Shown here piece by piece: positions 1 through 64,000 of a stretch of DNA of 64,000 nucleotides. The DNA lies in IMG/VR virus record IMGVR_UViG_3300031466_000074. One strand, written 5' to 3'. How positions within the stretch are numbered: the stretch's first letter is position 1; each line of letters opens with the position of its first letter. Below the pieces are notes generated by a model that was given only the letters and a program-made list of their open reading frames with translations, was not told the origin of the DNA and did not search any database. The translations under genes were made by a program, and so were the position numbers. The stretch is from a virus.

Positions 1-28
1 CATAAATAAAGGGCAAAGCGATAGAGCT

Positions 29-1990
29 TTACCCCAGCGTCTTGAACGCACCCATAAGCTCCAATGCCCCCAGATAACCGATAGGGAACAGGAATACCCC
101 TACTATCATCATGCCCAGCGGAATCAACGTTAACTTACCAGCCATTCTCCGCTTCTTCATGATCGCGGCTTGTGTCGTCATTTCCCGCATCTTGACCACG
201 TGTTCGCGCTCCAAAAGCAAAGACTCAAACGCCTCTCGAATGGACAACTCATTGATCGTAAGTTTAAGCTTTCCAAGGAAACGCTTAAACTCATAAATTG
301 GCGTTTTCGACTGCAAACGACTGATCTCCAACTCCGGATTAGATGGATAACAAAGCGCCGCGTAGACAAACATGTCTTTATGAATACGACTATTACGGGC
401 AAACTGATGCAGAAGCCCAAGGGTATCCGTATTGGTGTTCATAAGAATGGACGTAAGCGTCTGCAGTTGCAAGAAATCTTCCTGAGCCTCAGTTGCCGCG
501 ATATCCCGACGCATTTTGAGTGAACGATTCGGTGCAAACCAACCGACTACCCCCGTCGCATAAGCGATCAAGAGATAGTACCAATGGAAATACGCGTTCT
601 CAAGGTTCTTTGCCTTTGACTTCATCCGAGAAACCTGCTCATACACCTGCAAATCCGTCAGAAGCGGGAGATGGCTCCGAACAAGTTGCGCGATTTGGTC
701 GTCATTATAGGCTTTCGGGTTTTGCAGATAAATGGCGTCCATCTCTTTCATTTTTTCGCGGTCAAAAGCCGGAGTATTATCGGATGCGATAAGCGAAAGC
801 TGTTGCGTACTATGCCGCAAGAAGTCCTTGCTGATGCTAACCGCCAAAATGATCGTCATAATCGATAGAAGGATCGAAAAACCCGCGAGTAAGATCTTCT
901 TCGCGTAAAAGTGTTCGACGGTCATTTTGGAAAGTGCGGATTTCAACTTCCGTTCCAACAACACCCGCTTTTTGTTCTTCGGCGTGAGCGTGTAAACAAA
1001 ACGATAGAAGCGACGATTCTCCAACAAACGTGCAACAAAAGGAGAACGGTCATCCTCTTTCATTGGAATATTACAGTTGATTCGAGAAACGACCGTATAG
1101 CAAAGAATCGAAGCAAAAACAACCGCCGTTTGAATAACTTGACCAATAATCCCATTATAAACGAGGGCTACCCCCGGCATCGTGGAGGTCAAGAACATGG
1201 TACAAAGCGGTACCGCTGGAATAACTGCCAACGGCATGTACTCGATATATCCAAACTTGAGTTTGCGGAAGGTAATCCGCTGGATTTCCGAGTTAACATC
1301 TCCAATCAAGAGCGTAATGGCTTGCGAAAAGTTGGAGCGCCCCAACTCGTCCGTCTCATCGCCATCATTATTAATGCTAAAACAGATCGACGCGAACGTT
1401 TGAAGTGGACGAAACGGAGTAGACTCAATAAACTCCTGCAAACGAATCTCTCCGTTCGTTCCCGTCAAGATATTTGAAATGGTTTCCATCGGACGCTTAA
1501 TAATGTCAGGGTACTCGGCTTCATTCAGCGCATCTACAACACTGTTGGTACGGGAATATTCCTGCCGCACCGCATCAAGAGCATGCGCGGTTGCCACCAA
1601 AACCCTGAGATATATCCCATCAAGGCGTTTATCAATAACGATGTTGCTCAAGAAGATAGTGAAACCTACCCCAATCAGGATGATCAGGATGTTGTTAAAC
1701 AAAAGGATCATGACTACCGCCAAAACAATACTGCTACCCCACGACCACAGGAAGTATTTCACCGACTCACATCGAAGTTCATCCTTCCGATAAATCGACA
1801 GGTTCGCCAGCTTTTGCTGAATACGCAGATAATAGCGATAAGTCAAGAAAAACCGAGACAGAAACTTGTGCATCCGCGAATAAAACTTATTCATGATGCG
1901 GAGTTTTTCCGCCTTGGGTTTTCGGGAGTACCAGAAGAAGATACCCCCAATGGGGATGAATAAGGCGTAGATGATCAACAAAGCTTCCAT
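29..1990 (-). CDS. Tad pilus inner-membrane platform protein (probable TadB-TadC/T2SSF-like fusion)
   Basis: 653 aa with several TM segments arranged as two soluble-domain/TM units; directly downstream of and 1-nt coupled to a CpaF/TadA ATPase. Confidence 0.6.
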   Translation of the reverse strand: MEALLIIYALFIPIGGIFFWYSRKPKAEKLRIMNKFYSRMHKFLSRFFLTYRYYLRIQQKLANLSIYRKDELRCESVKYFLWSWGSSIVLAVVMILLFNNILIILIGVGFTIFLSNIVIDKRLDGIYLRVLVATAHALDAVRQEYSRTNSVVDALNEAEYPDIIKRPMETISNILTGTNGEIRLQEFIESTPFRPLQTFASICFSINNDGDETDELGRSNFSQAITLLIGDVNSEIQRITFRKLKFGYIEYMPLAVIPAVPLCTMFLTSTMPGVALVYNGIIGQVIQTAVVFASILCYTVVSRINCNIPMKEDDRSPFVARLLENRRFYRFVYTLTPKNKKRVLLERKLKSALSKMTVEHFYAKKILLAGFSILLSIMTIILAVSISKDFLRHSTQQLSLIASDNTPAFDREKMKEMDAIYLQNPKAYNDDQIAQLVRSHLPLLTDLQVYEQVSRMKSKAKNLENAYFHWYYLLIAYATGVVGWFAPNRSLKMRRDIAATEAQEDFLQLQTLTSILMNTNTDTLGLLHQFARNSRIHKDMFVYAALCYPSNPELEISRLQSKTPIYEFKRFLGKLKLTINELSIREAFESLLLEREHVVKMREMTTQAAIMKKRRMAGKLTLIPLGMMIVGVFLFPIGYLGALELMGAFKTLG

Positions 1991-4152
1991 TACGTCTCGA
2001 CACCTCCAGTGAAGAAGTCGAGCATAACTACATGGTCTTCGTCAATGTCGTTCGGAAGACCCGGAGTCAACTCATCGCTGGTGTCATTAGAAACCAAACG
2101 TTTCTTATGCTCTTCGTCAGCCATAATTTCCTGACGCAGATACTCGATCATGTCATCAGTAAGCATTTCCTCCATATCCGCTTGTTGGGCAGTAGCCGAC
2201 AAGCCTTGCAAAATCGGAGAGTCGGTATTCTGCTCTTTTGCCGCTTTCAAGCGATAATGATCGAGAACCGAAAGCGCCACTGGATCTTCCACAACCTGCC
2301 CATCCGCCAATGGTTTGCGGCGTCCCCAGTTAGCCAACATGAACTTATCGAACTCCTCGACTTCATGCCCCAAATTATCACGGATAATTTTCTCCAATCG
2401 AGGAGAAATACGTTCCACCGCGTAATAAGTCTTCGTTTTCGTATCATATCGCAAGATATCCTGCGTAATGAAGGTGACCGCCGCTGTGCGTCGAGTGTAA
2501 TACTCGCGTTGCATAACGGCTTGCGAATACGCCACATTATTCGGATCAATCTCAGGAAGCGGCTGAACCTCCAAGAGCGGGATAATTTCCGTAATCCGCT
2601 CAATATAACGCTGACCTTCGGCGTTGTAATCCAAATGGATATCGAAGTTGACAACTTCGAGGATCTGCGCCGTTGCCGTATCCATCGTAAAGCCACCCGC
2701 GTTAACCAGCGAGTTCCGCAGAGTATATACCAACTTCTCAGCGGTGTTCGCGTGGTGAGAGAAGATGGTAAACATCGATGCGGTCATACCCATTTGAATC
2801 ATCCGCGCCGCAACCTCGTCAGTTGCGACCTCACCGACCAACGAAACAGCGGCGTCAGATTTCTTCAGAGCGTCCTGAAGCTCCGTAGCAGTAACGTGCG
2901 TCGTCTCCTGAACAGAAAGGATGTTACGATTCGGATAAATTTCCCGCAAGTACAACTCAGGAGCCATTTCCAAGACCCGGATGGTCAAACGCGGATCAAT
3001 ATAACGAATGATCGAGGACATCAGCGTGGTCTTACCGGAACCTTGACGCCCAGTTACCCCGCACGTCATCTTGCCCTTGATCAAGAACTTGATCAAGTTA
3101 ATAACCAAATCGCCGTTAACGGTATAATCCTTGATAATAAGCTTCTCAGGTGTCGGATCAGAAATGGTGAACTTCCGAACAAAGACCGCCCAGTACTCAG
3201 AAGCCGGAGGTCGAAGTGCCAAGACGCGGGATTTGTCATACATAGTATTGACCAAATACCCCCGCTTCGCTGTGAGCGCACCCGGATTGTTATAACGAGC
3301 GATAAGCTGTACGACCCGACGAACTTCGTCTTCACTACCAAAGGACATGAAGCGGAAATGGATGTACTTCCCTTTGTAATACACCCAGACCGAATCCGTC
3401 GCTTTGAACGTCCCAGCATTATAAGCATTCAAGTTCGTCATAATACTACCGGAAGTACCAATATTGAAGCCGTTGATGTCCATCTCACGTAAGGTGTCAA
3501 GGATACCAAAGCCCGCATACTGCTGATACACCAAGATCGCCAAGAGGTCGATTTGCTCATCTATCGTAAGCTTGAAGTCCTCTTGCGTATAAATGGAGAT
3601 CAGTTCCTCGCGAGAAAAATAATAGTTCTGCAGATTCCCGTTCTCATCATAGCGCTCGCGGTCGAGATTGTACTTAGTAATAATGGCTTCAAGAGCTTTC
3701 TTCCCAAGTTGCTGATTGTTCTCATCCAGCATGCGCTTATACTTATACAACAGGATCTCGAAAATGACATGGTCGGACGGAACCAAACCATCCGACAGAC
3801 CAAGCAAGTCCGTGACCCGATGATGCGGTACATTATTAGCGATAAAAGAACGGATCAACTCAATGACAATAATCTTCGCAGAGTCAATACCATAAACGCA
3901 GTTCTTCAAAGCATCATTAATCCGAGCTTTACGCCGATACAACATATTGAACTCCGCTTCCGAAAGACCAAGAGAGTAATCCTCTTTAACGAGTTCTACC
4001 ATTTCATGCTTAACCGCTTCCAGAAGCTCTTCCATTGTGTTGTACTCTTCCTCCGGGATAAACTCCGTCCGGGATTTAGAGATGTAATACACCACAATGA
4101 GAGCGATGACAAAACCAACAATACTCGCTATCGTTAAGACGGTGTTCAACAT
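1990..4152 (-). CDS. cpaF: CpaF/TadA-family pilus assembly ATPase with N-terminal TM and long extension
   Basis: Walker A GRQGSGKT, Asp-box-like VLEMAPEL, Walker B-like VSLVGEV, His box FSHHANT; typical of the VirB11/TadA family. Confidence 0.85.
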   Translation of the reverse strand: MLNTVLTIASIVGFVIALIVVYYISKSRTEFIPEEEYNTMEELLEAVKHEMVELVKEDYSLGLSEAEFNMLYRRKARINDALKNCVYGIDSAKIIVIELIRSFIANNVPHHRVTDLLGLSDGLVPSDHVIFEILLYKYKRMLDENNQQLGKKALEAIITKYNLDRERYDENGNLQNYYFSREELISIYTQEDFKLTIDEQIDLLAILVYQQYAGFGILDTLREMDINGFNIGTSGSIMTNLNAYNAGTFKATDSVWVYYKGKYIHFRFMSFGSEDEVRRVVQLIARYNNPGALTAKRGYLVNTMYDKSRVLALRPPASEYWAVFVRKFTISDPTPEKLIIKDYTVNGDLVINLIKFLIKGKMTCGVTGRQGSGKTTLMSSIIRYIDPRLTIRVLEMAPELYLREIYPNRNILSVQETTHVTATELQDALKKSDAAVSLVGEVATDEVAARMIQMGMTASMFTIFSHHANTAEKLVYTLRNSLVNAGGFTMDTATAQILEVVNFDIHLDYNAEGQRYIERITEIIPLLEVQPLPEIDPNNVAYSQAVMQREYYTRRTAAVTFITQDILRYDTKTKTYYAVERISPRLEKIIRDNLGHEVEEFDKFMLANWGRRKPLADGQVVEDPVALSVLDHYRLKAAKEQNTDSPILQGLSATAQQADMEEMLTDDMIEYLRQEIMADEEHKKRLVSNDTSDELTPGLPNDIDEDHVVMLDFFTGGVET

Positions 4153-4155
4153 CGG

Positions 4156-4950
4156 TTAAACACCCCCGCGTGACTTCAAGATACGATTTCGAAGTTTAAC
4201 CACGGAGTTCGAGAGAGCCATATACCCCTTATACACGTCAATAGAGAGTGCATTTTTGTTTTTGCCGTTGATAAACACCAACGGGAGCTTTCCATTGTTA
4301 CAACCCCAACGTACCCACGAATTCTCACGAATGAGATGAAGCGGAGTTTTTACCTCCAAGAAGTTGGTGATAATTTTAGGCTTCTTCATCACAACAGGGT
4401 CGTAACGATTACAACAGAGCAAAAGTCTCTTACCCCGAAGGGTACGTTCATTATCCTTCAACCACTGCTTAAACAACTTAAGCTCCAAGAAATCCGGCGT
4501 AATATTCAGCACGACAATATGGGATTTAGCTATAATGGCGCTGGCATTATCCTCCGAAAGTGGAGTGTCCACATCAATAACCTTATACTCATAAGGCGAC
4601 TCCGCATCTGCCATATACGCCAAGAGCGTACCCATATCATACGGCGTGAACAGATTATCGAAATTGGTGAACACGTCCGTGTAGTCACCGAACTTCGTAC
4701 AATAATCCGCCACATCCTCTGGCTTCAAAGCACCCTCCCGAAGAAGCTTGACCAACTGAGTTGAAGTATTGGTCTTATCATCGAGAAGCTTCAAACCCAT
4801 ATAGGTTTGAAACGAATCTGAAAGCGATGACGTATGCGTCAAAAAGACACGACGCTTAGTCTCAGCCAAAGCCATCGACAACATCATCGCTGTAACCGTC
4901 GCTCCATTACGACGAGTATGTGGCGCAAGAACCGAAATTGTGACTGGCAT
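4156..4950 (-). CDS. CpaE/TadZ-like MinD/ParA-family protein with degenerate Walker A
   Basis: N-terminal ISVLAPHTRRNGATVTAMMLSMALA resembles a deviant P-loop; later VIDVD and LCCNRYD motifs; sits upstream of cpaF. Confidence 0.6.
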   Translation of the reverse strand: MPVTISVLAPHTRRNGATVTAMMLSMALAETKRRVFLTHTSSLSDSFQTYMGLKLLDDKTNTSTQLVKLLREGALKPEDVADYCTKFGDYTDVFTNFDNLFTPYDMGTLLAYMADAESPYEYKVIDVDTPLSEDNASAIIAKSHIVVLNITPDFLELKLFKQWLKDNERTLRGKRLLLCCNRYDPVVMKKPKIITNFLEVKTPLHLIRENSWVRWGCNNGKLPLVFINGKNKNALSIDVYKGYMALSNSVVKLRNRILKSRGGV

Positions 4951-4953
4951 ACG

Positions 4954-5538
4954 TTACTCCTTTCTAGCCAAAAGCTTGACTATAGTTTTCGACTCCAACC
5001 CCAACACTTTCCCAAAAAGTGTAGTGACGACTGCCACAGTTGCCTGATCCTCTAACGGAAGGAACTTTCGATAATCCTCACAATTGTAAATATACGCCAA
5101 AAGCGACGGAGTCGGAGTAATTTTCGGATACTCCAAATTCTTTGCCTTTGTCAGAGAAATGAAGACCCGCATGAACTCCTCATTATTCGGGAAATTCCCC
5201 ACCGTGGTATCCACAAAATCAAAACCCCGATTTACCCCTGATAGGGCTACTACACGCTCATAACCCTGCGGTATAAAATCATTGGACACCACCACAAGGT
5301 ACTCGAAGGGTTCATTGAGCGATTGAACCGTCTCCGTAACCACCTCTTGAGTTACAAGCGGAACGACGCGAATGGTGATATTGTCATTCTCAAACTCCAA
5401 CGAAAAGTCATCGTCGAAACGGCGGAACGCTGGTTCGTCCGTCACAACCAGCGTCTTCCCAAGGAATTTCAAACATTGAAGAAGCGGGTAGACAACCGGA
5501 CGCTTGTCTACCCCACCAATTACCGCTAATGTCTTCAT
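4954..5538 (-). CDS. Hypothetical protein of the tad operon (possible eroded P-loop fold)
   Basis: 194-aa ORF tightly packed between cpaB-like and cpaE-like genes with a good RBS. Confidence 0.5.
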   Translation of the reverse strand: MKTLAVIGGVDKRPVVYPLLQCLKFLGKTLVVTDEPAFRRFDDDFSLEFENDNITIRVVPLVTQEVVTETVQSLNEPFEYLVVVSNDFIPQGYERVVALSGVNRGFDFVDTTVGNFPNNEEFMRVFISLTKAKNLEYPKITPTPSLLAYIYNCEDYRKFLPLEDQATVAVVTTLFGKVLGLESKTIVKLLARKE

Positions 5539-5556
5539 GCCTAAACCCCCTACTTA

Positions 5557-6474
5557 TTAACGATTAGCGCGAGCTTCTTCCATCTCCCGCTTGGTTTCCT
5601 CAGCTTGGAATGCACGATCCGCCGCCGAAATAAGCGATGCGAACTGCTGTCTTCCACGAACGAGAGTTTGCTCCAGCTCTTGCTGACTTTTGAACGTCGA
5701 CATACCACTAAGGGATTGGTCGATATCCGAACGACGTTGAAGCATATCTGCTTTAATCGCTTCAAGCAAGTTCGGATCGGCTTGAGCGATAGCCAAAATG
5801 TTAGTAGCAACAGGGTAATATACGTCCGCCGCACGTTGAGCGCCACCTTCCAAATACTCAACTGCATATAGCGAAGTACCCGGATAAACAAGAGAGTCAA
5901 TCAGCATAGAGTTGTAAGTGTGGATGTCCTTCGAGCTGAGAACAAGCTTCAATACCCCCGCATTGATAGAGTGAACTCGTTTGCGAGAAAGGGCTATAAA
6001 GTCTTCACCCATTGGAAGGGTAATCCGAACGTCTACATATGAACCCGGCTTCAACCCTACTGGAATGTTATTCAACACCACGTCAACCAAACGAAGATCA
6101 TCCGTCAGCGGCTCGTCATACACCATATCCGGAGAAATGATCGTACCAGCGGCAAGGTCAACTTTATAATATTTACCCACCAGCTCCTCGAAAGAAGTAA
6201 GCATATTCGCCGCCGCACCAACCGGAACCAAAACTTCATGGAAGTCCGTTTCCTGAACCTGTTTCCCCATCTTCACATCAGAAGACAAAGCATACACCGG
6301 AATAAGCTGACCGATACTGTCCAAATCCGACTGCAACCTTGCGATCTCAGAGTCCTTTTGTTCAATAGTCTTGGTGGTTTTGTCCCAATAAAAATACCCC
6401 GCCCCTCCAATAACCAACCAACTGAGAACCAAAGATAGCGTCAAAATCCCTTTCACACTCTTTAGAAACGCCAT
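5557..6474 (-). CDS. CpaB/RcpC-like SAF-domain pilus assembly protein
   Basis: N-terminal TM, coiled coil, SAF-like segment VYALSSDVKMGKQVQETDF...ELVGKYYKVDLAAGTII, then LKPGSYVDV. Confidence 0.75.
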   Translation of the reverse strand: MAFLKSVKGILTLSLVLSWLVIGGAGYFYWDKTTKTIEQKDSEIARLQSDLDSIGQLIPVYALSSDVKMGKQVQETDFHEVLVPVGAAANMLTSFEELVGKYYKVDLAAGTIISPDMVYDEPLTDDLRLVDVVLNNIPVGLKPGSYVDVRITLPMGEDFIALSRKRVHSINAGVLKLVLSSKDIHTYNSMLIDSLVYPGTSLYAVEYLEGGAQRAADVYYPVATNILAIAQADPNLLEAIKADMLQRRSDIDQSLSGMSTFKSQQELEQTLVRGRQQFASLISAADRAFQAEETKREMEEARANR

Positions 6475-6497
6475 GTACTTTTCCCTCCAAACCCGAA

Positions 6498-7091
6498 TTA
6501 AAATACTTCCTCTAAGTAGTCCTGCAAGGTGGGCAAAACCACACCTTCCTTCACTTCCCCCGCAAAAATAACGGTACTGAAGACCAGCACCCGAACGAGA
6601 TTTCTATCCTTACTTAAATAAAATTCAATAAATTGAGATGTGACTGCTTCAGAAACTACCGTGTATCCTTGATCTCGAAGAAAGTTTAGATACTTGGCAC
6701 TTGTCAACAAATCCGCTTCCCACGAATAGGGTGTATCTGTTTCCAAGGTCGTAATATCAAAAGACTCCTCCGTCTCAGGAAGAACTAAGAGGGGATTGGA
6801 TTTACGAACCACCGAAGTCAGAAACTTCTGTTCCACCCCATCCTTATAGAGCGCTGTACCATATCCGGGATAAGCGCGAAGCTCGTATACCCCCTCTTCA
6901 TTGGTGTACCGGAGAGCTACCTCGTAATCGAGAACAACTTCACCCTCCTCTGCATTCCCATTAAGACAGTACAGCATTACCCCCAAAGTAAGAAAAAGCA
7001 GGGGGGCGAGTACCATCGTCCAAAACCACCACGAAGCTCGACGTGGGGTTTTCACGTCCCCTGTTTCCGACATCTTACTCACCCCCATCAA
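6498..7091 (-). CDS. Hypothetical membrane-anchored protein
   Basis: One N-terminal TM (WWFWTMVLAPLLFLTLGVMLY); operonic. Confidence 0.6.
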   Translation of the reverse strand: MMGVSKMSETGDVKTPRRASWWFWTMVLAPLLFLTLGVMLYCLNGNAEEGEVVLDYEVALRYTNEEGVYELRAYPGYGTALYKDGVEQKFLTSVVRKSNPLLVLPETEESFDITTLETDTPYSWEADLLTSAKYLNFLRDQGYTVVSEAVTSQFIEFYLSKDRNLVRVLVFSTVIFAGEVKEGVVLPTLQDYLEEVF

Positions 7092-8460
7092 TTTTCAAAA
7101 ACTCACGCATACTGCTTGCCGAAGGAAGCGAACTATCCGAGGATTCAGAATTGTTGGAATGCATCGAATTTGGAGTAGACATAGGTGCAGAAGACCCCGA
7201 GGAATTCGCGGTGCTTTCCCCCTCGTACCGAATCGTAGGCTGATCCGAGCGCATCGAATCCAACAATGAATCCCAGTCTCGCTTCGAAATCTTAGGTGCA
7301 GGAACTTCATACCCCTCCTCCAGCTCCAGATCAACAGCCCCATCCGGCACTTCGCCATCACGAATATAGATTTGCTCAGAAGAACCAGAAGAACCACCAG
7401 TATCTGTAGTATGGAGTGGCTTGTCCATAATAGCGGAAACCAAAGCTTCCGTCTGCTCGTTGCGCTCCTCAAGATTACGGCTAAGGTAATCCTTCAACGC
7501 ATTTGCTCCCATTTTCCCAAAGAAATAGATCGGATCTACACTCTCACCATCCAAATGAACCTCAAAGTGCAGATGCGCACCGGTAACCCGACCCGTATCT
7601 CCGACCGTACCAATACGATCATACTGCTTTACAGCTTGTCCCGGCTCGACTTCAATTTCATCCAAGTGCATATACTTAGTTACAAGCCCATTTCCATGAT
7701 CAATAACGATCACATTACCCCCTCGCTCAGAACGATAGGTGTCCGCTACCGTCCCGTTCCAAGCCGCAAGAACTGGAGTTCCAACAGGAGCGCCAAGATC
7801 GATACCACGATGCATGGCAAGAGTCCCATTGAACGGATCAGCGCGAAGCCCATAAATAGACGTAAGATGAAAATTACCGAACGCCGGAGACTTCAAAGAC
7901 GAACCGACATCTCCAAGAGATTGGTAGGTTTGCACCTCTTCCTCAATAGCTTGAATGTCTTCCACCAAAGACTCCCACTCATTAGGCACGACATCAAGCC
8001 GCAGAACTTCCCCAACCTCCTTAACTTGCGTCAACTCATGACGCTTAGTTTGAATCGCAGAATACCCCGCTAAGACCTCTCGCACCGAAGCGCCAGAAGT
8101 AAAGCGATTAGCAAAATCCTTCTGGAGAGCCTGTAATTCTCGCCCCAAGGCGTCGCGTTTCCGTTTAGGAGCTTCGACCAAGTCCTCCAAAGAAACATTT
8201 TGCATCATTTTTGCCACATTATTTCTGTACTCAGTTCGATACCAGTTCAACCAGATTTCAGACTTCTCTTCCTCCGAATATTTCGTATCTAAACGATCCT
8301 TACCCTGCAGTTCCCGAAGATCATCCACAGTGTAAGCATACGCCGGAAAATTTAACTGCGAAGTTACCAAAAGCGAAGTGACAATGGTCAACGCCATCTT
8401 TTTGTTCTGCTTTTTACGCTTTTTCTGCAAGCGCTGTCTTGCCTTCCTCGAAGTTCGCAT
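7075..8460 (-). CDS. M23-family peptidoglycan endopeptidase with coiled coil and Ser-rich tail
   Basis: HRGIDLGAPVGTPV (HxxxD), TKYMHL, TGAHLHFEV (HxH) M23 motifs; basic N-terminus plus hydrophobic signal. Confidence 0.92.
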   Translation of the reverse strand: MRTSRKARQRLQKKRKKQNKKMALTIVTSLLVTSQLNFPAYAYTVDDLRELQGKDRLDTKYSEEEKSEIWLNWYRTEYRNNVAKMMQNVSLEDLVEAPKRKRDALGRELQALQKDFANRFTSGASVREVLAGYSAIQTKRHELTQVKEVGEVLRLDVVPNEWESLVEDIQAIEEEVQTYQSLGDVGSSLKSPAFGNFHLTSIYGLRADPFNGTLAMHRGIDLGAPVGTPVLAAWNGTVADTYRSERGGNVIVIDHGNGLVTKYMHLDEIEVEPGQAVKQYDRIGTVGDTGRVTGAHLHFEVHLDGESVDPIYFFGKMGANALKDYLSRNLEERNEQTEALVSAIMDKPLHTTDTGGSSGSSEQIYIRDGEVPDGAVDLELEEGYEVPAPKISKRDWDSLLDSMRSDQPTIRYEGESTANSSGSSAPMSTPNSMHSNNSESSDSSLPSASSMREFLKIDGGE

Positions 8461-8486
8461 ACCCCCAACCTCCTTTCGCTGTGCTC

Positions 8487-8515
8487 AATATAACGAAAAA
8501 TCAAGGGAAGTCTAA
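8487..8515 (-). promoter_or_regulatory. Putative sigmaA promoter for the M23-tad operon
   Basis: TTAGAC-17-TATATT on the minus strand, between a terminator and the M23 RBS. Confidence 0.45.
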
Positions 8516-8522
8516 AATTGAC

Positions 8523-8556
8523 GGAAAAGAAGCCCTCTAACCAAAGTTAGAGGGCT
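8523..8556 (-). terminator. Intrinsic terminator after the giant secreted protein
   Basis: Perfect 10-bp stem AGCCCTCTAA/TTAGAGGGCT followed by TCTTTT on the minus strand. Confidence 0.8.
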
Positions 8557-8572
8557 ATAGTCACAGAATTGA

Positions 8573-11500
8573 TTAGTGACTTCCCTTAGTCGCGATGTCG
8601 ATGATCGAACTGGTGTCCGTATCATAGAGCGCGATCACAGGTGGAAGACCGCTGTTAACCAAGCTGAATGTCCGGGTTACCCCATTCTTCGAAGCCGTGA
8701 ACGAGTTAACACCCGGTTGCTGATAACGGAGCGTGTACACGTCACCCAACACCACGATATCAGCCGCCAACAGGATCAAGCTGTTACCCGCCTTCACCGA
8801 TTCGATGTTCTCCAAGGTCGGTTGCATACCATGCGGTACAAAGACTGCCGACGACGGTACCCCGAATTTGAGGTGCCAACGTTGCGCTTGGAAATCGTAG
8901 TCCGTTATCGGGAGAACGTTGCCCGGATTCCGGTTGACTCCGTTAGTCGTAGAGGAACCGATGAACGTTCGCATCTTCTTATCCAACACCAACCGTTGCG
9001 CGTTACCCATGCTGGTATAGCTACCCGCCGGGGCTGGTAACTGTTTCCGACCGATGACTTTCTCACCCGAGCTATCGGTGATAATCTCTTCGTAGAAGTT
9101 CGTGATCCGTTCAGTAATCGTCGCTTCACTCAAAGAGTAGTTGCGACGTTCACGCTCATCCGCCCACGACATGCTGACATTGTACGGAGCCAAATCAGTC
9201 GGCAAAGTACCGTTATCCGCCGCCCGATACTTGTTAATCGGCTTATACTCGTCACCCACCTTCGTATAAACGTCAAGCGGAGTGATCGTACCTTTATCAA
9301 GATCGAGCTTATAGTAGTACGGCAGAACACGTACCAAACCATTCTGATAGTCCCCGATAGTCGTCAAATCCGCCAAGATATCGTAACCGATCTTGAGATA
9401 CTGCCCTTGCAACGCCGGGATGGTGTTATCAAGAGCATTGACCGGAAGTGCCAACGGCGGCTTATTCTTCCACGATTGGTTACCGTAAGTGTCAAGATAA
9501 GTGTTAGTTTTGTTATAGGCCACCCCACGAATGTCAATCAAGTCACCATAGTAACGATTTTGCTTCGTTGGGTCAACCGTCGGAACCAACCCTTCGACTT
9601 GCCACGTACCATCATTCTTGGCTTCCTTGAACAAGTTGCTGAAGCGGAAGTCTTCCGTATCCATGACTGCGAAGTTACCAACACGTCCGACAACGTCGAT
9701 ATAGGACTGCTTATACGCCCCATGCAGAGCGCGGATTCCCGCATAACGTGCGCGGTTAGCGGTGTCGATATAGTTCTCATTGAAAGGAGAACCAATCGGA
9801 CGACCGTTAATCGGAACCGCCTCAAACTGCACTTGCGCCGAGACAGATTCCTTATTCGCCAACGGCAGGTAGAACTCGAAATACTCCTGATTTACAGGGA
9901 GATCAATCCACGTACCCGAACGATACAACTTATTGTTATAGATGACATGGAAATCGAATCGCACCCGCTTCGCGGCGGTATACTGCGTGGTGTCCATGTT
10001 GTTCGTATAACCATACCCCCGCGTATACATAGTGGTTGAGATACCGCGCATATTCGGTTGCTCTGCGAAGTTACCCCGGTTCGGGAAGTACAGAGTGAAC
10101 GTGTAGTCAAGGTTAATGAAGTTACTCCGTGTTACCGAACCGCCGCCCGGAAGTTGAACATGCTCGTGGTCTTTCTTATGGTTTTCATCGATACCGCAAG
10201 CGTCCCAACAGATGGTATTACCCTTATCATAGTGCTGACCGATATGATGCGGCTCTGTGCAGTCCAACGTCTTGATGAGCCTACAAGATTCGTTGTGCTC
10301 GTGCGCATTGTAGATCGGCTTCGGATAAATCCGAATACCCGTGATATACACATCGGTCGGATTCGGACGTTGCAGGTCGTTGAAGAACCGCAAAGCCGCA
10401 TTTGCCATATTCGCATTACCGGACTTGAAGGAAAGTTGCGCCTTCTTCACTGTAGACGACGCTGTCAAGTGATGCTCTGGCAACATATCCGGGTAAAGGT
10501 CAACGTTGAACTTCGTGGTGCCGCCCGACGTCCAGTAACTGAACTCCACAATGTACTCTGCATTAGGCTTCAAATTCAGCGTTTTAGACGTTGCGGTAGG
10601 AACATCCGATCCGCTCGCCAACTTGATAGTCTTAAACTTCAAGTTAGTTCCTGGATAAGTTTGATCCACAATGCTCGCACCTTGACGGAGCGACGCACCT
10701 TCCATCGCACCAAGCGATGTATAACCGCCAATCGAAAGCATGCAGATTAGGAATGGGTTCGACGAACCATCCGGCATGGTCTTCGGAATCGTGTTCGCCC
10801 GTGCATTCAGGTTTGCCTGATTGAGCGTTGCCGTAATGAAACCATTGTTGTCCGTGATCGTCAGAATGCTCGACCACTGAGAACCAAGCAACTGCGCCCA
10901 AGTATAACCGAACATTCCCGTCGTCGAGATATCCAGACCAGACGTTTCAAACTTCGTCAGCGGTGTGATCCGAGCATAACCATCACCCGAACGACCCGTC
11001 ATGGTACCCCCGCTCGGATTTGGCATCGCTTGGTCGCCCGCAAGGAGTGTACCATTCGTTACCCCGCCGATATAGCCAGAACCACCGCCACCAGCGGCTC
11101 CAGAACCGTAGTAACTGCCCCATGAAGTACCGCCGCCATAGTAACCACCACCAGCACCCGCTCTCGAACCGTTAGCACCTTTTCCAAGCTCACCATTTCC
11201 ATAGTTGCCTGTGCCGCCGCCCGTTTGCGTACCGCCAGTGCCTGTCACCGTCGAGTTATGCGTACCCGCCAAACCTGAAGTACCGCCGCCATGCGGAGTA
11301 GCTGTCATCGGCGTTACAACACCGCCACCGCCGCCCGCAACGATCACACGATTAGAGAGGTTCGTACCCCCAACGCGAATATCCGTAGCGCCACCGCCCG
11401 ACGAGTTGTTACCGTCCGCATACGGTGATACGACATCACCGCCACCGTTCCAACCTCCGGCAAGGACACCATTCGTGCCCGTACCGCGAGAACCTTGACC

Positions 11501-14500
11501 GCCAACATAGATATGGATGGTTTGTCCCTTCGTCAGGTAAATTTCACCCTTCGCATAACCACCCTTACCAGCCGCCGAGCCGCCACCTTGAGCGCCCCAA
11601 ACCTCCAGTTGATACTTACCCGTTGCCGGAGCCGTGTAGGTTTGGACACTGCCCGTATAGCTGAAGTTCTTCACCGGATCGGTAGCTGGAACTTCTGTAC
11701 CGCCACTGGAGCCACCTTCCAAGATGATTCGGGCAAAACCGTGACCAGAATGCCCCGTTTGCGTTCCACCACTCGGAGCGGGCATCGTTTGGTTGCCTGC
11801 GATGGTTTGCCCTTCGGTTACCCCACCAATATAACCAGAGCCGCCACCGCCGCCAGAGTCGTCAACCAACGAATGGTCGGAGTTTGCACCGCCTCCACCG
11901 TAGTAACCACCGCCGCCAGCACCGCCATAGTTTCCGTCGGAACCCGTTGTACCATTACCGCCTTTACCAAGCGAACCCCACTGTCCGCCACCAATACCAC
12001 CACTGCTTTGCGTACCGCCACGACCCGGATCACCGTAACGGTCTTCCCCGTCACCGCCAGACATACCGCCACCGTAACCACCGTAGCCCGCTTGAGCGCC
12101 ACCGCCGCCGCCAGCAACGATAATCCGATGTTCGAGTCCAGTTCCACCGAGCCTCATGTCGGTACCGCCGCCACCACCGTAAGCCACACCGCCAGTGCTA
12201 CCACCGCCGTTCCAGCCACCGTTTTTATCGCTAGTGGTACCCCCAACATAGACGTACAGCTTTTGACCTGCAGACAGATTAATCTTACCTTTCGAGTAAC
12301 CACCCTTACCGCCACGCGAACCACCACCCTGAGCGCCCCAAACCTCAAGGAGATAAGTACCAGAACGCGGAGCCGTGAAGACTTGACTGTTACCCGTGTA
12401 GTTGAACGTCCACTCACGCGTCAAGTTCGCATTATGCTCTTCCACCGCTTTTTGAATGATGGAATTGATATACGCATAATGGATACAGTTTGCGTCATGA
12501 ACGTGAACGTTGTTCTGCGACAGGGTATTGAGCGGATAGTTGTTGCAGATCAGCGTCGTTACCCCGTTCACTACACCCCAACATTCAGTGGTGTGAGTAT
12601 GTGTGTACTGCTGATCATGAGCCTGCGTATAGATATAGCAAGCCTCGGTATGATGATCGGTGCCGCCCTTCTTCACGATCTTGAGGTTATCGAACGTGAA
12701 GTTCGCTTCATAGTTTTCGTTTGCGCCCCAAGTACCGATATGGAGACGCGACCCAATCCGGTTCGTCAGAGGGTTCGGTTCAGCCTTCAACGTCGCCGTG
12801 CGCTCAGAACCATTTACCCAAACTCGCGTATCCTTCGCGCTACCTAAACTCATATCAACGCGAAGTTTGAAGACGGTATTATCATGCGGTACATCCCCAA
12901 AGGTAATATCCGCACCCTTACCTGTGGAGAGTGAGAGATACTTCTGATTCGCCGGAATCCACAAGGTGTAACCGTCAAAGGAAACCAACATACGACCCTT
13001 ACTACTTACCGAAGGAATCTTAATGTCCATCTCAACCGAAACAACGTCTTTATTGAGGTTCGTTACCCCCAAATCCGCAAGGTTGAAGGAGAGACGTTGC
13101 CCAGTGATTCGCATCGCATTACCAGAACCCAGACCATTCGAACCTGAAACGATACTTACCGTTCCGGTGCGGAAGGTGTTGATATATGCACCTTTCGTCA
13201 AGTTCATGAGTTGAGTACCATTAGTATTGGTGAAATCGAAACGTGCCAACTCTTCGTCCAAATGATAACGACAGTTCAACACCCGGAACTCACAAAGCTC
13301 TGGGTCAAGAGGACAGACTTCCAACGCCGCACGTTCTGCGATAAGATTCGCCGCGCTACCCGGAGGAAGTTCAACACGCTGGTCACGCAAATCCGGGAGC
13401 GAGATAATCATCGCATTTTCGACCGCGACAGGCGTATGAATGACCACATCATTGACCTTCGAGTGCATGTCCGAATATGGAGCTTTCACAACTACCCCAA
13501 GTTGATTACCGTAGTCCGGTTGCGCTTTTGCTCTATAAGTCGAAATTTTGAGTTCCTGCTCCGTATTCTTCGACTCCCAGCTCAAAATTCGCTTATAAAA
13601 GACATCGGCGTCACCTGTCGTATACAAACCGTTTTGGGTAGTCGGAATAATATCAGCACTGTTCCAAATATAGAGCTTGCTCGGACGCGCTGGACGAGTG
13701 CGCGAAGCATTTACCCCGGCTCCATTACTGTCAAACTTAGTGGCGATAGGACGTTCACCCGTTGGTGCGTTATTCAAAACCGTACCAGTAGTCTGATCCA
13801 GACCCCAATACTTCTTGTTATTATTCGCACCAGTACCCGTCAGCATGAATTTACCATTGTAGGAACCAACATAAATTTGGTTCACTTCCCACTTAGCCGC
13901 CGAGTTCGGGTTGTTATCCCACATTTCCTCTTTGGTTGCCTTAACAGGATCGAACTGCTGTTGAGCTTCCTTCGGCGTGGAATCCTTCTCAAAGTAAATA
14001 ACCGCTTGGTCGCCGGAGGACGTTTGCAAAATCAACATGTCAGAAATGATGGTTGCGACGTTCTTGGCTCTCCGACGCGCATCGAATTTCTTCCATTCAG
14101 GCGTTTTAACGTCGACGTCATCCGCAAATGAGGAGTAACCTGTATTTACCCCGCCTCGACTGCGATGGTAGTTCTCCTCCGTGGTGTACTTCGTGTTGTT
14201 ATAGAGAATACCAGTCGCCCACTTATTCGTATGCCCACCCTTAGTAGGTGAGTTCGGGTTACCGTTGTCTCCCATACCATCGGACTTATTCGACCTCGGT
14301 CCTTCATTGTACACAACGGTGTCATGCTGATTCCAGTCAAGTGAATACCGGATGCGTCCATGCTTACTAGACTGCGCCGCGACATCATCACCATTCGCAT
14401 TCTGCTCTGCGATGTTGTAGAAGATCGTCGGATCACCTTGACGAATCGTTGCCTTCAAGGTGTCATTGTTATCCCCAAGCAGATTCTTCACTTGGGTAAT

Positions 14501-17164
14501 GCGACCTTCCTGAATCTTATAAACCTCGACCTTCAAAATCTTCATATAGTCGAAGGTTACTTTTTGCTTCCAAGTGTCTTCAACACCCGGAAGAATATGC
14601 AGACAGTTCGGTCCGCACAAATAGTGCGCTGGAACTTCAAAAGTCACCGTAATCGTAAAGTTCCCATCAGGGGAAGGATTCGTAGTAACCGTTACGGAAC
14701 AAGGTGCACTTCCGCCTTTAGGTAGTGGTTTCCAACAACTTCCCGAGTTAGACGCATCTTTCGGTGGATTCGGATTATCTGTAGTAATCCGTGCGTTCCA
14801 ACCCGTCTTTGAACGAGTGACCTTATCACTAGCAGAGGTATGAGTCTGCGTATGTGCATTAACCTCGTTGATATACGCCTGAGCTTCCTGCTTTGCCCGA
14901 TTATACTCCGTCATATCAGGCTCAGCCGGAACTACAACCGTAAGGTTACCAGAGCCAGTCTGAGTCTTCGGCTTCGCTTTATTCGGAATGGTACCAGTCC
15001 AAGTCTTAGTGTACACACCGCCATTATGTGGGTCTACCGTATAACCACCAAGGGTAAACGGTTTTGCCGTATCCCCTTCCTTAAACTCATCAGGTACCCC
15101 ACCCGTGAAGTAGGAGCGATACGTCCGCCATACCGAATCGACATCTTCCTTATATTCAAGTTGAATATCGACGATAAACTCACTACCCCCAACACCTACA
15201 TACAAGCGCTTGTTGGAAGGTACACCAGACATAGCGTCCCACTGTTCTTGGTCAGGTTGATTATCCTTAAACTCCGCATAAGCAGAAGGTGAAGACGTGT
15301 AAATGATTGGATCAACCTTTGGTGGGTCAGGGTCGCGGATATACTCAGCGTAGTCACTGTTCGTGTAATATGTGTACTCTTGCTTTTGTCCAGTACGATC
15401 CGTATAGTAGAAAGTCAAAGCCAGCACATAATCAAAACGACGAGTTTTGTTAGGCTCGATGGTATCGTTGATTGTTGCGATATCTTGTGTTTTAAGGACA
15501 TGTTTCCCTTCAAGCCACTCAATGAACCAATTCGAGTCCAACCCAAACCCGTTACCTGCACCTCGATCAAGGTTAGCCTTACCATCAGGTTTCGGTGTAC
15601 TAGACCGACGAGCTTCCGTAATCTTAACAATAACCATTTGCTGATTATTGACAAACTGCTCTTTCCACGCCGCGATCATTTCAACCGCACTTGGATCGTG
15701 CGTCAACTCCAATGGAGTAGGTACCCCAATCGTTTCCGAACGCCCTACCCGATAAGGTGCCTTATACTCAGAAGGAATAGTCAAACGAACCTTTGCACCT
15801 TTCGGAGGTGGACACTTAGAAGGATCTTCCGGACAATCTGGCTTTAACGTAATATCCTCCTTGGGCTTATCAAGAGCTTTTGCACTTATCGCGATAAAAC
15901 CAAGGATGTTCCCGGAACCATTTGGATTCGTACCAAAAATCAGAGCGTCCATCGCGCCAACATTAGAACTAGTTGGCTTCCAAGTACCCGAGGACTTAGC
16001 GGAAGTACTGTAATACATACCCGGATACGCGATAGCCGATGAACCGTGAGAGAAGGGGTTATTTTCATCGTAAGCGTTTGAAATGCGATACTGGTTAGAC
16101 CCTTCATCCTCAATCGTCTTATCAACGATGTAGTCCAGCATCTTATGCGTATTTCCGGCAACCGAATCATCCAACTTCGTCGTGTTGTACAAATCCCAAC
16201 GAGAGTTGATCGACGTATAAAACATGAAGTAATCCAAACTTGGAATAATCGTCATCTTACCCCCAGTGTAACTTACCGTGAGGGCAGTATCAATGACGAT
16301 GGAAACCGGAAGACCGCCGCCCTCCAAATTACCGTAGCGCATCGCATCCTCGATGGCACTATCCCACTCTTGCCGTTCGGGGGTTCCCGGATTAGTCAGA
16401 GCGCGACCAGCAAAAAGTAGACCGAGGAAACCGCGAAAAACTTCCTCTTTCTCCTCCTCAGTCATATCAGTATATTTCTTGCTTGCATTCGGGGAAATGA
16501 ACTTATCAGCGCGATTCTTAATATCATAAGTCCGCATATCCGAGTTCCCACCAGTAGGAGCAAGGATATACGACCAGATCGCAAGAGCATGCTCTCGTGT
16601 GGTTTCATCCGCCTTTTTCTTCCACTCTCCACTTTTTACTAACTCCGCATAATTTGCATTCCCCGTAAACGACCACCCGTTAAGGGATGAATCGCGTCCG
16701 GTGTTGTAAGGCGTACCCCACGTAGACGTTTGTAGAAAGACCACGCGTGCCTTAGCCTCCGGTGAATTCGCCGTCTCCAGCTTCTTCTGCCCAGAGTTAT
16801 ACCACGCGATCTCATAATTACCGTTGCTATACAACCCTTTCACGGCATCGGCAACCATGAAAATCCCATTTTTATTCTTCGGGAAGCGATGCGAAAAAGT
16901 CTTACGCATTTCCACATATACCCCATCCTGCGGGTTGCGAAGACCCTCGTCCCGCACAACACCGACCCGGAATGTCAGGTAGTCGATGTGCTTAATACCA
17001 CCACTCAACCCGGTGGTAGCACCGGTTGAAGAAATACTTCCCGTACTACCCGTCGTAACGTCCGCATGAGCGATGTCCGCCATTTGAAAGAAGGACGAGA
17101 AGAACATGACAAACACCATCAAGTATGCGAAGATACGGGTCTTAAGGCTGTACTGTGGACTCAT
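8573..17164 (-). CDS. Giant secreted multidomain adhesin-like protein (2863 aa): two glycine-rich domains, a LamG-like jelly roll and His/Cys clusters
   Basis: Signal peptide ending IAHA|D; two copies of (F/N)xYTG...LEVWGAQGG...GGKGGY Gly-rich domain; beta-rich LamG-like segment; HxH...C motifs. Confidence 0.8.
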   Translation of the reverse strand: MSPQYSLKTRIFAYLMVFVMFFSSFFQMADIAHADVTTGSTGSISSTGATTGLSGGIKHIDYLTFRVGVVRDEGLRNPQDGVYVEMRKTFSHRFPKNKNGIFMVADAVKGLYSNGNYEIAWYNSGQKKLETANSPEAKARVVFLQTSTWGTPYNTGRDSSLNGWSFTGNANYAELVKSGEWKKKADETTREHALAIWSYILAPTGGNSDMRTYDIKNRADKFISPNASKKYTDMTEEEKEEVFRGFLGLLFAGRALTNPGTPERQEWDSAIEDAMRYGNLEGGGLPVSIVIDTALTVSYTGGKMTIIPSLDYFMFYTSINSRWDLYNTTKLDDSVAGNTHKMLDYIVDKTIEDEGSNQYRISNAYDENNPFSHGSSAIAYPGMYYSTSAKSSGTWKPTSSNVGAMDALIFGTNPNGSGNILGFIAISAKALDKPKEDITLKPDCPEDPSKCPPPKGAKVRLTIPSEYKAPYRVGRSETIGVPTPLELTHDPSAVEMIAAWKEQFVNNQQMVIVKITEARRSSTPKPDGKANLDRGAGNGFGLDSNWFIEWLEGKHVLKTQDIATINDTIEPNKTRRFDYVLALTFYYTDRTGQKQEYTYYTNSDYAEYIRDPDPPKVDPIIYTSSPSAYAEFKDNQPDQEQWDAMSGVPSNKRLYVGVGGSEFIVDIQLEYKEDVDSVWRTYRSYFTGGVPDEFKEGDTAKPFTLGGYTVDPHNGGVYTKTWTGTIPNKAKPKTQTGSGNLTVVVPAEPDMTEYNRAKQEAQAYINEVNAHTQTHTSASDKVTRSKTGWNARITTDNPNPPKDASNSGSCWKPLPKGGSAPCSVTVTTNPSPDGNFTITVTFEVPAHYLCGPNCLHILPGVEDTWKQKVTFDYMKILKVEVYKIQEGRITQVKNLLGDNNDTLKATIRQGDPTIFYNIAEQNANGDDVAAQSSKHGRIRYSLDWNQHDTVVYNEGPRSNKSDGMGDNGNPNSPTKGGHTNKWATGILYNNTKYTTEENYHRSRGGVNTGYSSFADDVDVKTPEWKKFDARRRAKNVATIISDMLILQTSSGDQAVIYFEKDSTPKEAQQQFDPVKATKEEMWDNNPNSAAKWEVNQIYVGSYNGKFMLTGTGANNNKKYWGLDQTTGTVLNNAPTGERPIATKFDSNGAGVNASRTRPARPSKLYIWNSADIIPTTQNGLYTTGDADVFYKRILSWESKNTEQELKISTYRAKAQPDYGNQLGVVVKAPYSDMHSKVNDVVIHTPVAVENAMIISLPDLRDQRVELPPGSAANLIAERAALEVCPLDPELCEFRVLNCRYHLDEELARFDFTNTNGTQLMNLTKGAYINTFRTGTVSIVSGSNGLGSGNAMRITGQRLSFNLADLGVTNLNKDVVSVEMDIKIPSVSSKGRMLVSFDGYTLWIPANQKYLSLSTGKGADITFGDVPHDNTVFKLRVDMSLGSAKDTRVWVNGSERTATLKAEPNPLTNRIGSRLHIGTWGANENYEANFTFDNLKIVKKGGTDHHTEACYIYTQAHDQQYTHTHTTECWGVVNGVTTLICNNYPLNTLSQNNVHVHDANCIHYAYINSIIQKAVEEHNANLTREWTFNYTGNSQVFTAPRSGTYLLEVWGAQGGGSRGGKGGYSKGKINLSAGQKLYVYVGGTTSDKNGGWNGGGSTGGVAYGGGGGTDMRLGGTGLEHRIIVAGGGGGAQAGYGGYGGGMSGGDGEDRYGDPGRGGTQSSGGIGGGQWGSLGKGGNGTTGSDGNYGGAGGGGYYGGGGANSDHSLVDDSGGGGGSGYIGGVTEGQTIAGNQTMPAPSGGTQTGHSGHGFARIILEGGSSGGTEVPATDPVKNFSYTGSVQTYTAPATGKYQLEVWGAQGGGSAAGKGGYAKGEIYLTKGQTIHIYVGGQGSRGTGTNGVLAGGWNGGGDVVSPYADGNNSSGGGATDIRVGGTNLSNRVIVAGGGGGVVTPMTATPHGGGTSGLAGTHNSTVTGTGGTQTGGGTGNYGNGELGKGANGSRAGAGGGYYGGGTSWGSYYGSGAAGGGGSGYIGGVTNGTLLAGDQAMPNPSGGTMTGRSGDGYARITPLTKFETSGLDISTTGMFGYTWAQLLGSQWSSILTITDNNGFITATLNQANLNARANTIPKTMPDGSSNPFLICMLSIGGYTSLGAMEGASLRQGASIVDQTYPGTNLKFKTIKLASGSDVPTATSKTLNLKPNAEYIVEFSYWTSGGTTKFNVDLYPDMLPEHHLTASSTVKKAQLSFKSGNANMANAALRFFNDLQRPNPTDVYITGIRIYPKPIYNAHEHNESCRLIKTLDCTEPHHIGQHYDKGNTICWDACGIDENHKKDHEHVQLPGGGSVTRSNFINLDYTFTLYFPNRGNFAEQPNMRGISTTMYTRGYGYTNNMDTTQYTAAKRVRFDFHVIYNNKLYRSGTWIDLPVNQEYFEFYLPLANKESVSAQVQFEAVPINGRPIGSPFNENYIDTANRARYAGIRALHGAYKQSYIDVVGRVGNFAVMDTEDFRFSNLFKEAKNDGTWQVEGLVPTVDPTKQNRYYGDLIDIRGVAYNKTNTYLDTYGNQSWKNKPPLALPVNALDNTIPALQGQYLKIGYDILADLTTIGDYQNGLVRVLPYYYKLDLDKGTITPLDVYTKVGDEYKPINKYRAADNGTLPTDLAPYNVSMSWADERERRNYSLSEATITERITNFYEEIITDSSGEKVIGRKQLPAPAGSYTSMGNAQRLVLDKKMRTFIGSSTTNGVNRNPGNVLPITDYDFQAQRWHLKFGVPSSAVFVPHGMQPTLENIESVKAGNSLILLAADIVVLGDVYTLRYQQPGVNSFTASKNGVTRTFSLVNSGLPPVIALYDTDTSSIIDIATKGSH
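10960..12414 (-). repeat. Tandem duplicated glycine-rich domain (about 230 aa x2) inside the giant protein
   Basis: Both units begin NYTGNSQVFTAP / SYTGSVQTYTAP + LEVWGAQGG and end GGGGSGYIGGVT...MPxPSGGT..GxSGxG(F/Y)ARI; copies at about 11725-12414 and 10960-11670. Confidence 0.85.
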
Positions 17165-17399
17165 CCGAAATTCCTCCTTTCTTACGTCTAAAGAAACGCG
17201 AAAACCAAGGTTTTCGCGACGGAACTTTAGGCGTTAATTGAGCTTCTAGAAGCGACGACATACTGTCCGAGAACTCCGTGGAAACTTCTTTCTGGGGGCG
17301 GTAAGTACCCCCTTCCTGCTCGGAATGCTTATCCGCTTCCTCCAATAACTCGTTCAGCCGATCCGTCAGGGTAATTCGAGTCTTAACCACACATACCAC
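17142..17399 (-). CDS. Small hypothetical protein with basic amphipathic C-terminus
   Basis: 85 aa; KPWFSRFFRRKKGG tail; overlaps the start of the giant gene. Confidence 0.55.
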   Translation of the reverse strand: MVCVVKTRITLTDRLNELLEEADKHSEQEGGTYRPQKEVSTEFSDSMSSLLEAQLTPKVPSRKPWFSRFFRRKKGGISDESTVQP

Positions 17400-17402
17400 C
17401 CC

Positions 17403-18128
17403 CTAACCTGCTTCATGGTCGAGTTCAGCTTCATCCCGATTCGAATACCCCACCACTGTGAAAACTAACTTGGTGTCAGGATCGACAGGTTCCGCCCGCT
17501 TACTTTTGTAAGCCTCGGTCAAACAACCCAAATACTCCCGATACGACAAGCCGGACAGAATATCGCGGTCAAAGGTAAGTACGACCGGATAATTCAAATC
17601 CTCCGTGCGCACAAGATATTTGAGTTTGACCGGATTCTCGACCTGCATCAAGGTTCGATTAAGTTCCTTGAAAGACAACGGCTGAATCCGAAGAATGTTA
17701 TTGGGGAACGAGAGCTTAAAAGCGCTCCGCAGATTCCACGCATTCAAACCCAACAACTCGCGACTGGAAACGTAAGAGTCATCCAACATGTCCTGAATTA
17801 TGCTTCCATTCAAAGTTTTGAAGAATCCGAACCCTCCGGTATTTTTGAAGATCAGAAAAAGATTCAATTGTTGAAGGGGTGCGCAAACATAACTCAGGGC
17901 AGAGACTTCACGTTTAACGCGATAGTAAATCTCTTCCTGCACAGGTGCAGGAAGATCTTGCAAAAGTGGTTGCAACAACGAAAGATCCATAAGAACACCC
18001 CTGTGCCCGTAGTGTATAAAATACTCCTCACTCAACAGTACGGAAATAAAGTCTGAAAGAGCCGAAAAATTTCCGGTAACAGGGAATAAGATGCTTCCAA
18101 CAGGAAAGAAAAGGACAATCGCCTTCAT
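17403..18128 (-). CDS. Hypothetical protein
   Basis: 241-aa ORF whose start overlaps the stop of the ATP-grasp gene (TAATG coupling). Confidence 0.6.
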   Translation of the reverse strand: MKAIVLFFPVGSILFPVTGNFSALSDFISVLLSEEYFIHYGHRGVLMDLSLLQPLLQDLPAPVQEEIYYRVKREVSALSYVCAPLQQLNLFLIFKNTGGFGFFKTLNGSIIQDMLDDSYVSSRELLGLNAWNLRSAFKLSFPNNILRIQPLSFKELNRTLMQVENPVKLKYLVRTEDLNYPVVLTFDRDILSGLSYREYLGCLTEAYKSKRAEPVDPDTKLVFTVVGYSNRDEAELDHEAG

Positions 18129-18922
18129 TAGACGATTGTCCGGGAAAGGAAATCCCGCGATTTATCGCTGGTTGAAAAAGTACGAACCAACTCATAATAG
18201 GTAGCCGAATACATCGACGGGAGCGAGGTATGCCCAAAACCATACAAACCGCAACTATAAAAGTGATGCATCTCCACCGGAACGGTGAATGTTCGACCTT
18301 TATACCGCATCAAACCAATGTCGAGCGTGTAAGCTATCGGGATGCGAACAGCGGCGTAAGAAGCACGACGGTACTCTTCGAGAACACGAACAAAGGTTTT
18401 CAAGCGATCTGAATTGAAGTGCCTGTCGTAGTCCCCCAAATATTGACGTACCCCAAGGATTTCATCGCGAAAAACGAAAACTCGCCACTCCGCTTCAAAG
18501 TCCACGTACTCAGAGATGAAATATTTCCCCGAAAGGGTAATTTCCCCCTTAGAACGGAAAGGTGGGTTGCCTTTATATCGCTCAAGCGGCTTCACGAACC
18601 AATCCCCTTTAGGGATTTCCGATACCCCCGTGATTGTGAACACCCGGCGAATCGCCATTTTCGGTACTGTTAACGGGTACGGAAGTTGAAGCGGAGGAAC
18701 TCGCTCAATGCCGTGGTCACGCTTCAGAACCGCCTCCACAAAGTCAATGGAACCGACCGGAACCGTACCAAAAGGAACCTCATCCAATGAACGGTAGGCA
18801 GTTAAAGTATGATCGCTGGTACCTCGAAAGTCCCGAAGGAAGTTGATTTGCTCGCGGAGGGTGTAGACCGAGAGATCGGCAAAATGCCCTTCCGCATCAA
18901 GCAGAGTGGAGAAATTCGCCAT
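18128..18922 (-). CDS. ATP-grasp domain protein (DUF4343 / R2K-clade-like)
   Basis: WFVKP, ISEYVDFEAEWRVFV, YTLDIG and VEMHHFYSCGLYG match this ATP-grasp family pattern. Confidence 0.75.
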   Translation of the reverse strand: MANFSTLLDAEGHFADLSVYTLREQINFLRDFRGTSDHTLTAYRSLDEVPFGTVPVGSIDFVEAVLKRDHGIERVPPLQLPYPLTVPKMAIRRVFTITGVSEIPKGDWFVKPLERYKGNPPFRSKGEITLSGKYFISEYVDFEAEWRVFVFRDEILGVRQYLGDYDRHFNSDRLKTFVRVLEEYRRASYAAVRIPIAYTLDIGLMRYKGRTFTVPVEMHHFYSCGLYGFGHTSLPSMYSATYYELVRTFSTSDKSRDFLSRTIV

Positions 18923-18953
18923 CGGTTACACCCTCCTTTCAGCGATACAGATA

Positions 18954-20213
18954 TCAAAGATACGTGTCGGCAAGCTCCAACTCGGTGACGAGATGTCCTT
19001 CCGGGGTGAGAGGGATTACCCCTGCCTCTCCACCGTACTTGAAATGAATCGTGTTGCCCGGATACGCCTCCAAAAGCAGAATATAAACCGGAGCATAGAG
19101 CGGTACGTTCACCACTTTGTTGCCCGTAGCGGTGAGTACCCCATCACCTTCAAGAACAGCGACCGGAGTGAGTTTGGACTTACCTTTCTCCCACTTAATA
19201 CGGGAGATGGTACCGCTGTAATTTTCCTGCTTCCACTTCCCGAGCTTCAAGGCAAGGTTTCCGTAACGGAACGATTCCTCCTGCCCCATCGCGGCAAAGA
19301 CAGAAAGGTCGTCGACCGTAAGAACCAAACCGTCAGTGTAATAGGGATAACCTTGCGTCTCTTGCGCCGCTTTCTGGAGAGCGGTGTTGATGGTCATGTC
19401 CAGATCACGCACCGAGGACTGCATGGTGAAGAAGTAAGGGGTCTTGAACCCCAAAGACGCGAGAAAATTGAACTTCTCCGTGAGCGTGGCGAAGCGCAAC
19501 CCGTCCGCAAGAATATCATAGAACACCACGTCCAACAGACGCGTCTCCTCCGGCGTAGCCGAAGCCCGAATCATGGACGCGACCGCCGTAAATGCCGACT
19601 TGATTTGCGGGTTAAACGAACGCGCCTTCGCCAAATTGGAGAACGGCAGAACCGCCTCAGCGCGGGCTTCCACCAACCCGTAAGGGGCTAAGGTCGGATG
19701 GTACTCGCCCAAAATGAGCCGCATTTGCGGCGTGAGATCTTTCCCGACCGTCGAACGACCGCGAGAAGTTGCCTTAACAAGATGCCCGTCCTTCCAAACG
19801 ACACGGATGCCGTGACCGTTGAGCTTAATGCCAAAATGAAACGTATGCAAACCGGGCGGGAGTGCATCCTTGAACGTTTGCACACATTTGTCCGAAAGAG
19901 ACTTGACCGTCTGGATGGACAGCATCGGATAAACCTTCAGGAAACGATCAAGGTCGGCATCGAATACCCCCTGCGGGTCGTCAGCCGACCAAACGGTCTT
20001 GAGAACCGGGGAGTCCGGGTGAAGTTGCTGAAGATAATCCTTCAACGTGTCATATACCCCATCAGACACCAGTTCTTCACCACGTTGCGCGGCTTCATTC
20101 AATTCGAGGATCGCAGATTCCAAACGGTCGATAAGCTCCGCTCGTTGCTCCTGCGCCTCAATAAAGTTGAAGCGCGTGAATATCCACTGCAACCTATCAT
20201 TCAAAGAGGACAC
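18954..20213 (-). CDS. ligA: Minimal NAD+-dependent DNA ligase (LigA-like: Ia + adenylation + OB; lacks Zn finger, HhH and BRCT)
   Basis: VSDGVYD (Ia), motif I KLNG, SRGRSTVGKDLT, DGLVL, LALK, KSKLTPVAVL (OB); ends at 419 aa. Confidence 0.8.
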   Translation of the reverse strand: MSSLNDRLQWIFTRFNFIEAQEQRAELIDRLESAILELNEAAQRGEELVSDGVYDTLKDYLQQLHPDSPVLKTVWSADDPQGVFDADLDRFLKVYPMLSIQTVKSLSDKCVQTFKDALPPGLHTFHFGIKLNGHGIRVVWKDGHLVKATSRGRSTVGKDLTPQMRLILGEYHPTLAPYGLVEARAEAVLPFSNLAKARSFNPQIKSAFTAVASMIRASATPEETRLLDVVFYDILADGLRFATLTEKFNFLASLGFKTPYFFTMQSSVRDLDMTINTALQKAAQETQGYPYYTDGLVLTVDDLSVFAAMGQEESFRYGNLALKLGKWKQENYSGTISRIKWEKGKSKLTPVAVLEGDGVLTATGNKVVNVPLYAPVYILLLEAYPGNTIHFKYGGEAGVIPLTPEGHLVTELELADTYL

Positions 20214-20289
20214 TGAAAAACCTCCTTACCGCAAAAGGATTTGACTTTTATAAAAATTGTAACTTGTAAGTTGGCAAAAAGAAAGCCCC

Positions 20290-20586
20290 TCACTCAGAGG
20301 GTGCGTAATAATATCCGGTTCCGCATTTGTTGCACCAAGCATAAACCAACGGAGTCCCATCAGGAAAAGTCGCCTGATGCGACTGAAGAATGGTTACCCC
20401 CGTGGGGACACAGGCGTGGCGAAAAATCTCCGGTGGTTCCTTGAACTGCCTAAACGCTACCGGACGTGGCGCACGAATAAGCTGATTGAGAAATACCTCT
20501 AAATTCGCCTTCGTCCGACGAGGTGGCTTAGGAGATTCCATCGGTGGAACACCCGGATGCGGTGGTTGATTCGGAAACCCCTGCAT
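20290..20586 (-). CDS. Small Pro-rich protein with possible Zn ribbon
   Basis: Strong RBS AAGGAGG; HAC...WCNKC Cys/His cluster. Confidence 0.6.
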   Translation of the reverse strand: MQGFPNQPPHPGVPPMESPKPPRRTKANLEVFLNQLIRAPRPVAFRQFKEPPEIFRHACVPTGVTILQSHQATFPDGTPLVYAWCNKCGTGYYYAPSE

Positions 20587-21577
20587 GACTACCCCTCCTT
20601 ACGCTTTTCTTCACACTGCGTGGTAAATACACCACAAGGTGCGTAATTTCATCCGACAAGTCAAAACCCCGTTGCAGGGCGACGGAGCCGATTCGCGTAG
20701 TGGGAACAATGATGTGATAAATACCGGAGTCATCTTCCTGCTCTTCGATATACTTACGGAAATTGTACTTCAAATCCCGAGGTCGATCCGTGAAATCCAA
20801 AGTATGCACATAACCCCCAAGATCATGAGCGCGAAGGGCGGCGTCCGTCTCATTGAAGAACTGCTCAATTCGATAGACCTTGGTAATATCCGTGCGGAGC
20901 TTGGTGTTCTTCTTAGGCTTCGGTTTAATGAAGCGGTTAAACGCCGTTCCAACCGCCAACCCCATCGCATCACACACGTCCTCACGCGGCTTAGGTTCCG
21001 TGTCGCTGAACCCGATTAAGCGTAACGCTTCAATCGTGTCTTTTTTATCGTCTCTCGAACCTTTAACCGAAGGAGAATACCCGGAGACTTTCTTAAGTCC
21101 GGATTTCCATTCAGAGTTGCCCTCCCGAAGAAGGGCTTTTGCCTGAATTACCCCGTCCGCGATAAGATCGTCAGGAATAACATTGAGTTGATAGAGGATT
21201 TTATTGGTACGGAAGTTTACCCCTCCAATTACATCCTCCACCAGCACATGATCGAAGGAATACCCCCGCGTGATCTCTTTCAAAAACTCACGAAATTCCT
21301 GTCGACGTCCCAAGTCGTCCAAGGCTTCAAGTTTACGTGTTCCAAAAGCAAGCTCACCTTGGACATAACGCACCCAGCCCGTGCTGTTAACAGAAATGTC
21401 AAGGCTAAGGAAATCTCCCAAATGAGCGATTACGTCCTTAAACGTTACCGCACGAATAGAAAGAAGGAAATCTGTTGGTGTGTCTGCTTTCGCGCCACCA
21501 AGATCCGGGATCTGTAAGAGATGGGAAATATCTGTTGAAACAACAGGTTTGAAAAATCGCGCCCGTGGTATTGACAC
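20528..21577 (-). CDS. RuvC-like Holliday junction resolvase with C-terminal extension
   Basis: RNase H-fold acidic motifs LSLDISVNSTGW, VLVEDV and DVCDAMGLA. Confidence 0.75.
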   Translation of the reverse strand: MSIPRARFFKPVVSTDISHLLQIPDLGGAKADTPTDFLLSIRAVTFKDVIAHLGDFLSLDISVNSTGWVRYVQGELAFGTRKLEALDDLGRRQEFREFLKEITRGYSFDHVLVEDVIGGVNFRTNKILYQLNVIPDDLIADGVIQAKALLREGNSEWKSGLKKVSGYSPSVKGSRDDKKDTIEALRLIGFSDTEPKPREDVCDAMGLAVGTAFNRFIKPKPKKNTKLRTDITKVYRIEQFFNETDAALRAHDLGGYVHTLDFTDRPRDLKYNFRKYIEEQEDDSGIYHIIVPTTRIGSVALQRGFDLSDEITHLVVYLPRSVKKSVRRGSHAGVSESTTASGCSTDGIS

Positions 21578-21594
21578 ATATACCCCTCCTTTCC

Positions 21595-22179
21595 TTATAA
21601 CATTCCGTCAGACGGACGAGATTCACTCAAATACGCCGAAATGACCAAATCCAAGTTGGCGAAGTTGCTGATTCTATCCTCCAGCGAAAGATTGGATTTA
21701 ATAATCCGGTCATTACTTTTGGTGAAATCCAACAAAGAAGGTTGAGTCTTCGGAAGGGAGAGTGCGTCCTTATCCAAAAGAATACCCCGTGCCCGCTGGA
21801 AAGGAGAGTCCGTGTCGTCCCCAGATTCCTCATCAAGCTGAATGTTATAAAGCTGAGCAAGGATATGCACAACTTCCTTCACAGTTTTCTTAATACCATG
21901 ATACTGCTGAAGGATCATTTGATGCGTCCTAATGACATCCCCAGAATACCCGCAACCGAAACAGTGGAAAACACCGCCCTCTTCCCAGTTACGGAAAGAA
22001 GGGTCGGTGTCATGATGGAATGGACAAAGCCCTGAGTTGCGAGAAGGTGACATAGGTTGAAACTGCCGCTTGGCAAGCGGAGCCAGCGGCACAATTTGTT
22101 CGTTATAATAGCGGACGCGATCAACGCCCTTGAGAACCCGAAGTTCATTGACCGAACGTTTGCGTTTAATAGGCGGCAT
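21595..22179 (-). CDS. Stand-alone CHC2 zinc-finger (primase Zn-binding) domain protein
   Basis: GLCPFHHDTDPSF...FHCFGCGYSGDVI; no TOPRIM domain follows. Confidence 0.85.
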   Translation of the reverse strand: MPPIKRKRSVNELRVLKGVDRVRYYNEQIVPLAPLAKRQFQPMSPSRNSGLCPFHHDTDPSFRNWEEGGVFHCFGCGYSGDVIRTHQMILQQYHGIKKTVKEVVHILAQLYNIQLDEESGDDTDSPFQRARGILLDKDALSLPKTQPSLLDFTKSNDRIIKSNLSLEDRISNFANLDLVISAYLSESRPSDGML

Positions 22180-22183
22180 ACCG

Positions 22184-22591
22184 TCACAACCTCAAATCTT
22201 TATTAAAGTTATCCATATAACGATAGTACAACACCGATTCGCGAAGATCATTTTCCTTCAAATAATCGATGCAGTAGGTGTAGAGGTATCGCATAAGTTC
22301 CGTGAACTGCAGATTGAAAATGCGCGGAACCTCAAAAACTACAACCGAGGACTCCCTACCCCAGTTCCAGTAGTAAAAATCGTCATCTACCTTGCAAGCA
22401 TATTTACGCGCTGAAGGAGAAAGATGCCGTTCCGCAAAAACTTTGGTTACCATGAGCAGACCATTCGTCTGATCAATTTTCACATTCCGACTAAGGATGT
22501 AGTAACTCGACGAGTCCGTGGTGGACTTACCACGAATATTCACCCTGGGAGCATGAGTTTTCGCGTTCTTTTTCACACTTTGATTACTCAC
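22184..22591 (-). CDS. Hypothetical protein
   Basis: 135-aa operonic ORF, 4-bp overlap with the EAL gene. Confidence 0.6.
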   Translation of the reverse strand: MSNQSVKKNAKTHAPRVNIRGKSTTDSSSYYILSRNVKIDQTNGLLMVTKVFAERHLSPSARKYACKVDDDFYYWNWGRESSVVVFEVPRIFNLQFTELMRYLYTYCIDYLKENDLRESVLYYRYMDNFNKDLRL

Positions 22592-23385
22592 TTCGAACCC
22601 TCCTTAATCAATAAAGCAGTCAAATTATCTAAAGTTAAAGGCTTCGACAAATAGTACCCCTGCAGTTTATCTACCCCAAGTCGCCGTGCCAATTCGAGAT
22701 GCTCCGCAGACTCCACACCCTCAAGGGTAGTAAGAATATTCAACTTCTTACAAAGCTTCACAATACTATGAAGAATAGCAAAGTTGCGCGTTGAACCAAA
22801 ATAAAACGGGCTTAAGAAAGCTTGATCCAACTTTAACTCTGAAAAGTTACTATCGTGTAAATACATGAGGGAGGTCGAACCTGAACCAAAATCATCAATA
22901 ATAAGCGTTACTCCTTCAGCAACTACCAAAATCTCAGGATGTTGATGAATGTACCCCCTCGGGAGGATGTGCGTCTCCGTAACCTCCAACATCAAGAAGC
23001 AAGGATCTACTCCCTGCGTCTGAAGCGTATGTAATACCTTATAACTAAACTCCGGCAAAAAGACCAAACTGAAAGGAACATTCACCGACAACTTAAAAGA
23101 GGGAGAAAGATACTCCTTCAACTGACTCAACGCCAAATTCAGCGTATAGAAGAAAAAGTAAGAATTAAGAATGGAGTTCTCAATAACCGGGATATAATCA
23201 GCCGCAGAAAGAAGCGAGTCCTTAGAGTTCCAACGTGTCAAACACTCCACCCCGGCTAAAGAAAGGGTTGAGTCATTGTTATAAATGGGTTGGTACAAAT
23301 TGAAAAATTCGTTCCTATCCAAACCCTGCTTTATTCTGGACAACAAGTCCAAGTCCTGATGAAGTGAAATATGCTCCATAAGCAA
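22588..23385 (-). CDS. Stand-alone EAL-domain c-di-GMP phosphodiesterase
   Basis: YQPI, GVECLTRW (EAL variant ECL), SVNV, LEVTET, DDFGSG, LKLD, EGVE and QGYYLSKP all present. Confidence 0.9.
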   Translation of the reverse strand: MLMEHISLHQDLDLLSRIKQGLDRNEFFNLYQPIYNNDSTLSLAGVECLTRWNSKDSLLSAADYIPVIENSILNSYFFFYTLNLALSQLKEYLSPSFKLSVNVPFSLVFLPEFSYKVLHTLQTQGVDPCFLMLEVTETHILPRGYIHQHPEILVVAEGVTLIIDDFGSGSTSLMYLHDSNFSELKLDQAFLSPFYFGSTRNFAILHSIVKLCKKLNILTTLEGVESAEHLELARRLGVDKLQGYYLSKPLTLDNLTALLIKEGSK

Positions 23386-23394
23386 CCTCCAACA

Positions 23395-23595
23395 TCAATC
23401 GTCACCTGCAAACCAAAAATAAACCAAGAAAGTTGGAATTGATATTCCAAGAACTGATACCGTCGAATCCGGCGACGGAAGCAACTCAGGAGGAAAGATC
23501 TCGACCAAATCGTTATAAAAAGACGCATACAAGCTGGTGAAAATTCGAGAAAGTGGAGAAGTAAGAAACTCCCACAATGCCGCCATGTTCATCAA
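23395..23595 (-). CDS. Small membrane protein
   Basis: 66 aa with hydrophobic C-terminus; RBS AAGGGG. Confidence 0.5.
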   Translation of the reverse strand: MMNMAALWEFLTSPLSRIFTSLYASFYNDLVEIFPPELLPSPDSTVSVLGISIPTFLVYFWFAGDD

Positions 23596-23603
23596 TCCCC
23601 TTT

Positions 23604-23819
23604 CTACTCATCTGGTTTCTCGTAAAAGTAACCTCGTACCCCCGAGAGCTTCATTACTCGCACTGCCAATAAATCCAGTGCAAAAACGATCAAGACCGAG
23701 ATCAATACCCCCTGCCACCCTTCTAGGGGTAAATAACGATGCGTCAACAGGTACGCTAACACGACCATAAACGTCCGCACCAAAGCACGAAGACTTCTTT
23801 TCCTATGCAACAAATTCAT
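23604..23819 (-). CDS. Small two-TM membrane protein
   Basis: 71 aa with two hydrophobic segments; RBS AAGGAG. Confidence 0.6.
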   Translation of the reverse strand: MNLLHRKRSLRALVRTFMVVLAYLLTHRYLPLEGWQGVLISVLIVFALDLLAVRVMKLSGVRGYFYEKPDE

Positions 23820-23888
23820 ACGAAGACTCCTTTGCGTATTTACTCAATATACCCTCATGTCTGCACAGGGGATACTACCTTATAAAGA

Positions 23889-23927
23889 CAAAAAGAAAAG
23901 GTTCGACCAGTAATAGATCGAACCTTT
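23889..23927 (-). terminator. Intrinsic terminator ending the pilin-like/ATPase operon
   Basis: Stem AAAGGTTCGA/TCGAACCTTT followed by TCTTTTT on the minus strand. Confidence 0.75.
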
Positions 23928-23948
23928 CGGAAGTAGAGTGACAAAGTA

Positions 23949-24119
23949 TTAGTTTGCTTGCGCTACCGGAGCTTGCTCCCTTACGGAACGTTGCAAAACT
24001 TGCGCCTCCAAAATCGGAATCAATGCCAACCCTTCCGGGGTAAGATACTCAGAAGCGGCTTTAGAACGAATCACCACAACTTCCGAATAGACCAACAGAT
24101 CTTTCACAGAGAAGCTCAT
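23949..24119 (-). CDS. 56-aa hypothetical protein missed by the ORF track
   Basis: RBS AGGGAGG 7 nt before ATG; MSFSVKDLLVYSEVVVIRSKAASEYLTPEGLALIPILEAQVLQRSVREQAPVAQAN; stop precedes a terminator. Confidence 0.65.
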   Translation of the reverse strand: MSFSVKDLLVYSEVVVIRSKAASEYLTPEGLALIPILEAQVLQRSVREQAPVAQAN

Positions 24120-24143
24120 TTAGATTCCTCCCTAAAAAGTAAT

Positions 24144-26939
24144 TTATTCGTCAACTCTTGACTTAGCAAGAGAACTACGAACGGTCTTTGAGTTCGTAAC
24201 TCTGGAATTCTTACCAGAGTTCGATGCAGAAGACTTACTACCAGATGGCGATACCCCTTCCTCATCCGGCTCCGAAGACTCCCCAGCGAGAGATTTTGCA
24301 TAACGATTTCGCTCACGAATGCTTTCCATAACCTCTTCAATAGGTCGACCAAAACGCTTCGAGTGCTCAAGAGTCAGATGCGAATTGTCCCGCGTCGGAT
24401 ATCGTTCCGAAACCAACGGAAGGGAATCTGCAACGAACGGATCGTAATACTCACCATCCTGATTGAGCCAAATACCGATATACTGAAACTTCTTCGTGGC
24501 TTCAAAGGCTTCTTGTGGAGAAGTAAAAGTGCGTGACAAGTAAGGAAACAATTCCTTATAAACTTCCTCATTCGTATTACGGAACAAATGCCAGTTAACC
24601 GAAGCCGATTTCATAATATCCACAAATCCCGGTACGTCGCGGAACTGCTTAAAATTGTGGAAAATGAGCGTCGGAATGAACCGGTATTTCGGTCCTTCTG
24701 CAAAAATACGTTGAATAAAATGTGCCAATTCCTTAGTCATATACTGATGAGGTTCGTTCAAAATGAGGAACGTCCCTTCATTGTTACGAGACTTACCGTC
24801 CTGCGCTAATTTAATAAGGAAAGTTACAAGAACGATCCAATAACACAGAATTTCGATAACCCGACGGGGCATTACCCCAGTCTTCATGCGGAAGATAATG
24901 ACCTTCCCTTCGTCAATGAATTTATACAAATCAAGTTCCGGATTCGGAAGCTGACAAAAAATCGGTTTCAAATACTCGCTATTAACAATTTGCCCCAAAC
25001 GACGCATGATTGGCGTATAAATCATAACTTGTTGCTTTTCCGAAAGCGCGTCATAGTCATCCCAAATATCCGTATCCAACGTCGACGGAGCTTTCATGCG
25101 AAGCTCATCCCGATACCCCTTCGAAGTAAAGATGTGTCGAATCGCTAACATATCAGCATTCGCCAGCTTAGAAGCCTCGCGGAGAAACTCGGAAGTCTGC
25201 AAACGATCCGCATCAGAGTCCGTAAGCAAGAACGAGCAAATTTCCTCCGCCACCCGGTCAGCGGCGATGCGAGAATCGTCAATGAGCTTGATAATCGGTT
25301 CAAGTCCAAGATAAATTGGGTTCTTGTAATCCATAAGATTAAGATCAATAACGTATTCCGGTGGTAAATGATCCCGAATCGCATCCGCCATACCCCGATG
25401 CCCATTCTGCTCGTTAATGACGTCCAAGACCACCGCACCCATACGATGATTCATGCGCCCTTCAACCACAAGGTTGATAACGTGCTGATCTTTCCCCATA
25501 CGCGGTGAACCAACAACAATACGCGCAGTTGATGCCAAATCCAAATTTTTACGCTGAATATGCACATCCAAGACCTCACCACGATTAGTAACCGTACCCG
25601 CCAACAAACCGTGATCTTCTGCCAGTTCATCAGAAATATCAATTTCAACCCTACGATTAGACTCCAAACAATCCTCAAACTCCCTTTGTAACTCCGCAGT
25701 AGGCAGTTGTTCCAACTTCCCAACCTCCTCAACACTCATAACATTTGGATTGAGGAACTCAGTCTTAAACTTCCGAAGTTTGATAAGCTCCTCACGCAAA
25801 TTATTCTTAACCTGCTTTAAGACAAGTGCGTTATCCCCATTAAGTTCCGACAAAGTGTTAGCAAACGACCTACCAAGCATGGAACGCTTAACCTTATCTG
25901 GAGAAGTAACCGTAATGATGATATGCGTTTTGAAAGTTGGTAAGAAACGCTTTGTCTTAGTCCGACGAGAAAGATCTCCATTGACCAACAGAGCTTGACG
26001 TTCTGCAGAGACATAAGAGTACTCTCGATACATCGGCTGATCTTCACTACCCCCGAAAAATAATGCTCCGCGAAAACCCCGCAAAATATCCTCGACCATG
26101 TTGATGGTGTAGGTGTAGCTATAACTACCGAATTTGATAAGCTGGTCTTTCAACGCCTGAGCATCGAACCCTTCCTTCGGAGGAACATCACCACGATCCC
26201 ATACCTTCCAAGTGTAATCCGTAATGTTTTGCCATCTTCGACGAGGAACAGCCTCCGTCTTTACGATAAACTGAATTTGCTCGCCGGGAGCAAGCTCCCT
26301 AACCAAACCCATCATTTCTCGGATAGGAAGATGCTGATCTTTATAGTCAAACTCAAGCGAGAACATGCTGTTTCGCTTATACTTCAGCAGGAACATGTCA
26401 GTATTTTCAAGAGGGGGATGCTGATAAGAGTACCCCTGAGCGCGAACCTCCGCATCCTGCAGGTTTTTCAAGGTACACTTAGACCACTGCAAATGGTTGG
26501 AAAACTTGATCTCAAAAGCATCCGCAAAGTCAACAGGAAGGGCTACATAGAAGCCAATACGATGATTATACTGCCCTTCCTGACCCTCTAATCCTTCAAG
26601 CACCATCATCCACCAGAAAGACGGATTCTGCGAAATATTCAAATACAGATTATCCGCTTTGAACGATGAAAAGAATTTAGTACCCCGTTCCCAAGGGAAC
26701 AAACCAACTTTATAATTCAGCAACTCATACAGAGAAGACTGAAAACGCCGAGAGGATGAATTGAGAGTCGAGGAATGAGGAATAATCTGATATATCGCAA
26801 AATCGTACTCCTCATTTACCAAGACCCGGTCGATTAAAGACCGCAAAGGGGCGGGGAGCTGGTCTAAAAACGACGGTTGCAACTCATCCTCGGACGGGAG
26901 TTCCCTTCGCTTGAAGGTAAATAAACGCTTCGCATTCAT
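24144..26939 (-). CDS. FtsK-HerA superfamily (VirB4/VirD4-like) ATPase, about 931 aa, with variant Walker motifs
   Basis: VVGSPRMGKD (Walker A variant) and LILNEPHQ (Walker B variant); start moved to MNAKR because of the ATGA overlap with the upstream gene. Confidence 0.7.
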   Translation of the reverse strand: MNAKRLFTFKRRELPSEDELQPSFLDQLPAPLRSLIDRVLVNEEYDFAIYQIIPHSSTLNSSSRRFQSSLYELLNYKVGLFPWERGTKFFSSFKADNLYLNISQNPSFWWMMVLEGLEGQEGQYNHRIGFYVALPVDFADAFEIKFSNHLQWSKCTLKNLQDAEVRAQGYSYQHPPLENTDMFLLKYKRNSMFSLEFDYKDQHLPIREMMGLVRELAPGEQIQFIVKTEAVPRRRWQNITDYTWKVWDRGDVPPKEGFDAQALKDQLIKFGSYSYTYTINMVEDILRGFRGALFFGGSEDQPMYREYSYVSAERQALLVNGDLSRRTKTKRFLPTFKTHIIITVTSPDKVKRSMLGRSFANTLSELNGDNALVLKQVKNNLREELIKLRKFKTEFLNPNVMSVEEVGKLEQLPTAELQREFEDCLESNRRVEIDISDELAEDHGLLAGTVTNRGEVLDVHIQRKNLDLASTARIVVGSPRMGKDQHVINLVVEGRMNHRMGAVVLDVINEQNGHRGMADAIRDHLPPEYVIDLNLMDYKNPIYLGLEPIIKLIDDSRIAADRVAEEICSFLLTDSDADRLQTSEFLREASKLANADMLAIRHIFTSKGYRDELRMKAPSTLDTDIWDDYDALSEKQQVMIYTPIMRRLGQIVNSEYLKPIFCQLPNPELDLYKFIDEGKVIIFRMKTGVMPRRVIEILCYWIVLVTFLIKLAQDGKSRNNEGTFLILNEPHQYMTKELAHFIQRIFAEGPKYRFIPTLIFHNFKQFRDVPGFVDIMKSASVNWHLFRNTNEEVYKELFPYLSRTFTSPQEAFEATKKFQYIGIWLNQDGEYYDPFVADSLPLVSERYPTRDNSHLTLEHSKRFGRPIEEVMESIRERNRYAKSLAGESSEPDEEGVSPSGSKSSASNSGKNSRVTNSKTVRSSLAKSRVDE

Positions 26940-27262
26940 GTCAGAATCCGCAGGACAGCGCCCACGAACGCGATCAGCATAGCTCTCCCCGCCCAGACCC
27001 CCGGAGATTTCCCAATTAAGGGCGATACCATAATCCCGATAGCACAGACTATGATCCCAATCTCGATAAAGTCGACCGAATTGGCGACAATAAAGTCCCA
27101 AATGGAATGTAGAACTTTAACACACCAATTTGCCACCGGGATGACAATGTAGTCCATGAACTTATCTTGAACAAAACCTGCTATCCCACCTCCGCCTTCC
27201 TTTGCCACCTCCACTACAGGCTCCAGATAGGCGGCAACCTGCCCGTTAATACGGAGAATCAT
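26936..27262 (-). CDS. Membrane protein (2-3 TM)
   Basis: Hydrophobic helices FIEIGIIVCAIGIMVSPLIG and WAGRAMLIAFVGAVLRIL; coupled to the ATPase. Confidence 0.7.
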   Translation of the reverse strand: MILRINGQVAAYLEPVVEVAKEGGGGIAGFVQDKFMDYIVIPVANWCVKVLHSIWDFIVANSVDFIEIGIIVCAIGIMVSPLIGKSPGVWAGRAMLIAFVGAVLRILT

Positions 27263-27274
27263 TTACCCCACCTC

Positions 27275-27733
27275 CTACCAAATTCTAAAGGTGTTTAACA
27301 CATCCATAAAGATACGCTGAATTTCTTGCCCCTCCCGCCGCAGGATGTCCCCAAGTGTACCCCCGCGACCGCCATGTGGGCGACGAGCGTAACCCCCATA
27401 ACCGCCATAACTCGAAGGGCGTCGCGGCTGTACAGACCGGGTACGCACTTTTCCATACCTAGAACGCGGCGCACCCCAAGAACCGTTGGCGAACGAATTG
27501 ACAAACGATTCATCTGACTCCCAGTCATCATACGGAGCCGATTCAAAAGACTCCTCCTGCTTCCCGAAAGTGAAGGACTTGTTGCGACGACGTTTGGGCG
27601 CTCCCCAATCATTCGAGCCGCCCCAAGCATCGTCGCCCCAAGAAGATGAGAAGTCATTCGAGATCCCCAGATTTTCAAAGTCCAAATTGACGTTAGAAGA
27701 CTTACCAAAGTCCCCAGTACGCTTAATCGCCAT
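27275..27733 (-). CDS. Low-complexity G/S/R/W-rich protein (about 152 aa)
   Basis: Start at MAIKRTG with RBS GGGGAGG; SSSWGDDAWGGSNDWGAP and RG-rich tracts. Confidence 0.65.
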   Translation of the reverse strand: MAIKRTGDFGKSSNVNLDFENLGISNDFSSSWGDDAWGGSNDWGAPKRRRNKSFTFGKQEESFESAPYDDWESDESFVNSFANGSWGAPRSRYGKVRTRSVQPRRPSSYGGYGGYARRPHGGRGGTLGDILRREGQEIQRIFMDVLNTFRIW

Positions 27734-27758
27734 CGCAAAACCTCCCCACAAAATCGTA

Positions 27759-28640
27759 TCACAGCGACGCAAAGAACCGAGCGATATCATCATGATGCCG
27801 CACAATGATGTAACCAATACCCCCACTCAGCAACGTCTCAAGGGCGCGAGTCCGGTTGCCGAACATCCACGATACCCCCGCGAAGATAATGATACCCTTG
27901 ATAAGGACGTCAACGAGCGAAAGTACCTGACGAATAACCATTTGCCAGCCCGGAGACGAACCAATCACCGCCGGAGCTTGCGCCATCACCGGAACTGCCG
28001 CCGCACTCCCCGGAATCGTAGCCGAAGAAGCCGCTACCCCCGAGAGTGGATCGACCGGAACCATCGTACTTACCGACAGCGGATCAGACATCAACGGTGT
28101 CGTCACCATATCAGAAGGAATCGAAGCCGGAGCAAAGGAAGACGAAACGCTCGAAAAGACATGTTGGAAGAAGTCGGTAAAGAGATTACACAACAACGAT
28201 ATCCCCGGTGCGATAAAGTACGCCACGCAAGCAACCGTTGCGATTCGCAAAACCAAGAAGCCCGCCTTCTTAAGTGCCTCTCGGCGTTCCGGCGTAAGCC
28301 CTTCTTGCACCCCATCTTCTGCGAGCGAGTACACCTTGACATCCGGCTGTTTGACCGTTGGAGCGTCCGTCTTCACCCGATAGGAGAAAAACCAACGGTT
28401 CTTTCCTTCCGAAGCTGGGTTCGCTTGCAGGTCATCGAGCAGATTCAGATCCCGCAAAACCGCCAAATCCTTCTGAGTCGGGCGATCAGACTTAGAAAAC
28501 TGGAGTTTTTCCGACGACATAGAACAGGAAGTGTTCTTTGAAATTTCAAAGTCCGGAAAAATAAGCTCCTTCCGAAAAGAAGGATTGGAGCGTACCCCTA
28601 AATAAACTCGGGGCGTGGCATAACCAACTACCGCTACCAT
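27759..28640 (-). CDS. Membrane protein with C-terminal VirB2/TrbC pilin-like hairpin
   Basis: C-terminal two-helix hairpin LIKGIIIFAGVSWMFGNRTRALETLLSGGIGYIIVRH resembles the VirB2/TrbC pattern; Ala/Pro/Ser linker. Confidence 0.5.
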   Translation of the reverse strand: MVAVVGYATPRVYLGVRSNPSFRKELIFPDFEISKNTSCSMSSEKLQFSKSDRPTQKDLAVLRDLNLLDDLQANPASEGKNRWFFSYRVKTDAPTVKQPDVKVYSLAEDGVQEGLTPERREALKKAGFLVLRIATVACVAYFIAPGISLLCNLFTDFFQHVFSSVSSSFAPASIPSDMVTTPLMSDPLSVSTMVPVDPLSGVAASSATIPGSAAAVPVMAQAPAVIGSSPGWQMVIRQVLSLVDVLIKGIIIFAGVSWMFGNRTRALETLLSGGIGYIIVRHHDDIARFFASL

Positions 28641-28712
28641 AATTTCTCAACTCCCTTGCTGATTATTAAATAGGCTTTCGGACATCCTACAAAGAGAAAG
28701 GGGTGATCCCAC

Positions 28713-28778
28713 ATGAATTTTATCTGGATGGTTATAGGCGGTATTATCGGATACTGTATGAACCAAGTGCTAGGATAA
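28713..28778 (+). CDS. 21-aa hydrophobic peptide on the opposite strand (type I toxin-like)
   Basis: Very strong RBS GAAAGGGGTGAT, then MNFIWMVIGGIIGYCMNQVLG*. Confidence 0.5.
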   Translation: MNFIWMVIGGIIGYCMNQVLG

Positions 28779-28794
28779 ATATAACATTCCGAAG

Positions 28795-29109
28795 CTAAAA
28801 CATACTCGCCATTGATTCAGCATCAGAATACCCCCGATGCGGGGTGCTATCGGATTCCACCTCTTCCACTACCGGAGTGGCGGATTCGAAGGGGAGGTTC
28901 ATCGAACCGCCCTCCGACCGTGATACAAACGCAGACGACCCAACTGCCGCGATGGATGACGCGCCATGCCGCATATAATGAAACAGAATCGAACGAGCAA
29001 AATCGCTAAAGTTTGACGTCTGCGAACAGCACCAATGATACAACTCCGCATGCGCGGGATTCTTCATGTTGAAGACCACACCGCACCTTTTATACTGACT
29101 TTCACCCAC
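28795..29109 (-). CDS. ParR-like adaptor (probable ribbon-helix-helix) with acidic tail
   Basis: 104 aa directly downstream of parM; beta-helix-helix N-terminus GVVFNMKNPAHAELY...NFSDFARSIL; acidic disordered C-terminus. Confidence 0.6.
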   Translation of the reverse strand: MGESQYKRCGVVFNMKNPAHAELYHWCCSQTSNFSDFARSILFHYMRHGASSIAAVGSSAFVSRSEGGSMNLPFESATPVVEEVESDSTPHRGYSDAESMASMF

Positions 29110-29111
29110 CG

Positions 29112-29966
29112 CTACACGCTCCTTCCCATCGTATAGTACCCAATCGCATTGGCAAAGAGGTTAGGATCGATGATTTGACCAGTAGTCGAAACACGTTTTC
29201 CTGCATCAAACAGGTGAGCATTCGGGAAATACCTTTTCAACTCCGCCGTAAGAGCGACAGCATTACCCCCAAGCACCCCTATTTGATCGTGGGAGTACCA
29301 ACGCTTACCGACCTCACCCACAATCGCCGCCGTCAACTCACGCAAATTCGTCGATTTATTGGTGTCGAAACCAAAGTCGAGCGTGCCCGATTCCTTATCA
29401 ACATAACGGCGATCCCGCATGGTGATGTAGTTGATGGTACGACTGCCCGCATCGATAAGGCGATAGGTTCCGTCTTTAGGGGATACCCAAAATGCGCCAC
29501 CACCCTCGACCGTAACCCGAACGCGAGTAACATGCACTCGCTTAAGTACCCCGTCAACCGTGAGTGTACAAGACCGCTGAAGCAGATCAATCAGCCGCTG
29601 TTTCGTGACTGGATCATGATCCCGCACCGGAACTCCCGTGATGACATCGAAATACCCCTCCGTCTGTTCCTCCGGGATGTACTGCGAAAGTGCAGTCATC
29701 GCCAAGCGATACGTATCCGGGGTAGCTTTTTCCCGCAAGAGCATTTGGCGGGCAAACTCACTTTCATCCCGAGCCAAAGTGCCGATGAAACAATGCTCCG
29801 GTTCAGCATGATCATGAAAAGTCACTCGAAAACCTTGGTCGTCCTGATGATAATCCAGCTTCAGTTCCCGAGCCTCTCCGACGATAGAAGGAAAAGTCAA
29901 ATACTTGCGACCATCAAAAACCTTGACATTACTACGCCCAACGTCCAACCCAATTTTGATAGTCAT
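29112..29966 (-). CDS. parM: ParM/StbA-family actin-like partition ATPase
   Basis: Phosphate-1 IGLDVGRSNVK, VEGGGA, phosphate-2 LIDAGSRTINY, GVLGGNA. Confidence 0.9.
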   Translation of the reverse strand: MTIKIGLDVGRSNVKVFDGRKYLTFPSIVGEARELKLDYHQDDQGFRVTFHDHAEPEHCFIGTLARDESEFARQMLLREKATPDTYRLAMTALSQYIPEEQTEGYFDVITGVPVRDHDPVTKQRLIDLLQRSCTLTVDGVLKRVHVTRVRVTVEGGGAFWVSPKDGTYRLIDAGSRTINYITMRDRRYVDKESGTLDFGFDTNKSTNLRELTAAIVGEVGKRWYSHDQIGVLGGNAVALTAELKRYFPNAHLFDAGKRVSTTGQIIDPNLFANAIGYYTMGRSV

Positions 29967-30130
29967 GTTGTCACCTCCAAGAAGTTATAAGATAAAGGCT
30001 AAAGCTTCTAGGGAAGCTTCACACCTCCTCCCGGACAACGTGTTAAGTTCAAACGTACTAGATATTACGATGGGTAATAACCAAATATGCTTGGGCAGGT
30101 ATTAAGGACGAGTAAAAATTTAGTAGCTCA

Positions 30131-30217
30131 TGTCCAAACAAAGAAGATCGTGTCCAAATAAAAGAGGGGGATGTCCGAAAAAGGACAAGAAGCGACAAGA
30201 GAATAAATGTGCGGACA
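30131..30217. repeat. TGTCC/GGACA repeat cluster with A-tracts upstream of parM (candidate parC centromere)
   Basis: TGTCC(A/G)AA at 30131, 30151 and 30172 (20-21 bp period); GGACA at 30183 and 30213; CGACA at 30193. Confidence 0.45.
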
Positions 30218-30251
30218 AATAAAGGATTGAAAAAGAAAGAAGGGAGGAAAC

Positions 30252-30275
30252 AAAAAAGCCCCGGAAAAGGGCTTC
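30252..30275 (-). terminator. Intrinsic terminator
   Basis: AAGCCC-7-GGGCTT stem followed by a T tract on the minus strand. Confidence 0.65.
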
Positions 30276-30388
30276 TTATATAGGAGAAGACGAGTTCATG
30301 GCGAAGAAGCAAAGTCAAAGTTGCAGAACACGCCTTAAAGAGAAAGGACAAGAAACCGAAGAATGAGAGCGCTTAAAAAGCGGACAAC

Positions 30389-30772
30389 TTACAACATCGA
30401 GACGTCCTGCCGCTGAAAATGCCGCAAGAAGCGCTGGACAAATTTGCGCTGACGGTATTCCGCCACAAGCTGACGGCGACGCTCTTTGAGTTCTTCTAAG
30501 CGTGTATGAATGCGCATCACTTCCGCCCGATACGACTCAGTAAGCGCGTCATAATGATTCAGATGAGCGCAGAGCAAATCCACATTGGAGTCGAACTCCT
30601 CAAACGTTCGAACGTATTGAGTACGTGCCTCCTTCAACTGCTGTTCAGCCCGTTGAAGTTCTGTCGTGAGACGGAAAATTACCCCCTGCAACTGACGTTC
30701 GGTCATATGACTGTAATCCAAGGTCAACAACATGTTGAGATCGGACTCTTCTCTAGTCACTGTCTTCGCCAC
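30389..30772 (-). CDS. Coiled-coil hypothetical protein (monocistronic)
   Basis: 127 aa with heptad pattern; own promoter, RBS GAGGAGGG and terminator. Confidence 0.75.
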   Translation of the reverse strand: MAKTVTREESDLNMLLTLDYSHMTERQLQGVIFRLTTELQRAEQQLKEARTQYVRTFEEFDSNVDLLCAHLNHYDALTESYRAEVMRIHTRLEELKERRRQLVAEYRQRKFVQRFLRHFQRQDVSML

Positions 30773-30818
30773 TTTAATCCCTCCTCAAAATAACTAGTCA
30801 ATCCGAAAGAACCTAGTT

Positions 30819-30847
30819 ATTATAAAGGGAATCCATTTTTAAGTCAA
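30819..30847 (-). promoter_or_regulatory. sigmaA promoter
   Basis: TTGACT-17-TATAAT on the minus strand. Confidence 0.8.
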
Positions 30848-30884
30848 AAAAGTAGGACACATTCCGAAAAATGTGTCCTAAAAA
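30846..30884. terminator. Bidirectional-type intrinsic terminator
   Basis: Perfect 10-bp stem TAGGACACAT/ATGTGTCCTA with an upstream A tract and a downstream A run. Confidence 0.75.
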
Positions 30885-30938
30885 TATATGAACAGCGAAG
30901 GAGAAAGAACCGGACGTAAATGGTGCAAAACCAAAGGA

Positions 30939-31664
30939 TTACTTACGACGCAGATGCACCGTGACGAATACCCCGGTGTCCGTCTCCGAAATCGAAAGCC
31001 CGCGATAGACCGCTTGCACACCTTTGCTATTGGTCATAGCGGCAAAAACCGGAGCGAAAACACGCTGATTGTCTTCCGTGACGGCATAAACCTCGGAAAC
31101 AAGGTTTTGTTGCTTACTGAGCTTATCGATGATGTCGAGAGCTTCAAACAACGTCAACTTGTAAGCCGGATACTCTACCCCATTGAGACGGATGGAGTTG
31201 GTCTCGTTGATCGAGTATACCCCAAGCTGAAGTTCGTATATGCCGTTCTTCTTGGTCACTTGCTCCTTGCCGTCCAGCACGTTTTGAATGAACTTGATGA
31301 AGCGCTCCGTTTCCGCCTGACGACGCTTGATCGCCTTTTGAGCGAAATCCTGCGTAATGGCTCCCGGAAGAAGCGCATTGACCGCGTTGGCGAGGAAGTT
31401 CTCGTTGGCGTGAATCAAAGCGCCATTCGACACCTTGAACAACCGAACGTTTTGATGCTCCTTGCGAAACTCCTCAATGCACTCGCGGAAATTCTCCTTC
31501 GTGCTACGAAGGAACCCCCATGCGCCGCCATAATGGAACGCTGACGAACAGAGCATGATCGCCAACTTCGCACCTTCCGACAGCTTGTCTTCCCGACTGG
31601 AAACGATTCTCTCAAGTTGCTTTTCCCGCATTTCGCGTTGCTCGCGTTCTTTATCCTTGGACAT
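30939..31664 (-). CDS. Hypothetical protein (about 241 aa)
   Basis: Start moved to MSKDKER (RBS AGGAGAGGTG); GC3-rich coding pattern. Confidence 0.75.
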   Translation of the reverse strand: MSKDKEREQREMREKQLERIVSSREDKLSEGAKLAIMLCSSAFHYGGAWGFLRSTKENFRECIEEFRKEHQNVRLFKVSNGALIHANENFLANAVNALLPGAITQDFAQKAIKRRQAETERFIKFIQNVLDGKEQVTKKNGIYELQLGVYSINETNSIRLNGVEYPAYKLTLFEALDIIDKLSKQQNLVSEVYAVTEDNQRVFAPVFAAMTNSKGVQAVYRGLSISETDTGVFVTVHLRRK

Positions 31665-31751
31665 TGTACTGCACCTCTCCTGATTGGATTTGCTTAATAT
31701 AAATGCCACTCCTCAGAAAGAAGCGTGACATTGATATTACAAAAGGAAAAA

Positions 31752-32897
31752 TTACCCCTGTGAGTCGCTATTGTCACTGGACACGGAATCAGACTCAGCA
31801 TCCGAATTTACCCCTGCGTCCGCGTTCGAGGATTGACCTTCTTCTGTGGAAGGCGTTTCTTGAGGAACTACCACATTGGGCTTAGGAGCCTTAATCGTGT
31901 AGCCGTTAAGTACAAATTCCAACGTACTATCAAGATTGTAGAAATGGTTTGCATACTCCGCCGTGGTCAAAGTGCTGAGCAACTTCTTCGTTGCAGTAAG
32001 ACTTCCCGTACCTGTAGCGTAAAGTGCTTTCGGCTTGGTGTGATCGATCAACCCAGAAGGAATTTCGTACTCAGGACGACGATAGCTGAGATACAAAGCA
32101 TCGATGTAAGTCGGCAGAAGATCAAGTCGATCCTCATCGATCCTCATAAGATCGCCCGTGAAGACAATTTTAGACGCACCATGATAATACGTCAACATGA
32201 GCGATCCTTTCTCATGTGTTTGATGGACTTCGAGTACCCCCTGATCCAAGGGGTAGCGCCCATGCTTGGAGCCGACCGTATACAACAGTCGCTTCTGGTC
32301 AAAGTACCGTAAGAGCGGCTTACCTTCCTCTTCGGTGACCACACTTTCCGCCACCACAATAAAATCTACAGGGATACTATCCAGAATCTTTTCCGCCCCA
32401 CCAAGAGCAAACGTATTGTAATTAGTAATGATGAGGTAACGAAGTGATTTGACCTGATTCTCTTTCAACACCGAGAGAATTTTGTCCGTATCCCGACCTG
32501 TGGAGGTGTCAACCAACACCCAATAAATTCCGTCTTGAATCAGGTAAGACGCACCTTCCGTATTAAGCGAAATGATTCTAGCTGTCACCGGATAATCGGC
32601 ATAAGGGTCATGCTCCTCTTCAACGGGCTGTTGCTCAGGATTATTAAAGAAGTCCAAGTCACCTTCCTCCGTGATAATTGACTGATACTGCCCAGTCGAA
32701 GGATCAAAATTAGACTGACTCGGCTTCGTAGCGATATCCGAAACGGCAGATGACGTATTCCCGAAAAGTTGAGACATCGTTGCCGAAATACCAGAACGAA
32801 AGTCCGGTACCAAGATATACACTCCTACAAAGACCAAGATCAGTAGGAGTACCCCTAGTGAAATGAGAATTCTACTGTCCTTTAACGAGAACTTCAA
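31752..32897 (-). CDS. Membrane-anchored ComEC/Rec2-like metallo-beta-lactamase-fold protein lacking metal ligands
   Basis: TTG start with RBS GGAGGTG; N-terminal TM; VLVDT...LRYLIITNYNTFALGG aligns to the HxHxDH region but has no His; VFTGDL retained. Confidence 0.65.
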   Translation of the reverse strand: MKFSLKDSRILISLGVLLLILVFVGVYILVPDFRSGISATMSQLFGNTSSAVSDIATKPSQSNFDPSTGQYQSIITEEGDLDFFNNPEQQPVEEEHDPYADYPVTARIISLNTEGASYLIQDGIYWVLVDTSTGRDTDKILSVLKENQVKSLRYLIITNYNTFALGGAEKILDSIPVDFIVVAESVVTEEEGKPLLRYFDQKRLLYTVGSKHGRYPLDQGVLEVHQTHEKGSLMLTYYHGASKIVFTGDLMRIDEDRLDLLPTYIDALYLSYRRPEYEIPSGLIDHTKPKALYATGTGSLTATKKLLSTLTTAEYANHFYNLDSTLEFVLNGYTIKAPKPNVVVPQETPSTEEGQSSNADAGVNSDAESDSVSSDNSDSQG

Positions 32898-33010
32898 GTA
32901 TAACACCTCCGAAAATAAATCAACTGAACCAACGTATTCCACACTCCGAACAGGACATAAAGTAATCCTATTTTCCCGCCTAAATTGACCAAGAGCGGAC
33001 AGATTTCGCA

Positions 33011-33039
33011 AAGAAAAGACAACTCAAAAATGAGTTGTC
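33011..33039 (-). terminator. Intrinsic terminator after the helicase gene
   Basis: GACAACTCA/TGAGTTGTC stem followed by TTTTCTTT. Confidence 0.75.
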
Positions 33040-33069
33040 CTCCCAAAAGAAAAACGCTAAGTGTATTTC

Positions 33070-35184
33070 TTACTCGTCTTCGTCATAGTTGTCATCCCCG
33101 TCTTCGAAAACCTCGTATTCCCCATCGTCCCCATACATTTCGGGATCGTAATCGTCCTCTGGGAAGTCACCGCCAAGATCACTTTCAGTCGCTTCCCCAC
33201 CCAACTCAGAAACAGGTACCCCATCATTCGGAGAGATTGGTGCCGCTACCGGGGCGGGAACGCCCGGAGCATTTACCCCAACAGGTGCCGTTGCGGGGAT
33301 CGACGCAAGCGGATTGACCGCTACCGAAGGTGCTACACCTCCAAGCGAAGCAGGAACCGCACTGACTACCGCAGGAGCCGCAGGTTGGGCGGGTTCCACT
33401 TGCTTCGGCAGAAGCCCATCAAGCGTAAGCAGAGCGTCATCCTTCTGAATGCTACGGAACGTGCAAGTTCCCGCCTCGACATGCAAGTCAATCGGATGGA
33501 ACGGAGCGATGTTCCGAGAAGGAATGGAGAGCAGTTTCATACTACCCCGACGAATATCGGAAACCGTACCGTACAAAGCAAGGTTAACGTCCGGCGTTTT
33601 GATGACCTCGTAAGACTCACCAGCGGAGTCACGCATTTCCATTTCCGCCAACTCATCCACCGATTTTCCGCCCAAGTTTGAAACCACCGTTTGCTTAAGC
33701 TGACCGGGGAAAATACCAGCGATACTCTTTTGCTTCAAAAACTGAAGCATTTGAATGTACGCCGCCGCGATGCGCTCATTCTTTTGAATGTTGGTGGACG
33801 ACTGAATCAACTGCAAATAGTCCACCGCGATGAGCTTTGCACCGACAGTTTCAATCGCCAGTTGAATAGTGTCGAGAAAACTCTCCAACAAGAAGTTTTC
33901 ATCAATGACCACGAAACGACCATAGTTCTTATTAGTTTTGAGATCGTTCCACGAAGCGAGTTCCTTCTTCTCCAGCTCCCCAGAAAGATCACCTTTACGA
34001 ATCATGTCGGAGTCGAGATAAATCTTCTTATGGGCAGTTTCCACGTTTCGGTTATACAACCAGTTGAAGTGCCTTGCACGAAGTAACGCTTCGAAGTTTT
34101 TCGGTCCGTTTTCAACTGGCCATACGGCTACGTCAACGCCATTAACAATAGCGTGATGAATGATACTCGTAACAAAACGAGTTTTACATCCTTTCGCCGG
34201 AGCCAAAATCGACACCATATCGCCTTCGTAAATACCCCCAACATACTGATCGAGAAGTTGGATACCAAAAGTCGAGACGAGCTTGACTTTCCCGGAATTG
34301 TCCTCACTCTCATCATTAGCTCCGTAAGTAATGATACCGCGACGCGTACTCTTAGCATTGATATTGTCAAGATACGAAAATCGCTGATTCAGCATACGAC
34401 GCATGTCTTCATACCCCGCCGAAACTCTGCGTCCCCGACTTACCCCTTCAGAAATAATCGTGACGGCTTCTTCGAGGACTTGAATACTCTCGCGAGAGAG
34501 GTACTCCATTTTATACATCTCGAGCGCCATTTCAAAGTCCGACTCGGAGATGCGAAGACCTTTAAGCTCGCGAAGGGTATTGATCACGACCGCCGTAAAC
34601 TCCGCATAGGGATCACTGTCCCCCATTCGATAGGCAGAGTAATCAATCTGCTTATGATTCCGAAGTTTGGCTTGATTGGTACGCATGAACAACTCCAAAA
34701 AGCGCTCCGTTGGAATGATTTTCGGATACTCCTTCAGCAGAATCGCAAAAACCGCCCACTCGTTCGTGAACATATCCCGCGTGTTAGGAAACATGGTGTT
34801 GAATTTAGCACGACGGGAACGGAACAGTTCATGATCGTCGCAGTAAACCCCAGCAAAAATGATCTGCTCATTGGACAGATTGTCCGTAAGCGAATAAGCC
34901 GCAAAAGACGGCGTTCCCGAAGCGGGCGCGGCAGGAGCGCCGGGAACGCCCGGAGCCGGAGCGAAACCGGAAGGAGCCGACTGAAGGGGCTGTCCGGGCA
35001 TTTGCGCCGCCTGAACGGGCGCAGAAACCGCAGGATCGCCTTGAACCACTCCCGGAGCCGGAGCGACCGGAGAAGCGCCTTGCGCGGGCTGAAGTGGATT
35101 AGGTACACCTTGCGATGAAGAAGGTGTCATATGAGGAATCCCGTGAGAGGAACCATCGATAAAGAAAGATGCTTGATCAGACAT
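33070..35184 (-). CDS. DnaB-like (SF4) replicative helicase with Pro/Ala-rich termini and acidic tail
   Basis: ILAPAKGCKT (Walker A variant), IAVDYLQLI (Walker B), FPGQL and PDVNLAL motifs. Confidence 0.75.
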   Translation of the reverse strand: MSDQASFFIDGSSHGIPHMTPSSSQGVPNPLQPAQGASPVAPAPGVVQGDPAVSAPVQAAQMPGQPLQSAPSGFAPAPGVPGAPAAPASGTPSFAAYSLTDNLSNEQIIFAGVYCDDHELFRSRRAKFNTMFPNTRDMFTNEWAVFAILLKEYPKIIPTERFLELFMRTNQAKLRNHKQIDYSAYRMGDSDPYAEFTAVVINTLRELKGLRISESDFEMALEMYKMEYLSRESIQVLEEAVTIISEGVSRGRRVSAGYEDMRRMLNQRFSYLDNINAKSTRRGIITYGANDESEDNSGKVKLVSTFGIQLLDQYVGGIYEGDMVSILAPAKGCKTRFVTSIIHHAIVNGVDVAVWPVENGPKNFEALLRARHFNWLYNRNVETAHKKIYLDSDMIRKGDLSGELEKKELASWNDLKTNKNYGRFVVIDENFLLESFLDTIQLAIETVGAKLIAVDYLQLIQSSTNIQKNERIAAAYIQMLQFLKQKSIAGIFPGQLKQTVVSNLGGKSVDELAEMEMRDSAGESYEVIKTPDVNLALYGTVSDIRRGSMKLLSIPSRNIAPFHPIDLHVEAGTCTFRSIQKDDALLTLDGLLPKQVEPAQPAAPAVVSAVPASLGGVAPSVAVNPLASIPATAPVGVNAPGVPAPVAAPISPNDGVPVSELGGEATESDLGGDFPEDDYDPEMYGDDGEYEVFEDGDDNYDEDE

Positions 35185-35218
35185 TCAGCTACCCCCAACA
35201 ATAGAAGTGAAAGCTACC

Positions 35219-35247
35219 AGTATGCCAAACGTCCGATCAACAGTCAA
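35219..35247 (-). promoter_or_regulatory. sigmaA-type promoter for the helicase gene
   Basis: TTGACT-17-CATACT, immediately after a terminator. Confidence 0.6.
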
Positions 35248-35253
35248 AAGAGG

Positions 35254-35285
35254 AAAGAAAAAAGCCCCGAAGGATTCCGGGGCTT
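35254..35285 (-). terminator. Intrinsic terminator
   Basis: AAGCCCCG/CGGGGCTT stem followed by TTTTTCTTT. Confidence 0.8.
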
Positions 35286-36087
35286 AAGAGGAACTCAACT
35301 CCAGATTCGGTAGTACGAATTTTGCACGATCCACACGGCTGTCCGCCGACAAGTTGTACAGGAAGATGAAGCAGTCTCCGTAGATAAAACGCGACAAGTC
35401 CACCAAGGCATTGATAACGTTGTCAGAGTAATAACGACCGTTAACAAAGAAGACCCCCTGATGCAGTCCTTTACTCAAAATCCGATAGATAAGACGCACC
35501 AAGACGTACACTTCATCCGAAGGAATGTCTTCCACTTGAATCTGCTTCTTCCGACGACGGTCAATGACCGTCAACTTGTCGTTCGTGTACACCAAAGAGC
35601 AAGAGCCAATGTGCTTAGTGACAGCGGCGATAGCGCCCGTCAGATGCTCCTTCTCCATCGCGGCGGCTTTGCTCTTCTGGTTCAAGAGCGAGTTGAGCCA
35701 TACAGGTTGTGTATCAATACGACCACTTTTCGTGGAATACACCACATCGGCAACGTACATGTCCTCATCCAACTTAGCGTCACCAAGCGAATAAACCACC
35801 ACGAAAAACTTGTCGATCCGGGGTTCCCACTTGATTGAGAAGCCGTCACGTTCGATCTTACCGAACCAACTCTTCTCGACCGAAAGACGGAGCAAATTCC
35901 CTGTCACCATGTTGGTTACCCCTTGAAAGAGGTACTTCAGGGACTGGACATAAAACTGCAACGACCGAGCTTGCGACGGAAAATCCCCAACGTTCTCCAC
36001 CGCCAACTCAATCGGCTTGGGTACAATAGAGTCGACCGATGCCTCGAAATCCCTTGGCGGTGTCCCATACCTCAAACTGATTTTCAT
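35284..36087 (-). CDS. Hypothetical protein, possibly an eroded ABC/AAA_21-type ATPase fold
   Basis: Likely start MKISLRY (RBS GGAGG); IPSDEVYVLVRLIYRIL...GVFFVNG loosely parallels the ABC signature/Walker B layout. Confidence 0.5.
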   Translation of the reverse strand: MKISLRYGTPPRDFEASVDSIVPKPIELAVENVGDFPSQARSLQFYVQSLKYLFQGVTNMVTGNLLRLSVEKSWFGKIERDGFSIKWEPRIDKFFVVVYSLGDAKLDEDMYVADVVYSTKSGRIDTQPVWLNSLLNQKSKAAAMEKEHLTGAIAAVTKHIGSCSLVYTNDKLTVIDRRRKKQIQVEDIPSDEVYVLVRLIYRILSKGLHQGVFFVNGRYYSDNVINALVDLSRFIYGDCFIFLYNLSADSRVDRAKFVLPNLELSSS

Positions 36088-36113
36088 ACCGGAACCTCCC
36101 AAAAAGCGGGGCA

Positions 36114-38273
36114 TTAAGCCCCGCTCAGTGTGTTGAGATACTCCGTATTGAAGGTGTCGTCCGCCGCCAGTGCCCCGAGCTTGTCGATATAACGCGCCGC
36201 GTTGCTGACCAACTTCAGCAGATCCACGCCGGAAACAGGCAACGCATAAGTGAGATCTTCTCCCGGCTTAAGATTGATCAGCTTGGTTCGAGCCGTGCGA
36301 TGCTTGTGCTTGAACTCATTGGCAGTGAAGAAACCAAAACGTCCCTTCGACGTGACAACGTACAAGTACTCGCTCGGAATCGGGAACTCAGCGATGATCT
36401 TATAGGCTTCAGGAGATACCCCATTCTGCGTCATCCGGGTGGTGCGCTTGCTATCCGCCCACTCGGACAGATCCAAGACGGACACGAAACCATCGGAGTA
36501 TACATAACCTACTTTTTTGTCCGAGATGACATCGCACGCAACGATTTCAAAATCGTCGGGAATCTCCAAGAAGGACGGCAGATAAACGCCACGCCCATTT
36601 CCAGAGACCGGTTCGATGTCTTCGACCTTGACACGCAAGAGTCGACCGTGCGTGTCGATCATCGAGATAACGTCCTTCGACGAGCAACGGATACCTTCGT
36701 AGTTCTTCGTGATGACGTCTACGTTGTAGCGTTTGAAGAACTTCCCATCCAGTTGCACAATACAAGGCATCGCCGGAAGTTCAACCTTCGCCGGAGCTTC
36801 ACGTTCAAAGGTGTAGTCGACGTCGGAAACCGTGGTTTTGCGTGGGAAGCTGTATTTCTGATTGTACTCGCGCAGTTGCTTAGCGATATACTGCGGAATG
36901 TGCTCAAGGTCATATTCCAGTTGCTTCCGCGCCGCATACAGTCGCTCCAGACGAGCGCCCTTGTTGCCTACCCCACCAAGTGAGGACAGCCGCATACCGA
37001 GAATCCAGTCGAAGATATCGTTGTCCGCGTCCGGGTAGAACTCCCGAAGCACCATGCGAGCTTCCTTCGTACCCTGCTTGGACAACGTCGCCATGAAACG
37101 CTCACGCTTATAATCGGTACCAAGCAAATCCACCAACAGTTCGTAGCGCGGGATCTCAAAATTGACCGCTTCAAGTTCCGCCGTAAGCTCCCGACGCACG
37201 ACTTCCTTGCGGAATTCCAACCACTCGTGGATGTAGTCCTTGATACCCACCAACTTCGGACGGTCGCGAACAATGACCATCATATTCGCCGGAACGGTCA
37301 TTTGCAGGTTGGTGTTCTTCAGAAGTTGCGGAAGCACTGTGGAAACCGCATTCTTGCTGGAACAAACCACCTCGATACCAACTCGACGCAAGTCCGTGAT
37401 CTCCCGGTAGTCCGATACCCCCGGAATTTGGGCTTTGGCGATTTGGCTGAGGATTTCATCGATGGTGGTGTAATACGGAATTTCGCTGAACCGAATAGTA
37501 TTCCCATCAACAACCCATTTTGCCCGAAGCTTGAAGGAACCTTTCCCCTCATCGCGGAGCCGCTTCAGCGTGCTCTCCGAGATGACAATATCGGAACCCA
37601 TCGTGTAGTCCGGTACCAAGAGCTTGGTGATGTTGCCCGTCTCGATATACTCCAACGTCGCCTCCAACACCTCATGGAAGTTGAAAGACGGAATGTTGGA
37701 AGCCATCCCGACCGCGATACCCGAGCTGGCGTTCAGCAGTCCAAGCGGAACCGCTATCGGAAGAAGCGAAGGCTCATAATCCTCACCGCTTTCAGTGAGA
37801 ACCATGTCAATACCCCGCATGCCCTCGAAAGCCAGCTTCGCATTGTCATTGAGCGTAGCTTGAGTGTAACGCATATGGGCTGGTTTGCTCTTGGAATAAA
37901 CCGAACCCAAGTCTCCCTTGCCGTCCAGCATCGGGAAGTTGAAGTACAAGGAGCTGGACACCATCCGCGTCATGGAGAGATAGATACTCTCGTCACCGTG
38001 CGGGTGGAGGGAAATAATGTCACCGACAACCTTCGCGCTCTTGTGAAGCTCATTGTACCAACCCTTCTTATGCATCGCATAGAGGATGCGGCGTTGGACA
38101 GGCTTCAAACCGTCCAGATTGATGATGGCGCGGTCGATAACAACCTCTTTAGCATACTCCGAGTACCAATGAATCAGGAACTGGAGTGCCTGCAAAGTGT
38201 CGGGATCGTTCCGCGACAACCACTCCAAATCCAGATCCGTAGTCGGACTGGAGTCATACTGACGTTTCGCCAC
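36114..38273 (-). CDS. Type IIA topoisomerase subunit A (GyrA/ParC-like; no canonical GyrA box seen)
   Basis: DGLKPVQRRILYAM, KSAKVVGD, HPHGD, catalytic MRYT, GIAVGMASNIP. Confidence 0.95.
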   Translation of the reverse strand: MAKRQYDSSPTTDLDLEWLSRNDPDTLQALQFLIHWYSEYAKEVVIDRAIINLDGLKPVQRRILYAMHKKGWYNELHKSAKVVGDIISLHPHGDESIYLSMTRMVSSSLYFNFPMLDGKGDLGSVYSKSKPAHMRYTQATLNDNAKLAFEGMRGIDMVLTESGEDYEPSLLPIAVPLGLLNASSGIAVGMASNIPSFNFHEVLEATLEYIETGNITKLLVPDYTMGSDIVISESTLKRLRDEGKGSFKLRAKWVVDGNTIRFSEIPYYTTIDEILSQIAKAQIPGVSDYREITDLRRVGIEVVCSSKNAVSTVLPQLLKNTNLQMTVPANMMVIVRDRPKLVGIKDYIHEWLEFRKEVVRRELTAELEAVNFEIPRYELLVDLLGTDYKRERFMATLSKQGTKEARMVLREFYPDADNDIFDWILGMRLSSLGGVGNKGARLERLYAARKQLEYDLEHIPQYIAKQLREYNQKYSFPRKTTVSDVDYTFEREAPAKVELPAMPCIVQLDGKFFKRYNVDVITKNYEGIRCSSKDVISMIDTHGRLLRVKVEDIEPVSGNGRGVYLPSFLEIPDDFEIVACDVISDKKVGYVYSDGFVSVLDLSEWADSKRTTRMTQNGVSPEAYKIIAEFPIPSEYLYVVTSKGRFGFFTANEFKHKHRTARTKLINLKPGEDLTYALPVSGVDLLKLVSNAARYIDKLGALAADDTFNTEYLNTLSGA

Positions 38274-38365
38274 AGAAACAACCTCCTATAAGTAAAATTG
38301 ATAAAACCATGTTAAGTATGAAACCACTGCAACACATACTGCGAAAATTTACCCCTGTTTGGGCA

Positions 38366-38400
38366 AAAAGTAAAGTAAGTGTAAAAATCTACACTTACTT
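38366..38400 (-). terminator. Intrinsic terminator upstream of topoisomerase A
   Basis: Perfect 11-bp stem AAGTAAGTGTA/TACACTTACTT followed by TACTTTTT. Confidence 0.8.
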
Positions 38401-38422
38401 CACCATACGGAATTATGTTCCT

Positions 38423-38451
38423 ATTTTAATAAACCCCTCTGCAAGTGTCAA
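38423..38451 (-). promoter_or_regulatory. sigmaA promoter just upstream of the terminator
   Basis: TTGACA-17-TAAAAT. Confidence 0.7.
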
Positions 38452-38468
38452 CCAACTCAGTCACAAAT

Positions 38469-39089
38469 TTAACGCCTAGTCAACCCAAGCTTCCGCAAAG
38501 AACGATCATAAAGAGCCGCAGTCTTTTTCAGAGGAAAACCCGAATTTACCGGAGAGATCGGACGTCCAGTATTGACCGAAAAGTACGCCCCAACTTGCGG
38601 TTGCCAAAGGGAATAATTTGCATACTCAGGAACCCGATACACCGCATTCTCAGCCAAACCATTTACCCCTGACGCTACCTGTCGCGCTACCGGAAGCAAA
38701 CCGCAAGCGATCACGTCCACCCCACGAACTTGTCCCGGCTTCTGCAAATGAATATTGACATGCCCCGCCAAAACTGCATGCGATTGATCATAACTCGCGT
38801 ATACCCCTGTGAAAAACAAGAGACTTCCTTGTGGCTTGCCGGGAATGCGAATAATAGCTGGGTACCCTTGCACCACGTCCACTTTAACATTCGCCTGTTC
38901 AATACAAGCCGCCGGATCATCGTCGCCTTCAAGAATATCAGCATCAATCAACACAACATTATAAGGAAAACCGCGAGACACTTCTCCAAGATTAAAAGCG
39001 AAAAATGCCCGAGGTCTCCCTTCATAGGGCAACCTAACATACTTCGAGCGAAGATGGAGAACATCAATATCCAAATTTCTAATCTGCAT
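38469..39089 (-). CDS. Hypothetical protein
   Basis: 206 aa; strong RBS AGGAGGAGGGG. Confidence 0.7.
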   Translation of the reverse strand: MQIRNLDIDVLHLRSKYVRLPYEGRPRAFFAFNLGEVSRGFPYNVVLIDADILEGDDDPAACIEQANVKVDVVQGYPAIIRIPGKPQGSLLFFTGVYASYDQSHAVLAGHVNIHLQKPGQVRGVDVIACGLLPVARQVASGVNGLAENAVYRVPEYANYSLWQPQVGAYFSVNTGRPISPVNSGFPLKKTAALYDRSLRKLGLTRR

Positions 39090-39106
39090 AATAGAACCCC
39101 TCCTCC

Positions 39107-39589
39107 TTATAAAGATAAAACCGGGAATGAAGATAATCCCGGAAAGGATGGAATGTGAAGTTGCTTAGGACTCAATCTACCTTCTACAACTTCCGCATTC
39201 CAGTACCCCACATCCGCGTAGGAGAGCGCTGTAGGAATGTCAAAAAAGTGAATTTGAGCTTGATAATCCGTAACCCAATACCCCTGTACCTCCGTACCGC
39301 GCCGCTTCTCACCAAGAACAATAACCGTATCGTTCCGTGAGGGAACATTTCTCCCCTCTGGGATGAATGGCAACTCGTAACTAAGTCCGTCATACGGACT
39401 AAAAACAGGATAGTCCAACGCAGTCGGAACAAAAACACGACCCAACTGAATCTTAAACCCATGTTGCATAATCGCAGTAAGCGGCAAATCCCACCACTCA
39501 CCCGTATAGATTGAAAGCAAACGATACCGATTCCCTGTAAAGAGCGGTTGCCCCTGCAACACCGCTACAATTTTGAACTTTCCATCCAT
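39107..39589 (-). CDS. Hypothetical protein
   Basis: 160 aa; RBS GGAGTGGAG; downstream of an extended -10 promoter. Confidence 0.65.
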   Translation of the reverse strand: MDGKFKIVAVLQGQPLFTGNRYRLLSIYTGEWWDLPLTAIMQHGFKIQLGRVFVPTALDYPVFSPYDGLSYELPFIPEGRNVPSRNDTVIVLGEKRRGTEVQGYWVTDYQAQIHFFDIPTALSYADVGYWNAEVVEGRLSPKQLHIPSFPGLSSFPVLSL

Positions 39590-39692
39590 GACACCAACTC
39601 CACTCCAAAAGAATTGAATGGTTATTGTAACTTACCACCTGATCCGAAAGAGAGCGATACAAGTCCATAAACAGGACGATTTCGTTTCCTTT

Positions 39693-39701
39693 ATTATAAC
39701 A
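39693..39701 (-). promoter_or_regulatory. Extended -10 promoter element
   Basis: TGTTATAAT in a 380-bp AT-rich intergenic region; a similar TGTTATAA lies near 39887-39894. Confidence 0.5.
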
Positions 39702-39903
39702 TTAAAGTGTTACAGTTAACTACCGAGTTCGTATAGGAAGATTACGCCAAGTACAGCCGTGAAGAATGAAAATCGTAAATTTTTACACCTTTTTCCGTCT
39801 AATATAATATAAAACTCTCTCCTATTAACAAAGCGACCAGCAAGGAATCGGTTGAGGTTACTTTGAGTCGTAAAATTATGCGATTGTTATAACATTAGTG
39901 TCC

Positions 39904-39950
39904 AAAAACGTTAAGAGGGCTGAGAACAAATTGGTCAGTTCTCAACCCTC
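39904..39950 (-). terminator. Intrinsic terminator after topoisomerase B
   Basis: GAGGG(C/T)TGAGAAC/GTTCTCA(A/G)CCCTC stem followed by TTAACGTTTTT. Confidence 0.6.
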
Positions 39951-39968
39951 AAAGTCGGCAGTATGAAG

Positions 39969-42071
39969 TTAGCCAACTTCCTGTTCAAGCGGAGTGGTTT
40001 CCGTATTATCACCAGACTCCAACGCCTCAACAGTTTCAGCCAGAAGCTTCAAATCCATATCCAACGAGATTTTCTCGCTGAGCAGATCGAAGACATAATC
40101 CCGACGCTCGTTGTTGACGTCGTTGCCGAACAGCATGTCGGAGATCTTCCGAACCGTCTCATTCTTCGGATCGATCTTGAGTTGCACCAAACGACGAGTT
40201 TCCGGGTTCATAGTCGTATGCCACAGCATTTCCGGGTTATTTTCGCCAAGACCCTTAGAACGATGAATCTTGCGAATCTTGATACCCTCACGCGCCGCCT
40301 TCGCCATGAGCTGGTCGCGCTCCTCAATGCTATAAGCGAACCACGACAGATCATCCGAGATTTCGAGTTCAAACAACGGCGACTCGACAACGTAGACATA
40401 ACCATTCTCCAACAGTTTCGGGAACAGCCGCAGGAACAGCGTGAACAGCAGAACCCGAATTTGCTGACCGTCAATATCCGCATCGGTTGCAAAGATGATT
40501 TTGCTCCAATGGAGCTTCGATTCATCAAAGGTACTAACCCCATCAACCGAAGCATCTACCCCGCAACCAAGCGCCTTGATGATGGTCTTGACAACCTCCA
40601 ACTCAAGGAGCTTGTCGAGCGATAACTTCAGACCATTCGGCGGTTTACCCCGGAGAGGGAGGATGGCTTGGTAATTAGCGTCACGCGCCTTTTTACAAGA
40701 ACTACCCGCCGAGTTACCTTCCGTGATATAGAGTTCGGTCTTCTCCGGGTCACGCGAAATGCAGTCGACCAGCGTGTCCGGTTTATCAATCGGACGACGG
40801 CTGGACTTCGAAGCACGTTCCAGCTTACGGCGTTGGGCTTCGCGTTCTTTCGCTTCTTTACGCGCTTGCGCGGCGGCGAGTACGCGCTCCACCATGAACA
40901 TGAAATCTGGCGACTTTTTCGCATATTCGGTTTCCAGAATATCCGCCAGCACGTATTCAATGTTATCCGCGATAAAAGCGTTGGTTACCCCGTCCTTGGT
41001 CTGACCGATGAAGGACGTGACCTCAGTGTTCGAGAAGGAACTGATCGCCACGCTGATATAATCCTTATAGTCCATCGGCAGAACAGTCAGCCCTTGCTCA
41101 CGACCAAGCCGCGAGAAGAAACGCGACAGCACCGCGTCCGTAACCGTGGGATGAACCCCTTGATTCATTACCCCGGTATTATGGAAGAACATCATGCGGT
41201 TTTTGGAGTCCTCCGTAATGGCGAGATAAACGTCCGCCTTAGTACGGAACTTCTTGGTGCCTTCCTTACCGGAGTTTTTGCGCGTACCGTAGTACATCGC
41301 GATGATATTCTCTTCACCGATGGTTTGCCGGAAGTACTTTTCCAGCCCCAGACCTTCGATCACAACGGTTCCCTTGCCGTGGCGCAGGTTGGTGAACTCA
41401 ATCGTCACCTTGTTCAGATGCGCTTGCGGAATCAAGAAGCGCATGAACATCTCGTGCGTGAAGTCCGTGCTGGTGAAGACCTTATCGTCCGGCTTCCAAT
41501 GAACGAGCGTACCCGTTTCGTTATTGGGATTTTCCAGTTCGATAGCCGGTCCCATGTCCAGTGGGTTACCTTCCTTGAATTCCTTCAAGAAGGCTTTACC
41601 TTCGCGGTACGAGATAACCTTGCACCAAGCCGAAGTGTACTGCGTCGAGGTTGCACCCAGACCATTAAGCCCCATCGGGAACTCATAAGCAAGGTCTTTT
41701 TCATCTTCAACCTCTTCGGCATATTTACCCCCAGCATACAGCTCATTGAAGACCAAGTCCCAGTTGTAACGCTGTTCCTTCTCGTTCCAACCCATTGGTA
41801 CCCCGCGACCGAAGTCACGCACTGAAACGGAACCGTCTTCATGGTAGATGACGATCAGCTTGTTGCCGTATCCCGAACGGGCTTCGTCCATCGAGTTGCC
41901 CACGATCTCAATGACGCTATGAAACGCCCCGTGGACATTGTCCGTACCGAACATAACGGACACCCGGTCGCGTACCCGTGCCGCGCCTTTCTTGGACGAA
42001 ATACTATCGTCGTTATACTCCCCTCGAACTTGAGGGGATTCGGATTCCGGCATTTTGTCCATATCCGACAT
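39969..42071 (-). CDS. Type IIA topoisomerase subunit B (GyrB/ParE-like)
   Basis: GHKL motifs EIVGNSMDE, VRDFGRGVP, GLNGLG; TOPRIM ITEGNSAG, LPLRGK, TDADIDG; KGLGE. Confidence 0.95.
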   Translation of the reverse strand: MSDMDKMPESESPQVRGEYNDDSISSKKGAARVRDRVSVMFGTDNVHGAFHSVIEIVGNSMDEARSGYGNKLIVIYHEDGSVSVRDFGRGVPMGWNEKEQRYNWDLVFNELYAGGKYAEEVEDEKDLAYEFPMGLNGLGATSTQYTSAWCKVISYREGKAFLKEFKEGNPLDMGPAIELENPNNETGTLVHWKPDDKVFTSTDFTHEMFMRFLIPQAHLNKVTIEFTNLRHGKGTVVIEGLGLEKYFRQTIGEENIIAMYYGTRKNSGKEGTKKFRTKADVYLAITEDSKNRMMFFHNTGVMNQGVHPTVTDAVLSRFFSRLGREQGLTVLPMDYKDYISVAISSFSNTEVTSFIGQTKDGVTNAFIADNIEYVLADILETEYAKKSPDFMFMVERVLAAAQARKEAKEREAQRRKLERASKSSRRPIDKPDTLVDCISRDPEKTELYITEGNSAGSSCKKARDANYQAILPLRGKPPNGLKLSLDKLLELEVVKTIIKALGCGVDASVDGVSTFDESKLHWSKIIFATDADIDGQQIRVLLFTLFLRLFPKLLENGYVYVVESPLFELEISDDLSWFAYSIEERDQLMAKAAREGIKIRKIHRSKGLGENNPEMLWHTTMNPETRRLVQLKIDPKNETVRKISDMLFGNDVNNERRDYVFDLLSEKISLDMDLKLLAETVEALESGDNTETTPLEQEVG

Positions 42072-42195
42072 CCTATCTCCTCCTAATCAAGTAATCACGC
42101 GATGAAAGAAACTCAATAACGCGTGTAATACATAAAATTTCTCGGTGTTTCACCGCCTTTAAGGGTGCGTACCATAATATACGAACTATACACCC

Positions 42196-42224
42196 AGTTT
42201 AATAGCTTTTTCTGCAGACGTCAA
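42196..42224 (-). promoter_or_regulatory. sigmaA promoter upstream of topoisomerase B
   Basis: TTGACG-17-TAAACT. Confidence 0.55.
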
Positions 42225-42318
42225 CAAACTCGACCAAAGACAGAAAATATTCGAAGTTTAGAAGTAAACTCAATCAGAAAAAAGCAAACTGACAGCAAAC
42301 TTACCGAAAATGAGTGTA

Positions 42319-43242
42319 CTACCCGCCAAGCAGATCTCGAGTGGATAAGCCAGCGGTGACAGAAGAACGCGCGTCAGGTACATTGACAACCTTTTTAATG
42401 GGCGTCGGAGCATTACCGCTCTCTCCTTTCGGTTGAAGTTCATACGGAATCAACATGTCCAAACGGTGTACCCCTAAACCCTCTGGGGCAAGCAGGTACT
42501 TCAGACCACGACCACCGACTCCTCTGGAGTAACGAACGCTCCAATACCCCATTACATAGGTAGGAAGTCCATTTTTCGCCCGCTCCGAAAGAAGATCGGC
42601 AAGCGCCGTCCAGCCTTTATCTGTAGTATTAGCAGTTGCCTCAATAAAACACAAGTCCGCGTTGACGAAATCGTAGTAAGTCAGCTTAGTGTCTGCGACA
42701 AAACGAAATCCATCAACAGCGGCGATCAGTTCAGGGGAGTACTCCTTAATGTTAGTGTTCTCGCTGGCTTCTCGAAGGGTACCGTAAGGATAATCCCCGA
42801 GCTTTTGAATACCATAAAGAGTGTGACAGGAAACGAAAGGACATACCCCCAAACCCTTCTCAAAGGCAAAGCGCATCGCTCCATATACGAAAAGGCGGGT
42901 ATCAACGACATTCGGATTATGAAAATAGACGCTGAGTCGATACACATTCCCATGATAAAGAGAACGATTAATATTGGAAAAAAGAGTCTTCATTTCATAG
43001 ACAGACTCAGGTGTGAAGTTGGAAACCAAACTCGGACGAAATAATGCCTCGTCAACGAGCGTCGCATCCCGATACTGCGGTGGGATGCGAAGCTGAGAAA
43101 ACAAATCCTCTCCCGTTGTCTCCAACACCGTTTCCGCAACTTTTACCAAATCGGAACAATGCGGACAGGGAACATACCCCTGAGTCTCCAAAAATACGCG
43201 CCCTTCCACACAACGGTAAGGACAAAGAGCATTACTGTTCAT
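42319..43242 (-). CDS. DnaC/DnaI/IstB-like protein with N-terminal Zn finger and degenerate AAA+ motifs
   Basis: Likely start MNSNAL; CPYRC...CPHC then LRIPPQYRDAT; ADLCFIEA in place of Walker B; no GKT. Confidence 0.55.
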   Translation of the reverse strand: MNSNALCPYRCVEGRVFLETQGYVPCPHCSDLVKVAETVLETTGEDLFSQLRIPPQYRDATLVDEALFRPSLVSNFTPESVYEMKTLFSNINRSLYHGNVYRLSVYFHNPNVVDTRLFVYGAMRFAFEKGLGVCPFVSCHTLYGIQKLGDYPYGTLREASENTNIKEYSPELIAAVDGFRFVADTKLTYYDFVNADLCFIEATANTTDKGWTALADLLSERAKNGLPTYVMGYWSVRYSRGVGGRGLKYLLAPEGLGVHRLDMLIPYELQPKGESGNAPTPIKKVVNVPDARSSVTAGLSTRDLLGG

Positions 43243-43633
43243 GAGCTGATACCCCCTCCAGCTCAGTTTCACCGTGTTCCTTGAACTTGGTAAAAACCAG
43301 CAAGCAGAGATCGTAAATACATGACTTGTAGAACGGATTCTTCATAAGACCCTTCAGACCATTTTCCTTCATGGCGTTCGTTACCACAGAAGTCAGGTCT
43401 TTCAAAAGATCCTTCGGATATGTAACCTTGGAAGTCACCTCGATACCCAAAGAAGAACCGATGGCGTATTTATACAGTTGCTCGTAATGTTCCACGGAAA
43501 TATCCAAGCGCTCTTGGATATAGAGCGGATTTCCTGCGTCTACCTGATGCTTGATATGGTTCACGAAAGACCGAACCACTACTCGAGCGGCGTTTCGGAT
43601 TCTTTCATTCGTTTCTACCATTTTCACTTTCAT
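43232..43633 (-). CDS. Hypothetical protein
   Basis: 133 aa; RBS AGGAGCGG; operonic. Confidence 0.7.
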   Translation of the reverse strand: MKVKMVETNERIRNAARVVVRSFVNHIKHQVDAGNPLYIQERLDISVEHYEQLYKYAIGSSLGIEVTSKVTYPKDLLKDLTSVVTNAMKENGLKGLMKNPFYKSCIYDLCLLVFTKFKEHGETELEGVSAHEQ

Positions 43634-43659
43634 AACAACACCGCTCCTACATATTCAAA

Positions 43660-45300
43660 TTAGGTCGCACCTACCTCAACAAACAAATCACAGAGTTCAA
43701 AGTTTAACCCATCCACGACCGAGGACGTAATCAGGCTTTGCCCCTGATTGGAGAGCTTTTGCGCCTCTGAAATACGAAGCTTGAGAACTTTCTCAACGCG
43801 TTGCTTCTCCTTCCCCATCATAACAAGCATCCAGATGTTTTTACCGATAACGTCAAGGGTTCGAATAATACGCCCTTCAACCTGAGTAAGCTTGCCGGGA
43901 TTAGGGTCAACCGTATAAAGAATACAGTTGTCACAAGAGGTAAGGTCAAGACCGCGAATAACATTAGAAATAAGAATATCGTACAACTTATTATTGAAGT
44001 CCGCACAGATCTCAGCACGGACGCGAGTGCTTCCTCCACCTTTGCGCCCATTCAAGATCGCTACCCGATACCCCTCATCGCGAAGACGAGCCGCTAGTGC
44101 TTCCTGTGCCTCAACATACCGACAGTAAATGAACAGTTGCTCCCCCTGCTGACCAACCACTTTCTCCGCCAAATGAAGTACCGCCTTGAGCTTTGGCGTA
44201 GTCTCCTCATTAAAAAGGATATCGGGTTTCACCATCGTAGGATAGTTGGAGACAAGGTCATAGAGATTAGTCTTCTTCATGAGCATCTTTTGCTCCGCCG
44301 AAAGAGGTAAAAAGACCACCTTGACCGTATTGTCCTCAAACTTCGCCCCAAGATTGGCACGGGTACGGGCAAGATAACGCAAAGAAATCGATTCTTTGAA
44401 AAAGCTCTCGTTTTTGTACCCCTTTTTCTCCAAGCGACGGAACCGCCCCATCTTTTTCTCCACAAACAAACGCTCAAACTCCGTTACCGGAGGAAGCAAA
44501 AGTGGGTCAACGAGATACAGTTGATTGTAGATATCCCGCAGATTGGTCTCAAAAACCGTAGCATTGAGCAAAATGCGACGCGGAATGAACTTAAACAGAG
44601 CTTTCGCCGCATCATAAAGATCCGTCGTCGAGTTTTTAAGCGCACTACTTTCATCAAAAATGATCAAGTCAAAAGGATGCTTCGAAACACGCGCAAGAAA
44701 TTCCGGATTAAGCAGAATGGCATGGGTCGCCACGACGTGATGAGAGTACCCCTGCGGGTTACGTTGGAAGAACTTCTCCACTTCCACCTTGGTACCACTC
44801 TCAATCAAGTCCACATAATCACCAGTGAACTTGATGAATTTATCCTGTATTTGCGCGGCAGAACTCTTCTCCGCAAGAAAAAGAGCGCGAAACGGTGGTT
44901 TACCTTCAGCTTCAAAGCGTTTTTCCCAACAGCGAATCAACCCGGCGGCTTGCACCGTTTTCCCTACCCCTACATCGTCTCCAAGCAAAAGCGAACCCGC
45001 ATAGTACATATACGCTACACCAATCGTCTGCTCCGGGCGCAAGGTACCAACAGGCATATTGTCCTTGAAACGACTGGAGTACCCCTGAAGGGTACCGTGT
45101 TGCTTAAGATACTGCTCTGCCTCATACTTGATTTGCAAAACAGTATGCGTCGGAAGATCGTAAATACAATGCCGGAGCGACTCCACCTCCCCCACCTTGG
45201 CGAGACGCAGAAGGATGTCCGCTGTTTCCGCAGACAGAGAACCTTGATAGTATTTTCCTTGATAAATCGCACTCCCTCTAGTTTGCGTCATGATGACCAC
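43660..45300 (-). CDS. SNF2/SF2-family helicase
   Basis: LGDDVGVGKT (motif I), IIFDESS (II), LLNATVFETN (III), FIYCRY (IV), GLDLTSCD (V), QVEGRIIR (VI). Confidence 0.88.
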   Translation of the reverse strand: MVIMTQTRGSAIYQGKYYQGSLSAETADILLRLAKVGEVESLRHCIYDLPTHTVLQIKYEAEQYLKQHGTLQGYSSRFKDNMPVGTLRPEQTIGVAYMYYAGSLLLGDDVGVGKTVQAAGLIRCWEKRFEAEGKPPFRALFLAEKSSAAQIQDKFIKFTGDYVDLIESGTKVEVEKFFQRNPQGYSHHVVATHAILLNPEFLARVSKHPFDLIIFDESSALKNSTTDLYDAAKALFKFIPRRILLNATVFETNLRDIYNQLYLVDPLLLPPVTEFERLFVEKKMGRFRRLEKKGYKNESFFKESISLRYLARTRANLGAKFEDNTVKVVFLPLSAEQKMLMKKTNLYDLVSNYPTMVKPDILFNEETTPKLKAVLHLAEKVVGQQGEQLFIYCRYVEAQEALAARLRDEGYRVAILNGRKGGGSTRVRAEICADFNNKLYDILISNVIRGLDLTSCDNCILYTVDPNPGKLTQVEGRIIRTLDVIGKNIWMLVMMGKEKQRVEKVLKLRISEAQKLSNQGQSLITSSVVDGLNFELCDLFVEVGAT

Positions 45301-45304
45301 CTCA

Positions 45305-45643
45305 TTATATCAAAACATTAAGCGTGGGGGTGAAATCCATTCGAAGCGGTTCCGACAAAGAAGGAGCATTAACGCTCCGCTTAAAATCCTGATAACACAA
45401 ACAAAGCAAACGTTGCTTTTCCTTGTTCAACGGATTCGCAGAATAATGCACATATTGAGCAACGAGTGCTTCCGCATACTTATTCCCTTGTTTACAGTAC
45501 TCCCCAACGACGCGACCTTCCCCGTGATCCTCCAAATTCGCCAGAACAGTGCGAAGACTGACCAGCGGACGCCGCGCTCCTTTGCGATAAGGATCGAACT
45601 TATTCTTCGGCTTTGCCGCTTTATGTGAAGTCGACTTAGACAT
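45305..45643 (-). CDS. Hypothetical protein (about 112 aa)
   Basis: Likely start MSKSTSH with RBS GGGGG; the longer track ORF overlaps another gene. Confidence 0.55.
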   Translation of the reverse strand: MSKSTSHKAAKPKNKFDPYRKGARRPLVSLRTVLANLEDHGEGRVVGEYCKQGNKYAEALVAQYVHYSANPLNKEKQRLLCLCYQDFKRSVNAPSLSEPLRMDFTPTLNVLI

Positions 45644-45737
45644 ATACAACCCCCAGAAAAATTGATACCTATATAAGATATCTGCGATGAAAAGTACAGA
45701 AAGGTAACTATGAGTCAAAAATAAAGCTGGACTGCCC

Positions 45738-45941
45738 TTAAAAGAGCAGTCCAGCTTGCAGACAAACCTTAACTTCCTCGAAAACTTCCGCATCTAGAAT
45801 AGCAAACCCGGATTCCGAAAGTTGAAGTAAGGCAAGATACCCCTGCGGGGTCACGTGGAGATTGTGGTAAAAGAGATAGGTAGAGACACGAATCCCTTCA
45901 AACTTAGGTACATAGAGTAAGTAAAGCAGATCCCCTCTCAA
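45738..45941 (-). CDS. Small hypothetical protein
   Basis: 67 aa; TTG start with GGTGAT RBS; fills the gap in the operon. Confidence 0.4.
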   Translation of the reverse strand: MRGDLLYLLYVPKFEGIRVSTYLFYHNLHVTPQGYLALLQLSESGFAILDAEVFEEVKVCLQAGLLF

Positions 45942-45981
45942 TAGTCATCACCAATAATAGTGTACCCCCGAGTAGGGAACG

Positions 45982-46866
45982 TTATACATCCTCTTTGACA
46001 TCCGAAAGTACGATACTACCCCTGCAGACACTCCCGTTAACCTTCTTCGGACAGTAGTACGTATGAAGCGGGTGAGACAAACGCTTCATGCGCGTGAAGG
46101 TATGCCCGCACTTATCGCAACGATACTCATACCGCCAATCAAGTGACTCACTGCAGTAAACCGAGATATTGAACCCATGTTGATTATTCATCGTATGCAT
46201 CATACCTTTGAACTCCGCACCATGCCCCTTGCCCGGAAAACGAACATGGATCATCTCATGCAAAAGAACGTCACGAAACTCTTCCGGCGTTCGGTTGCGA
46301 AGTAAAGAAGAAAGCTCAATACGCCCCGGAAACGTTTCAACGATACGCCGATTATACCGACGAACTCGGTAACGATAACGACCCCAAGTACGGGAAAGGC
46401 GTGGATTCCACTTGATTCCTATATAAGTAGGTAACACACCCCCAAAATACTGCTGGTTATACTGATTATACAAGAGCTTAAGTTGCGTGTCCGTCCCCTG
46501 CATGTTCGAATACCCCAAGAGCGTTGCTACGGTATCGTACTGCATAGTCGGGGCGTCCCCGCCCTTATCCGAAGGAACCATATACTGCTCACCCTGTAAA
46601 ACCAACGGAAGCGGATTAACAAGTGCGGTATCCCGATGGATCGTAAAATCGGGATGTCCTGAAATGTCCTGATGTTCACCAAAATCTTTCACAATAAGGT
46701 TGTAGGTATCGAGGTCGATATCATATACACGTTCGTTACGTCCAGAAAAAGACCTCGAATTCAACGAACGAGAAGAACGAACGGATTCAAGCGCAACTCG
46801 TTTTCCCACAACCTGTCCACCCAACAAAAGATCATGCAAGGTGCGCAAAATGTACCCCGAACTAGA
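45982..46866 (-). CDS. SprT-like zinc metalloprotease with C-terminal Zn ribbon
   Basis: LLHEMIH (HExxH), HGAEFK, YRCDKCG...YYCPK; start at MSSSGY (RBS GAGGGG). Confidence 0.85.
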   Translation of the reverse strand, partial: SSSGYILRTLHDLLLGGQVVGKRVALESVRSSRSLNSRSFSGRNERVYDIDLDTYNLIVKDFGEHQDISGHPDFTIHRDTALVNPLPLVLQGEQYMVPSDKGGDAPTMQYDTVATLLGYSNMQGTDTQLKLLYNQYNQQYFGGVLPTYIGIKWNPRLSRTWGRYRYRVRRYNRRIVETFPGRIELSSLLRNRTPEEFRDVLLHEMIHVRFPGKGHGAEFKGMMHTMNNQHGFNISVYCSESLDWRYEYRCDKCGHTFTRMKRLSHPLHTYYCPKKVNGSVCRGSIVLSDVKEDV

Positions 46867-46958
46867 CATCAAATACCCCTCCCTCACGAAAACAGAAGCT
46901 ATACCGAGTATAGCTTCTGCTTTGAAAGAGGATCAACCTTATTCGATTGAGTGTTAAA

Positions 46959-47579
46959 TCAATGTCCGTTTCGCCTTTTACGAATTTCCGGGAATTTACC
47001 AGTCTTTCGAGCGAGATTGTAGCAAGAACGACAAACCGAACGGTAGATGTCCTTATCACCTACCAAAACCTGCTCACCCTCAAAGACCGGAATTTGTGCC
47101 TTCGGATCAAGGCGAAGGTTGAACAGCGCCTTACGGTTACAGCACCAGCAAATGGCTTTACTCTCACGAATATCATCCGCAATCTCAAAGAGCCGTTTGC
47201 TCGCCGGGAAGATTTTTGTCTGGAAGTCCGAACGCAAACCAAAATGCATAACCGGGATATTCAACTCGTCAACGATACGAGCCGTCTCGTCAATGTGAGC
47301 TTCCGTCAAGAAATGACACTCATCAACGAGAATGAGATCAACCGGATTCTGCTGTGCAAAACGGAACATAGAACCGTCTGCTACCAAACCCACCACCAAG
47401 TCAACCTTCACACAAAGATCTTTGGCGCGAGAGTAAATTACACCGGGGTTGCGAGTGTCGATGATCGACTTGAAGGTAGCAACCTCTTTACCACACTCCA
47501 AATAGGAGTGCCGAATGTTCAATATTTCATTGGACTTACCAGAATTCATCGTCCCGTAACGGAAATACAATTTCGCCAT
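46959..47579 (-). CDS. tdk: Thymidine kinase (type II)
   Basis: YGTMNSGKS, ILVDECHF, FGLRSDF, Zn ligands CWCC and CRSC. Confidence 0.95.
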   Translation of the reverse strand: MAKLYFRYGTMNSGKSNEILNIRHSYLECGKEVATFKSIIDTRNPGVIYSRAKDLCVKVDLVVGLVADGSMFRFAQQNPVDLILVDECHFLTEAHIDETARIVDELNIPVMHFGLRSDFQTKIFPASKRLFEIADDIRESKAICWCCNRKALFNLRLDPKAQIPVFEGEQVLVGDKDIYRSVCRSCYNLARKTGKFPEIRKRRNGH

Positions 47580-47600
47580 TAAATTCGACCCTTTCTGCGA

Positions 47601-49319
47601 TTAAGATTTCTTATTCTGACTGAGCGCGTTTTTCGTACTGAGAGTGTTACCATTCACCTTGACGTTCTGTACCCGCGTATAATTGACAACTTTCCAAGTA
47701 CCATTACGGTTCACCAAGTCGACCAAAGCCTCAGTGTCATAAGTGCCTTGCGAAGTCTCAAAAATCTCACGAACCCGGACGCTGACAAAGACGTTCGTTT
47801 TCGTTTCCCACGCCACGATGTAGTTCGTCTTTTGATGGCTATCCTTAATAGCGGTAACGTATTCCGAGATCTTCAGCAACGTAGGTTGCGATACCCCGAT
47901 GTCTACAACGTTGGTAAAGGCGTCGGTGTCAACCTTCGCTTCAAAGACAACTTGCATGAAGTCCCGAAGGGCATTTTCGACCTTGGTTTTATTCGTCTCA
48001 GTGAAAGCCGTATTCGAGAACTGGATCAAATCCGAAATACCACTGACATTCTTTATGACCGAAACAGGCTCACCAGTCAAGGTAGAGCTAACCAAATTAA
48101 CACTCTTTACGCGGATCTTATCATCATTACCGAGTGCCATGCGATAGATAAGCGTCTCTTCATAAGTCGGCAACGACATATTAGCCCCACGCGCACGAAT
48201 CTTATACACGCGATTAACTTGAACCACAACAGTATTATCATTACTCCGCTGGAGGGTCTTGAAATTATACCCGCCAATGCTGAGATAAGTGTAGTTGTGG
48301 ATATCCTGATAATACTTATCAATATTGGCGAAATTGTCATGCAGAGAATACAAACCGACGTAATTGGTTTCCTCAACCGCTTTATGGTAAGAGTTAATGG
48401 TTTCATCGATAAAAGGCTTCAAAACCTCTACCCCATAATCCTGCGAGGATTCATAGCTCTTCAGAAGATCCTCCGCATTATTGACCTTATAATCCTTGAG
48501 GTAAAGGGCTTCTACCCCCAGATCTGTGACTTCCCCGAGATTGAACTTGTACGCGAAGATATACCGAATGGTCATTTTCGCCCCGCGTTCAAAACGATCC
48601 TCCGATACCAAACCACCATAGGTGAGCTTCCCGATACCGGGAATGTCTCGCATGGTTTGCGTTCGTTTCAACAGAGAAATTCCCTGTTGTTCCTCCATAA
48701 TACTATCAATACTCCCCCACGTCCGCTCAAACTCCGCTTTTATCGCCTCAGATTGTTCGGGGAGCATATTCCGTTTACTGTTCAAATACGAGATATAATC
48801 AGAATAACGCTGACTCTTCAGATGCTCCTCATCCGGCGCACCGAGCGGAATGCGGCTAGAAGGAACTACCGCCTTCAAATTCGAAGTCGTTTTATACGTC
48901 ACATCAACAAAGAAGAAACGTGTCGCCGGGTCAAAACCAACGATATCCGTCGATTCATACTCCCAAGTATATGCAGTACGTGCGAACTCAGTCAAAAGAT
49001 AATTGGCATACTCTTCAGTCAAATACTTACTCGTTCCATTCATCAAATCCGAGTTGATACGAGAAACAAGTGTATTGATCGCAGAACGGTCTTGATTCGT
49101 AACCTCAATGAGATTGTCACGATCCACCATGATCATATCACTGACATACCGATAAATCAAACCTTCTCGCTCATTCGTTGTCAGCTTTGCCAACCGATTA
49201 CCCGCGACCTCTTCCAGTGTCAAAGGAGCGATCTCCTTAACACTATTACCCCCTCCACACGCCGACAAAAGCAGGGCTACCGCCAAAGAAACACTCAATA
49301 CTTTACCAAACTTACGCAT
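47601..49319 (-). CDS. Large lipoprotein, probable repeated NTF2/VirB8-like domains of the transfer apparatus
   Basis: Lipobox LLSA|C; repeated helix-then-beta-meander pattern ending DLVNRNGTWKVVNY. Confidence 0.65.
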   Translation of the reverse strand: MRKFGKVLSVSLAVALLLSACGGGNSVKEIAPLTLEEVAGNRLAKLTTNEREGLIYRYVSDMIMVDRDNLIEVTNQDRSAINTLVSRINSDLMNGTSKYLTEEYANYLLTEFARTAYTWEYESTDIVGFDPATRFFFVDVTYKTTSNLKAVVPSSRIPLGAPDEEHLKSQRYSDYISYLNSKRNMLPEQSEAIKAEFERTWGSIDSIMEEQQGISLLKRTQTMRDIPGIGKLTYGGLVSEDRFERGAKMTIRYIFAYKFNLGEVTDLGVEALYLKDYKVNNAEDLLKSYESSQDYGVEVLKPFIDETINSYHKAVEETNYVGLYSLHDNFANIDKYYQDIHNYTYLSIGGYNFKTLQRSNDNTVVVQVNRVYKIRARGANMSLPTYEETLIYRMALGNDDKIRVKSVNLVSSTLTGEPVSVIKNVSGISDLIQFSNTAFTETNKTKVENALRDFMQVVFEAKVDTDAFTNVVDIGVSQPTLLKISEYVTAIKDSHQKTNYIVAWETKTNVFVSVRVREIFETSQGTYDTEALVDLVNRNGTWKVVNYTRVQNVKVNGNTLSTKNALSQNKKS

Positions 49320-49330
49320 TACGACACCAC

Positions 49331-50479
49331 CTAAATCGTAATTTTATCCCCTCGGAAGAACAGACGATTCGCCGCAACTTCCGCGTTGATTTGCTCCTTC
49401 GTGAAGAACTTCAAAAGGATCACTTTGCTTCGAATATGCTTATTGGTACGCAGAAACTCACGAATTGTCATCATTGGGTTAAAAACTGCATTATACTCAG
49501 ACAAGTCCACCTCTCCAGCATGGGTTTTAACCACCATAGGAGAAACGGAAAAAGAAGTACCCCCTGTCGACGCTGGGCTGACCTCCTTCTCCACCACCGG
49601 AGCGCTTGTAGCAAACGGAGCTTCTGACACAGAAGACTTGTTACCAGATACGAAAGGAACCACATTCGATGATTTCTGAACAGGAGTTGGCGAAGGAGTT
49701 ACTGACTCTACTGGACGAGCCGTGGATTGTGGTGCCGGAACAGAAACATCCTCCTCTTCGCCCTCGTCGGAGTCAGCAGGAAAGTCCTCCTCTTCCTGAT
49801 CGAAGTCAGAAAAGTCCTCATTGTCCTCGTCGCCTTCAAAATCGGATAGATCATCTTCCACATCGTCATCCGGGAAGTCGTCATCTTCCGGGTAGTCATC
49901 CTCTTCCGGGTAGTCATCCTCTTCCGGGTAGTCATCCTCTTCCGGGTAGTCATCCTCTTCCGGGTAGTCATCCTCTTCCGGATAGTCGTCCTCCTCCTCC
50001 GGATAGTCTTCCTCTTCTGGGTAGTCGTCCTCTTCCTCATCGAAGTCTGAAAGACCGTCCTCCTCTTCCTCGTCCGGGTAATCCTCGTCCTCGGCAGGGT
50101 AGTCGTCCTCTTCATCAGCAAACTCATCGTCATCCTCTTCCGGATAGTCGTCCTCAGAGAACTCCTCGTCCTCTTCGTCAGAAAACTCCTCGTCGCCCTC
50201 GTCCTCTTCATCAAAAAGTTCCTCGTCGCCCTCGTCGAAGGAGTCGTTCTCTTCCGGGTAGCCCTCTAATTCATCGGAACCCGCATCATCTTCAGATACC
50301 CCCGAATTGGTGCCCGTAGATGAAGTGAAAGGCTGAGTCAACTTCGAATAAGGATAGACAGAAGAAAGAGCCGGAGTAGCGGTTGACTCCGGCTCCGCCA
50401 CAGACTCAGACGCGGGTGCCTTTTTTCCTTGCACCAAAGAAAGAAAAGCTGAGCGCGTCAATTCATTCGACATGGGCAA
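49331..50479 (-). CDS. Highly acidic protein with YPEEDD repeats and a small folded C-terminal domain
   Basis: About 200-aa D/E tract; C-terminal MTIREFLRTNKHIR...FFRGDKITI. Confidence 0.8.
   Translation of the reverse strand: MPMSNELTRSAFLSLVQGKKAPASESVAEPESTATPALSSVYPYSKLTQPFTSSTGTNSGVSEDDAGSDELEGYPEENDSFDEGDEELFDEEDEGDEEFSDEEDEEFSEDDYPEEDDDEFADEEDDYPAEDEDYPDEEEEDGLSDFDEEEDDYPEEEDYPEEEDDYPEEDDYPEEDDYPEEDDYPEEDDYPEEDDYPEDDDFPDDDVEDDLSDFEGDEDNEDFSDFDQEEEDFPADSDEGEEEDVSVPAPQSTARPVESVTPSPTPVQKSSNVVPFVSGNKSSVSEAPFATSAPVVEKEVSPASTGGTSFSVSPMVVKTHAGEVDLSEYNAVFNPMMTIREFLRTNKHIRSKVILLKFFTKEQINAEVAANRLFFRGDKITI
49884..49991. repeat. 18-bp tandem repeat TCTTCCGGGTAGTCATCC (5 perfect copies + 1 near-perfect), encoding YPEEDD
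   Basis: Read directly; degenerate copies continue to about 50160. Confidence 0.95.
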
Positions 50480-50495
50480 ATACCCCCTTATACGC

Positions 50496-52928
50496 TTAAT
50501 CGTCCAACAAGTCTAACCCATCACCCTGTAACTCCGCAAGAAGCTCAGAGCGCTCTTGATCCGTAAGCCGCACCCGACCCGTCGTTTTCGTAGAAGCCTC
50601 ATTGACAGGAGCGAAAGAGATATCCGTTTTCGGACGGGCTACCTCCGCACTAGCCATTTCATTCAACGATGCCTCATAGTACGAACCCTTCAAAGAATCG
50701 GGATCGACTTTTGACCAGAACTTGAACAAGAAATCGAAGATCGCCGCCGTTTCATCATTGGTTTTCGCCAGCACCGCCGCATGCACGAATTGTGCTTCAC
50801 CACTCTTAAAGGATACCGCCATATCCCCCGGATGAACAAGACTATGCTCGAATTTGCGTACCCCCAAGGTGTCTTCAATATGCTCTGCCGAACCGCGAAC
50901 CGAAATACGGCAAGTAATAAGAGCAGTAATGCTCTTCTTGATGAACTCGTTTTTCACAAGGTGCGGAATCATAATAATTCTGATCCCTAAAGCTGGCAGA
51001 CGCGAAACCAGTTCCATGATAAGACCCTGAAACTCATCTTTTGTTTCCTTGTCCATACGCTCAGACAGAGAAACAATCTCGTCAATGATGACGTACAGAA
51101 GCGGCATCTTTTTGTCTGGGTTTGCCTTATTGTAATCGAAGATGTTCACACAACCCGCATCCGCCAAAACCTTCGTTCTCCGCGCACCCTCGACCCGAAC
51201 AACATGCCGAAGGGTGCGAATGATATCCGCATCATCCGAAACAAACTTACGCACATGCGGAACCTTGATCTTTTTGAAATCCGAGATCCCTTCTTTCGGG
51301 TCGCAAATATAAAAATGCAACTCCGAAGGAGAAAGGAAAGTCATCATTTGCGCCAGCATCGACAAGACCAACCAAGTCTTACCGGAACGTGGCATCCCGG
51401 TTACCAGCAAAGACTCAATGTTTTTGATATCCCTCCAAATTTCGTTCCCTTTATCATCTACCCCGAAGACAACCGGGATCATATTGTCTAGATTAAGGAT
51501 TTCCTTGCTGATATTTTGGTACAAGTCACGAACCGAAACCATCGCAGTTTCGCCCTTCATGATCGTAATATTGATGTTATTCCCGACCTGTACCCCGAAC
51601 CCGTACACCAAGTCATTCAGGCGAGCCGTCGTTTCATCGAAGCTGTAAATATTGGTGATCTCTGTCACAAACTGATTGACATTCTTAATCCAAGGAACCC
51701 GCTTGACCACCAAACGATAGAAAAACAACCGCTCCTCCGCCTTAATAAGATACGGCATTTCCACGTCGGAACCTTTCGGCTTAAGGATATTTGCAGACTG
51801 TTGTACCACCGCATCCCAAGCATCAAACTCCGCTCCCGTTATTTCCCGTACTTTATTGTAATCCCGGCGAATATAAGGGTACATTGACACGATGTTTTCA
51901 TAAAGATACTGACGAGTTAGCAGTTTATTCCCCTCTTGAACCTGACTCAAAATTTTATCCTGATCCGCATCGGAAAGTGGAGAATACCCCGTGCCCCCGA
52001 GAGCAGAGAATTCCAACTCTTCGCTGGAACCCCACTCACTCGCAGAGAAAGACGTATCGAATGACTCCTCTTCTTCGAAGTCATCCTCAAACGGTTCTTC
52101 CTCATCACCAAAAGAATCCAATTCCTCGCCCCAACCATCACTTTCAGTACCCCAACCATCATCCGACCCACCACCGCCGAAAGGATCGGAGAAGCTATCA
52201 GGCTGTGCAAAAGGATCAGCTTGTGCATCTCCAAAAGCATCCGGTTGCGATTCTGGTTGAAACGCTTCCGGGTTGGCGCTTACCTTCTCGTAACAGGACA
52301 TAAAGATCATAAGCCCAATACCCCCGGAAGCCAACCCGGAAACGATGAGCGAAAGTCCAAGAGATTTGGTAGATGCGAAGATAAGGAACAAACAACCCGA
52401 AAGAAATGCCACAATACTGATAATGAGCTGAGTCCGACCCATAACCATATAACTCAAGGTGTTCATCGACTTGAAAGAATTAACAAACTCCGAAGCAAAG
52501 GTGAAAAACCCCTTCATAACCCCTTTGGCAGTATCCCACAAAGCATCCTCTATTTTGGAAGACTGCCCCTGTTGCCCTTGCGGTTGCCCCCAAGCCGATT
52601 GTCCCGTGTCAAAAGAACCAAAACCACCCCAAGCAGAGCCACCGCCAAACGGTGTCGAAGCGCCGCCACCAAACAGATTCGCACCGCCACCGAAGGGATC
52701 ACTACCCCCTCCTACAGAGCCAGCACCACCAGCGCCGCCACCAAAACCTCCAAAAGAGGAACCCCAAGCGTCACCGCCACCCATACCTTCACCTCCCGCA
52801 AAGGTCGACGCATCGTCGAACCCCCAATCGTCCATTCCTGGCTCGGCGGCAGGAGGATTCATTTGCCGTTCCCGCTCAATTCGAGCATTATTCATGTCCT
52901 CTTTACTGACCTTGTCCATAATACCCAT
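50496..52928 (-). CDS. FtsK/SpoIIIE-domain membrane ATPase (TcpA-like coupling protein candidate)
   Basis: G/F/W-rich N-terminus, two TM helices, acidic linker, LLVTGMPRSGKT, FYICDPK, VIIDEI, ALGIRII. Confidence 0.85.
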   Translation of the reverse strand: MGIMDKVSKEDMNNARIERERQMNPPAAEPGMDDWGFDDASTFAGGEGMGGGDAWGSSFGGFGGGAGGAGSVGGGSDPFGGGANLFGGGASTPFGGGSAWGGFGSFDTGQSAWGQPQGQQGQSSKIEDALWDTAKGVMKGFFTFASEFVNSFKSMNTLSYMVMGRTQLIISIVAFLSGCLFLIFASTKSLGLSLIVSGLASGGIGLMIFMSCYEKVSANPEAFQPESQPDAFGDAQADPFAQPDSFSDPFGGGGSDDGWGTESDGWGEELDSFGDEEEPFEDDFEEEESFDTSFSASEWGSSEELEFSALGGTGYSPLSDADQDKILSQVQEGNKLLTRQYLYENIVSMYPYIRRDYNKVREITGAEFDAWDAVVQQSANILKPKGSDVEMPYLIKAEERLFFYRLVVKRVPWIKNVNQFVTEITNIYSFDETTARLNDLVYGFGVQVGNNINITIMKGETAMVSVRDLYQNISKEILNLDNMIPVVFGVDDKGNEIWRDIKNIESLLVTGMPRSGKTWLVLSMLAQMMTFLSPSELHFYICDPKEGISDFKKIKVPHVRKFVSDDADIIRTLRHVVRVEGARRTKVLADAGCVNIFDYNKANPDKKMPLLYVIIDEIVSLSERMDKETKDEFQGLIMELVSRLPALGIRIIMIPHLVKNEFIKKSITALITCRISVRGSAEHIEDTLGVRKFEHSLVHPGDMAVSFKSGEAQFVHAAVLAKTNDETAAIFDFLFKFWSKVDPDSLKGSYYEASLNEMASAEVARPKTDISFAPVNEASTKTTGRVRLTDQERSELLAELQGDGLDLLDD

Positions 52929-52943
52929 TTAGAACCCTCCTTC

Positions 52944-53081
52944 CTAGAGAAACGAGAATAGCACAATCAAAACACACAGAACGAAAAAGGTGATATAAAA
53001 AGACGTCTTCGTCTCCTCCTTAATCGGAGATGCCACCACATACGACAGTAAAGTGAACATCAAGATGAAGAACAAGACCAT
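52944..53081 (-). CDS. 45-aa two-TM membrane microprotein missed by the ORF track
   Basis: RBS GGGGAGGGGG; MVLFFILMFTLLSYVVASPIKEETKTSFYITFFVLCVLIVLFSFL fills the virB4-ftsK gap exactly. Confidence 0.75.
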   Translation of the reverse strand: MVLFFILMFTLLSYVVASPIKEETKTSFYITFFVLCVLIVLFSFL

Positions 53082-53084
53082 AAA

Positions 53085-55148
53085 TCAATCCCCCTCCCCC
53101 TGTGAAACAGGGTCGTCCTTCGACTTCGGTGTACTTACCCCCGTCTTATACAGTTTGGAGGATCGAATTTCTGGTGGATTCATGATCTTCACCACACTAT
53201 ACTTACTCCGGTCAAGACCCGCAAGGAATGCAAAAGTCAAAGGATCTTCCGCAGAATCGTCCTCCGTACCATAATCCTCCGCATCGTCAGGTTTCTTTGC
53301 TTTAGCGATAGCGTCCAAGTCATCAAGCATATGTTCAATAGAAAGACGCCTACTCAACTCCGCCCGAACATTTCGGTCAGAAATAGCTCCAATGAGGAAT
53401 GAAGTAATGTTCCCCAAGATAGCGAAACGATCAGCTTTAAGCAAATCCGCCACGTTGTTGGTGATAATAAAGTTAATATCCCCCAACTTACGACCACCTG
53501 TTACAGCAACCCCGATAGTCTTGTCAGAGCCGGGGAAATTACCCCAACGTTGAAATTCCTCCCAGACTTTGAAGTTGTAAAGCCCTTGCATATAGGAGAA
53601 CAACGAACGTTGGTGAGAGATTTGCGCCGCCCCCAACTGCATAAGCGCCAACTGCACCGGGTCAACCGATTGTTCTGACTTACCCGCCATCCCGAACGAA
53701 CAAACAACCAGACGGGCATCGATAATGTCTGAAATATTTACTCGCTCCCGGAACAAGGAACGCCGAAGTCCGAGAGGGGAAAAATATCGATCTAAAACCG
53801 CGATAGCTTGCTCCAAAGCGTCCAAGTATTCATCATTATTCCGATACTCACTCTCTTGAAGCTGATAGAACTTACGATAGACATCAAACAAAGTAAGCCC
53901 CTTAGACTTATACCAAGTCGACTTGTCATCCGTTACCCCTGCATCAGCATAGGTCTGAGACACCGCATCGTTAATAGCGATATCCAACCAACCATTGTTA
54001 TCCGGCAAACCTGAAAGTAACGTCCTAAAGTACGCCAATGTAAAATTGGTAGCGAACGTTTTCGCCGCATCATCAATCTCCGGCAAACCAACAGGCTCTG
54101 GAATTTCCAATGGATCGATATAACGTCCGGTACCTTCCGCCATGTTAATTGTCAAAACCTTATAGTCGTTACTGAGGAAATTGGCGATAGGTGCATACTC
54201 CAGACCTTCGACGTCCATAATCGTTCCGTTTACCCCGTGCGCGATAAGCTGAAGCAGAATATCCTTTACAAAGTTCGACTTACCGCCACCCGTTTCCGCT
54301 GTAATAAGCCAAACCTCAGCCGCGTCATCCCGCGCTTTGAAACGCTTCAATACCGGGTATAACGAATAAACGTCCGAACCAACATACACCCCCAGCGCTC
54401 CGAGCGTTCCCTGATCGTAGGTGTTGAAACGGGAAGCAACCTCGTCCGTAATAACCAACTCGGGAATAATCGCCATAGACTCCTTCGTAAACATCCGTTT
54501 GTACGGGCTGAAATGCCCAATAACATCCGGGATATCATAAAGGACACGCTCCATGTTCAAACCCAAGTCCGAGGTCACCTTTTCAATACTCCGAACACTG
54601 ATATCAAGGTCTTCCCCACGATCTCCCAACACCATCATAAGCATAGAAAGACGAAAAAGGGATCGCCCTCTCCGCACACTCGCCAAGGAAAGATAAGAGA
54701 GGGAATCCCGTATCCAAGCTTGCTTGTCCATCGTACCAATAATGCTATGCAGGTTAAAAGCATTGACTTCCTTATTCTGCCGCTCCTCATCAACCCGAGA
54801 AAGGACACGCAAACGGTTCTTCATCTCCGTAGAATTCCAGTTGATCATGTGGGGCTTAAAAGTAGTGATAAAATTCACCCGTACCCCCTGTCGACAACAG
54901 CTACGAATGATTTCCTTAAAGTCCGCAAGCAAATGACGGGGAAAAGACTTAAGAACGTAGTAATACACCATTTTCTCCCCATCATAAGACGCGACGAAGT
55001 CCACCCCGACTTTGTCCGGAACGTGAGGTAACTCACGCCCGAACGCCGAGTTGTTCTTCGTCTTCGCGGCAAAATACATATCGTCATAGAGGGAGATTGT
55101 CTCCCTCCAATACTTCCTGAAACCACCTTTACCCCAAAGCCCCAACAT
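53085..55148 (-). CDS. VirB4-like (TcpF/ConE-type) conjugation ATPase
   Basis: ITAETGGGKS (Walker A), IMDVEGLEY, YIDPLEI, KVWEEFQRW (Walker B), GRKLG. Confidence 0.85.
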   Translation of the reverse strand: MLGLWGKGGFRKYWRETISLYDDMYFAAKTKNNSAFGRELPHVPDKVGVDFVASYDGEKMVYYYVLKSFPRHLLADFKEIIRSCCRQGVRVNFITTFKPHMINWNSTEMKNRLRVLSRVDEERQNKEVNAFNLHSIIGTMDKQAWIRDSLSYLSLASVRRGRSLFRLSMLMMVLGDRGEDLDISVRSIEKVTSDLGLNMERVLYDIPDVIGHFSPYKRMFTKESMAIIPELVITDEVASRFNTYDQGTLGALGVYVGSDVYSLYPVLKRFKARDDAAEVWLITAETGGGKSNFVKDILLQLIAHGVNGTIMDVEGLEYAPIANFLSNDYKVLTINMAEGTGRYIDPLEIPEPVGLPEIDDAAKTFATNFTLAYFRTLLSGLPDNNGWLDIAINDAVSQTYADAGVTDDKSTWYKSKGLTLFDVYRKFYQLQESEYRNNDEYLDALEQAIAVLDRYFSPLGLRRSLFRERVNISDIIDARLVVCSFGMAGKSEQSVDPVQLALMQLGAAQISHQRSLFSYMQGLYNFKVWEEFQRWGNFPGSDKTIGVAVTGGRKLGDINFIITNNVADLLKADRFAILGNITSFLIGAISDRNVRAELSRRLSIEHMLDDLDAIAKAKKPDDAEDYGTEDDSAEDPLTFAFLAGLDRSKYSVVKIMNPPEIRSSKLYKTGVSTPKSKDDPVSQGEGD

Positions 55149-55151
55149 GTG

Positions 55152-56645
55152 TTAATCACTCCCGAAAATATGACTTCTAATCAACTCAAACATATTTCGA
55201 TGCTTATTCATAAACGCATTGACTCGTTCCGCTTCCGATGCAGGTTCTCCTCCGGGACGATACCACTCATTGACGTGCATGACCTTAATTACCCCACTCT
55301 TCGCAGTCAAAGAGCGAATGTAATGCGTCTCGGGAATAGACGAATCCGGGATGCCCTGACCGCGAGTTACCCCAAAACGCGTCATACGGGAACCTTTCAA
55401 GAGCTGATCCCCCATCAAATAGTCTACAACAATATACAGATTCACGTTGGGCTGTTGGAAGAACAAGTCGAGAACGCGCTTATAAGGCTCATAAGTGATA
55501 TAATAGTCAGACTCCTTCAGCACACTTTCAATCGTTGCTACCCCCGAACTGGAGAGAAGCGGAAGATGCTTGTACCGCTCCGTATACTTTTTAAGTTGCG
55601 GGTAGACAAAGAGAAGTTTACTGTTGACCCGCTTAGTTGCTTCGTATTTCAACCAACGCTGGAACATAATCATGAAAGTGTTGAGGTAGTTGATAGGTGA
55701 AAAGACCTCAACATACATGACATGCGGGGTCGTAACCGGAATCATAACCGTAGGAAAGAGGAAAGTGGTGCTAGTGACGTTCTTCTGTTGCTCCAACCGA
55801 AGCTGTTTCTCCATTTCCTCCTTAGCTTCCTTCTCCAACCGAAGCTTCAGTTCCAGTTCACGAAGTCTAGCCTCATATTCCCTGAGTTTCTCTTCACTAG
55901 GAGCCAGCTTATCATGTGCCTCCTGCAACTGCCCCTTGACCTCGGCAAGTTCTTTATCCTTCTCCGAGAGCTGAGTTTCATATTCCTTGATGGTTTGCGA
56001 AAGCTCCAAGTGACTGGACTGCAAAGAGGAAATCTCCTCCCCATAATGGGAGTCGAGCTTTTGCACCTCTTCCTGTGCTTCAAGCAGGGTATTGTAAACC
56101 TGCTTGTACTGATCCTTTAACCTATCGAGCATGACCTTAGCTTCACTTAAAGCATGAACAACCCGCTGATTGGAGTTTGAAGCTACAGTCAAGGCTTCAG
56201 TGATGTTATCGAGAGCCAAGTTAACCTTGCGGGCGATCAGCTCATTCCGTTTAGAGGAATCGTTACCCCCAACCGTGGAGATAAACTTGCGAAGTACCGA
56301 AATGTCCTCCGTAAAGTTGTTCAAGGGGATACCGTAGTTCCCATAGTCTGCGATAAGTTCGTCCAACAAAGACTTGTCATAAAGAGCGTCCTCATAGTCA
56401 TGAAAATCCGCAGAAAGTGCTGAAAAGATAACCAAAAGCAAGGGTTCAAAGACCTTGTTGATATACAGAATCTTCAAACCCTTACCTTTAAGCCCACTCA
56501 AATACATCGCTATGTTAACGTCCGAATCAACAGACGAGTGATATACCAAACAATCGATAGACTCGATATCCTCTGGCAGTTCTGTCAGAGATTTAACACA
56601 GTTTACCCCCTCAAGGGTTACCGTCGCACTGACGAGATGCACCAT
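55152..56645 (-). CDS. Coiled-coil protein with receiver-like N-terminus
   Basis: 497 aa with a long central heptad region; operonic with virB4. Confidence 0.7.
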   Translation of the reverse strand: MVHLVSATVTLEGVNCVKSLTELPEDIESIDCLVYHSSVDSDVNIAMYLSGLKGKGLKILYINKVFEPLLLVIFSALSADFHDYEDALYDKSLLDELIADYGNYGIPLNNFTEDISVLRKFISTVGGNDSSKRNELIARKVNLALDNITEALTVASNSNQRVVHALSEAKVMLDRLKDQYKQVYNTLLEAQEEVQKLDSHYGEEISSLQSSHLELSQTIKEYETQLSEKDKELAEVKGQLQEAHDKLAPSEEKLREYEARLRELELKLRLEKEAKEEMEKQLRLEQQKNVTSTTFLFPTVMIPVTTPHVMYVEVFSPINYLNTFMIMFQRWLKYEATKRVNSKLLFVYPQLKKYTERYKHLPLLSSSGVATIESVLKESDYYITYEPYKRVLDLFFQQPNVNLYIVVDYLMGDQLLKGSRMTRFGVTRGQGIPDSSIPETHYIRSLTAKSGVIKVMHVNEWYRPGGEPASEAERVNAFMNKHRNMFELIRSHIFGSD

Positions 56646-56658
56646 TTTATCGCCACCC

Positions 56659-59004
56659 TTAACTGATGTTGCTCAAAACCTCAACGTACATATTCACCCC
56701 ACCCACGGACGGAACGATCAGAGGAACCTTACTCCAATCGATCTCCTTTTCACTGAGATCAAACAGATCAGCGATATACGCCATGTTCCGATAATGCATT
56801 TCCGGGTTTCCGCCTTTAGCGAGGAAATAATGCAGATTACTAAACAGTCTAACCTTATGCCGATTGTCCGGGAACGCAGTATCTAAAGTAATAAACGAGT
56901 TCAACGCACTCCCCAAATCATCCTCCAAACAAAAGACCACAGAAGCGTACTGAACCAGATCCGGGAAATATTTCAGATTCTCAGCAGGACAATCAAAAAC
57001 AACAGTGCGATACAAACGCTGAGCGATGAAGACGTCTTGCAGAAGTTGCAAATGGTCATCATCAAACTCCGTGTCATACAGATTTGCGATACAATCGAAA
57101 CCCCCTTCAAAGAAAGGAAGGGAAACGTTGTCTAACATAGCGGCAGATTTAAGGCTGAGAAGACCTCTCTGAACATTTTCCTCTTCTTGAAGCAAATGAT
57201 CGAGAACTCCGAAAATAAGAGAACCCTTCCGCTTCAAATCAAAGTCCACGAAAAGTGTCTTCTTACGCCGACCAGCCGCCGCCGCAAGGTTAAAAGCAGT
57301 TGTCGTTACCCCCGAGCGTCGATCCCCAGTAACAATGATGAGTTCAGGAGCATTACTGCTACCCCCACGACGTCCACTACCCACTTCCTTGACAATAACA
57401 CGCTCAACAACGACTTTATTCCGTTCTGCTTGCTCCCGCTCCAACTCTTCTGCCAGTTTCGCGGCATCCGGCAAGTCCAAGTTCTCTTCCTCAGACACCA
57501 CTTCGACCGAAGGCGTGATAATTTTCGGGGCAAATACTTGCGGAACAGAGTCAGGAATGGGTGGAACATTTTCTTGTTTAAGTTTTTCCCCCAACTCGGT
57601 CAAACGACGTGTTTTATCTTGCCAAGAGGTATCTTCACTCAGTCTTGGTGTATCTGACTCTTCCGGGTACTGAATGGTAGTCGAAGCAGATGGAGTTTCA
57701 AATTCAGATGAAGAAGGAGACTCCGACTCAGACTCAAAAGCAGTAATCGACTCAGAGGACGAATCGATCTCTTCTGTATCCAAACCCCAATTGTCCTCGT
57801 CCCCTTCTGCATCCGCAAAAACGCCATCGGATGATTCCGACTCTACCGAAGGAGTAGAAGTGTCACCGAGTGATGAAGAACCCTCATCACCAGCACCTCC
57901 CCATGAAATACCCCCACCACGAACCGTGAAATCCATCCAAGAGTCATCACCATTGACAGAATGACCCTCATCCCCAGACGAACCTTCAAGAGAACTATCC
58001 TTCCCACTCGAAGGGAAAACACCTTCATCAGATGGCGATCCCCACCCCTCCAAAGAAGACTGATCTCCCGACGAAGGAAACAACTCCTCACTACCCGAAG
58101 GAGTGTCCCAGACATCTTCCGGCGGGAAGTCATCGTCTGCCATAGGCTCTCCGAAAGAAGAAACCTCCGATGTTTCGGACGGAAACGCAGACTCATCACC
58201 AGACTGAACCTCAGTGTCCCAAGCGTCTGAAGATTCATCCTCTGGAAGCCTTACCCCCAAACCAACATCGTTACCCGATTCAAAAGAAAAACCGGGAAGC
58301 GAAACCGGAGTTTCCTCTTCAGGTAAGGAGTCTGGATTGTCGAAATACCCCTCAAAGGATTCCGGCACAGGCTCAGACGCGGGAACCTCTTCTTCCGTGG
58401 CGGGAGATTCCGCTTCCTGTCCCTTCTTTTTCTTACCCCTACCGAACAAACCAAACAAGCCGCCCTTATCCTTCTTCTTTTCCGTGGGTACAGGTTTCTT
58501 TGGTTGAGAAGTAGACTTGGGCTTGGACTCGATAGTCTCATTGATAAGGTCTTCCCCATCACCAGCAGGACTCAATGCATCTTCACAATATGTCTTTTTA
58601 ATACGGTCAATATCCCACTCAACCACCGTGAAGATAAAGGAGGGCTTAACCTTCTCACAGAGAACAACCGCTGTGTAGATAGAAGAAAAGATTCGATTAA
58701 ACAGACGATAAACCGTTTCCCCAGTAGTAATGAAGATCACGCGACAACCAAAAAAGCGTTCGTAAAGATAAGTATTGAACGACGACAAAACTTCCTCGGG
58801 TTTCACATGCTCCGAGAGATTCTCGAAATCAAAGGCATTTTGCAGAATCAACAACCGATCATGATCAATACGACGAACTTGCGTCTCCCGCATAAAGTCC
58901 TGCACGGAATTATAAGTGGTGATCTGAATATTGTCAAAGCGACCAAGAATGAGTTGCTTCAACTGATCCGCCCGTGCTTTCTTACCGATAATACCGAGCT
59001 TCAT
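56659..59004 (-). CDS. MinD/CpaE-like protein: receiver-like N-terminus, long acidic disordered linker, C-terminal ParA/MinD domain
   Basis: IIVTGDRRSGVTTTAFNLA, LFVDFD, VVFDCP; GGLFGLFGR amphipathic motif. Confidence 0.7.
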   Translation of the reverse strand: MKLGIIGKKARADQLKQLILGRFDNIQITTYNSVQDFMRETQVRRIDHDRLLILQNAFDFENLSEHVKPEEVLSSFNTYLYERFFGCRVIFITTGETVYRLFNRIFSSIYTAVVLCEKVKPSFIFTVVEWDIDRIKKTYCEDALSPAGDGEDLINETIESKPKSTSQPKKPVPTEKKKDKGGLFGLFGRGKKKKGQEAESPATEEEVPASEPVPESFEGYFDNPDSLPEEETPVSLPGFSFESGNDVGLGVRLPEDESSDAWDTEVQSGDESAFPSETSEVSSFGEPMADDDFPPEDVWDTPSGSEELFPSSGDQSSLEGWGSPSDEGVFPSSGKDSSLEGSSGDEGHSVNGDDSWMDFTVRGGGISWGGAGDEGSSSLGDTSTPSVESESSDGVFADAEGDEDNWGLDTEEIDSSSESITAFESESESPSSSEFETPSASTTIQYPEESDTPRLSEDTSWQDKTRRLTELGEKLKQENVPPIPDSVPQVFAPKIITPSVEVVSEEENLDLPDAAKLAEELEREQAERNKVVVERVIVKEVGSGRRGGSSNAPELIIVTGDRRSGVTTTAFNLAAAAGRRKKTLFVDFDLKRKGSLIFGVLDHLLQEEENVQRGLLSLKSAAMLDNVSLPFFEGGFDCIANLYDTEFDDDHLQLLQDVFIAQRLYRTVVFDCPAENLKYFPDLVQYASVVFCLEDDLGSALNSFITLDTAFPDNRHKVRLFSNLHYFLAKGGNPEMHYRNMAYIADLFDLSEKEIDWSKVPLIVPSVGGVNMYVEVLSNIS

Positions 59005-59019
59005 ATGAATACCCCCTCG

Positions 59020-60048
59020 TTAATCCAACGAAATCTCCTCGTCCGGTTGCTCATTTTTACGCTTAAACCAAGTGCGCTTCCGTTTGAGCTTCCGCTCCCC
59101 AGCAGATACACGCATATTGGCTCTCTTCTCTTCAGAAGTAAGGTTAAAGACGGTCTTAACTCCGTCCTTTTCTCCCCAAATTACTGTGAGCGGTGCGCTC
59201 AACTCGCGACTATTAAGTACATTCTCAATAGCATTATTGGGTGAGAAGGACTCCAAGTTAAACACCGTTTGCACTAGTTGACCAATCATATACTTGTTAA
59301 GGTACCGAATACGCGCAAAGTTCGCCCGCTTAAAACCAGACACCGCTTCACGGATATCCAAAAGAGCGTCATAATCGTCCTTCCGCCAATACAAACAGTA
59401 CACATCGTAAGTAGAAAATGCCCGTTGCATCGCTTTCTCCAGATAATCGTACTTCATAGTGATGAGGTAACGAAGATTCTTCCCATCAATCGAAGCGGCG
59501 GCGCTAAAAAGGTTATTCAAACGAGAATCTTTTCCGATGCTGTCCATGTAATCAATATGCGTAAACTCAATTTCTGCCTTCGCCAATTCCTTATAAACAT
59601 CCGCTATAGCCTGATGATGGTCAAAAACATAATCGTCTTCCTTACCGACGATTACCCCCTTATCGAGAGCGATGAAGACCCCACGATAACCGTTACGGAA
59701 CGTTACCACATACGGAAAGGTGTTCGATACCTCCACAATCGACCACAACAAATTTGTTCCGAACATATAGTTCGACTCTTCCAACGCCGCCCGCTTCTCC
59801 CGATAATAATGCTCCCGGAAAAGAAGAAAACGCATGACGTAAATGTACGCGATAGTCACTACCACCATCCAAAGCAGAGTTTGCCCAAGCGTGGACGCGG
59901 CAAGCGTAAGAAACATAAGAAAACCCCAAACCAACGTAAGCCCAATCCCAAGAAATACCTTAGAAGCTGTACTAGGCTTTCCACGCCGCTTCGAGTCAAA
60001 AGTCAAGGGTATTTCAATATGAGAGGTATTCTCGCGAGTAGGTTCCAT
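59020..60048 (-). CDS. Two-TM conjugation-associated membrane protein (possible PrgI/TcpE/VirB3-like)
   Basis: Two N-terminal TM helices plus a cytoplasmic domain; in the virB4 operon. Confidence 0.5.
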   Translation of the reverse strand: MEPTRENTSHIEIPLTFDSKRRGKPSTASKVFLGIGLTLVWGFLMFLTLAASTLGQTLLWMVVVTIAYIYVMRFLLFREHYYREKRAALEESNYMFGTNLLWSIVEVSNTFPYVVTFRNGYRGVFIALDKGVIVGKEDDYVFDHHQAIADVYKELAKAEIEFTHIDYMDSIGKDSRLNNLFSAAASIDGKNLRYLITMKYDYLEKAMQRAFSTYDVYCLYWRKDDYDALLDIREAVSGFKRANFARIRYLNKYMIGQLVQTVFNLESFSPNNAIENVLNSRELSAPLTVIWGEKDGVKTVFNLTSEEKRANMRVSAGERKLKRKRTWFKRKNEQPDEEISLD

Positions 60049-60060
60049 CCCTTATCCTCC

Positions 60061-60573
60061 TCAAACAAACCTAAAGTCTTCAATAATACCGTTGATAACT
60101 GTCACCAACACCCGTGCAGTATAGGTTTGCCCACCCTTCTCAAAATTCAAAAGGACATAGTAGTCCGTAAACAGCGGATCACCAAGCTGATACTGCACCT
60201 CGACAAACGAAACCTTAGAAGCCCCAATGAAACGATAGGGATCATATGACTTACCATATAACGAGCTTACAACGTTTTCCGACAATTTTGGACTTGACTT
60301 AGAAGATTGATACGATGTTGCATCCGAAACCAAGAAAAAGTTACGTACCTCCGTAATCACCGTCTGCTTGTGATCCTCATACAACAAAAAGTGCGGATTC
60401 ATGGTGGAGTTAACATAAGCGATTTGCTTATTCTCCCATACCCCCATAACCACCACCCACACCATGATCACAAACGACACTGAAAACACAACCCAATACA
60501 AGATCTTCTTCCATCGTTTCTTAGGTTGCATAGAAATGTTTCTATCTTCAACAACCGAAGATTTATCGACCAT
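60061..60573 (-). CDS. Single-TM exported protein, VirB8/NTF2-like
   Basis: N-terminal TM; C-terminal beta meander YYVLLNF...RVLVTVINGIIEDF. Confidence 0.55.
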   Translation of the reverse strand: MVDKSSVVEDRNISMQPKKRWKKILYWVVFSVSFVIMVWVVVMGVWENKQIAYVNSTMNPHFLLYEDHKQTVITEVRNFFLVSDATSYQSSKSSPKLSENVVSSLYGKSYDPYRFIGASKVSFVEVQYQLGDPLFTDYYVLLNFEKGGQTYTARVLVTVINGIIEDFRFV

Positions 60574-61009
60574 CGCGTAATACCCCCACTTCGATCTTTT
60601 CTAAACCTTGAGGTGTCCAAATAGCCTCTACACGATATCTGAAGTCCGCCGCACTAAACAGCATAAAATGACGAACCCCATTATACCCGAATGCCGTGAA
60701 AAAGGCTTCATACGCCGGAGTGTCGTAGGGGAGAGTCCCCAAAATATTTCGCACTTCTTCCGAAAAAGAGAACCCTTCTGGGATAGTTAAATTTCCAGAG
60801 TTCTCTCCAGTAGTAACGAAGTCAATCAAAACATCACGATTTTTCTCAGCTAATCTCTTAGCAGAGAGGTAGGAATCTAATGTACTTTCCACAACTCCAT
60901 TATATTCCTCAATCTCACGCGCAAGAGTTTCCGAAGATGCCCCACAAGCCGAGAGTAGTAGAGGGAGCGCCCCGAGTACAAGAACAAACAGTAAACGTCT
61001 CACGTTCAT
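60563..61009 (-). CDS. Lipoprotein
   Basis: Lipobox LLSA|C; C-terminal beta meander. Confidence 0.7.
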   Translation of the reverse strand: MNVRRLLFVLVLGALPLLLSACGASSETLAREIEEYNGVVESTLDSYLSAKRLAEKNRDVLIDFVTTGENSGNLTIPEGFSFSEEVRNILGTLPYDTPAYEAFFTAFGYNGVRHFMLFSAADFRYRVEAIWTPQGLEKIEVGVLRDGR

Positions 61010-61039
61010 ACCTCCTAATAGAAAAGGTGTTCTAGAAAC

Positions 61040-61492
61040 CTAGAACACCTTGTATAAATTTGCTATGCGTCCTTCTTCAAAGATGATCAAGGTTGTAAAC
61101 TGGCGATCCCCGGTTGGGGTACGCTGAACCAAATCCGCCTTAAAGACGAAATCCCCGGAAGGAGAAGGTTGACCAACAATACGTTTGACCGCCAGTGGAT
61201 AGTAAGTTCCTTCCTGATAGGAAGAAAAGTAGTTCAACCAAAAGTCCGATGTCATGCGAGAGAAGTAACGCTGTCGCTTAGACTGGAAGTCTTCTTCCGA
61301 ACTAAAATATAAGATGTCGGGTAACTCCAAAACCAACGACTTTGCCGTGAAATAAGCAGTCAACTCATGCTTCGTCCTATTTAATTCCGCTCGGTAGGGT
61401 GAGCCGACAATCAAGTCATAAGCGATAAACGCCACGACTATAACAAACGCCACCACGCTAGACAGCGTGAATAACCGTCTCCACGTCAACAA
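61040..61492 (-). CDS. Single-TM exported protein, VirB8/NTF2-like
   Basis: TTG start with RBS AAGGAGGGTG; TM helix; ends TLIIFEEGRIANL. Confidence 0.6.
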   Translation of the reverse strand: MLTWRRLFTLSSVVAFVIVVAFIAYDLIVGSPYRAELNRTKHELTAYFTAKSLVLELPDILYFSSEEDFQSKRQRYFSRMTSDFWLNYFSSYQEGTYYPLAVKRIVGQPSPSGDFVFKADLVQRTPTGDRQFTTLIIFEEGRIANLYKVF

Positions 61493-61889
61493 TCTCACCC
61501 TCCTTATACCAAATGAAAATAGATGCCGACTTACCATTTGAGTTGTAAAAATGAATCATTTGTTCAACTACACCCGTAGTGTCATCAAGAAACAAATAGT
61601 TTTCAATATATGGATCGAAGGGTACGTCTGGTGACTGATATTTGTTGATATGCTCAACGAATGCTCTAATATTGTCCTCGTACCCCGCATAAGGGGAGTT
61701 GGACACCGAGAACGTATTCGAGTTTAAGTAATGGATAACCTCCAAATAAAACTCCTTCGAAGGGGCTTCTGCCACCGCATAAGCCGACAAAAGAGACTGT
61801 ACTTTCTCATTCTCAGCGGTATTACCCCCTTCACACCCCACCAATACACACAAGAGCAGGAGAACAAACACCAAACGAACCCACTTCAT
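61458..61889 (-). CDS. Lipoprotein
   Basis: Lipobox LVG|C; ends IFIWYKEGEIVDV. Confidence 0.7.
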   Translation of the reverse strand: MKWVRLVFVLLLLCVLVGCEGGNTAENEKVQSLLSAYAVAEAPSKEFYLEVIHYLNSNTFSVSNSPYAGYEDNIRAFVEHINKYQSPDVPFDPYIENYLFLDDTTGVVEQMIHFYNSNGKSASIFIWYKEGEIVDVETVIHAV

Positions 61890-62650
61890 TGTCGCACCTC
61901 AAAACGAGTGAACTTATACCCCTCGAAATACAACCTGACCAATAGGGGTTTTTGCGTCACCGACGACGCGAAAGTCGCATCAAAGAAACCAGAGGACTTA
62001 TTCTCCCTCCGTAAGAAGGAGTCCTTAAAATTGTAATGATAGTCAAGGTCATTTTTCATCATCTCGAAGGTGATAGGAACAAGGGATTTCGAGATAACGT
62101 ACTCAGACCCATCATACACAACAACGTCCCAACCCTCGTCATTAAAGTGCAAATCATTAACCCGAATTACCCAATCCCCATTTTGATCAAACAAACGAGG
62201 ATCGAACATACCGAAGGTTTCTTTGTTCAAGTCGATATCCTCAATATCAGAATCTGGAACCTCGGTGTCCTCTTCATCGGAAGGGATGCTATCCAAATCA
62301 GGCATCGCTTCAATTTCCGAACCAGACATACTCTCGCTTTCCAACCACTGCGTCATATTAAAAACCTGCTCGTCCTTCGATTCCAAGTCCCGATAATGTT
62401 GCTCATAAGCAACAAACACACCCGGATCAAAGAAAGAAGAATCCACTGTCAACTGCAAATTAGGGTCGTACCAACCGTAGAAAGAAGCCGCCAAAGACTT
62501 AGCGAAAAGCAAACCATTTTCCTGCAGTGCATCAACCTTTTGCTTTTCCAAATCCCCAAGCAGTTTTGCCATTGTAACCCCTGCTACCAATAGCGTGAGA
62601 AAACTAATGATAAGCACCCACAGCAAATACTTCCGAGACAACAGCTCCAT
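61886..62650 (-). CDS. Single-TM exported protein with internal acidic loop
   Basis: N-terminal TM; ends LVRLYFEGYKFTRFEV. Confidence 0.65.
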   Translation of the reverse strand: MELLSRKYLLWVLIISFLTLLVAGVTMAKLLGDLEKQKVDALQENGLLFAKSLAASFYGWYDPNLQLTVDSSFFDPGVFVAYEQHYRDLESKDEQVFNMTQWLESESMSGSEIEAMPDLDSIPSDEEDTEVPDSDIEDIDLNKETFGMFDPRLFDQNGDWVIRVNDLHFNDEGWDVVVYDGSEYVISKSLVPITFEMMKNDLDYHYNFKDSFLRRENKSSGFFDATFASSVTQKPLLVRLYFEGYKFTRFEVRQ

Positions 62651-62663
62651 CTCAAATACCTCC

Positions 62664-64000
62664 TCAATATACTAAGAGTACATAGTTTGCGGCTGAACTC
62701 GCTTTCCGCAGTTCCTCACGACCCCACAACTTAAGGGAATCCGATACATCAGACGAAGAATACATTCGATATTTCTTCGTACCATTTTCCTCGATTAACT
62801 TATTAATAACCACAAAGTGATCCGAACCCCTTGAAGCGATTGGAGGATCGGAGAATTTAGCGATAACCAAACCCCCATTCCGCAAAGTTTCATCGATCTT
62901 ATCCCACGTACTCGTTGCACGAATATTCGAAACTTCCTTCACCTTCAAACCGAACAACCCAAAAAGAGTCGGTAACCCAGAACGCTGTAGCCCATCACTG
63001 CTAAGCGAATTTGTCATATACATAAGCGCCGCCGTTTCAGGGGGATTAATCCCGATCCGCGTCTTTGCCGTGAGGACGTAAGCAACAGAATAGATCATAC
63101 AACCATTACGAGAGAACGTCCATCTGCCATTCTTATCCCGACGAGTACTCCAAGGTTGCCCACCATACAACTCGATATCAGCACTCTGACGTTGGAAAGG
63201 CACTTGATAAGGGTCAGATTCTAAAGGATAGGCTTCACGCAAAGCCTCAGCTTTAGAATCCTCCCCTTGCTCATATGCAGAAACACCAAAGTAGTTAATC
63301 AAATTATTGATGATAGTTACTGCATCATCCGGCAACTGCGATTTCTTTACCTCTTCATAATAACGACGAGTAGTGTAGGTTTGCCCGCCAATCGTAAAGG
63401 TCGCGTTACCCTCGGGATTCTTACCCCCGTAAACGATTTCGGAGCGGAGCGGTACGACCTTCTTTTCAAGGATTTCAATAATAGCTTTTCCTTGAATGAA
63501 AGAGTTAAACCCATAATGGAAGTTCAAAGTGCGAGTTTGCATGTTACCGGAGTAGCCCGACATTTTCTTAAGCTCTTGCCAAGCCTCCTCCATCGCTACA
63601 CGCCGACTTTCAGGGTAAGTCGACATATTTGCTTCTGACATAATGAACTTCCAAACAGGCTCCTCCAAAACCCTACCATTAAGCTTCATTCTAATAGAAT
63701 TATCACCCAACTTCAACTCCGTGTGATGCTTCCACTTCGGATCATTCATACCCTCGCTACCAATAAAAATCTTACGGAACTTGTACTCCGGTACAGCAGG
63801 AAAGGCGTCTTCATCCTTATTTGTCAAAGCTACAAGTTCCCAATTATAGAGACTGCGAGTATCGTCCGAATCACCAGAAACATAGTAAAGAGCGCACCAA
63901 AAATTGAAATAATGTTCGTACTCCGTTTGAGATACCCCATGATAATGGGCTTGAAGAAGGAAATAGTAAAGCATAGTGTAAAGCTCCATACGGCGTTTCT
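62664..64000 (-). CDS. C39-like (papain-fold) peptidase domain protein, probably 5'-truncated by the window edge
   Basis: Q-P-W...GCMIYSVAYVL (Cys) and SDHFVVI (His); frame stays open upstream of the Met at 63989. Confidence 0.7.
   Translation of the reverse strand, partial: KRRMELYTMLYYFLLQAHYHGVSQTEYEHYFNFWCALYYVSGDSDDTRSLYNWELVALTNKDEDAFPAVPEYKFRKIFIGSEGMNDPKWKHHTELKLGDNSIRMKLNGRVLEEPVWKFIMSEANMSTYPESRRVAMEEAWQELKKMSGYSGNMQTRTLNFHYGFNSFIQGKAIIEILEKKVVPLRSEIVYGGKNPEGNATFTIGGQTYTTRRYYEEVKKSQLPDDAVTIINNLINYFGVSAYEQGEDSKAEALREAYPLESDPYQVPFQRQSADIELYGGQPWSTRRDKNGRWTFSRNGCMIYSVAYVLTAKTRIGINPPETAALMYMTNSLSSDGLQRSGLPTLFGLFGLKVKEVSNIRATSTWDKIDETLRNGGLVIAKFSDPPIASRGSDHFVVINKLIEENGTKKYRMYSSSDVSDSLKLWGREELRKASSAANYVLLVY

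Follow-up and report, generated by a model that had tools for sequence, protein, structure and literature searches.

Genes of the window

The window, a 64-kb stretch from the middle of an element of at least 229 kb, carries transfer-type genes, replication-type and partition genes, a giant surface protein gene and a filament operon. Gene context was read over 111 kb of the 229-kb contig, window included. All genes run in one direction across the 111 kb, every window ORF of at least 100 aa giving a family match lies on the minus strand, and the GC skew on the plus strand is negative throughout the window. The window holds no tRNAs. The gene content claimed in a first-pass annotation proved largely real, most labels being upheld by HMM, BLAST or structure.

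The transfer core genes and their neighbours are as follows.

62664..64000, minus: membrane-anchored protein of 745 aa, 3′ part; its gene extends past the window end and is whole on the contig
60061..62650, minus: five small proteins (254, 143, 165, 148 and 170 aa), all bearing a hydrophobic helix at the N-terminus; predicted membrane components of the transfer module
59020..60048, minus: 342-aa PrgI/VirB3-VirB4N-like protein with two VirB3-like TM helices and a VirB4 N-terminal-domain-like fold
56659..59004, minus: 781-aa protein with a C-terminal ParA/MinD-like (AAA_31/CbiA) domain (ESM Atlas)
55152..56645, minus: membrane protein of 497 aa with coiled coils, part of the transfer module (weak SMC/coiled-coil-type matches; TM 59-77)
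53085..55148, minus: T4SS ATPase of VirB4-like type, orthologous to that of the pXO16 tip locus
50496..52928, minus: FtsK/SpoIIIE-type membrane ATPase (Pfam FtsK_SpoIIIE, E 2e-12)
47601..49319, minus: 572-aa protein anchored at its N-terminus, with NTF2-like repeats (Atlas NTF2-like/SnoaL/DUF4440 rows, low scores)
43660..45300, minus: SNF2/DEAD-type helicase (Pfam SNF2-rel_dom and Helicase_C)

The VirB4-like ATPase is 39.7% identical to its pXO16 orthologue (E 1e-132). A profile of 15 homologues has VirB4 4ag5 as its sole PDB match (E 8.7e-9); the NCBIfam VirB4 models match the ATPase weakly, and PF12846 AAA_10 is present in many of its homologues. The FtsK-type ATPase, a putative coupling protein or DNA translocase, matches FtsK, EccC and a 'DNA translocase coupling protein' in the PDB, is 37.8% identical to the pXO16 FtsK-domain protein and is kept in 15 loci. 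The helicase, 32.8% identical to the one downstream of FtsK in pXO16, is found 2–6 kb after FtsK in 11 related loci.

The AF2 model of the 342-aa protein has R388 TrwK/VirB4 chains as its best Foldseek PDB matches (probability 0.99–1.0), and among its AFDB cluster matches are 'PrgI family protein' and 'conjugal transfer protein' (E as low as 5e-8). Its gene is kept in 16 related loci and in pXO16, and the run of small genes upstream recurs on a 311-kb relative. The VirB3/VirB4N-like protein, the VirB4-like ATPase, the FtsK-type ATPase, the helicase and a large multi-TM protein make up a five-gene transfer core, which 19 related loci carry.

Clostridioides difficile CD160 keeps the 497-aa protein and homologues of the 781-aa protein (27% identity), of the 745-aa protein next to VirB4 (28%) and of the 572-aa protein next to FtsK (47%). 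The last is a possible VirB8/TcpC-like component, as a lead only. The 781-aa protein gave no Pfam match but ESM Atlas features of 0.96–0.97, with Soj/ParA structural rows at TM 0.54–0.63 by hit. The 745-aa protein, likewise without a Pfam match, is a candidate wall hydrolase of the transfer module; the C39 peptidase proposed earlier was not found, and the nearest sign is a weak NlpC/P60 match on the 745-aa orthologue of the 311-kb relative.

The middle genes are of replication, partition and mixed types.

46959-47579, minus: tdk
30939..42071, minus: replication-type block including small unknowns (Pfam)
39969-42071, minus: GyrB-like (Pfam)
36114-38273, minus: GyrA-like (Pfam)
33070-35184, minus: DnaB-like helicase (Pfam, weak)
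31752-33011, minus: MBL-fold protein (Pfam)
24144..29966, minus: ParM, a small ParR-position gene, membrane proteins and a 931-985-aa ATPase
29112-29966, minus: ParM (ALP_N, E 2e-21)
24144-27101, minus: third large ATPase, SPP1 gene-32 family (phrog_5156, E 1.7e-137)
17403..23385, minus: mixed block with the five genes that follow
22588-23385, minus: EAL c-di-GMP phosphodiesterase (Pfam)
21595-22179, minus: CHC2 primase zinc finger (Pfam)
20528-21577, minus: 349-aa protein, weakly RuvC-like
18954-20213, minus: LigA-type ligase, adenylation domain (Pfam)
18128-18922, minus: R2K ATP-grasp (Pfam)

The replication-type block is collinear with pXO16 at 30–36% identity, as are the CHC2, 349-aa and LigA genes in order, and GyrA lies near VirB4 in 9 of the 15 IMG/VR relatives. 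The earlier labels VirB4, FtsK-type ATPase, M23, ParM, GyrA/B, LigA and tdk all hold. The DnaB-like label has its match, a weak one, and the RuvC label rests on one weak PHROG match (E 8e-4). A third FtsK-HerA ATPase had also been named. A large ATPase does lie at that place, but it is a homologue of SPP1 gene 32 (phrog_5156) and not a recognised T4SS ATPase; by tblastn it matches 104 phage records and 41 plasmids, best Alicyclobacillus phage MMB025 (36%).

The low-numbered end holds the giant protein gene and the filament operon.

8573..17164, minus: 2863-aa surface protein (PF12810, E 3e-58)
29..8460, minus: Tad/archaeal-type type IV filament operon, running on beyond position 1
7075-8460, minus: M23 peptidase (E 4e-32)
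5557-6474, minus: CpaB-like SAF protein
4156-4950, minus: 264-aa 'CpaE-like' protein, degenerate ParA-like
1990-4152, minus: TadA/CpaF-like ATPase, 720 aa, N-terminal TM (Pfam T2SSE 27.9 bits, cut-off 24.9)
29-1990, minus: FlaJ/TadBC-like platform, 653 aa (AF2 model and Foldseek)

The operon runs from M23 through a 197-aa TM protein, the CpaB-like protein, a 194-aa protein, the ParA-like protein and the ATPase to the platform. Past position 1 it goes on into six pilin-like genes, one gene of 337 aa and genes for thioredoxin/DsbD. The TadA, CpaB and TadBC-like labels stand, the first on T2SSE, TIGR03819 (E 1e-11) and CpaF, its top PDB match (E 1.4e-8) ahead of archaeal GspE and FlaI, the second on the SAF match. 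The platform gave no Pfam match; its model matches FlaJ, TcpE, GspF and HofC with high probability, at E 8e-3 and TM 0.22–0.25. The CpaE-like protein is position-conserved with a pTHECO01 slot annotated ParA, but its Walker A looks degenerate. Scores for the Tad-type labels fall under the NCBIfam cut-offs, and the Tad label for the cassette is a weak one by sequence.

The 2863-aa protein has an N-terminus of signal type, two glycine-rich domains of the ALK/LTK type and a TM segment close to its C-terminus (TM at 11-29 and 2794-2812). Its C-terminal ~450 aa are 23% identical to DUF5704 proteins of pTHECO01 and pSSII-1, which are placed after the cassette there.

Relatives of the backbone and of the cassette

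The closest relative is pXO16 (pBTHD789-1, NC_018516; 350 kb, Bacillus thuringiensis sv. israelensis), a conjugative megaplasmid that is itself little understood. Within the 111 kb read, 17 pXO16 ORFs are matched in the same order and orientation at 22–42% identity. They include a clamp-loader-like ATPase, a YdjM-type hydrolase, an 1835-aa multi-TM protein, the VirB3/VirB4N-like protein, the VirB4-like ATPase, the FtsK-type ATPase, SNF2 helicase, GyrB, GyrA, DnaB, CHC2 finger, LigA and an HNH protein. The tip transfer locus and the replication genes are both taken in. The hexamer GGGGTA is strand-polar in both, with strand counts of 166:5 here and 658:5 in pXO16.

The conjugation role of the pXO16 tip locus was shown by experiment, conjugative ssDNA transfer was demonstrated and no plaques were found; all CDS have one orientation, giant aggregation proteins are present and a relaxase was not identified (PMC9673590, PMC6199540). 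Relaxase families gave no match in our window or the wider 111 kb either, as the first-pass annotation had said for the window.

That annotation had proposed an undescribed class of element. We do not retain this, because its backbone of transfer and replication genes follows the order of pXO16; by gene order and protein similarity, the element is a distant relative within the pXO16 family. A pilus-assembly ATPase had also been noted alongside T4SS genes before, on the large Bacillales plasmid pBsph (PMC4363355).

The pXO16-type core is widespread. At least 423 VirB4-like homologues occur in metagenomes, on contigs of up to 410 kb, and 15 relatives are stored in IMG/VR as viral genomes or proviruses. 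Five of these (180–284 kb) have terminal repeats, consistent with circles, and five are flagged 'provirus' with host-like flanks trimmed, so integrated forms may exist. Terminase_6N and HK97 capsid were not found in the 5 relatives tested, nor Phage_portal and Terminase_6C in 14 relatives and pXO16. It is new here that several relatives filed as 'viruses' are without the tested phage hallmark genes.

The filament cassette is less widely kept. It is missing from pXO16, C. difficile CD160 and 12 of the 15 IMG/VR relatives, so it is dispensable for this type of T4SS. A 311-kb relative has VirB4 and the Tad platform on the same strand, 90 kb apart, with gene orders as in the element and a 3503-aa counterpart of the giant protein in the same position. 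Contigs of sizes 178,399, 194,524 and 93,201 recur in the VirB4 and platform homologue lists alike. A subclade of pXO16-type elements adds the cassette and the giant surface protein, which is also new here.

The cassette order is found again on pTHECO01 (Thermobacillus composti), pSSII-1 (Lysinibacillus sphaericus, as pBsph), pBpOF4-01 and pRSJ17_1. On pTHECO01, pSSII-1 and pRSJ17_1, the cassette, a DUF5704-type giant protein and c-di-GMP enzymes adjoin T4SS, T4CP or relaxase-type genes; pBpOF4-01 has this set with no transfer genes nearby. Each carrier plasmid examined has its own VirB4 match, canonical AAA_10 in pTHECO01 and weak in pSSII-1. The linkage of filament and giant protein is conserved, and their co-residence with T4SS genes is recurrent. 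We found no functional study of these plasmid cassettes in the literature.

Nature of the element and role of the filament

The window is very probably the central part of a conjugative element of the pXO16 family, from a compost Bacillota host, with a separate filament cassette. The element appears giant and of extrachromosomal type, brings replication-type genes of its own, shows no relaxase and is probably conjugative, as the first pass had also proposed; we infer conjugation from 30–40% identical proteins.

The transfer core would be a divergent Gram-positive type IV secretion system, to judge from pXO16 genetics. The channel would consist of the VirB4-like ATPase and a membrane scaffold. 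Coupling and DNA pumping would fall to the FtsK-type ATPase, helped by the conserved helicase, and a non-canonical, still unrecognised relaxase would process the DNA. The cassette is a separate Tad/archaeal-type filament machine of M23, CpaB-like, degenerate ParA-like, CpaF-like ATPase, platform, six pilin-like proteins and thioredoxin/DsbD, with the 2863-aa protein encoded beside it. Its filament may display or cooperate with the 2863-aa protein for cell–cell or cell–surface adhesion, perhaps under c-di-GMP control, with an EAL gene nearby. The cassette could replace the sortase-dependent aggregation region of pXO16 and stabilise mating pairs, in the manner of the thin pilus of R64 among IncI1 plasmids, while not being required for the T4SS as such. 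The predicted pilus role in mating is plausible.

The filament might instead be the conjugative pilus or DNA conduit itself, integral to the transfer machine. On pRSJ17_1 the cassette comes immediately after T4SS-type genes, on their downstream side, and on pTHECO01 and pSSII-1 it has T4CP and replication-relaxation genes as neighbours; the nearest NCBIfam model to its ATPase is 'TadA family conjugal transfer-associated ATPase'. Moreover, pBsph-like plasmids with the cassette are conjugative (PMC13239906), and a subclade keeps cassette and T4SS together. However, pXO16 conjugates efficiently and most wider relatives exist without the cassette, which sits 45–90 kb from the T4SS core beside the giant surface protein gene, and the carrier plasmids have VirB4 of their own. 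We regard such a pilus or conduit as unlikely.

Two other readings concern the element as a whole. A jumbo phage or phage-plasmid, using the 'T4SS' ATPases for genome packaging or injection, would suit the filing of the 15 relatives, the single gene direction, the gyrase, DnaB, ligase, TK and RNR set, the SPP1 gene-32-type ATPase and the Uroviricota labels on Atlas neighbours of the 781-aa protein, and the pXO16 authors themselves raised a phage-like nature (PMC6199540). It is nevertheless very improbable, given that Pfam finds no structural phage genes over 111 kb of contig, the 5 relatives tested for Terminase_6N and HK97 capsid and the 14 tested, with pXO16, for Phage_portal and Terminase_6C are without them, pXO16 transfers ssDNA by conjugation without plaques, and comparable megaplasmids have been mis-filed as huge phages (preprint 10.64898/2026.02.21.707213). 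A giant integrative conjugative element or chromosomal island, in place of a free plasmid, would agree with the 'provirus' flags, with no replication initiator being identified in the 111 kb and with contig ends that are reproducible across assemblies. The contig starts at the same base in two assemblies, so it might be linear or repeat-ended. It totals ~229 kb in both, though, with no chromosomal continuation; the 111 kb read contain no integrase and no chromosomal core genes; ParM partition genes are present, and pXO16 and the five repeat-ended relatives are circular replicons. Integration is thus quite improbable, and a free pXO16-type conjugative element is preferred.

Comparison with known systems

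The element resembles pXO16 in its giant size, single CDS orientation, lack of a recognisable relaxase, giant surface protein region and strand-polar GGGGTA motif. It differs in coming from compost, bioreactor and similar metagenomes and not from the B. cereus group, in its higher GC (about 47%) and in a protein identity of merely 22–42%. pXO16 has no Tad-like cassette, no 2863-aa protein and no SPP1 gene-32-type ATPase, and its aggregation uses sortase-linked adhesins instead.

The cassette is like the Caulobacter/Aggregatibacter Tad (Flp) pilus in that CpaF is the best solved relative of its ATPase and that it has a SAF-domain CpaB/RcpC-like protein, and like archaeal type IV filaments (archaellum FlaI/FlaJ) in a platform model resembling FlaJ, and also TcpE and GspF. 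As differences, no Flp-type pilin motif, prepilin peptidase or secretin was found in the element, its ATPase is extended by ~250 aa and carries a TM at the N-terminus, one fused protein of 653 aa serves as platform, and an M23 hydrolase heads the operon.

The cassettes of pTHECO01, pBsph/pSSII-1, pBpOF4-01 and pRSJ17_1 share the order of SAF/CpaB-like, small protein, ParA-like, TadA-like ATPase (33–39% identity), 650–690-aa platform (22–24%), pilin-like genes and ~330-aa gene. As in the element, a giant surface protein with the DUF5704-type C-terminal region, nearby c-di-GMP enzymes and a T4SS occur on one replicon with the cassette. These plasmids have other backbones, however, with a different VirB4, VirD4-type coupling proteins and replication-relaxation proteins, and their giant protein comes after the cassette, not before it.

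The small plasmid pCW3 (Clostridium perfringens) has in its Tcp system an FtsK-type coupling protein, comparable with the putative one of the element. The pXO16 authors liken their system to pCW3 (PMC6199540). The 'Hodor' gut megaplasmids of Bacillota (>300 kb) carry VirB4/VirB6/VirD4, giant surface proteins, Rep_3, SecYEG, sortases and a MOBH-like HD relaxase, are without a canonical relaxase and were mis-filed as huge phages (preprint 10.64898/2026.02.21.707213). Membership of the element among them is not supported, because SecY and TraI_2 were not found in its relatives.

R64 (IncI1) is a conjugative plasmid that has a type IV pilus in addition to its T4SS; the adhesin of this pilus keeps mating pairs stable in liquid. 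It differs from the element in its Gram-negative host, a type IVb and not Tad-type pilus, the PilV shufflon adhesin and a canonical relaxase. R64 pil papers are cited in PMC3244431. With a type IV pilus beside a T4SS, its thin pilus is the functional model for the mating-pair idea.

Kinship with pXO16 and the gene layout

Judged by its sequence, the element is a distant variant of the pXO16 kind, named after the conjugative plasmid of Bacillus thuringiensis sv. israelensis (NC_018516), and carries an uncharacterised filament and adhesin cassette. We compared the whole pXO16 with 111 kb of the contig in both directions. Homologues of 17 pXO16 ORFs are found there at 22–42% identity, with order and orientation exactly kept, and the collinear stretch spans ~96 kb here and ~88 kb in pXO16. 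The ORFs matched by tblastn include:

First part: 431-aa AAA ATPase, YdjM-type hydrolase, 1834-aa protein, 445-aa protein
Middle part: VirB4-like ATPase, FtsK-domain protein, helicase, GyrB, GyrA
Last part: DnaB, CHC2 finger, 291-aa protein, LigA, HNH

Among complete plasmids, tblastn with the VirB4-like protein finds matches in Bacillus only, the best of them on ~350-kb B. thuringiensis israelensis plasmids (39.8% identity, E 4e-123). These plasmids are pXO16, which NC_018516 records under the name pBTHD789-1 (PMC6199540). Compared by tblastn with the ATPases of the NC_018516 transfer locus 'tip', the VirB4-like protein is 39.7% identical (E 1e-132) and the FtsK/SpoIIIE-type ATPase 37.8% identical (E 1e-84).

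Published work describes pXO16 as a 350-kb plasmid with few CDS that have database homologues (PMC9673590, PMC6199540), all CDS sharing one orientation (PMC6199540). Its 25-kb tip locus, which encodes two ATPases and a hydrolase, mediates conjugation, as deletion has shown; the aggregation region is separate, no relaxase or oriT has been identified, and the ssDNA transfer is called 'distantly related to T4SS, like pCW3' (PMC9673590, PMC6199540). The first-pass annotation had proposed an undescribed class of element. This proposal is contradicted by the 17 collinear ORFs and is not tenable, because the published description of pXO16 matches that annotation's own observations. We found no paper on 'pXO16-like' elements. 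Sequence comparison makes it quite probable that the element belongs to the pXO16 family and encodes a type IV secretion system (T4SS).

ORF calls and HMM searches place all credible window genes on the minus strand. The GC skew on the plus strand is negative throughout the window, and no tRNAs occur in it. Read from 64000 to 1, the direction of transcription, the window falls into four gene blocks by HMM searches:

Block a, start (minus strand): membrane-rich, five small TM proteins, then 342-aa, 781-aa and 497-aa coiled-coil proteins
Block a, middle: 53085-55148 (minus), 687-aa DUF87/VirB4-like ATPase, then an 810-aa FtsK/SpoIIIE-type ATPase
Block a, end (minus strand): 572-aa anchored protein, then thymidine kinase, SprT-like protein and SNF2 helicase
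Block b (minus strand): GyrB-, GyrA- and DnaB-like genes and an MBL-fold protein
Block c: 29112-29966 (minus), ParM; 24144-27101 (minus), 931-985-aa ATPase
Block d, start: 22588-23385 (minus), EAL protein; then CHC2 primase finger, LigA-type ligase and R2K ATP-grasp (minus)
Block d, end (minus strand): 2863-aa glycine-rich-domain protein, then M23 peptidase, SAF/CpaB-like protein, T2SSE-family ATPase and 653-aa polytopic protein

By HMM searches the gene list of the first-pass annotation is essentially right, with three exceptions. A C39 peptidase was searched for and not found. RuvC has a PHROG match, but a weak one (E 8e-4). The 'third FtsK-HerA ATPase' is indeed a large ATPase, yet the gene after ParM is a full-length member of phrog_5156, the SPP1 gene 32 family (E 1.7e-137). 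This ATPase type occurs in 104 phage records (Bacillus, Geobacillus, Alicyclobacillus) and on 41 Bacillus or Clostridium plasmids, including B. cereus-group ones, and is absent from pXO16. In phage MMB025 it likewise follows 'partition protein' genes.

Exact-protein matches place the window, reversed, at ~97–161 kb of the 229,235-bp JGI metagenome contig Ga0373396_000077. A second assembly holds the same sequence in two contigs, Ga0310838_1000066 (169,403 bp) and Ga0310838_1000251 (59,781 bp). The two independent assemblies have an identical first base of the element and an equal summed length, and the shared start suggests either a true end of a linear replicon or a fixed repeat at a circle junction. 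Metagenomes of 16 studies contain near-identical DNA (phyllosphere, mixed culture, bioreactor, compost and sheep gut), and megablast of 24 kb against plasmid and phage collections gave no match.

Comparison of the contig covers 111.6 kb of its 229,235 bp. The single orientation noted in the first-pass annotation holds for every gene there, and precomputed Pfam of the flanks shows no ribosomal or other core genes, integrase, phage structural genes or relaxase in this stretch. Upstream of the window end (contig ~69–89 kb), genes for the NrdI-NrdE-NrdF ribonucleotide reductase precede the transfer genes, together with one for a clamp-loader ATPase that is pol III delta'-like and shares 42% identity with an ORF of pXO16. 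Past position 1, the rest of the filament operon is followed by HNH, bactofilin, glucosaminidase, WGR-PARP and reverse transcriptase genes. The WGR-PARP_reg-PARP (poly-ADP-ribose polymerase-like) gene lies at L066:16571-17980, in a contig stretch at ~176–181 kb, with a NERD protein also among its co-oriented neighbours; an RT-like gene is present in pXO16 too.

The transfer module and its wider family

The VirB4 and FtsK-type coupling ATPase named in the first-pass annotation are borne out by profile, domain and pXO16 orthologues alike. A profile of 15 VirB4-like family members has a single solved match, VirB4 of Thermoanaerobacter (4ag5, E 8.7e-9). NCBIfam NF045975/NF045971 match the protein weakly, below cut-off, and AAA_10 is found on many homologues. 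The VirB4-like gene is that at 53085-55148; the ORF at 56659-59004 has no VirB4 signal. The FtsK-type protein has TM segments as well as an FtsK_SpoIIIE domain, and its PDB matches include FtsK, EccC and a 'DNA translocase coupling protein'.

The AF2 model of the 342-aa protein shows two N-terminal TM helices and then an alpha/beta domain, whose top PDB neighbours are the N-terminal regions of R388 TrwK/VirB4 chains (probability 0.99-1.0). Its AFDB neighbours include a 'PrgI family protein' and conjugal transfer proteins. Because of these neighbours, the protein seems to be a VirB3 joined to a VirB4 N-terminal domain, with a gene apart from that of the VirB4-like ATPase; confidence in this VirB3/PrgI-like assignment is moderate since the model pLDDT is 66. 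Further leads are the 1835-aa protein, with TM clusters and a conserved C-terminal half, as a VirB6-like candidate, the 572-aa NTF2-like protein as a VirB8-like candidate from Atlas, and the 745-aa protein as a candidate hydrolase, an orthologue having a weak NlpC/P60 match. Pfam, NCBIfam and PHROGs return nothing for the 745-aa, a 720-aa and the 1835-aa protein.

The first-pass annotation saw no relaxase in the window, and the HMM check agrees: relaxase Pfam families match no window ORF, nor anything in the precomputed Pfam of the flanks (111 of 229 kb). Replic_Relax and TraI_2 are also absent from pXO16 and the relatives searched (14 for TraI_2). By the genetics of pXO16, the core would be a Gram-positive T4SS of divergent type that has an FtsK-type pump, an associated helicase and, for DNA processing, a putative non-canonical enzyme.

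The hexamer GGGGTA is strongly polar, with 166 copies on the coding strand of the window and 5 on the other; it occurs between genes as well as in each of the three frames. pXO16 has 658 and 5 copies, respectively, and in several relatives the related polar words GGGTAT, GGTATT and GGTATC dominate. None of these words is enriched in unrelated cassette-bearing plasmids or phage MMB025. The polar word is a family signature; speculatively, GGGGTA could guide the FtsK-type pump in the manner of KOPS/SRS or serve as a signal for priming.

The family has many members. Metagenomes contain at least 423 homologues of the VirB4-like protein at E<=1e-10; among the matches listed, identities are 46–75%, closer than pXO16, and contigs reach 410 kb. 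A single-protein scan of IMG/VR with VirB4 gave no match, and the relatives in IMG/VR and in species-representative genomes were found by profile scan. The latter are C. difficile CD160 and Oscillospiraceae, Lachnospiraceae and Clostridia MAGs. In IMG/VR, 15 'viral' contigs of 26–284 kb match the profile, five of them with terminal repeats. A five-gene core is kept across 19 loci:

C-terminal half of the ~1835-aa multi-TM protein
342-aa protein
VirB4-like ATPase
FtsK-type ATPase
SNF2 helicase

GyrA follows in 9 of the 15 IMG/VR relatives. A compact, syntenic form of the transfer module, without the Tad cassette, lies on contig AVHW01000009 (40.3 kb) of C. difficile CD160 and matches the 745-, 342-, 781- and 497-aa proteins, VirB4 (45%), a 45-aa peptide and FtsK, as well as the 572-aa protein (47%) and LigA.

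The IMG/VR relatives are filed as viruses or proviruses, several as 'complete' by CheckV. Terminase_6N and the HK97 capsid (Phage_capsid) are absent from the five relatives tested, Phage_portal and Terminase_6C from 14 relatives and pXO16, and no phage terminase, portal or capsid appears in the precomputed Pfam of the contig's 111 kb. We reject a jumbo-phage reading on the absence of these hallmark genes; divergent structural genes could escape such a search. Because the relatives are without the phage markers tested, the 'virus' label looks like misfiling, and these records are probably misclassified megaplasmids. Other Bacillota megaplasmids have likewise been misfiled (preprint 10.64898/2026.02.21.707213).

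In the literature pXO16 stands as the unique conjugation device of one B. thuringiensis serovar, with relaxase and oriT unknown. The window places its transfer-plus-replication backbone in a large, deeply diverged family of 180-410-kb elements in Bacilli and Clostridia. Its members come from compost, bioreactors and C. difficile, Oscillospiraceae and Lachnospiraceae genomes or MAGs, and many are probably misfiled as viruses. The five-gene core, the separate VirB3/VirB4-N-like gene and the shared polar motif are concrete starting points for learning how DNA is moved by a relaxase-less Gram-positive T4SS.

The filament cassette

The cassette begins in the window with the operon at 29-8460 (minus strand) and continues past position 1. 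Its 720-aa ATPase exceeds the Pfam T2SSE cut-off and scores far below the NCBIfam equivalog cut-offs. Among solved structures CpaF is closest (E 1.4e-8), then archaeal GspE and FlaI, not VirB11, and the plasmid homologues are annotated TadA. The CpaB-like protein matches SAF at 25.5 bits (cut-off 21) and TIGR03177 weakly.

For the 653-aa platform protein, Atlas gives a T2SSF lead. All high-probability AFDB-SwissProt neighbours of its AF2 model (pLDDT 75) are platform proteins (FlaJ 0.97 and 0.91, GspF 0.91, TcpE 0.87, HofC 0.82), and these matches are otherwise weak (E 8e-3 to 5e-2, TM 0.15-0.27). Foldseek against the PDB found no meaningful match. A 264-aa protein, the candidate for a TadZ/CpaE ParA-like component, has a Walker A that by eye seems degenerate, and its one match is the gene in the corresponding position on plasmid pSSII-1 (E 4e-6). 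Pfam, NCBIfam and PHROGs have nothing for the platform, 264-aa, 194-aa and pilin-like proteins.

Past position 1 are six proteins of 143–225 aa that all start with a short charged stretch and have a single hydrophobic helix; a KG|S/T site is present in two of them. The Flp motif (G/XXXXEY) is absent from all six, and no prepilin peptidase (TadV/Peptidase_A24) is found in the 111 kb read. From these features the six look like pilins without the Flp motif. They are followed by a 337-aa protein and then by a thioredoxin/DsbD pair, a membrane-anchored thioredoxin and a DsbD/CcdA-type protein, at L006:17593-18857 on this contig and at L070:20427-21619 on a 311-kb relative. Two cysteines occur in at least one of the pilin-like proteins. 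The ComGC pseudopilin of B. subtilis requires BdbDC, which the pair here recalls.

The first-pass annotation had named a Tad pilus. The TadA/CpaF-clade ATPase fits that name and the SAF and platform matches are weak leads to it, but neither Flp prepilin nor prepilin peptidase is found in the 111 kb read. Rather than a canonical Flp pilus, the cassette is best described as a type IV filament system of Tad/archaeal type, adapted to the Gram-positive wall and with an M23 hydrolase at its head.

Co-occurrence of tad and T4SS loci in relatives holds in part. The 311-kb contig has VirB4 at 130.7 kb and the platform at 220.4 kb on one strand; its gene orders agree with those of this element and extend to a 3503-aa giant protein, M23 and thioredoxin/DsbD. 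The closest genome-binned relative, a Clostridia MAG, also has the cassette (VirB4 56%, TadA-like 64% identity), and three more contigs (178,399, 194,524 and 93,201) match in size across both homologue lists. The cassette is absent, however, from pXO16, C. difficile CD160 and 12 of the 15 IMG/VR relatives.

Outside the pXO16 family it occurs on pTHECO01, pSSII-1 (pBsph-like), pBpOF4-01 and pRSJ17_1. On all four, genes for a wall-binding protein and for a protein of ~960-1200 aa come after it, the latter annotated as DUF5704 on three, and the C-terminal region of the 2863-aa protein is common to the DUF5704 proteins of pTHECO01 and pSSII-1. On pTHECO01 and pSSII-1 the neighbours of the cassette are coupling-protein and replication-relaxation genes, on pRSJ17_1 T4SS-type genes; pTHECO01 has a canonical VirB4 elsewhere, and pSSII-1 a weak VirB4 match. 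Plasmids of the pBsph type are conjugative, and a pBsph 'pilus assembly ATPase' beside VirB4, VirB6 and VirD4 was noted in 2015 (PMC13239906, PMC4363355). From the distribution of the cassette and its partner proteins in the family and on the four plasmids, the link between filament and giant protein is conserved. That between filament and T4SS is a recurrent co-residence, not an obligatory one.

GGDEF or HD genes usually lie beside the cassette on these plasmids, directly after it on pTHECO01, pBpOF4-01 and pRSJ17_1. Together with the EAL phosphodiesterase of this element, they hint at c-di-GMP control of filament and adhesin.

The product of the cassette would be a surface filament; together with the giant protein it would serve adhesion or aggregation, with possible tuning by c-di-GMP. 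The cassette would fill the role of the pXO16 aggregation region, which boosts transfer without being essential, and the R64 thin pilus would be its analogue. The mating-pair contact proposed in the first-pass annotation is a tentative possibility, the cassette perhaps aiding it in some way. That the cassette is an integral conjugative pilus is unlikely. Slightly less likely again is the fuller proposal that the filament and its giant tip or partner protein form a dedicated conjugative pilus, in a pXO16-type subclade and in unrelated large Bacillota plasmids, beside a relaxase-less T4SS with a GGGGTA-reading FtsK-type pump. If true, it would be the first pilus-assisted mating system in Gram-positive bacteria.

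We found no paper that examines the function of the Tad-like cassette on Gram-positive plasmids. It is an uncharacterised unit of type IV filament and giant adhesin that moves between large Gram-positive plasmids. Since cassette-bearing plasmids can be studied genetically, pilus-assisted Gram-positive conjugation is directly testable; the cassette is tractable in pBsph-like plasmids, the core in pXO16.

Comparison with known megaplasmids

The Hodor megaplasmids differ from this element in their SecY/SecE/SecG and sortase surface module and their MOBH-like HD relaxase, none of which is on the contig stretch read. SecY is also absent from the 15 relatives, and on this ground a link to Hodor is rejected; TraI_2 is likewise missing from the 14 relatives searched.

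The likeness to pXO16 is close in several respects. Both tip-locus ATPases have orthologues here, within a collinear backbone of replication genes and a single CDS orientation, and both elements have no recognisable relaxase or oriT (here in 111 of 229 kb). They differ in the agr-type aggregation region of pXO16, with its sortase and isopeptide/Ig-like giant adhesins: no sortase is found in the 111 kb read, and tblastn finds no pXO16 counterpart of the 2863-aa protein. In place of that region, this element carries a different adhesin and the filament cassette.

Follow-up and report, generated by a model that had tools for sequence, protein, structure and literature searches.

GGGGTA, a selected and strand-polar DNA word of giant plasmid-like elements and of an unrelated phage

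The published Chi words of Bacillota, AGCGG, GAAGCGG and GCGCGTG, vary between genera. The systems that most resemble the one described here are Chi sites and those Chi-rich phages (coliphage LLS, Pseudomonas phage MD8 and P1) that are devoid of a recombination module, in which a short, G-rich and asymmetric word has nearly all its copies on one strand, the coding strand of co-oriented genes, exceeds what codon use predicts, shows turnover of its sites and is denser than on chromosomes (PMC12315714). Host Chi is distributed 20:3 by strand in LLS, with one copy per 1.86 kb, and 32:0 in MD8 (PMC12315714). KOPS (GGGNAGGG), the SRS of Bacillus subtilis (GAGAAGGG) and the KOPS of Lactococcus lactis (GAAGAAG) are likewise strand-polar and G-rich and direct a DNA-tracking motor; how guide words and FtsK co-evolve is the subject of PMC3384302. 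These words are chromosomal and are read by the gamma domain of FtsK. The uptake sequences of Haemophilus and Neisseria (USS and DUS) are very dense, evenly spread, present in all frames and shape protein sequence, and they are equally frequent on both strands. Priming sites are exemplified by 5'-GGGTC-3', used by the T7 gp4 primase, and by 5'-(C/T)TA-3', used by the DnaG of Bacillota.

The DNA analysed here (the window, that is, the whole stretch of 64,000 nt) comes from a giant plasmid-like element of compost bacteria, much of which has no known function. Exact counts over the whole window give 166 TACCCC and five GGGGTA on the plus strand, where an earlier note on this DNA had tallied roughly 150 and a handful by eye. 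The density is about one copy per 385–387 bp, close to the one per 400 bp then estimated, with a widest gap of 1505 bp. The related words AACCCC (32 copies), CACCCC (19) and GACCCC (7) are much rarer on the plus strand, as that note had also stated. All credible genes are on the minus strand, so that GGGGTA is a word of the coding strand. Its copies are positioned as follows:

30..63938, minus strand: dispersed array of 166 copies of GGGGTA (TACCCC on the plus strand)
23726, 24037, 29719, 32250 and 61116 (span 23726..61121), plus strand: the five copies that run the other way, with no others in the window
35190..35195, minus strand: example of a copy in a ribosome-binding region (tgggggtagctgaATG, upstream of the helicase gene)

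Genes contain 154 of the 166 copies (83, 39 and 32 in frames 0, 1 and 2, respectively), 14 copies touch intergenic DNA, and about six of 49 genes have a copy in their ribosome-binding region; most copies are thus genic and few are ribosome-binding sites, as had been proposed. The copies are spread over all genes and all frames and are not restricted to one repetitive gene. Their flanking bases carry little information and variants with one mismatch show no enrichment. The distance between copies is more even than expected from random placement (coefficient of variation, CV, of 0.73 versus 0.99 ± 0.075), and none of 5000 simulations was as even. The five plus-strand copies do not mark any plus-strand gene: at least three are inside minus-strand genes, two of these being in small ORFs at 23.6–24.1 kb. 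Within genes, the reverse orientation is found three times for 7.2 ± 2.7 expected, a difference that is not significant.

The excess of GGGGTA cannot be attributed to codon use. Shuffling of synonymous codons predicts 27.8 ± 4.5 genic copies and shuffling of codon order 19.9 ± 4.3, against the 154 observed (z of about 24–27 for the former). The loss of the excess under a codon-aware null, which the earlier note had named as a refutation, does not occur. The synonymous null predicts about 10, 10 and 8 copies in the three frames; the 5.5-fold excess is present in all of them, and this split disposes of the Gly-Val or Gly-Tyr use in one frame that had been suggested as a trivial cause. A strict dipeptide- or codon-pair-preserving null abolishes the frame 0 excess by construction and is therefore uninformative here. 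Frames 1 and 2 and non-coding DNA also carry an excess, which shows that the word is not a codon-pair habit. Gly-Val pairs are spelt GGG-GTA in 83 of 146 cases for about 10 expected, the Gly-Val dipeptide is itself 1.4-fold enriched in the window, and 57%, 38% and 54% of the amino acid contexts able to encode the word in the three frames do so. In a ranking of all hexamers, GGGGTA has a z of about 24 and the next unrelated word a z of about 6.5. Another polar word, GAAGAG (62:0), is no commoner than synonymous shuffling predicts, and only avoidance of its reverse complement is seen.

The same density and polarity are found along 112 kb of a 229-kb contig (JGI 3300033752, Ga0373396_000077), with 291 copies on one strand and 12 on the other. 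Genes are unidirectional over these 112 kb and in all related loci, without any strand switch. Relatives were recovered by protein search combined with exact look-ups; alignment scans of genome contigs and viral contigs were dominated by ordinary GyrA/ParC, a single-protein scan of viral contigs found no relatives and a metagenome scan with a family-specific protein of 276 aa gave no matches. Of the seven giant elements found to be related (GC content of 35–46%), six share GGGGTA, which is the top or near-top hexamer in relatives whose GyrA shares 37–67% identity. Over the family, the strand ratio is 405:10, with 382:9 in coding DNA (one per 453 bp) and 23:1 in non-coding DNA (one per 579 bp). 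The window and its closest relative have only 10 of 30 sites in common and density is kept, which indicates that selection acts on density and not on positions. The exception in the family is L088, in which the word is unenriched (four copies for 2.5 expected).

The word also recurs outside the family. In G314, a complete tailed phage of 28.4 kb, 46 copies lie on the coding strand and three on the other (z = 14), with the same spacing CV of 0.73 as in the window; this phage has no protein in common with the window or the related loci compared. Relative to the late genes of G314, GGGGTA has the orientation that active Chi has in phage LLS (PMC12315714). On contig G309, GGGGTA fills a block of mobile-element DNA but does not occur in the prophage genes next to this block, which are oriented in the same way; this indicates that not every element of a given host uses the word. 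It is also lacking in the Alicyclobacillus phage MMB025 (4:3 in 50 kb), which has an SPP1 gp32-like ATPase in common with the window. Among the elements that carry it, the word is constant over GC contents of 35–48% and different habitats. Most IMG/VR matches to triple GGGGTA, the densest ones included, were rejected as artefacts, as they correspond to giant repeat proteins in which the copies fall entirely, or almost entirely, in a single frame. Our literature search found no publication describing a GGGGTA word. A possible link with the 'Inocle' giant elements of oral streptococci was considered; the paper on these elements covers DNA gyrase and a switch of gene orientation at ori and ter, and the sole 'motif' in its text is the LPXTG protein motif and not a DNA word (PMC12340149).

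As codon use is insufficient and the same word is found in relatives and in an unrelated phage, GGGGTA is a real directional signal: a selected, direction-giving DNA word and not a by-product of protein coding. Selection, polarity, even spacing, turnover of sites, spread through the family and recurrence in an unrelated phage are all demonstrated features of this word. The part of the earlier interpretation that viewed it as real, selected and strand-polar stands; the CHC2-dependent primase then proposed as its reader is weakened by the data below.

The Bacillota chromosomes sampled do not display this enrichment. Among 301 evenly sampled Bacillota genomes, which may not include the host, GGGGTA never exceeds about one per kb with both strands counted, and it is at most about 1.7 times as frequent as a reversed-word control. 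The genomes with the highest ratios give z values of 0.1–2.7 in up to 100 kb, without any outlier; for one of them, 500 kb give a z of 6.7 and a rank of 192.

The genes of the window that bear on the reader of the word are the following:

18954..20213, minus strand: NAD-ligase-like gene, in one cluster with the CHC2 gene in the window as well as in the relatives L087 and L171
20528..21577, minus strand: conserved neighbour of the CHC2 gene (349 aa), RuvC/RNase-H-like and not a Toprim primase
21595..22179, minus strand: CHC2 protein (194 aa), a DnaG-type zinc-binding domain followed by a helical tail (Pfam PF01807, 1.3e-13)
33070..35184, minus strand: DnaB-like replicative helicase
50496..52928, minus strand: FtsK/SpoIIIE-family ATPase (810 aa) with the Pfam FtsK_SpoIIIE motor domain

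The reading that we favour, with a probability of about one in three, is that GGGGTA is a Chi-like signal for an enzyme that tracks along DNA from an end. We infer the class of this reader, its encoding by the host and the direction of replication. The word is enriched beyond codon and amino acid usage, as Chi-type signals are, and this holds for each frame as well as for non-coding DNA. The process could be viewed as follows: an AddAB/RecBCD-type helicase-nuclease, or a similar defence enzyme, would enter a DNA end and track along the duplex; on meeting GGGGTA on the 3'-ended strand, coming from the 3' side of the word, it would cease to degrade the DNA and adopt a state that protects it and promotes recombination. 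Mobile elements with one-way genes and replication would profit from dense and even copies on that strand, up to the limit set by coding, as little DNA would be lost after a break, packaging cuts or entry into a new cell. With one copy per 385 bp, the word is about five times as dense as in LLS (one per 1.86 kb) or any other Chi-rich phage described. Unlike in those phages, the word is new, evenly spread instead of clustered at one end, constant across GC contents and not over-represented in the sampled Bacillota chromosomes. The known Chi words AGCGG, GAAGCGG and GCGCGTG are neither polar nor enriched in the window. Several observations go against a Chi-like signal: the high density and the behaviour of the known Chi words just given, the constancy of GGGGTA between elements, whereas Bacillota Chi words vary by genus, its lack of enrichment in the sampled Bacillota chromosomes and its absence from the prophage genes of G309. 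A broader reading, which we put forward tentatively, is that GGGGTA is a hitherto unrecognised directional word that many mobile elements of Bacillota share without being related, from giant plasmid-like elements to small tailed phages and integrated elements. It would be read by a conserved cellular machine, the chromosome itself not relying on the word. Candidates for this machine are an undescribed Chi system of a large AddAB group or a new end-tracking defence nuclease, and saturation of one strand would then provide escape from degradation and possibly from the capture of CRISPR spacers.

The earlier note favoured a priming site and listed a KOPS/Chi-like signal as an alternative; a Chi-like signal now fits better than a primase, and a KOPS-type guide ranks low. 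Priming would make GGGGTA, on the lagging template or on a displaced or transferred single strand, the start site of a DnaG-type primase (pppACCCC, the 3' A being uncopied), with a specificity provided by the stand-alone CHC2 protein, perhaps in trans on the catalytic domain of the host primase. This protein carries a genuine DnaG-type zinc-binding domain: it matches PDB 1D0Q and 2AU3 by sequence and 1D0Q by fold (TM 0.67), has orthologs of 184–195 aa within the family and is clustered with the ligase gene. The element has its own DnaB-like helicase, and replication running in the direction of the genes would make the coding strand the lagging template, on which GGGGTA would lie as in DnaG-type systems. 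The word has the same 3' end, TA, as the CTA/TTA preferred by the DnaG of Bacillota and resembles the T7 site GGGTC, sharing with such sites a run of G, a T and, presumably, one 3' base left uncopied; its even spacing would fit repeated priming. However, the CHC2 protein has no catalytic primase domain, unlike T7 gp4, and neither a Toprim nor a catalytic primase domain, hence no complete primase, was detected in the 64-kb window, although a catalytic subunit could be encoded elsewhere in the 229-kb or larger element. Furthermore, the word and the primase specificity domain are uncoupled: L088 has a CHC2 ortholog and no enrichment of the word, whereas G314 has the word and no CHC2 or primase was found by Pfam and PHROGs among its 18 scanned ORFs. 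This suggests that the reader is more likely a host factor or an unrecognised protein than the CHC2 protein. T7 sites are themselves without strand bias (GGGTC 39:55, TGGTC 79:62, GTGTC 43:42), and one copy per 385 nt, with half of the opportunities used, is far above the needs of Okazaki synthesis. Taken as a whole, these data make a priming site unlikely. Quite unlikely as well is a signal to an undescribed reader carried by the mobile elements themselves or by a defence system, for example a self-mark that spares from a nuclease, a site of strand-specific modification or nicking, or a decoy. The word does mark several unrelated mobile elements and is a mark neither of the chromosomes sampled nor of an adjacent prophage, and no function is known for much of the element or for most early genes of G314. 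Nevertheless, no candidate reader gene is common to G314 and the window or the related loci, and genomes normally avoid sites of modification or restriction, or are indifferent to them, and do not enrich them to saturation.

A transcription or RNA signal appears improbable. In this reading, a factor aiding long one-way operons (by anti-termination, pausing or RNA protection, for instance) would bind the word either as GGGGUA in mRNA or as GGGGTA in the non-template strand of the transcription bubble. The word tracks gene orientation in every case seen, as no opposite-strand genes are present; unrelated elements sharing the transcription and translation apparatus of a host could converge on one word; and some copies lie in 5' leaders, where they double as ribosome-binding sites. 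Yet we know of no factor that has GGGGTA as its site, the ops site of RfaH (GGCGGTAG) differs, the base following GGGGTA is not biased towards G, and the co-oriented prophage genes of G309 lack the word beside a block rich in it. Internal Shine-Dalgarno-like sites are ruled out, as GGGGTG, for which better pairing to the 16S rRNA tail is expected, is depleted (18 for 32 expected) and the genes of the element use canonical GGAGG sites. A guide of the KOPS or SRS type, by which GGGGTA would orient an FtsK/SpoIIIE-type pump of the element or of its host during segregation or transfer, is very improbable. Polarity and G-richness recall KOPS and SRS, and Pfam identifies two FtsK/HerA-type ATPases in the window; a third, the SPP1 gp32-like ATPase, was assigned to this class by the earlier note alone. 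One of the two, the protein of 810 aa, is probably a coupling protein, and Pfam does not detect in it the gamma domain, the winged-helix part of FtsK that reads the word. KOPS and SRS are 7–8-mers and about 30 times sparser, and they are chromosomal whereas GGGGTA is particular to mobile elements. There is no clear avoidance of the reverse orientation, and G314 has no such ATPase in common. GGGNAGGG, GAGAAGGG, GAAGAAG and GCTGGTGG are neither polar nor enriched in the window. As for uptake sequences, the resemblance in density, evenness and frame extends to a Tad-type pilus encoded by the element, but 97% of the copies lie on one strand (166:5 in the window, 405:10 in the family).

If GGGGTA is read by an end-processing nuclease of the host, as in the Chi-like reading, it would be the Chi-like signal of a large and poorly studied part of Bacillota. 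Mobile elements would then be able to drive such a signal to the coding limit, with half of the synonymous opportunities used, and the signal would bend protein sequence towards Gly-Val. If it is instead a priming signal or another element-specific code, it would represent a new kind of genome-wide replication signal. Either way, GGGGTA is a simple tag by which metagenomic sequences can be assigned to this class of mobile DNA, and a strong constraint for the recoding or engineering of these elements.

GGGGTA is a selected, directional nucleic-acid signal that is kept at the highest density that coding allows. An exact count on the + strand of the window gives 166 TACCCC against 5 GGGGTA, with AACCCC (32), CACCCC (19) and GACCCC (7) far below TACCCC, which bears out an earlier by-eye tally (about 150 against a handful, the other NACCCC words being rarer). 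All credible genes of the window are on the - strand, so the word reads GGGGTA on the coding strand; the 23.4–24.1 kb gap holds two small ORFs on the - strand, and the few + strand ORFs proposed by a greedy ORF caller are spurious. As the earlier note had also claimed, most copies are genic (154 of 166, with 83, 39 and 32 in frames 0, 1 and 2), and 14 of the 166 touch intergenic DNA.

The excess persists in all three frames under codon-aware nulls: the 154 genic copies compare with 27.8 ± 4.5 after a synonymous-codon shuffle within each gene and with 19.9 ± 4.3 after a codon-order shuffle. Amino-acid contexts able to encode the word do so in 57%, 38% and 54% of cases in frames 0, 1 and 2, respectively. 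Gly-Val pairs are spelled GGG-GTA in 83 of 146 cases (about 10 expected), and the dipeptide itself is 1.4-fold over-represented. When every 4- to 7-mer is scored against the synonymous null, GGGGTA is unique at z ~24, the next unrelated hexamer being TGGCGG (z 6.5). Each one-base variant is at or under expectation, and therefore all six positions matter. The copies are more evenly spaced than at random (CV 0.73 versus 0.99 ± 0.075; none of 5000 simulations as even). The reverse orientation is found 3 times in genes versus 7.2 expected, a non-significant difference.

The window carries a Tad-type pilus set and encodes a 2863-aa surface protein, an ATP-grasp enzyme, a LigA-like ligase, a CHC2 zinc-finger protein, an EAL protein, ParM, an MBL-fold protein, a DnaB-like helicase, both subunits (A and B) of a type IIA topoisomerase, an SNF2 helicase, SprT, a thymidine kinase, an FtsK/SpoIIIE ATPase and a DUF87/HerA ATPase. 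Its genes have strong ribosome-binding sites (GGAGG) of Bacillota type. One further gene lies downstream of ParM:

24144–27101, - strand: 985-aa ATPase (PHROG 5156 match, 1.7e-137)

This ATPase has relatives over its full length in numerous Bacillus phages (SPP1 gene 32 region, SP-10), in plasmids of the Bacillus cereus group and in Alicyclobacillus phage MMB025 (36% identity). The DNA of the element is also present in metagenomes from compost, bioreactors, the phyllosphere and the sheep gut (16 studies). Exact look-up placed the window on a 229,235-bp JGI contig (3300033752, Ga0373396_000077); the element thus measures at least 229 kb. Over the 111.6 kb of this contig that were covered (positions 69,272–180,902), all called genes share one orientation. 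The stretches added beyond the window (loci L374–L376, within 69–181 kb) encode, on the same strand, a class Ib ribonucleotide reductase (NrdI, NrdE, NrdF), a pol III delta' subunit, a thioredoxin/DsbD pair, NERD and HNH proteins, a bactofilin, a WGR-PARP (PARP-like) protein and a reverse transcriptase. The 111.6 kb carry 291 forward and 12 reverse copies of GGGGTA, with density and polarity as in the window, and the added stretches alone hold 62 genic copies versus 11.4 expected.

Measured against the synonymous null, the window genes are nearly devoid of several short words that are palindromic or close to it: GGCC (2 versus 84 expected), GCAGC and GCTGC (0 versus 42–45), CCTGG (0 versus 39), GGTCC and GGACC (0 and 5 versus 31–39), CGATCG (0 versus 20), and GCAAT and ATTGC (0 and 1 versus 46–58). 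This resembles a general avoidance of restriction sites, as is expected for a mobile element that moves widely. CTCTTC is absent from the coding strand of both the window (18.3 expected) and L374–L376 (8.3 expected), while its complement GAAGAG is found 62 times on the window coding strand, about the expected level. Sites that are all in one orientation confer immunity to type III restriction enzymes, as do the EcoP15I sites in T7, and the CTCTTC/GAAGAG pattern resembles this case. Homopolymer runs are also avoided in the window (GGGGGG 0 versus 35 expected, TTTTTT 5 versus 40); GGGGGTA nonetheless occurs 56 times in its genes.

About 80 relatives of the GyrA-like protein (31–67% identity) were found in metagenomes, on contigs of up to 356 kb. 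Seven lineages were retrieved, all of which have unidirectional genes and the gene order SNF2, GyrB, GyrA, DnaB, ParM.

GGGGTA (forward:reverse) and GC content in loci of seven related giant elements
L001: 31:2; GC 46%
L003: 27:1; GC 35.5%; mainly within AGGGGTA
L005: 54:1; GC 42%
L086: 35:0; GC 41%
L087: 56:0; GC 36%
L171: 36:1; GC 35%
L088: 7:1; GC 28%; 4 genic copies versus 2.5 expected

Under the synonymous null, GGGGTA is the top hexamer in L001, L005 and L087 and is also strong in L171 (z 8.7–15); it is close to the top in L003 and L086 and is not enriched in L088. In the window and the six other relatives, polarity is 23:1 in non-coding and 382:9 in coding DNA, at similar densities. Of 30 window sites, only 10 have a counterpart at the corresponding place in an alignment with the closest relative, which indicates that density, not position, is conserved. 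The bases flanking the word carry little information in the window, where position -1 mildly favours G (the commonest base, 63 of 166). This base varies by lineage, A being strongly favoured in most relatives (about 30 of 56 in L087) and in the phage G314 described below (29 of 46).

Unrelated mobile elements have GGGGTA in common. Most of the dense matches in pattern scans of IMG/VR are artefacts, however, and come from giant proteins with repeats, in which (nearly) every copy falls in a single frame. In three such records (G304, G306 and G308; loci L225, L210 and L251/L303), the word occurs every 12–80 bases, (nearly) always in frame 0, as Gly-Val repeats of giant-protein genes (ORFs of 531–1273 aa resolved in one contig), a look-alike unconnected with the polar signal. 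G314, a tailed-phage genome of 28,378 bp rated complete, is a genuine carrier. Its genes are unidirectional, with 46 copies on the coding strand versus 3 on the opposite one, in all frames; its genes hold 40 copies versus 5.3 expected (z 14), spacing CV is 0.73, and A is favoured at -1 and T or G at +1. It encodes a terminase, a portal, a holin, an endolysin and a long ORF of tape-measure size; it has no protein in common with the window or the related loci at an E-value cutoff of 1e-3, and none of the 18 ORFs scanned against Pfam and PHROGs matches CHC2 or a primase. In the record G309, GGGGTA is the top hexamer (23 versus 4.4 expected) only within an 11-kb block (L305:1–11000) that encodes a tyrosine integrase, a 660-aa protein, a GmrSD-like protein, DUF3846 and a serine invertase; the neighbouring prophage structural genes, which run in the same direction, have no copy. 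This block is probably an integrated element in its own right, of the kind that carries the word.

Control sequences lack such an accumulation. No locus reaches 12 copies in 1.3 Mb of ordinary bacterial loci, nor 10 copies in 1.2 Mb of topoisomerase II-encoding phage loci, and phage MMB025, which has one ATPase in common with the window, carries 4:3 in 50 kb. Among 301 evenly drawn Bacillota genomes, GGGGTA does not exceed about 1 per kb (both strands counted) or about 1.7 times the reversed-word control; three of the highest-ratio genomes give z 0.1–2.7 in up to 100 kb, and 500 kb of one of these three give z 6.7 (rank 192).

The earlier note suggested that the word could be a priming site of an element-specific primase, with the CHC2 protein supplying its specificity domain:

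21595–22179, - strand: CHC2 protein, 194 aa (Pfam 1.3e-13; 1D0Q and 2AU3 by sequence)

The gene does encode a true DnaG-type zinc-binding domain (predicted fold versus 1D0Q, TM 0.67), but the protein consists only of this domain and a helical tail, the conserved gene next to it codes for a RuvC-like and not a Toprim protein, and no catalytic primase was found within the 64-kb window. Orthologs across the family (P0122–P0130; L087:15508–16077; L088:16307–16903), usually encoded near a LigA-like gene, are likewise stand-alone proteins of 184–198 aa that keep the helical tail and lack a catalytic domain; as a subunit of its own, such a protein might give a primosome its specificity or serve as an adaptor. 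Since L088 has a CHC2 ortholog yet lacks the word and unrelated elements carry it, word and CHC2 protein are uncoupled. T7 has the classic sequence-specific primase, and the sites of this primase show no strand skew (GGGTC 39:55, TGGTC 79:62, GTGTC 43:42); thus, such a primase need not leave a genomic signature. A priming signal appears unlikely.

The closest known system is Chi, which builds up in phages dependent on the host end-processing enzyme. Chi is found mainly on one strand in phages LLS (20:3, one per 1.86 kb) and MD8 (32:0) (PMC12315714). In these Chi-rich phages, strand and orientation relative to the co-oriented late genes are the same as for GGGGTA, whose density is however about 5-fold above any described case. 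Furthermore, the sampled Bacillota chromosomes do not favour GGGGTA. Known Bacillota Chi words vary between genera and differ from GGGGTA. Because of these objections, the probability that GGGGTA would act in a Chi-like manner is put at about one in three. What the Chi-like and priming readings leave is divided among a signal in transcription or RNA, a guide for a translocase and a reader of another kind. No strand switch or head-on gene occurs anywhere in the DNA covered, so that replichore and gene orientation are not separable there. A full-text literature search returned nothing relevant on GGGGTA as a strand-related or AddAB-linked word, and the paper on the giant 'Inocle' elements (PMC12340149) reports no DNA word. 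Taken as a whole, the uncoupling of the word from the CHC2 protein suggests that GGGGTA is read either by a conserved machine of the host or by a factor outside those recognised here.
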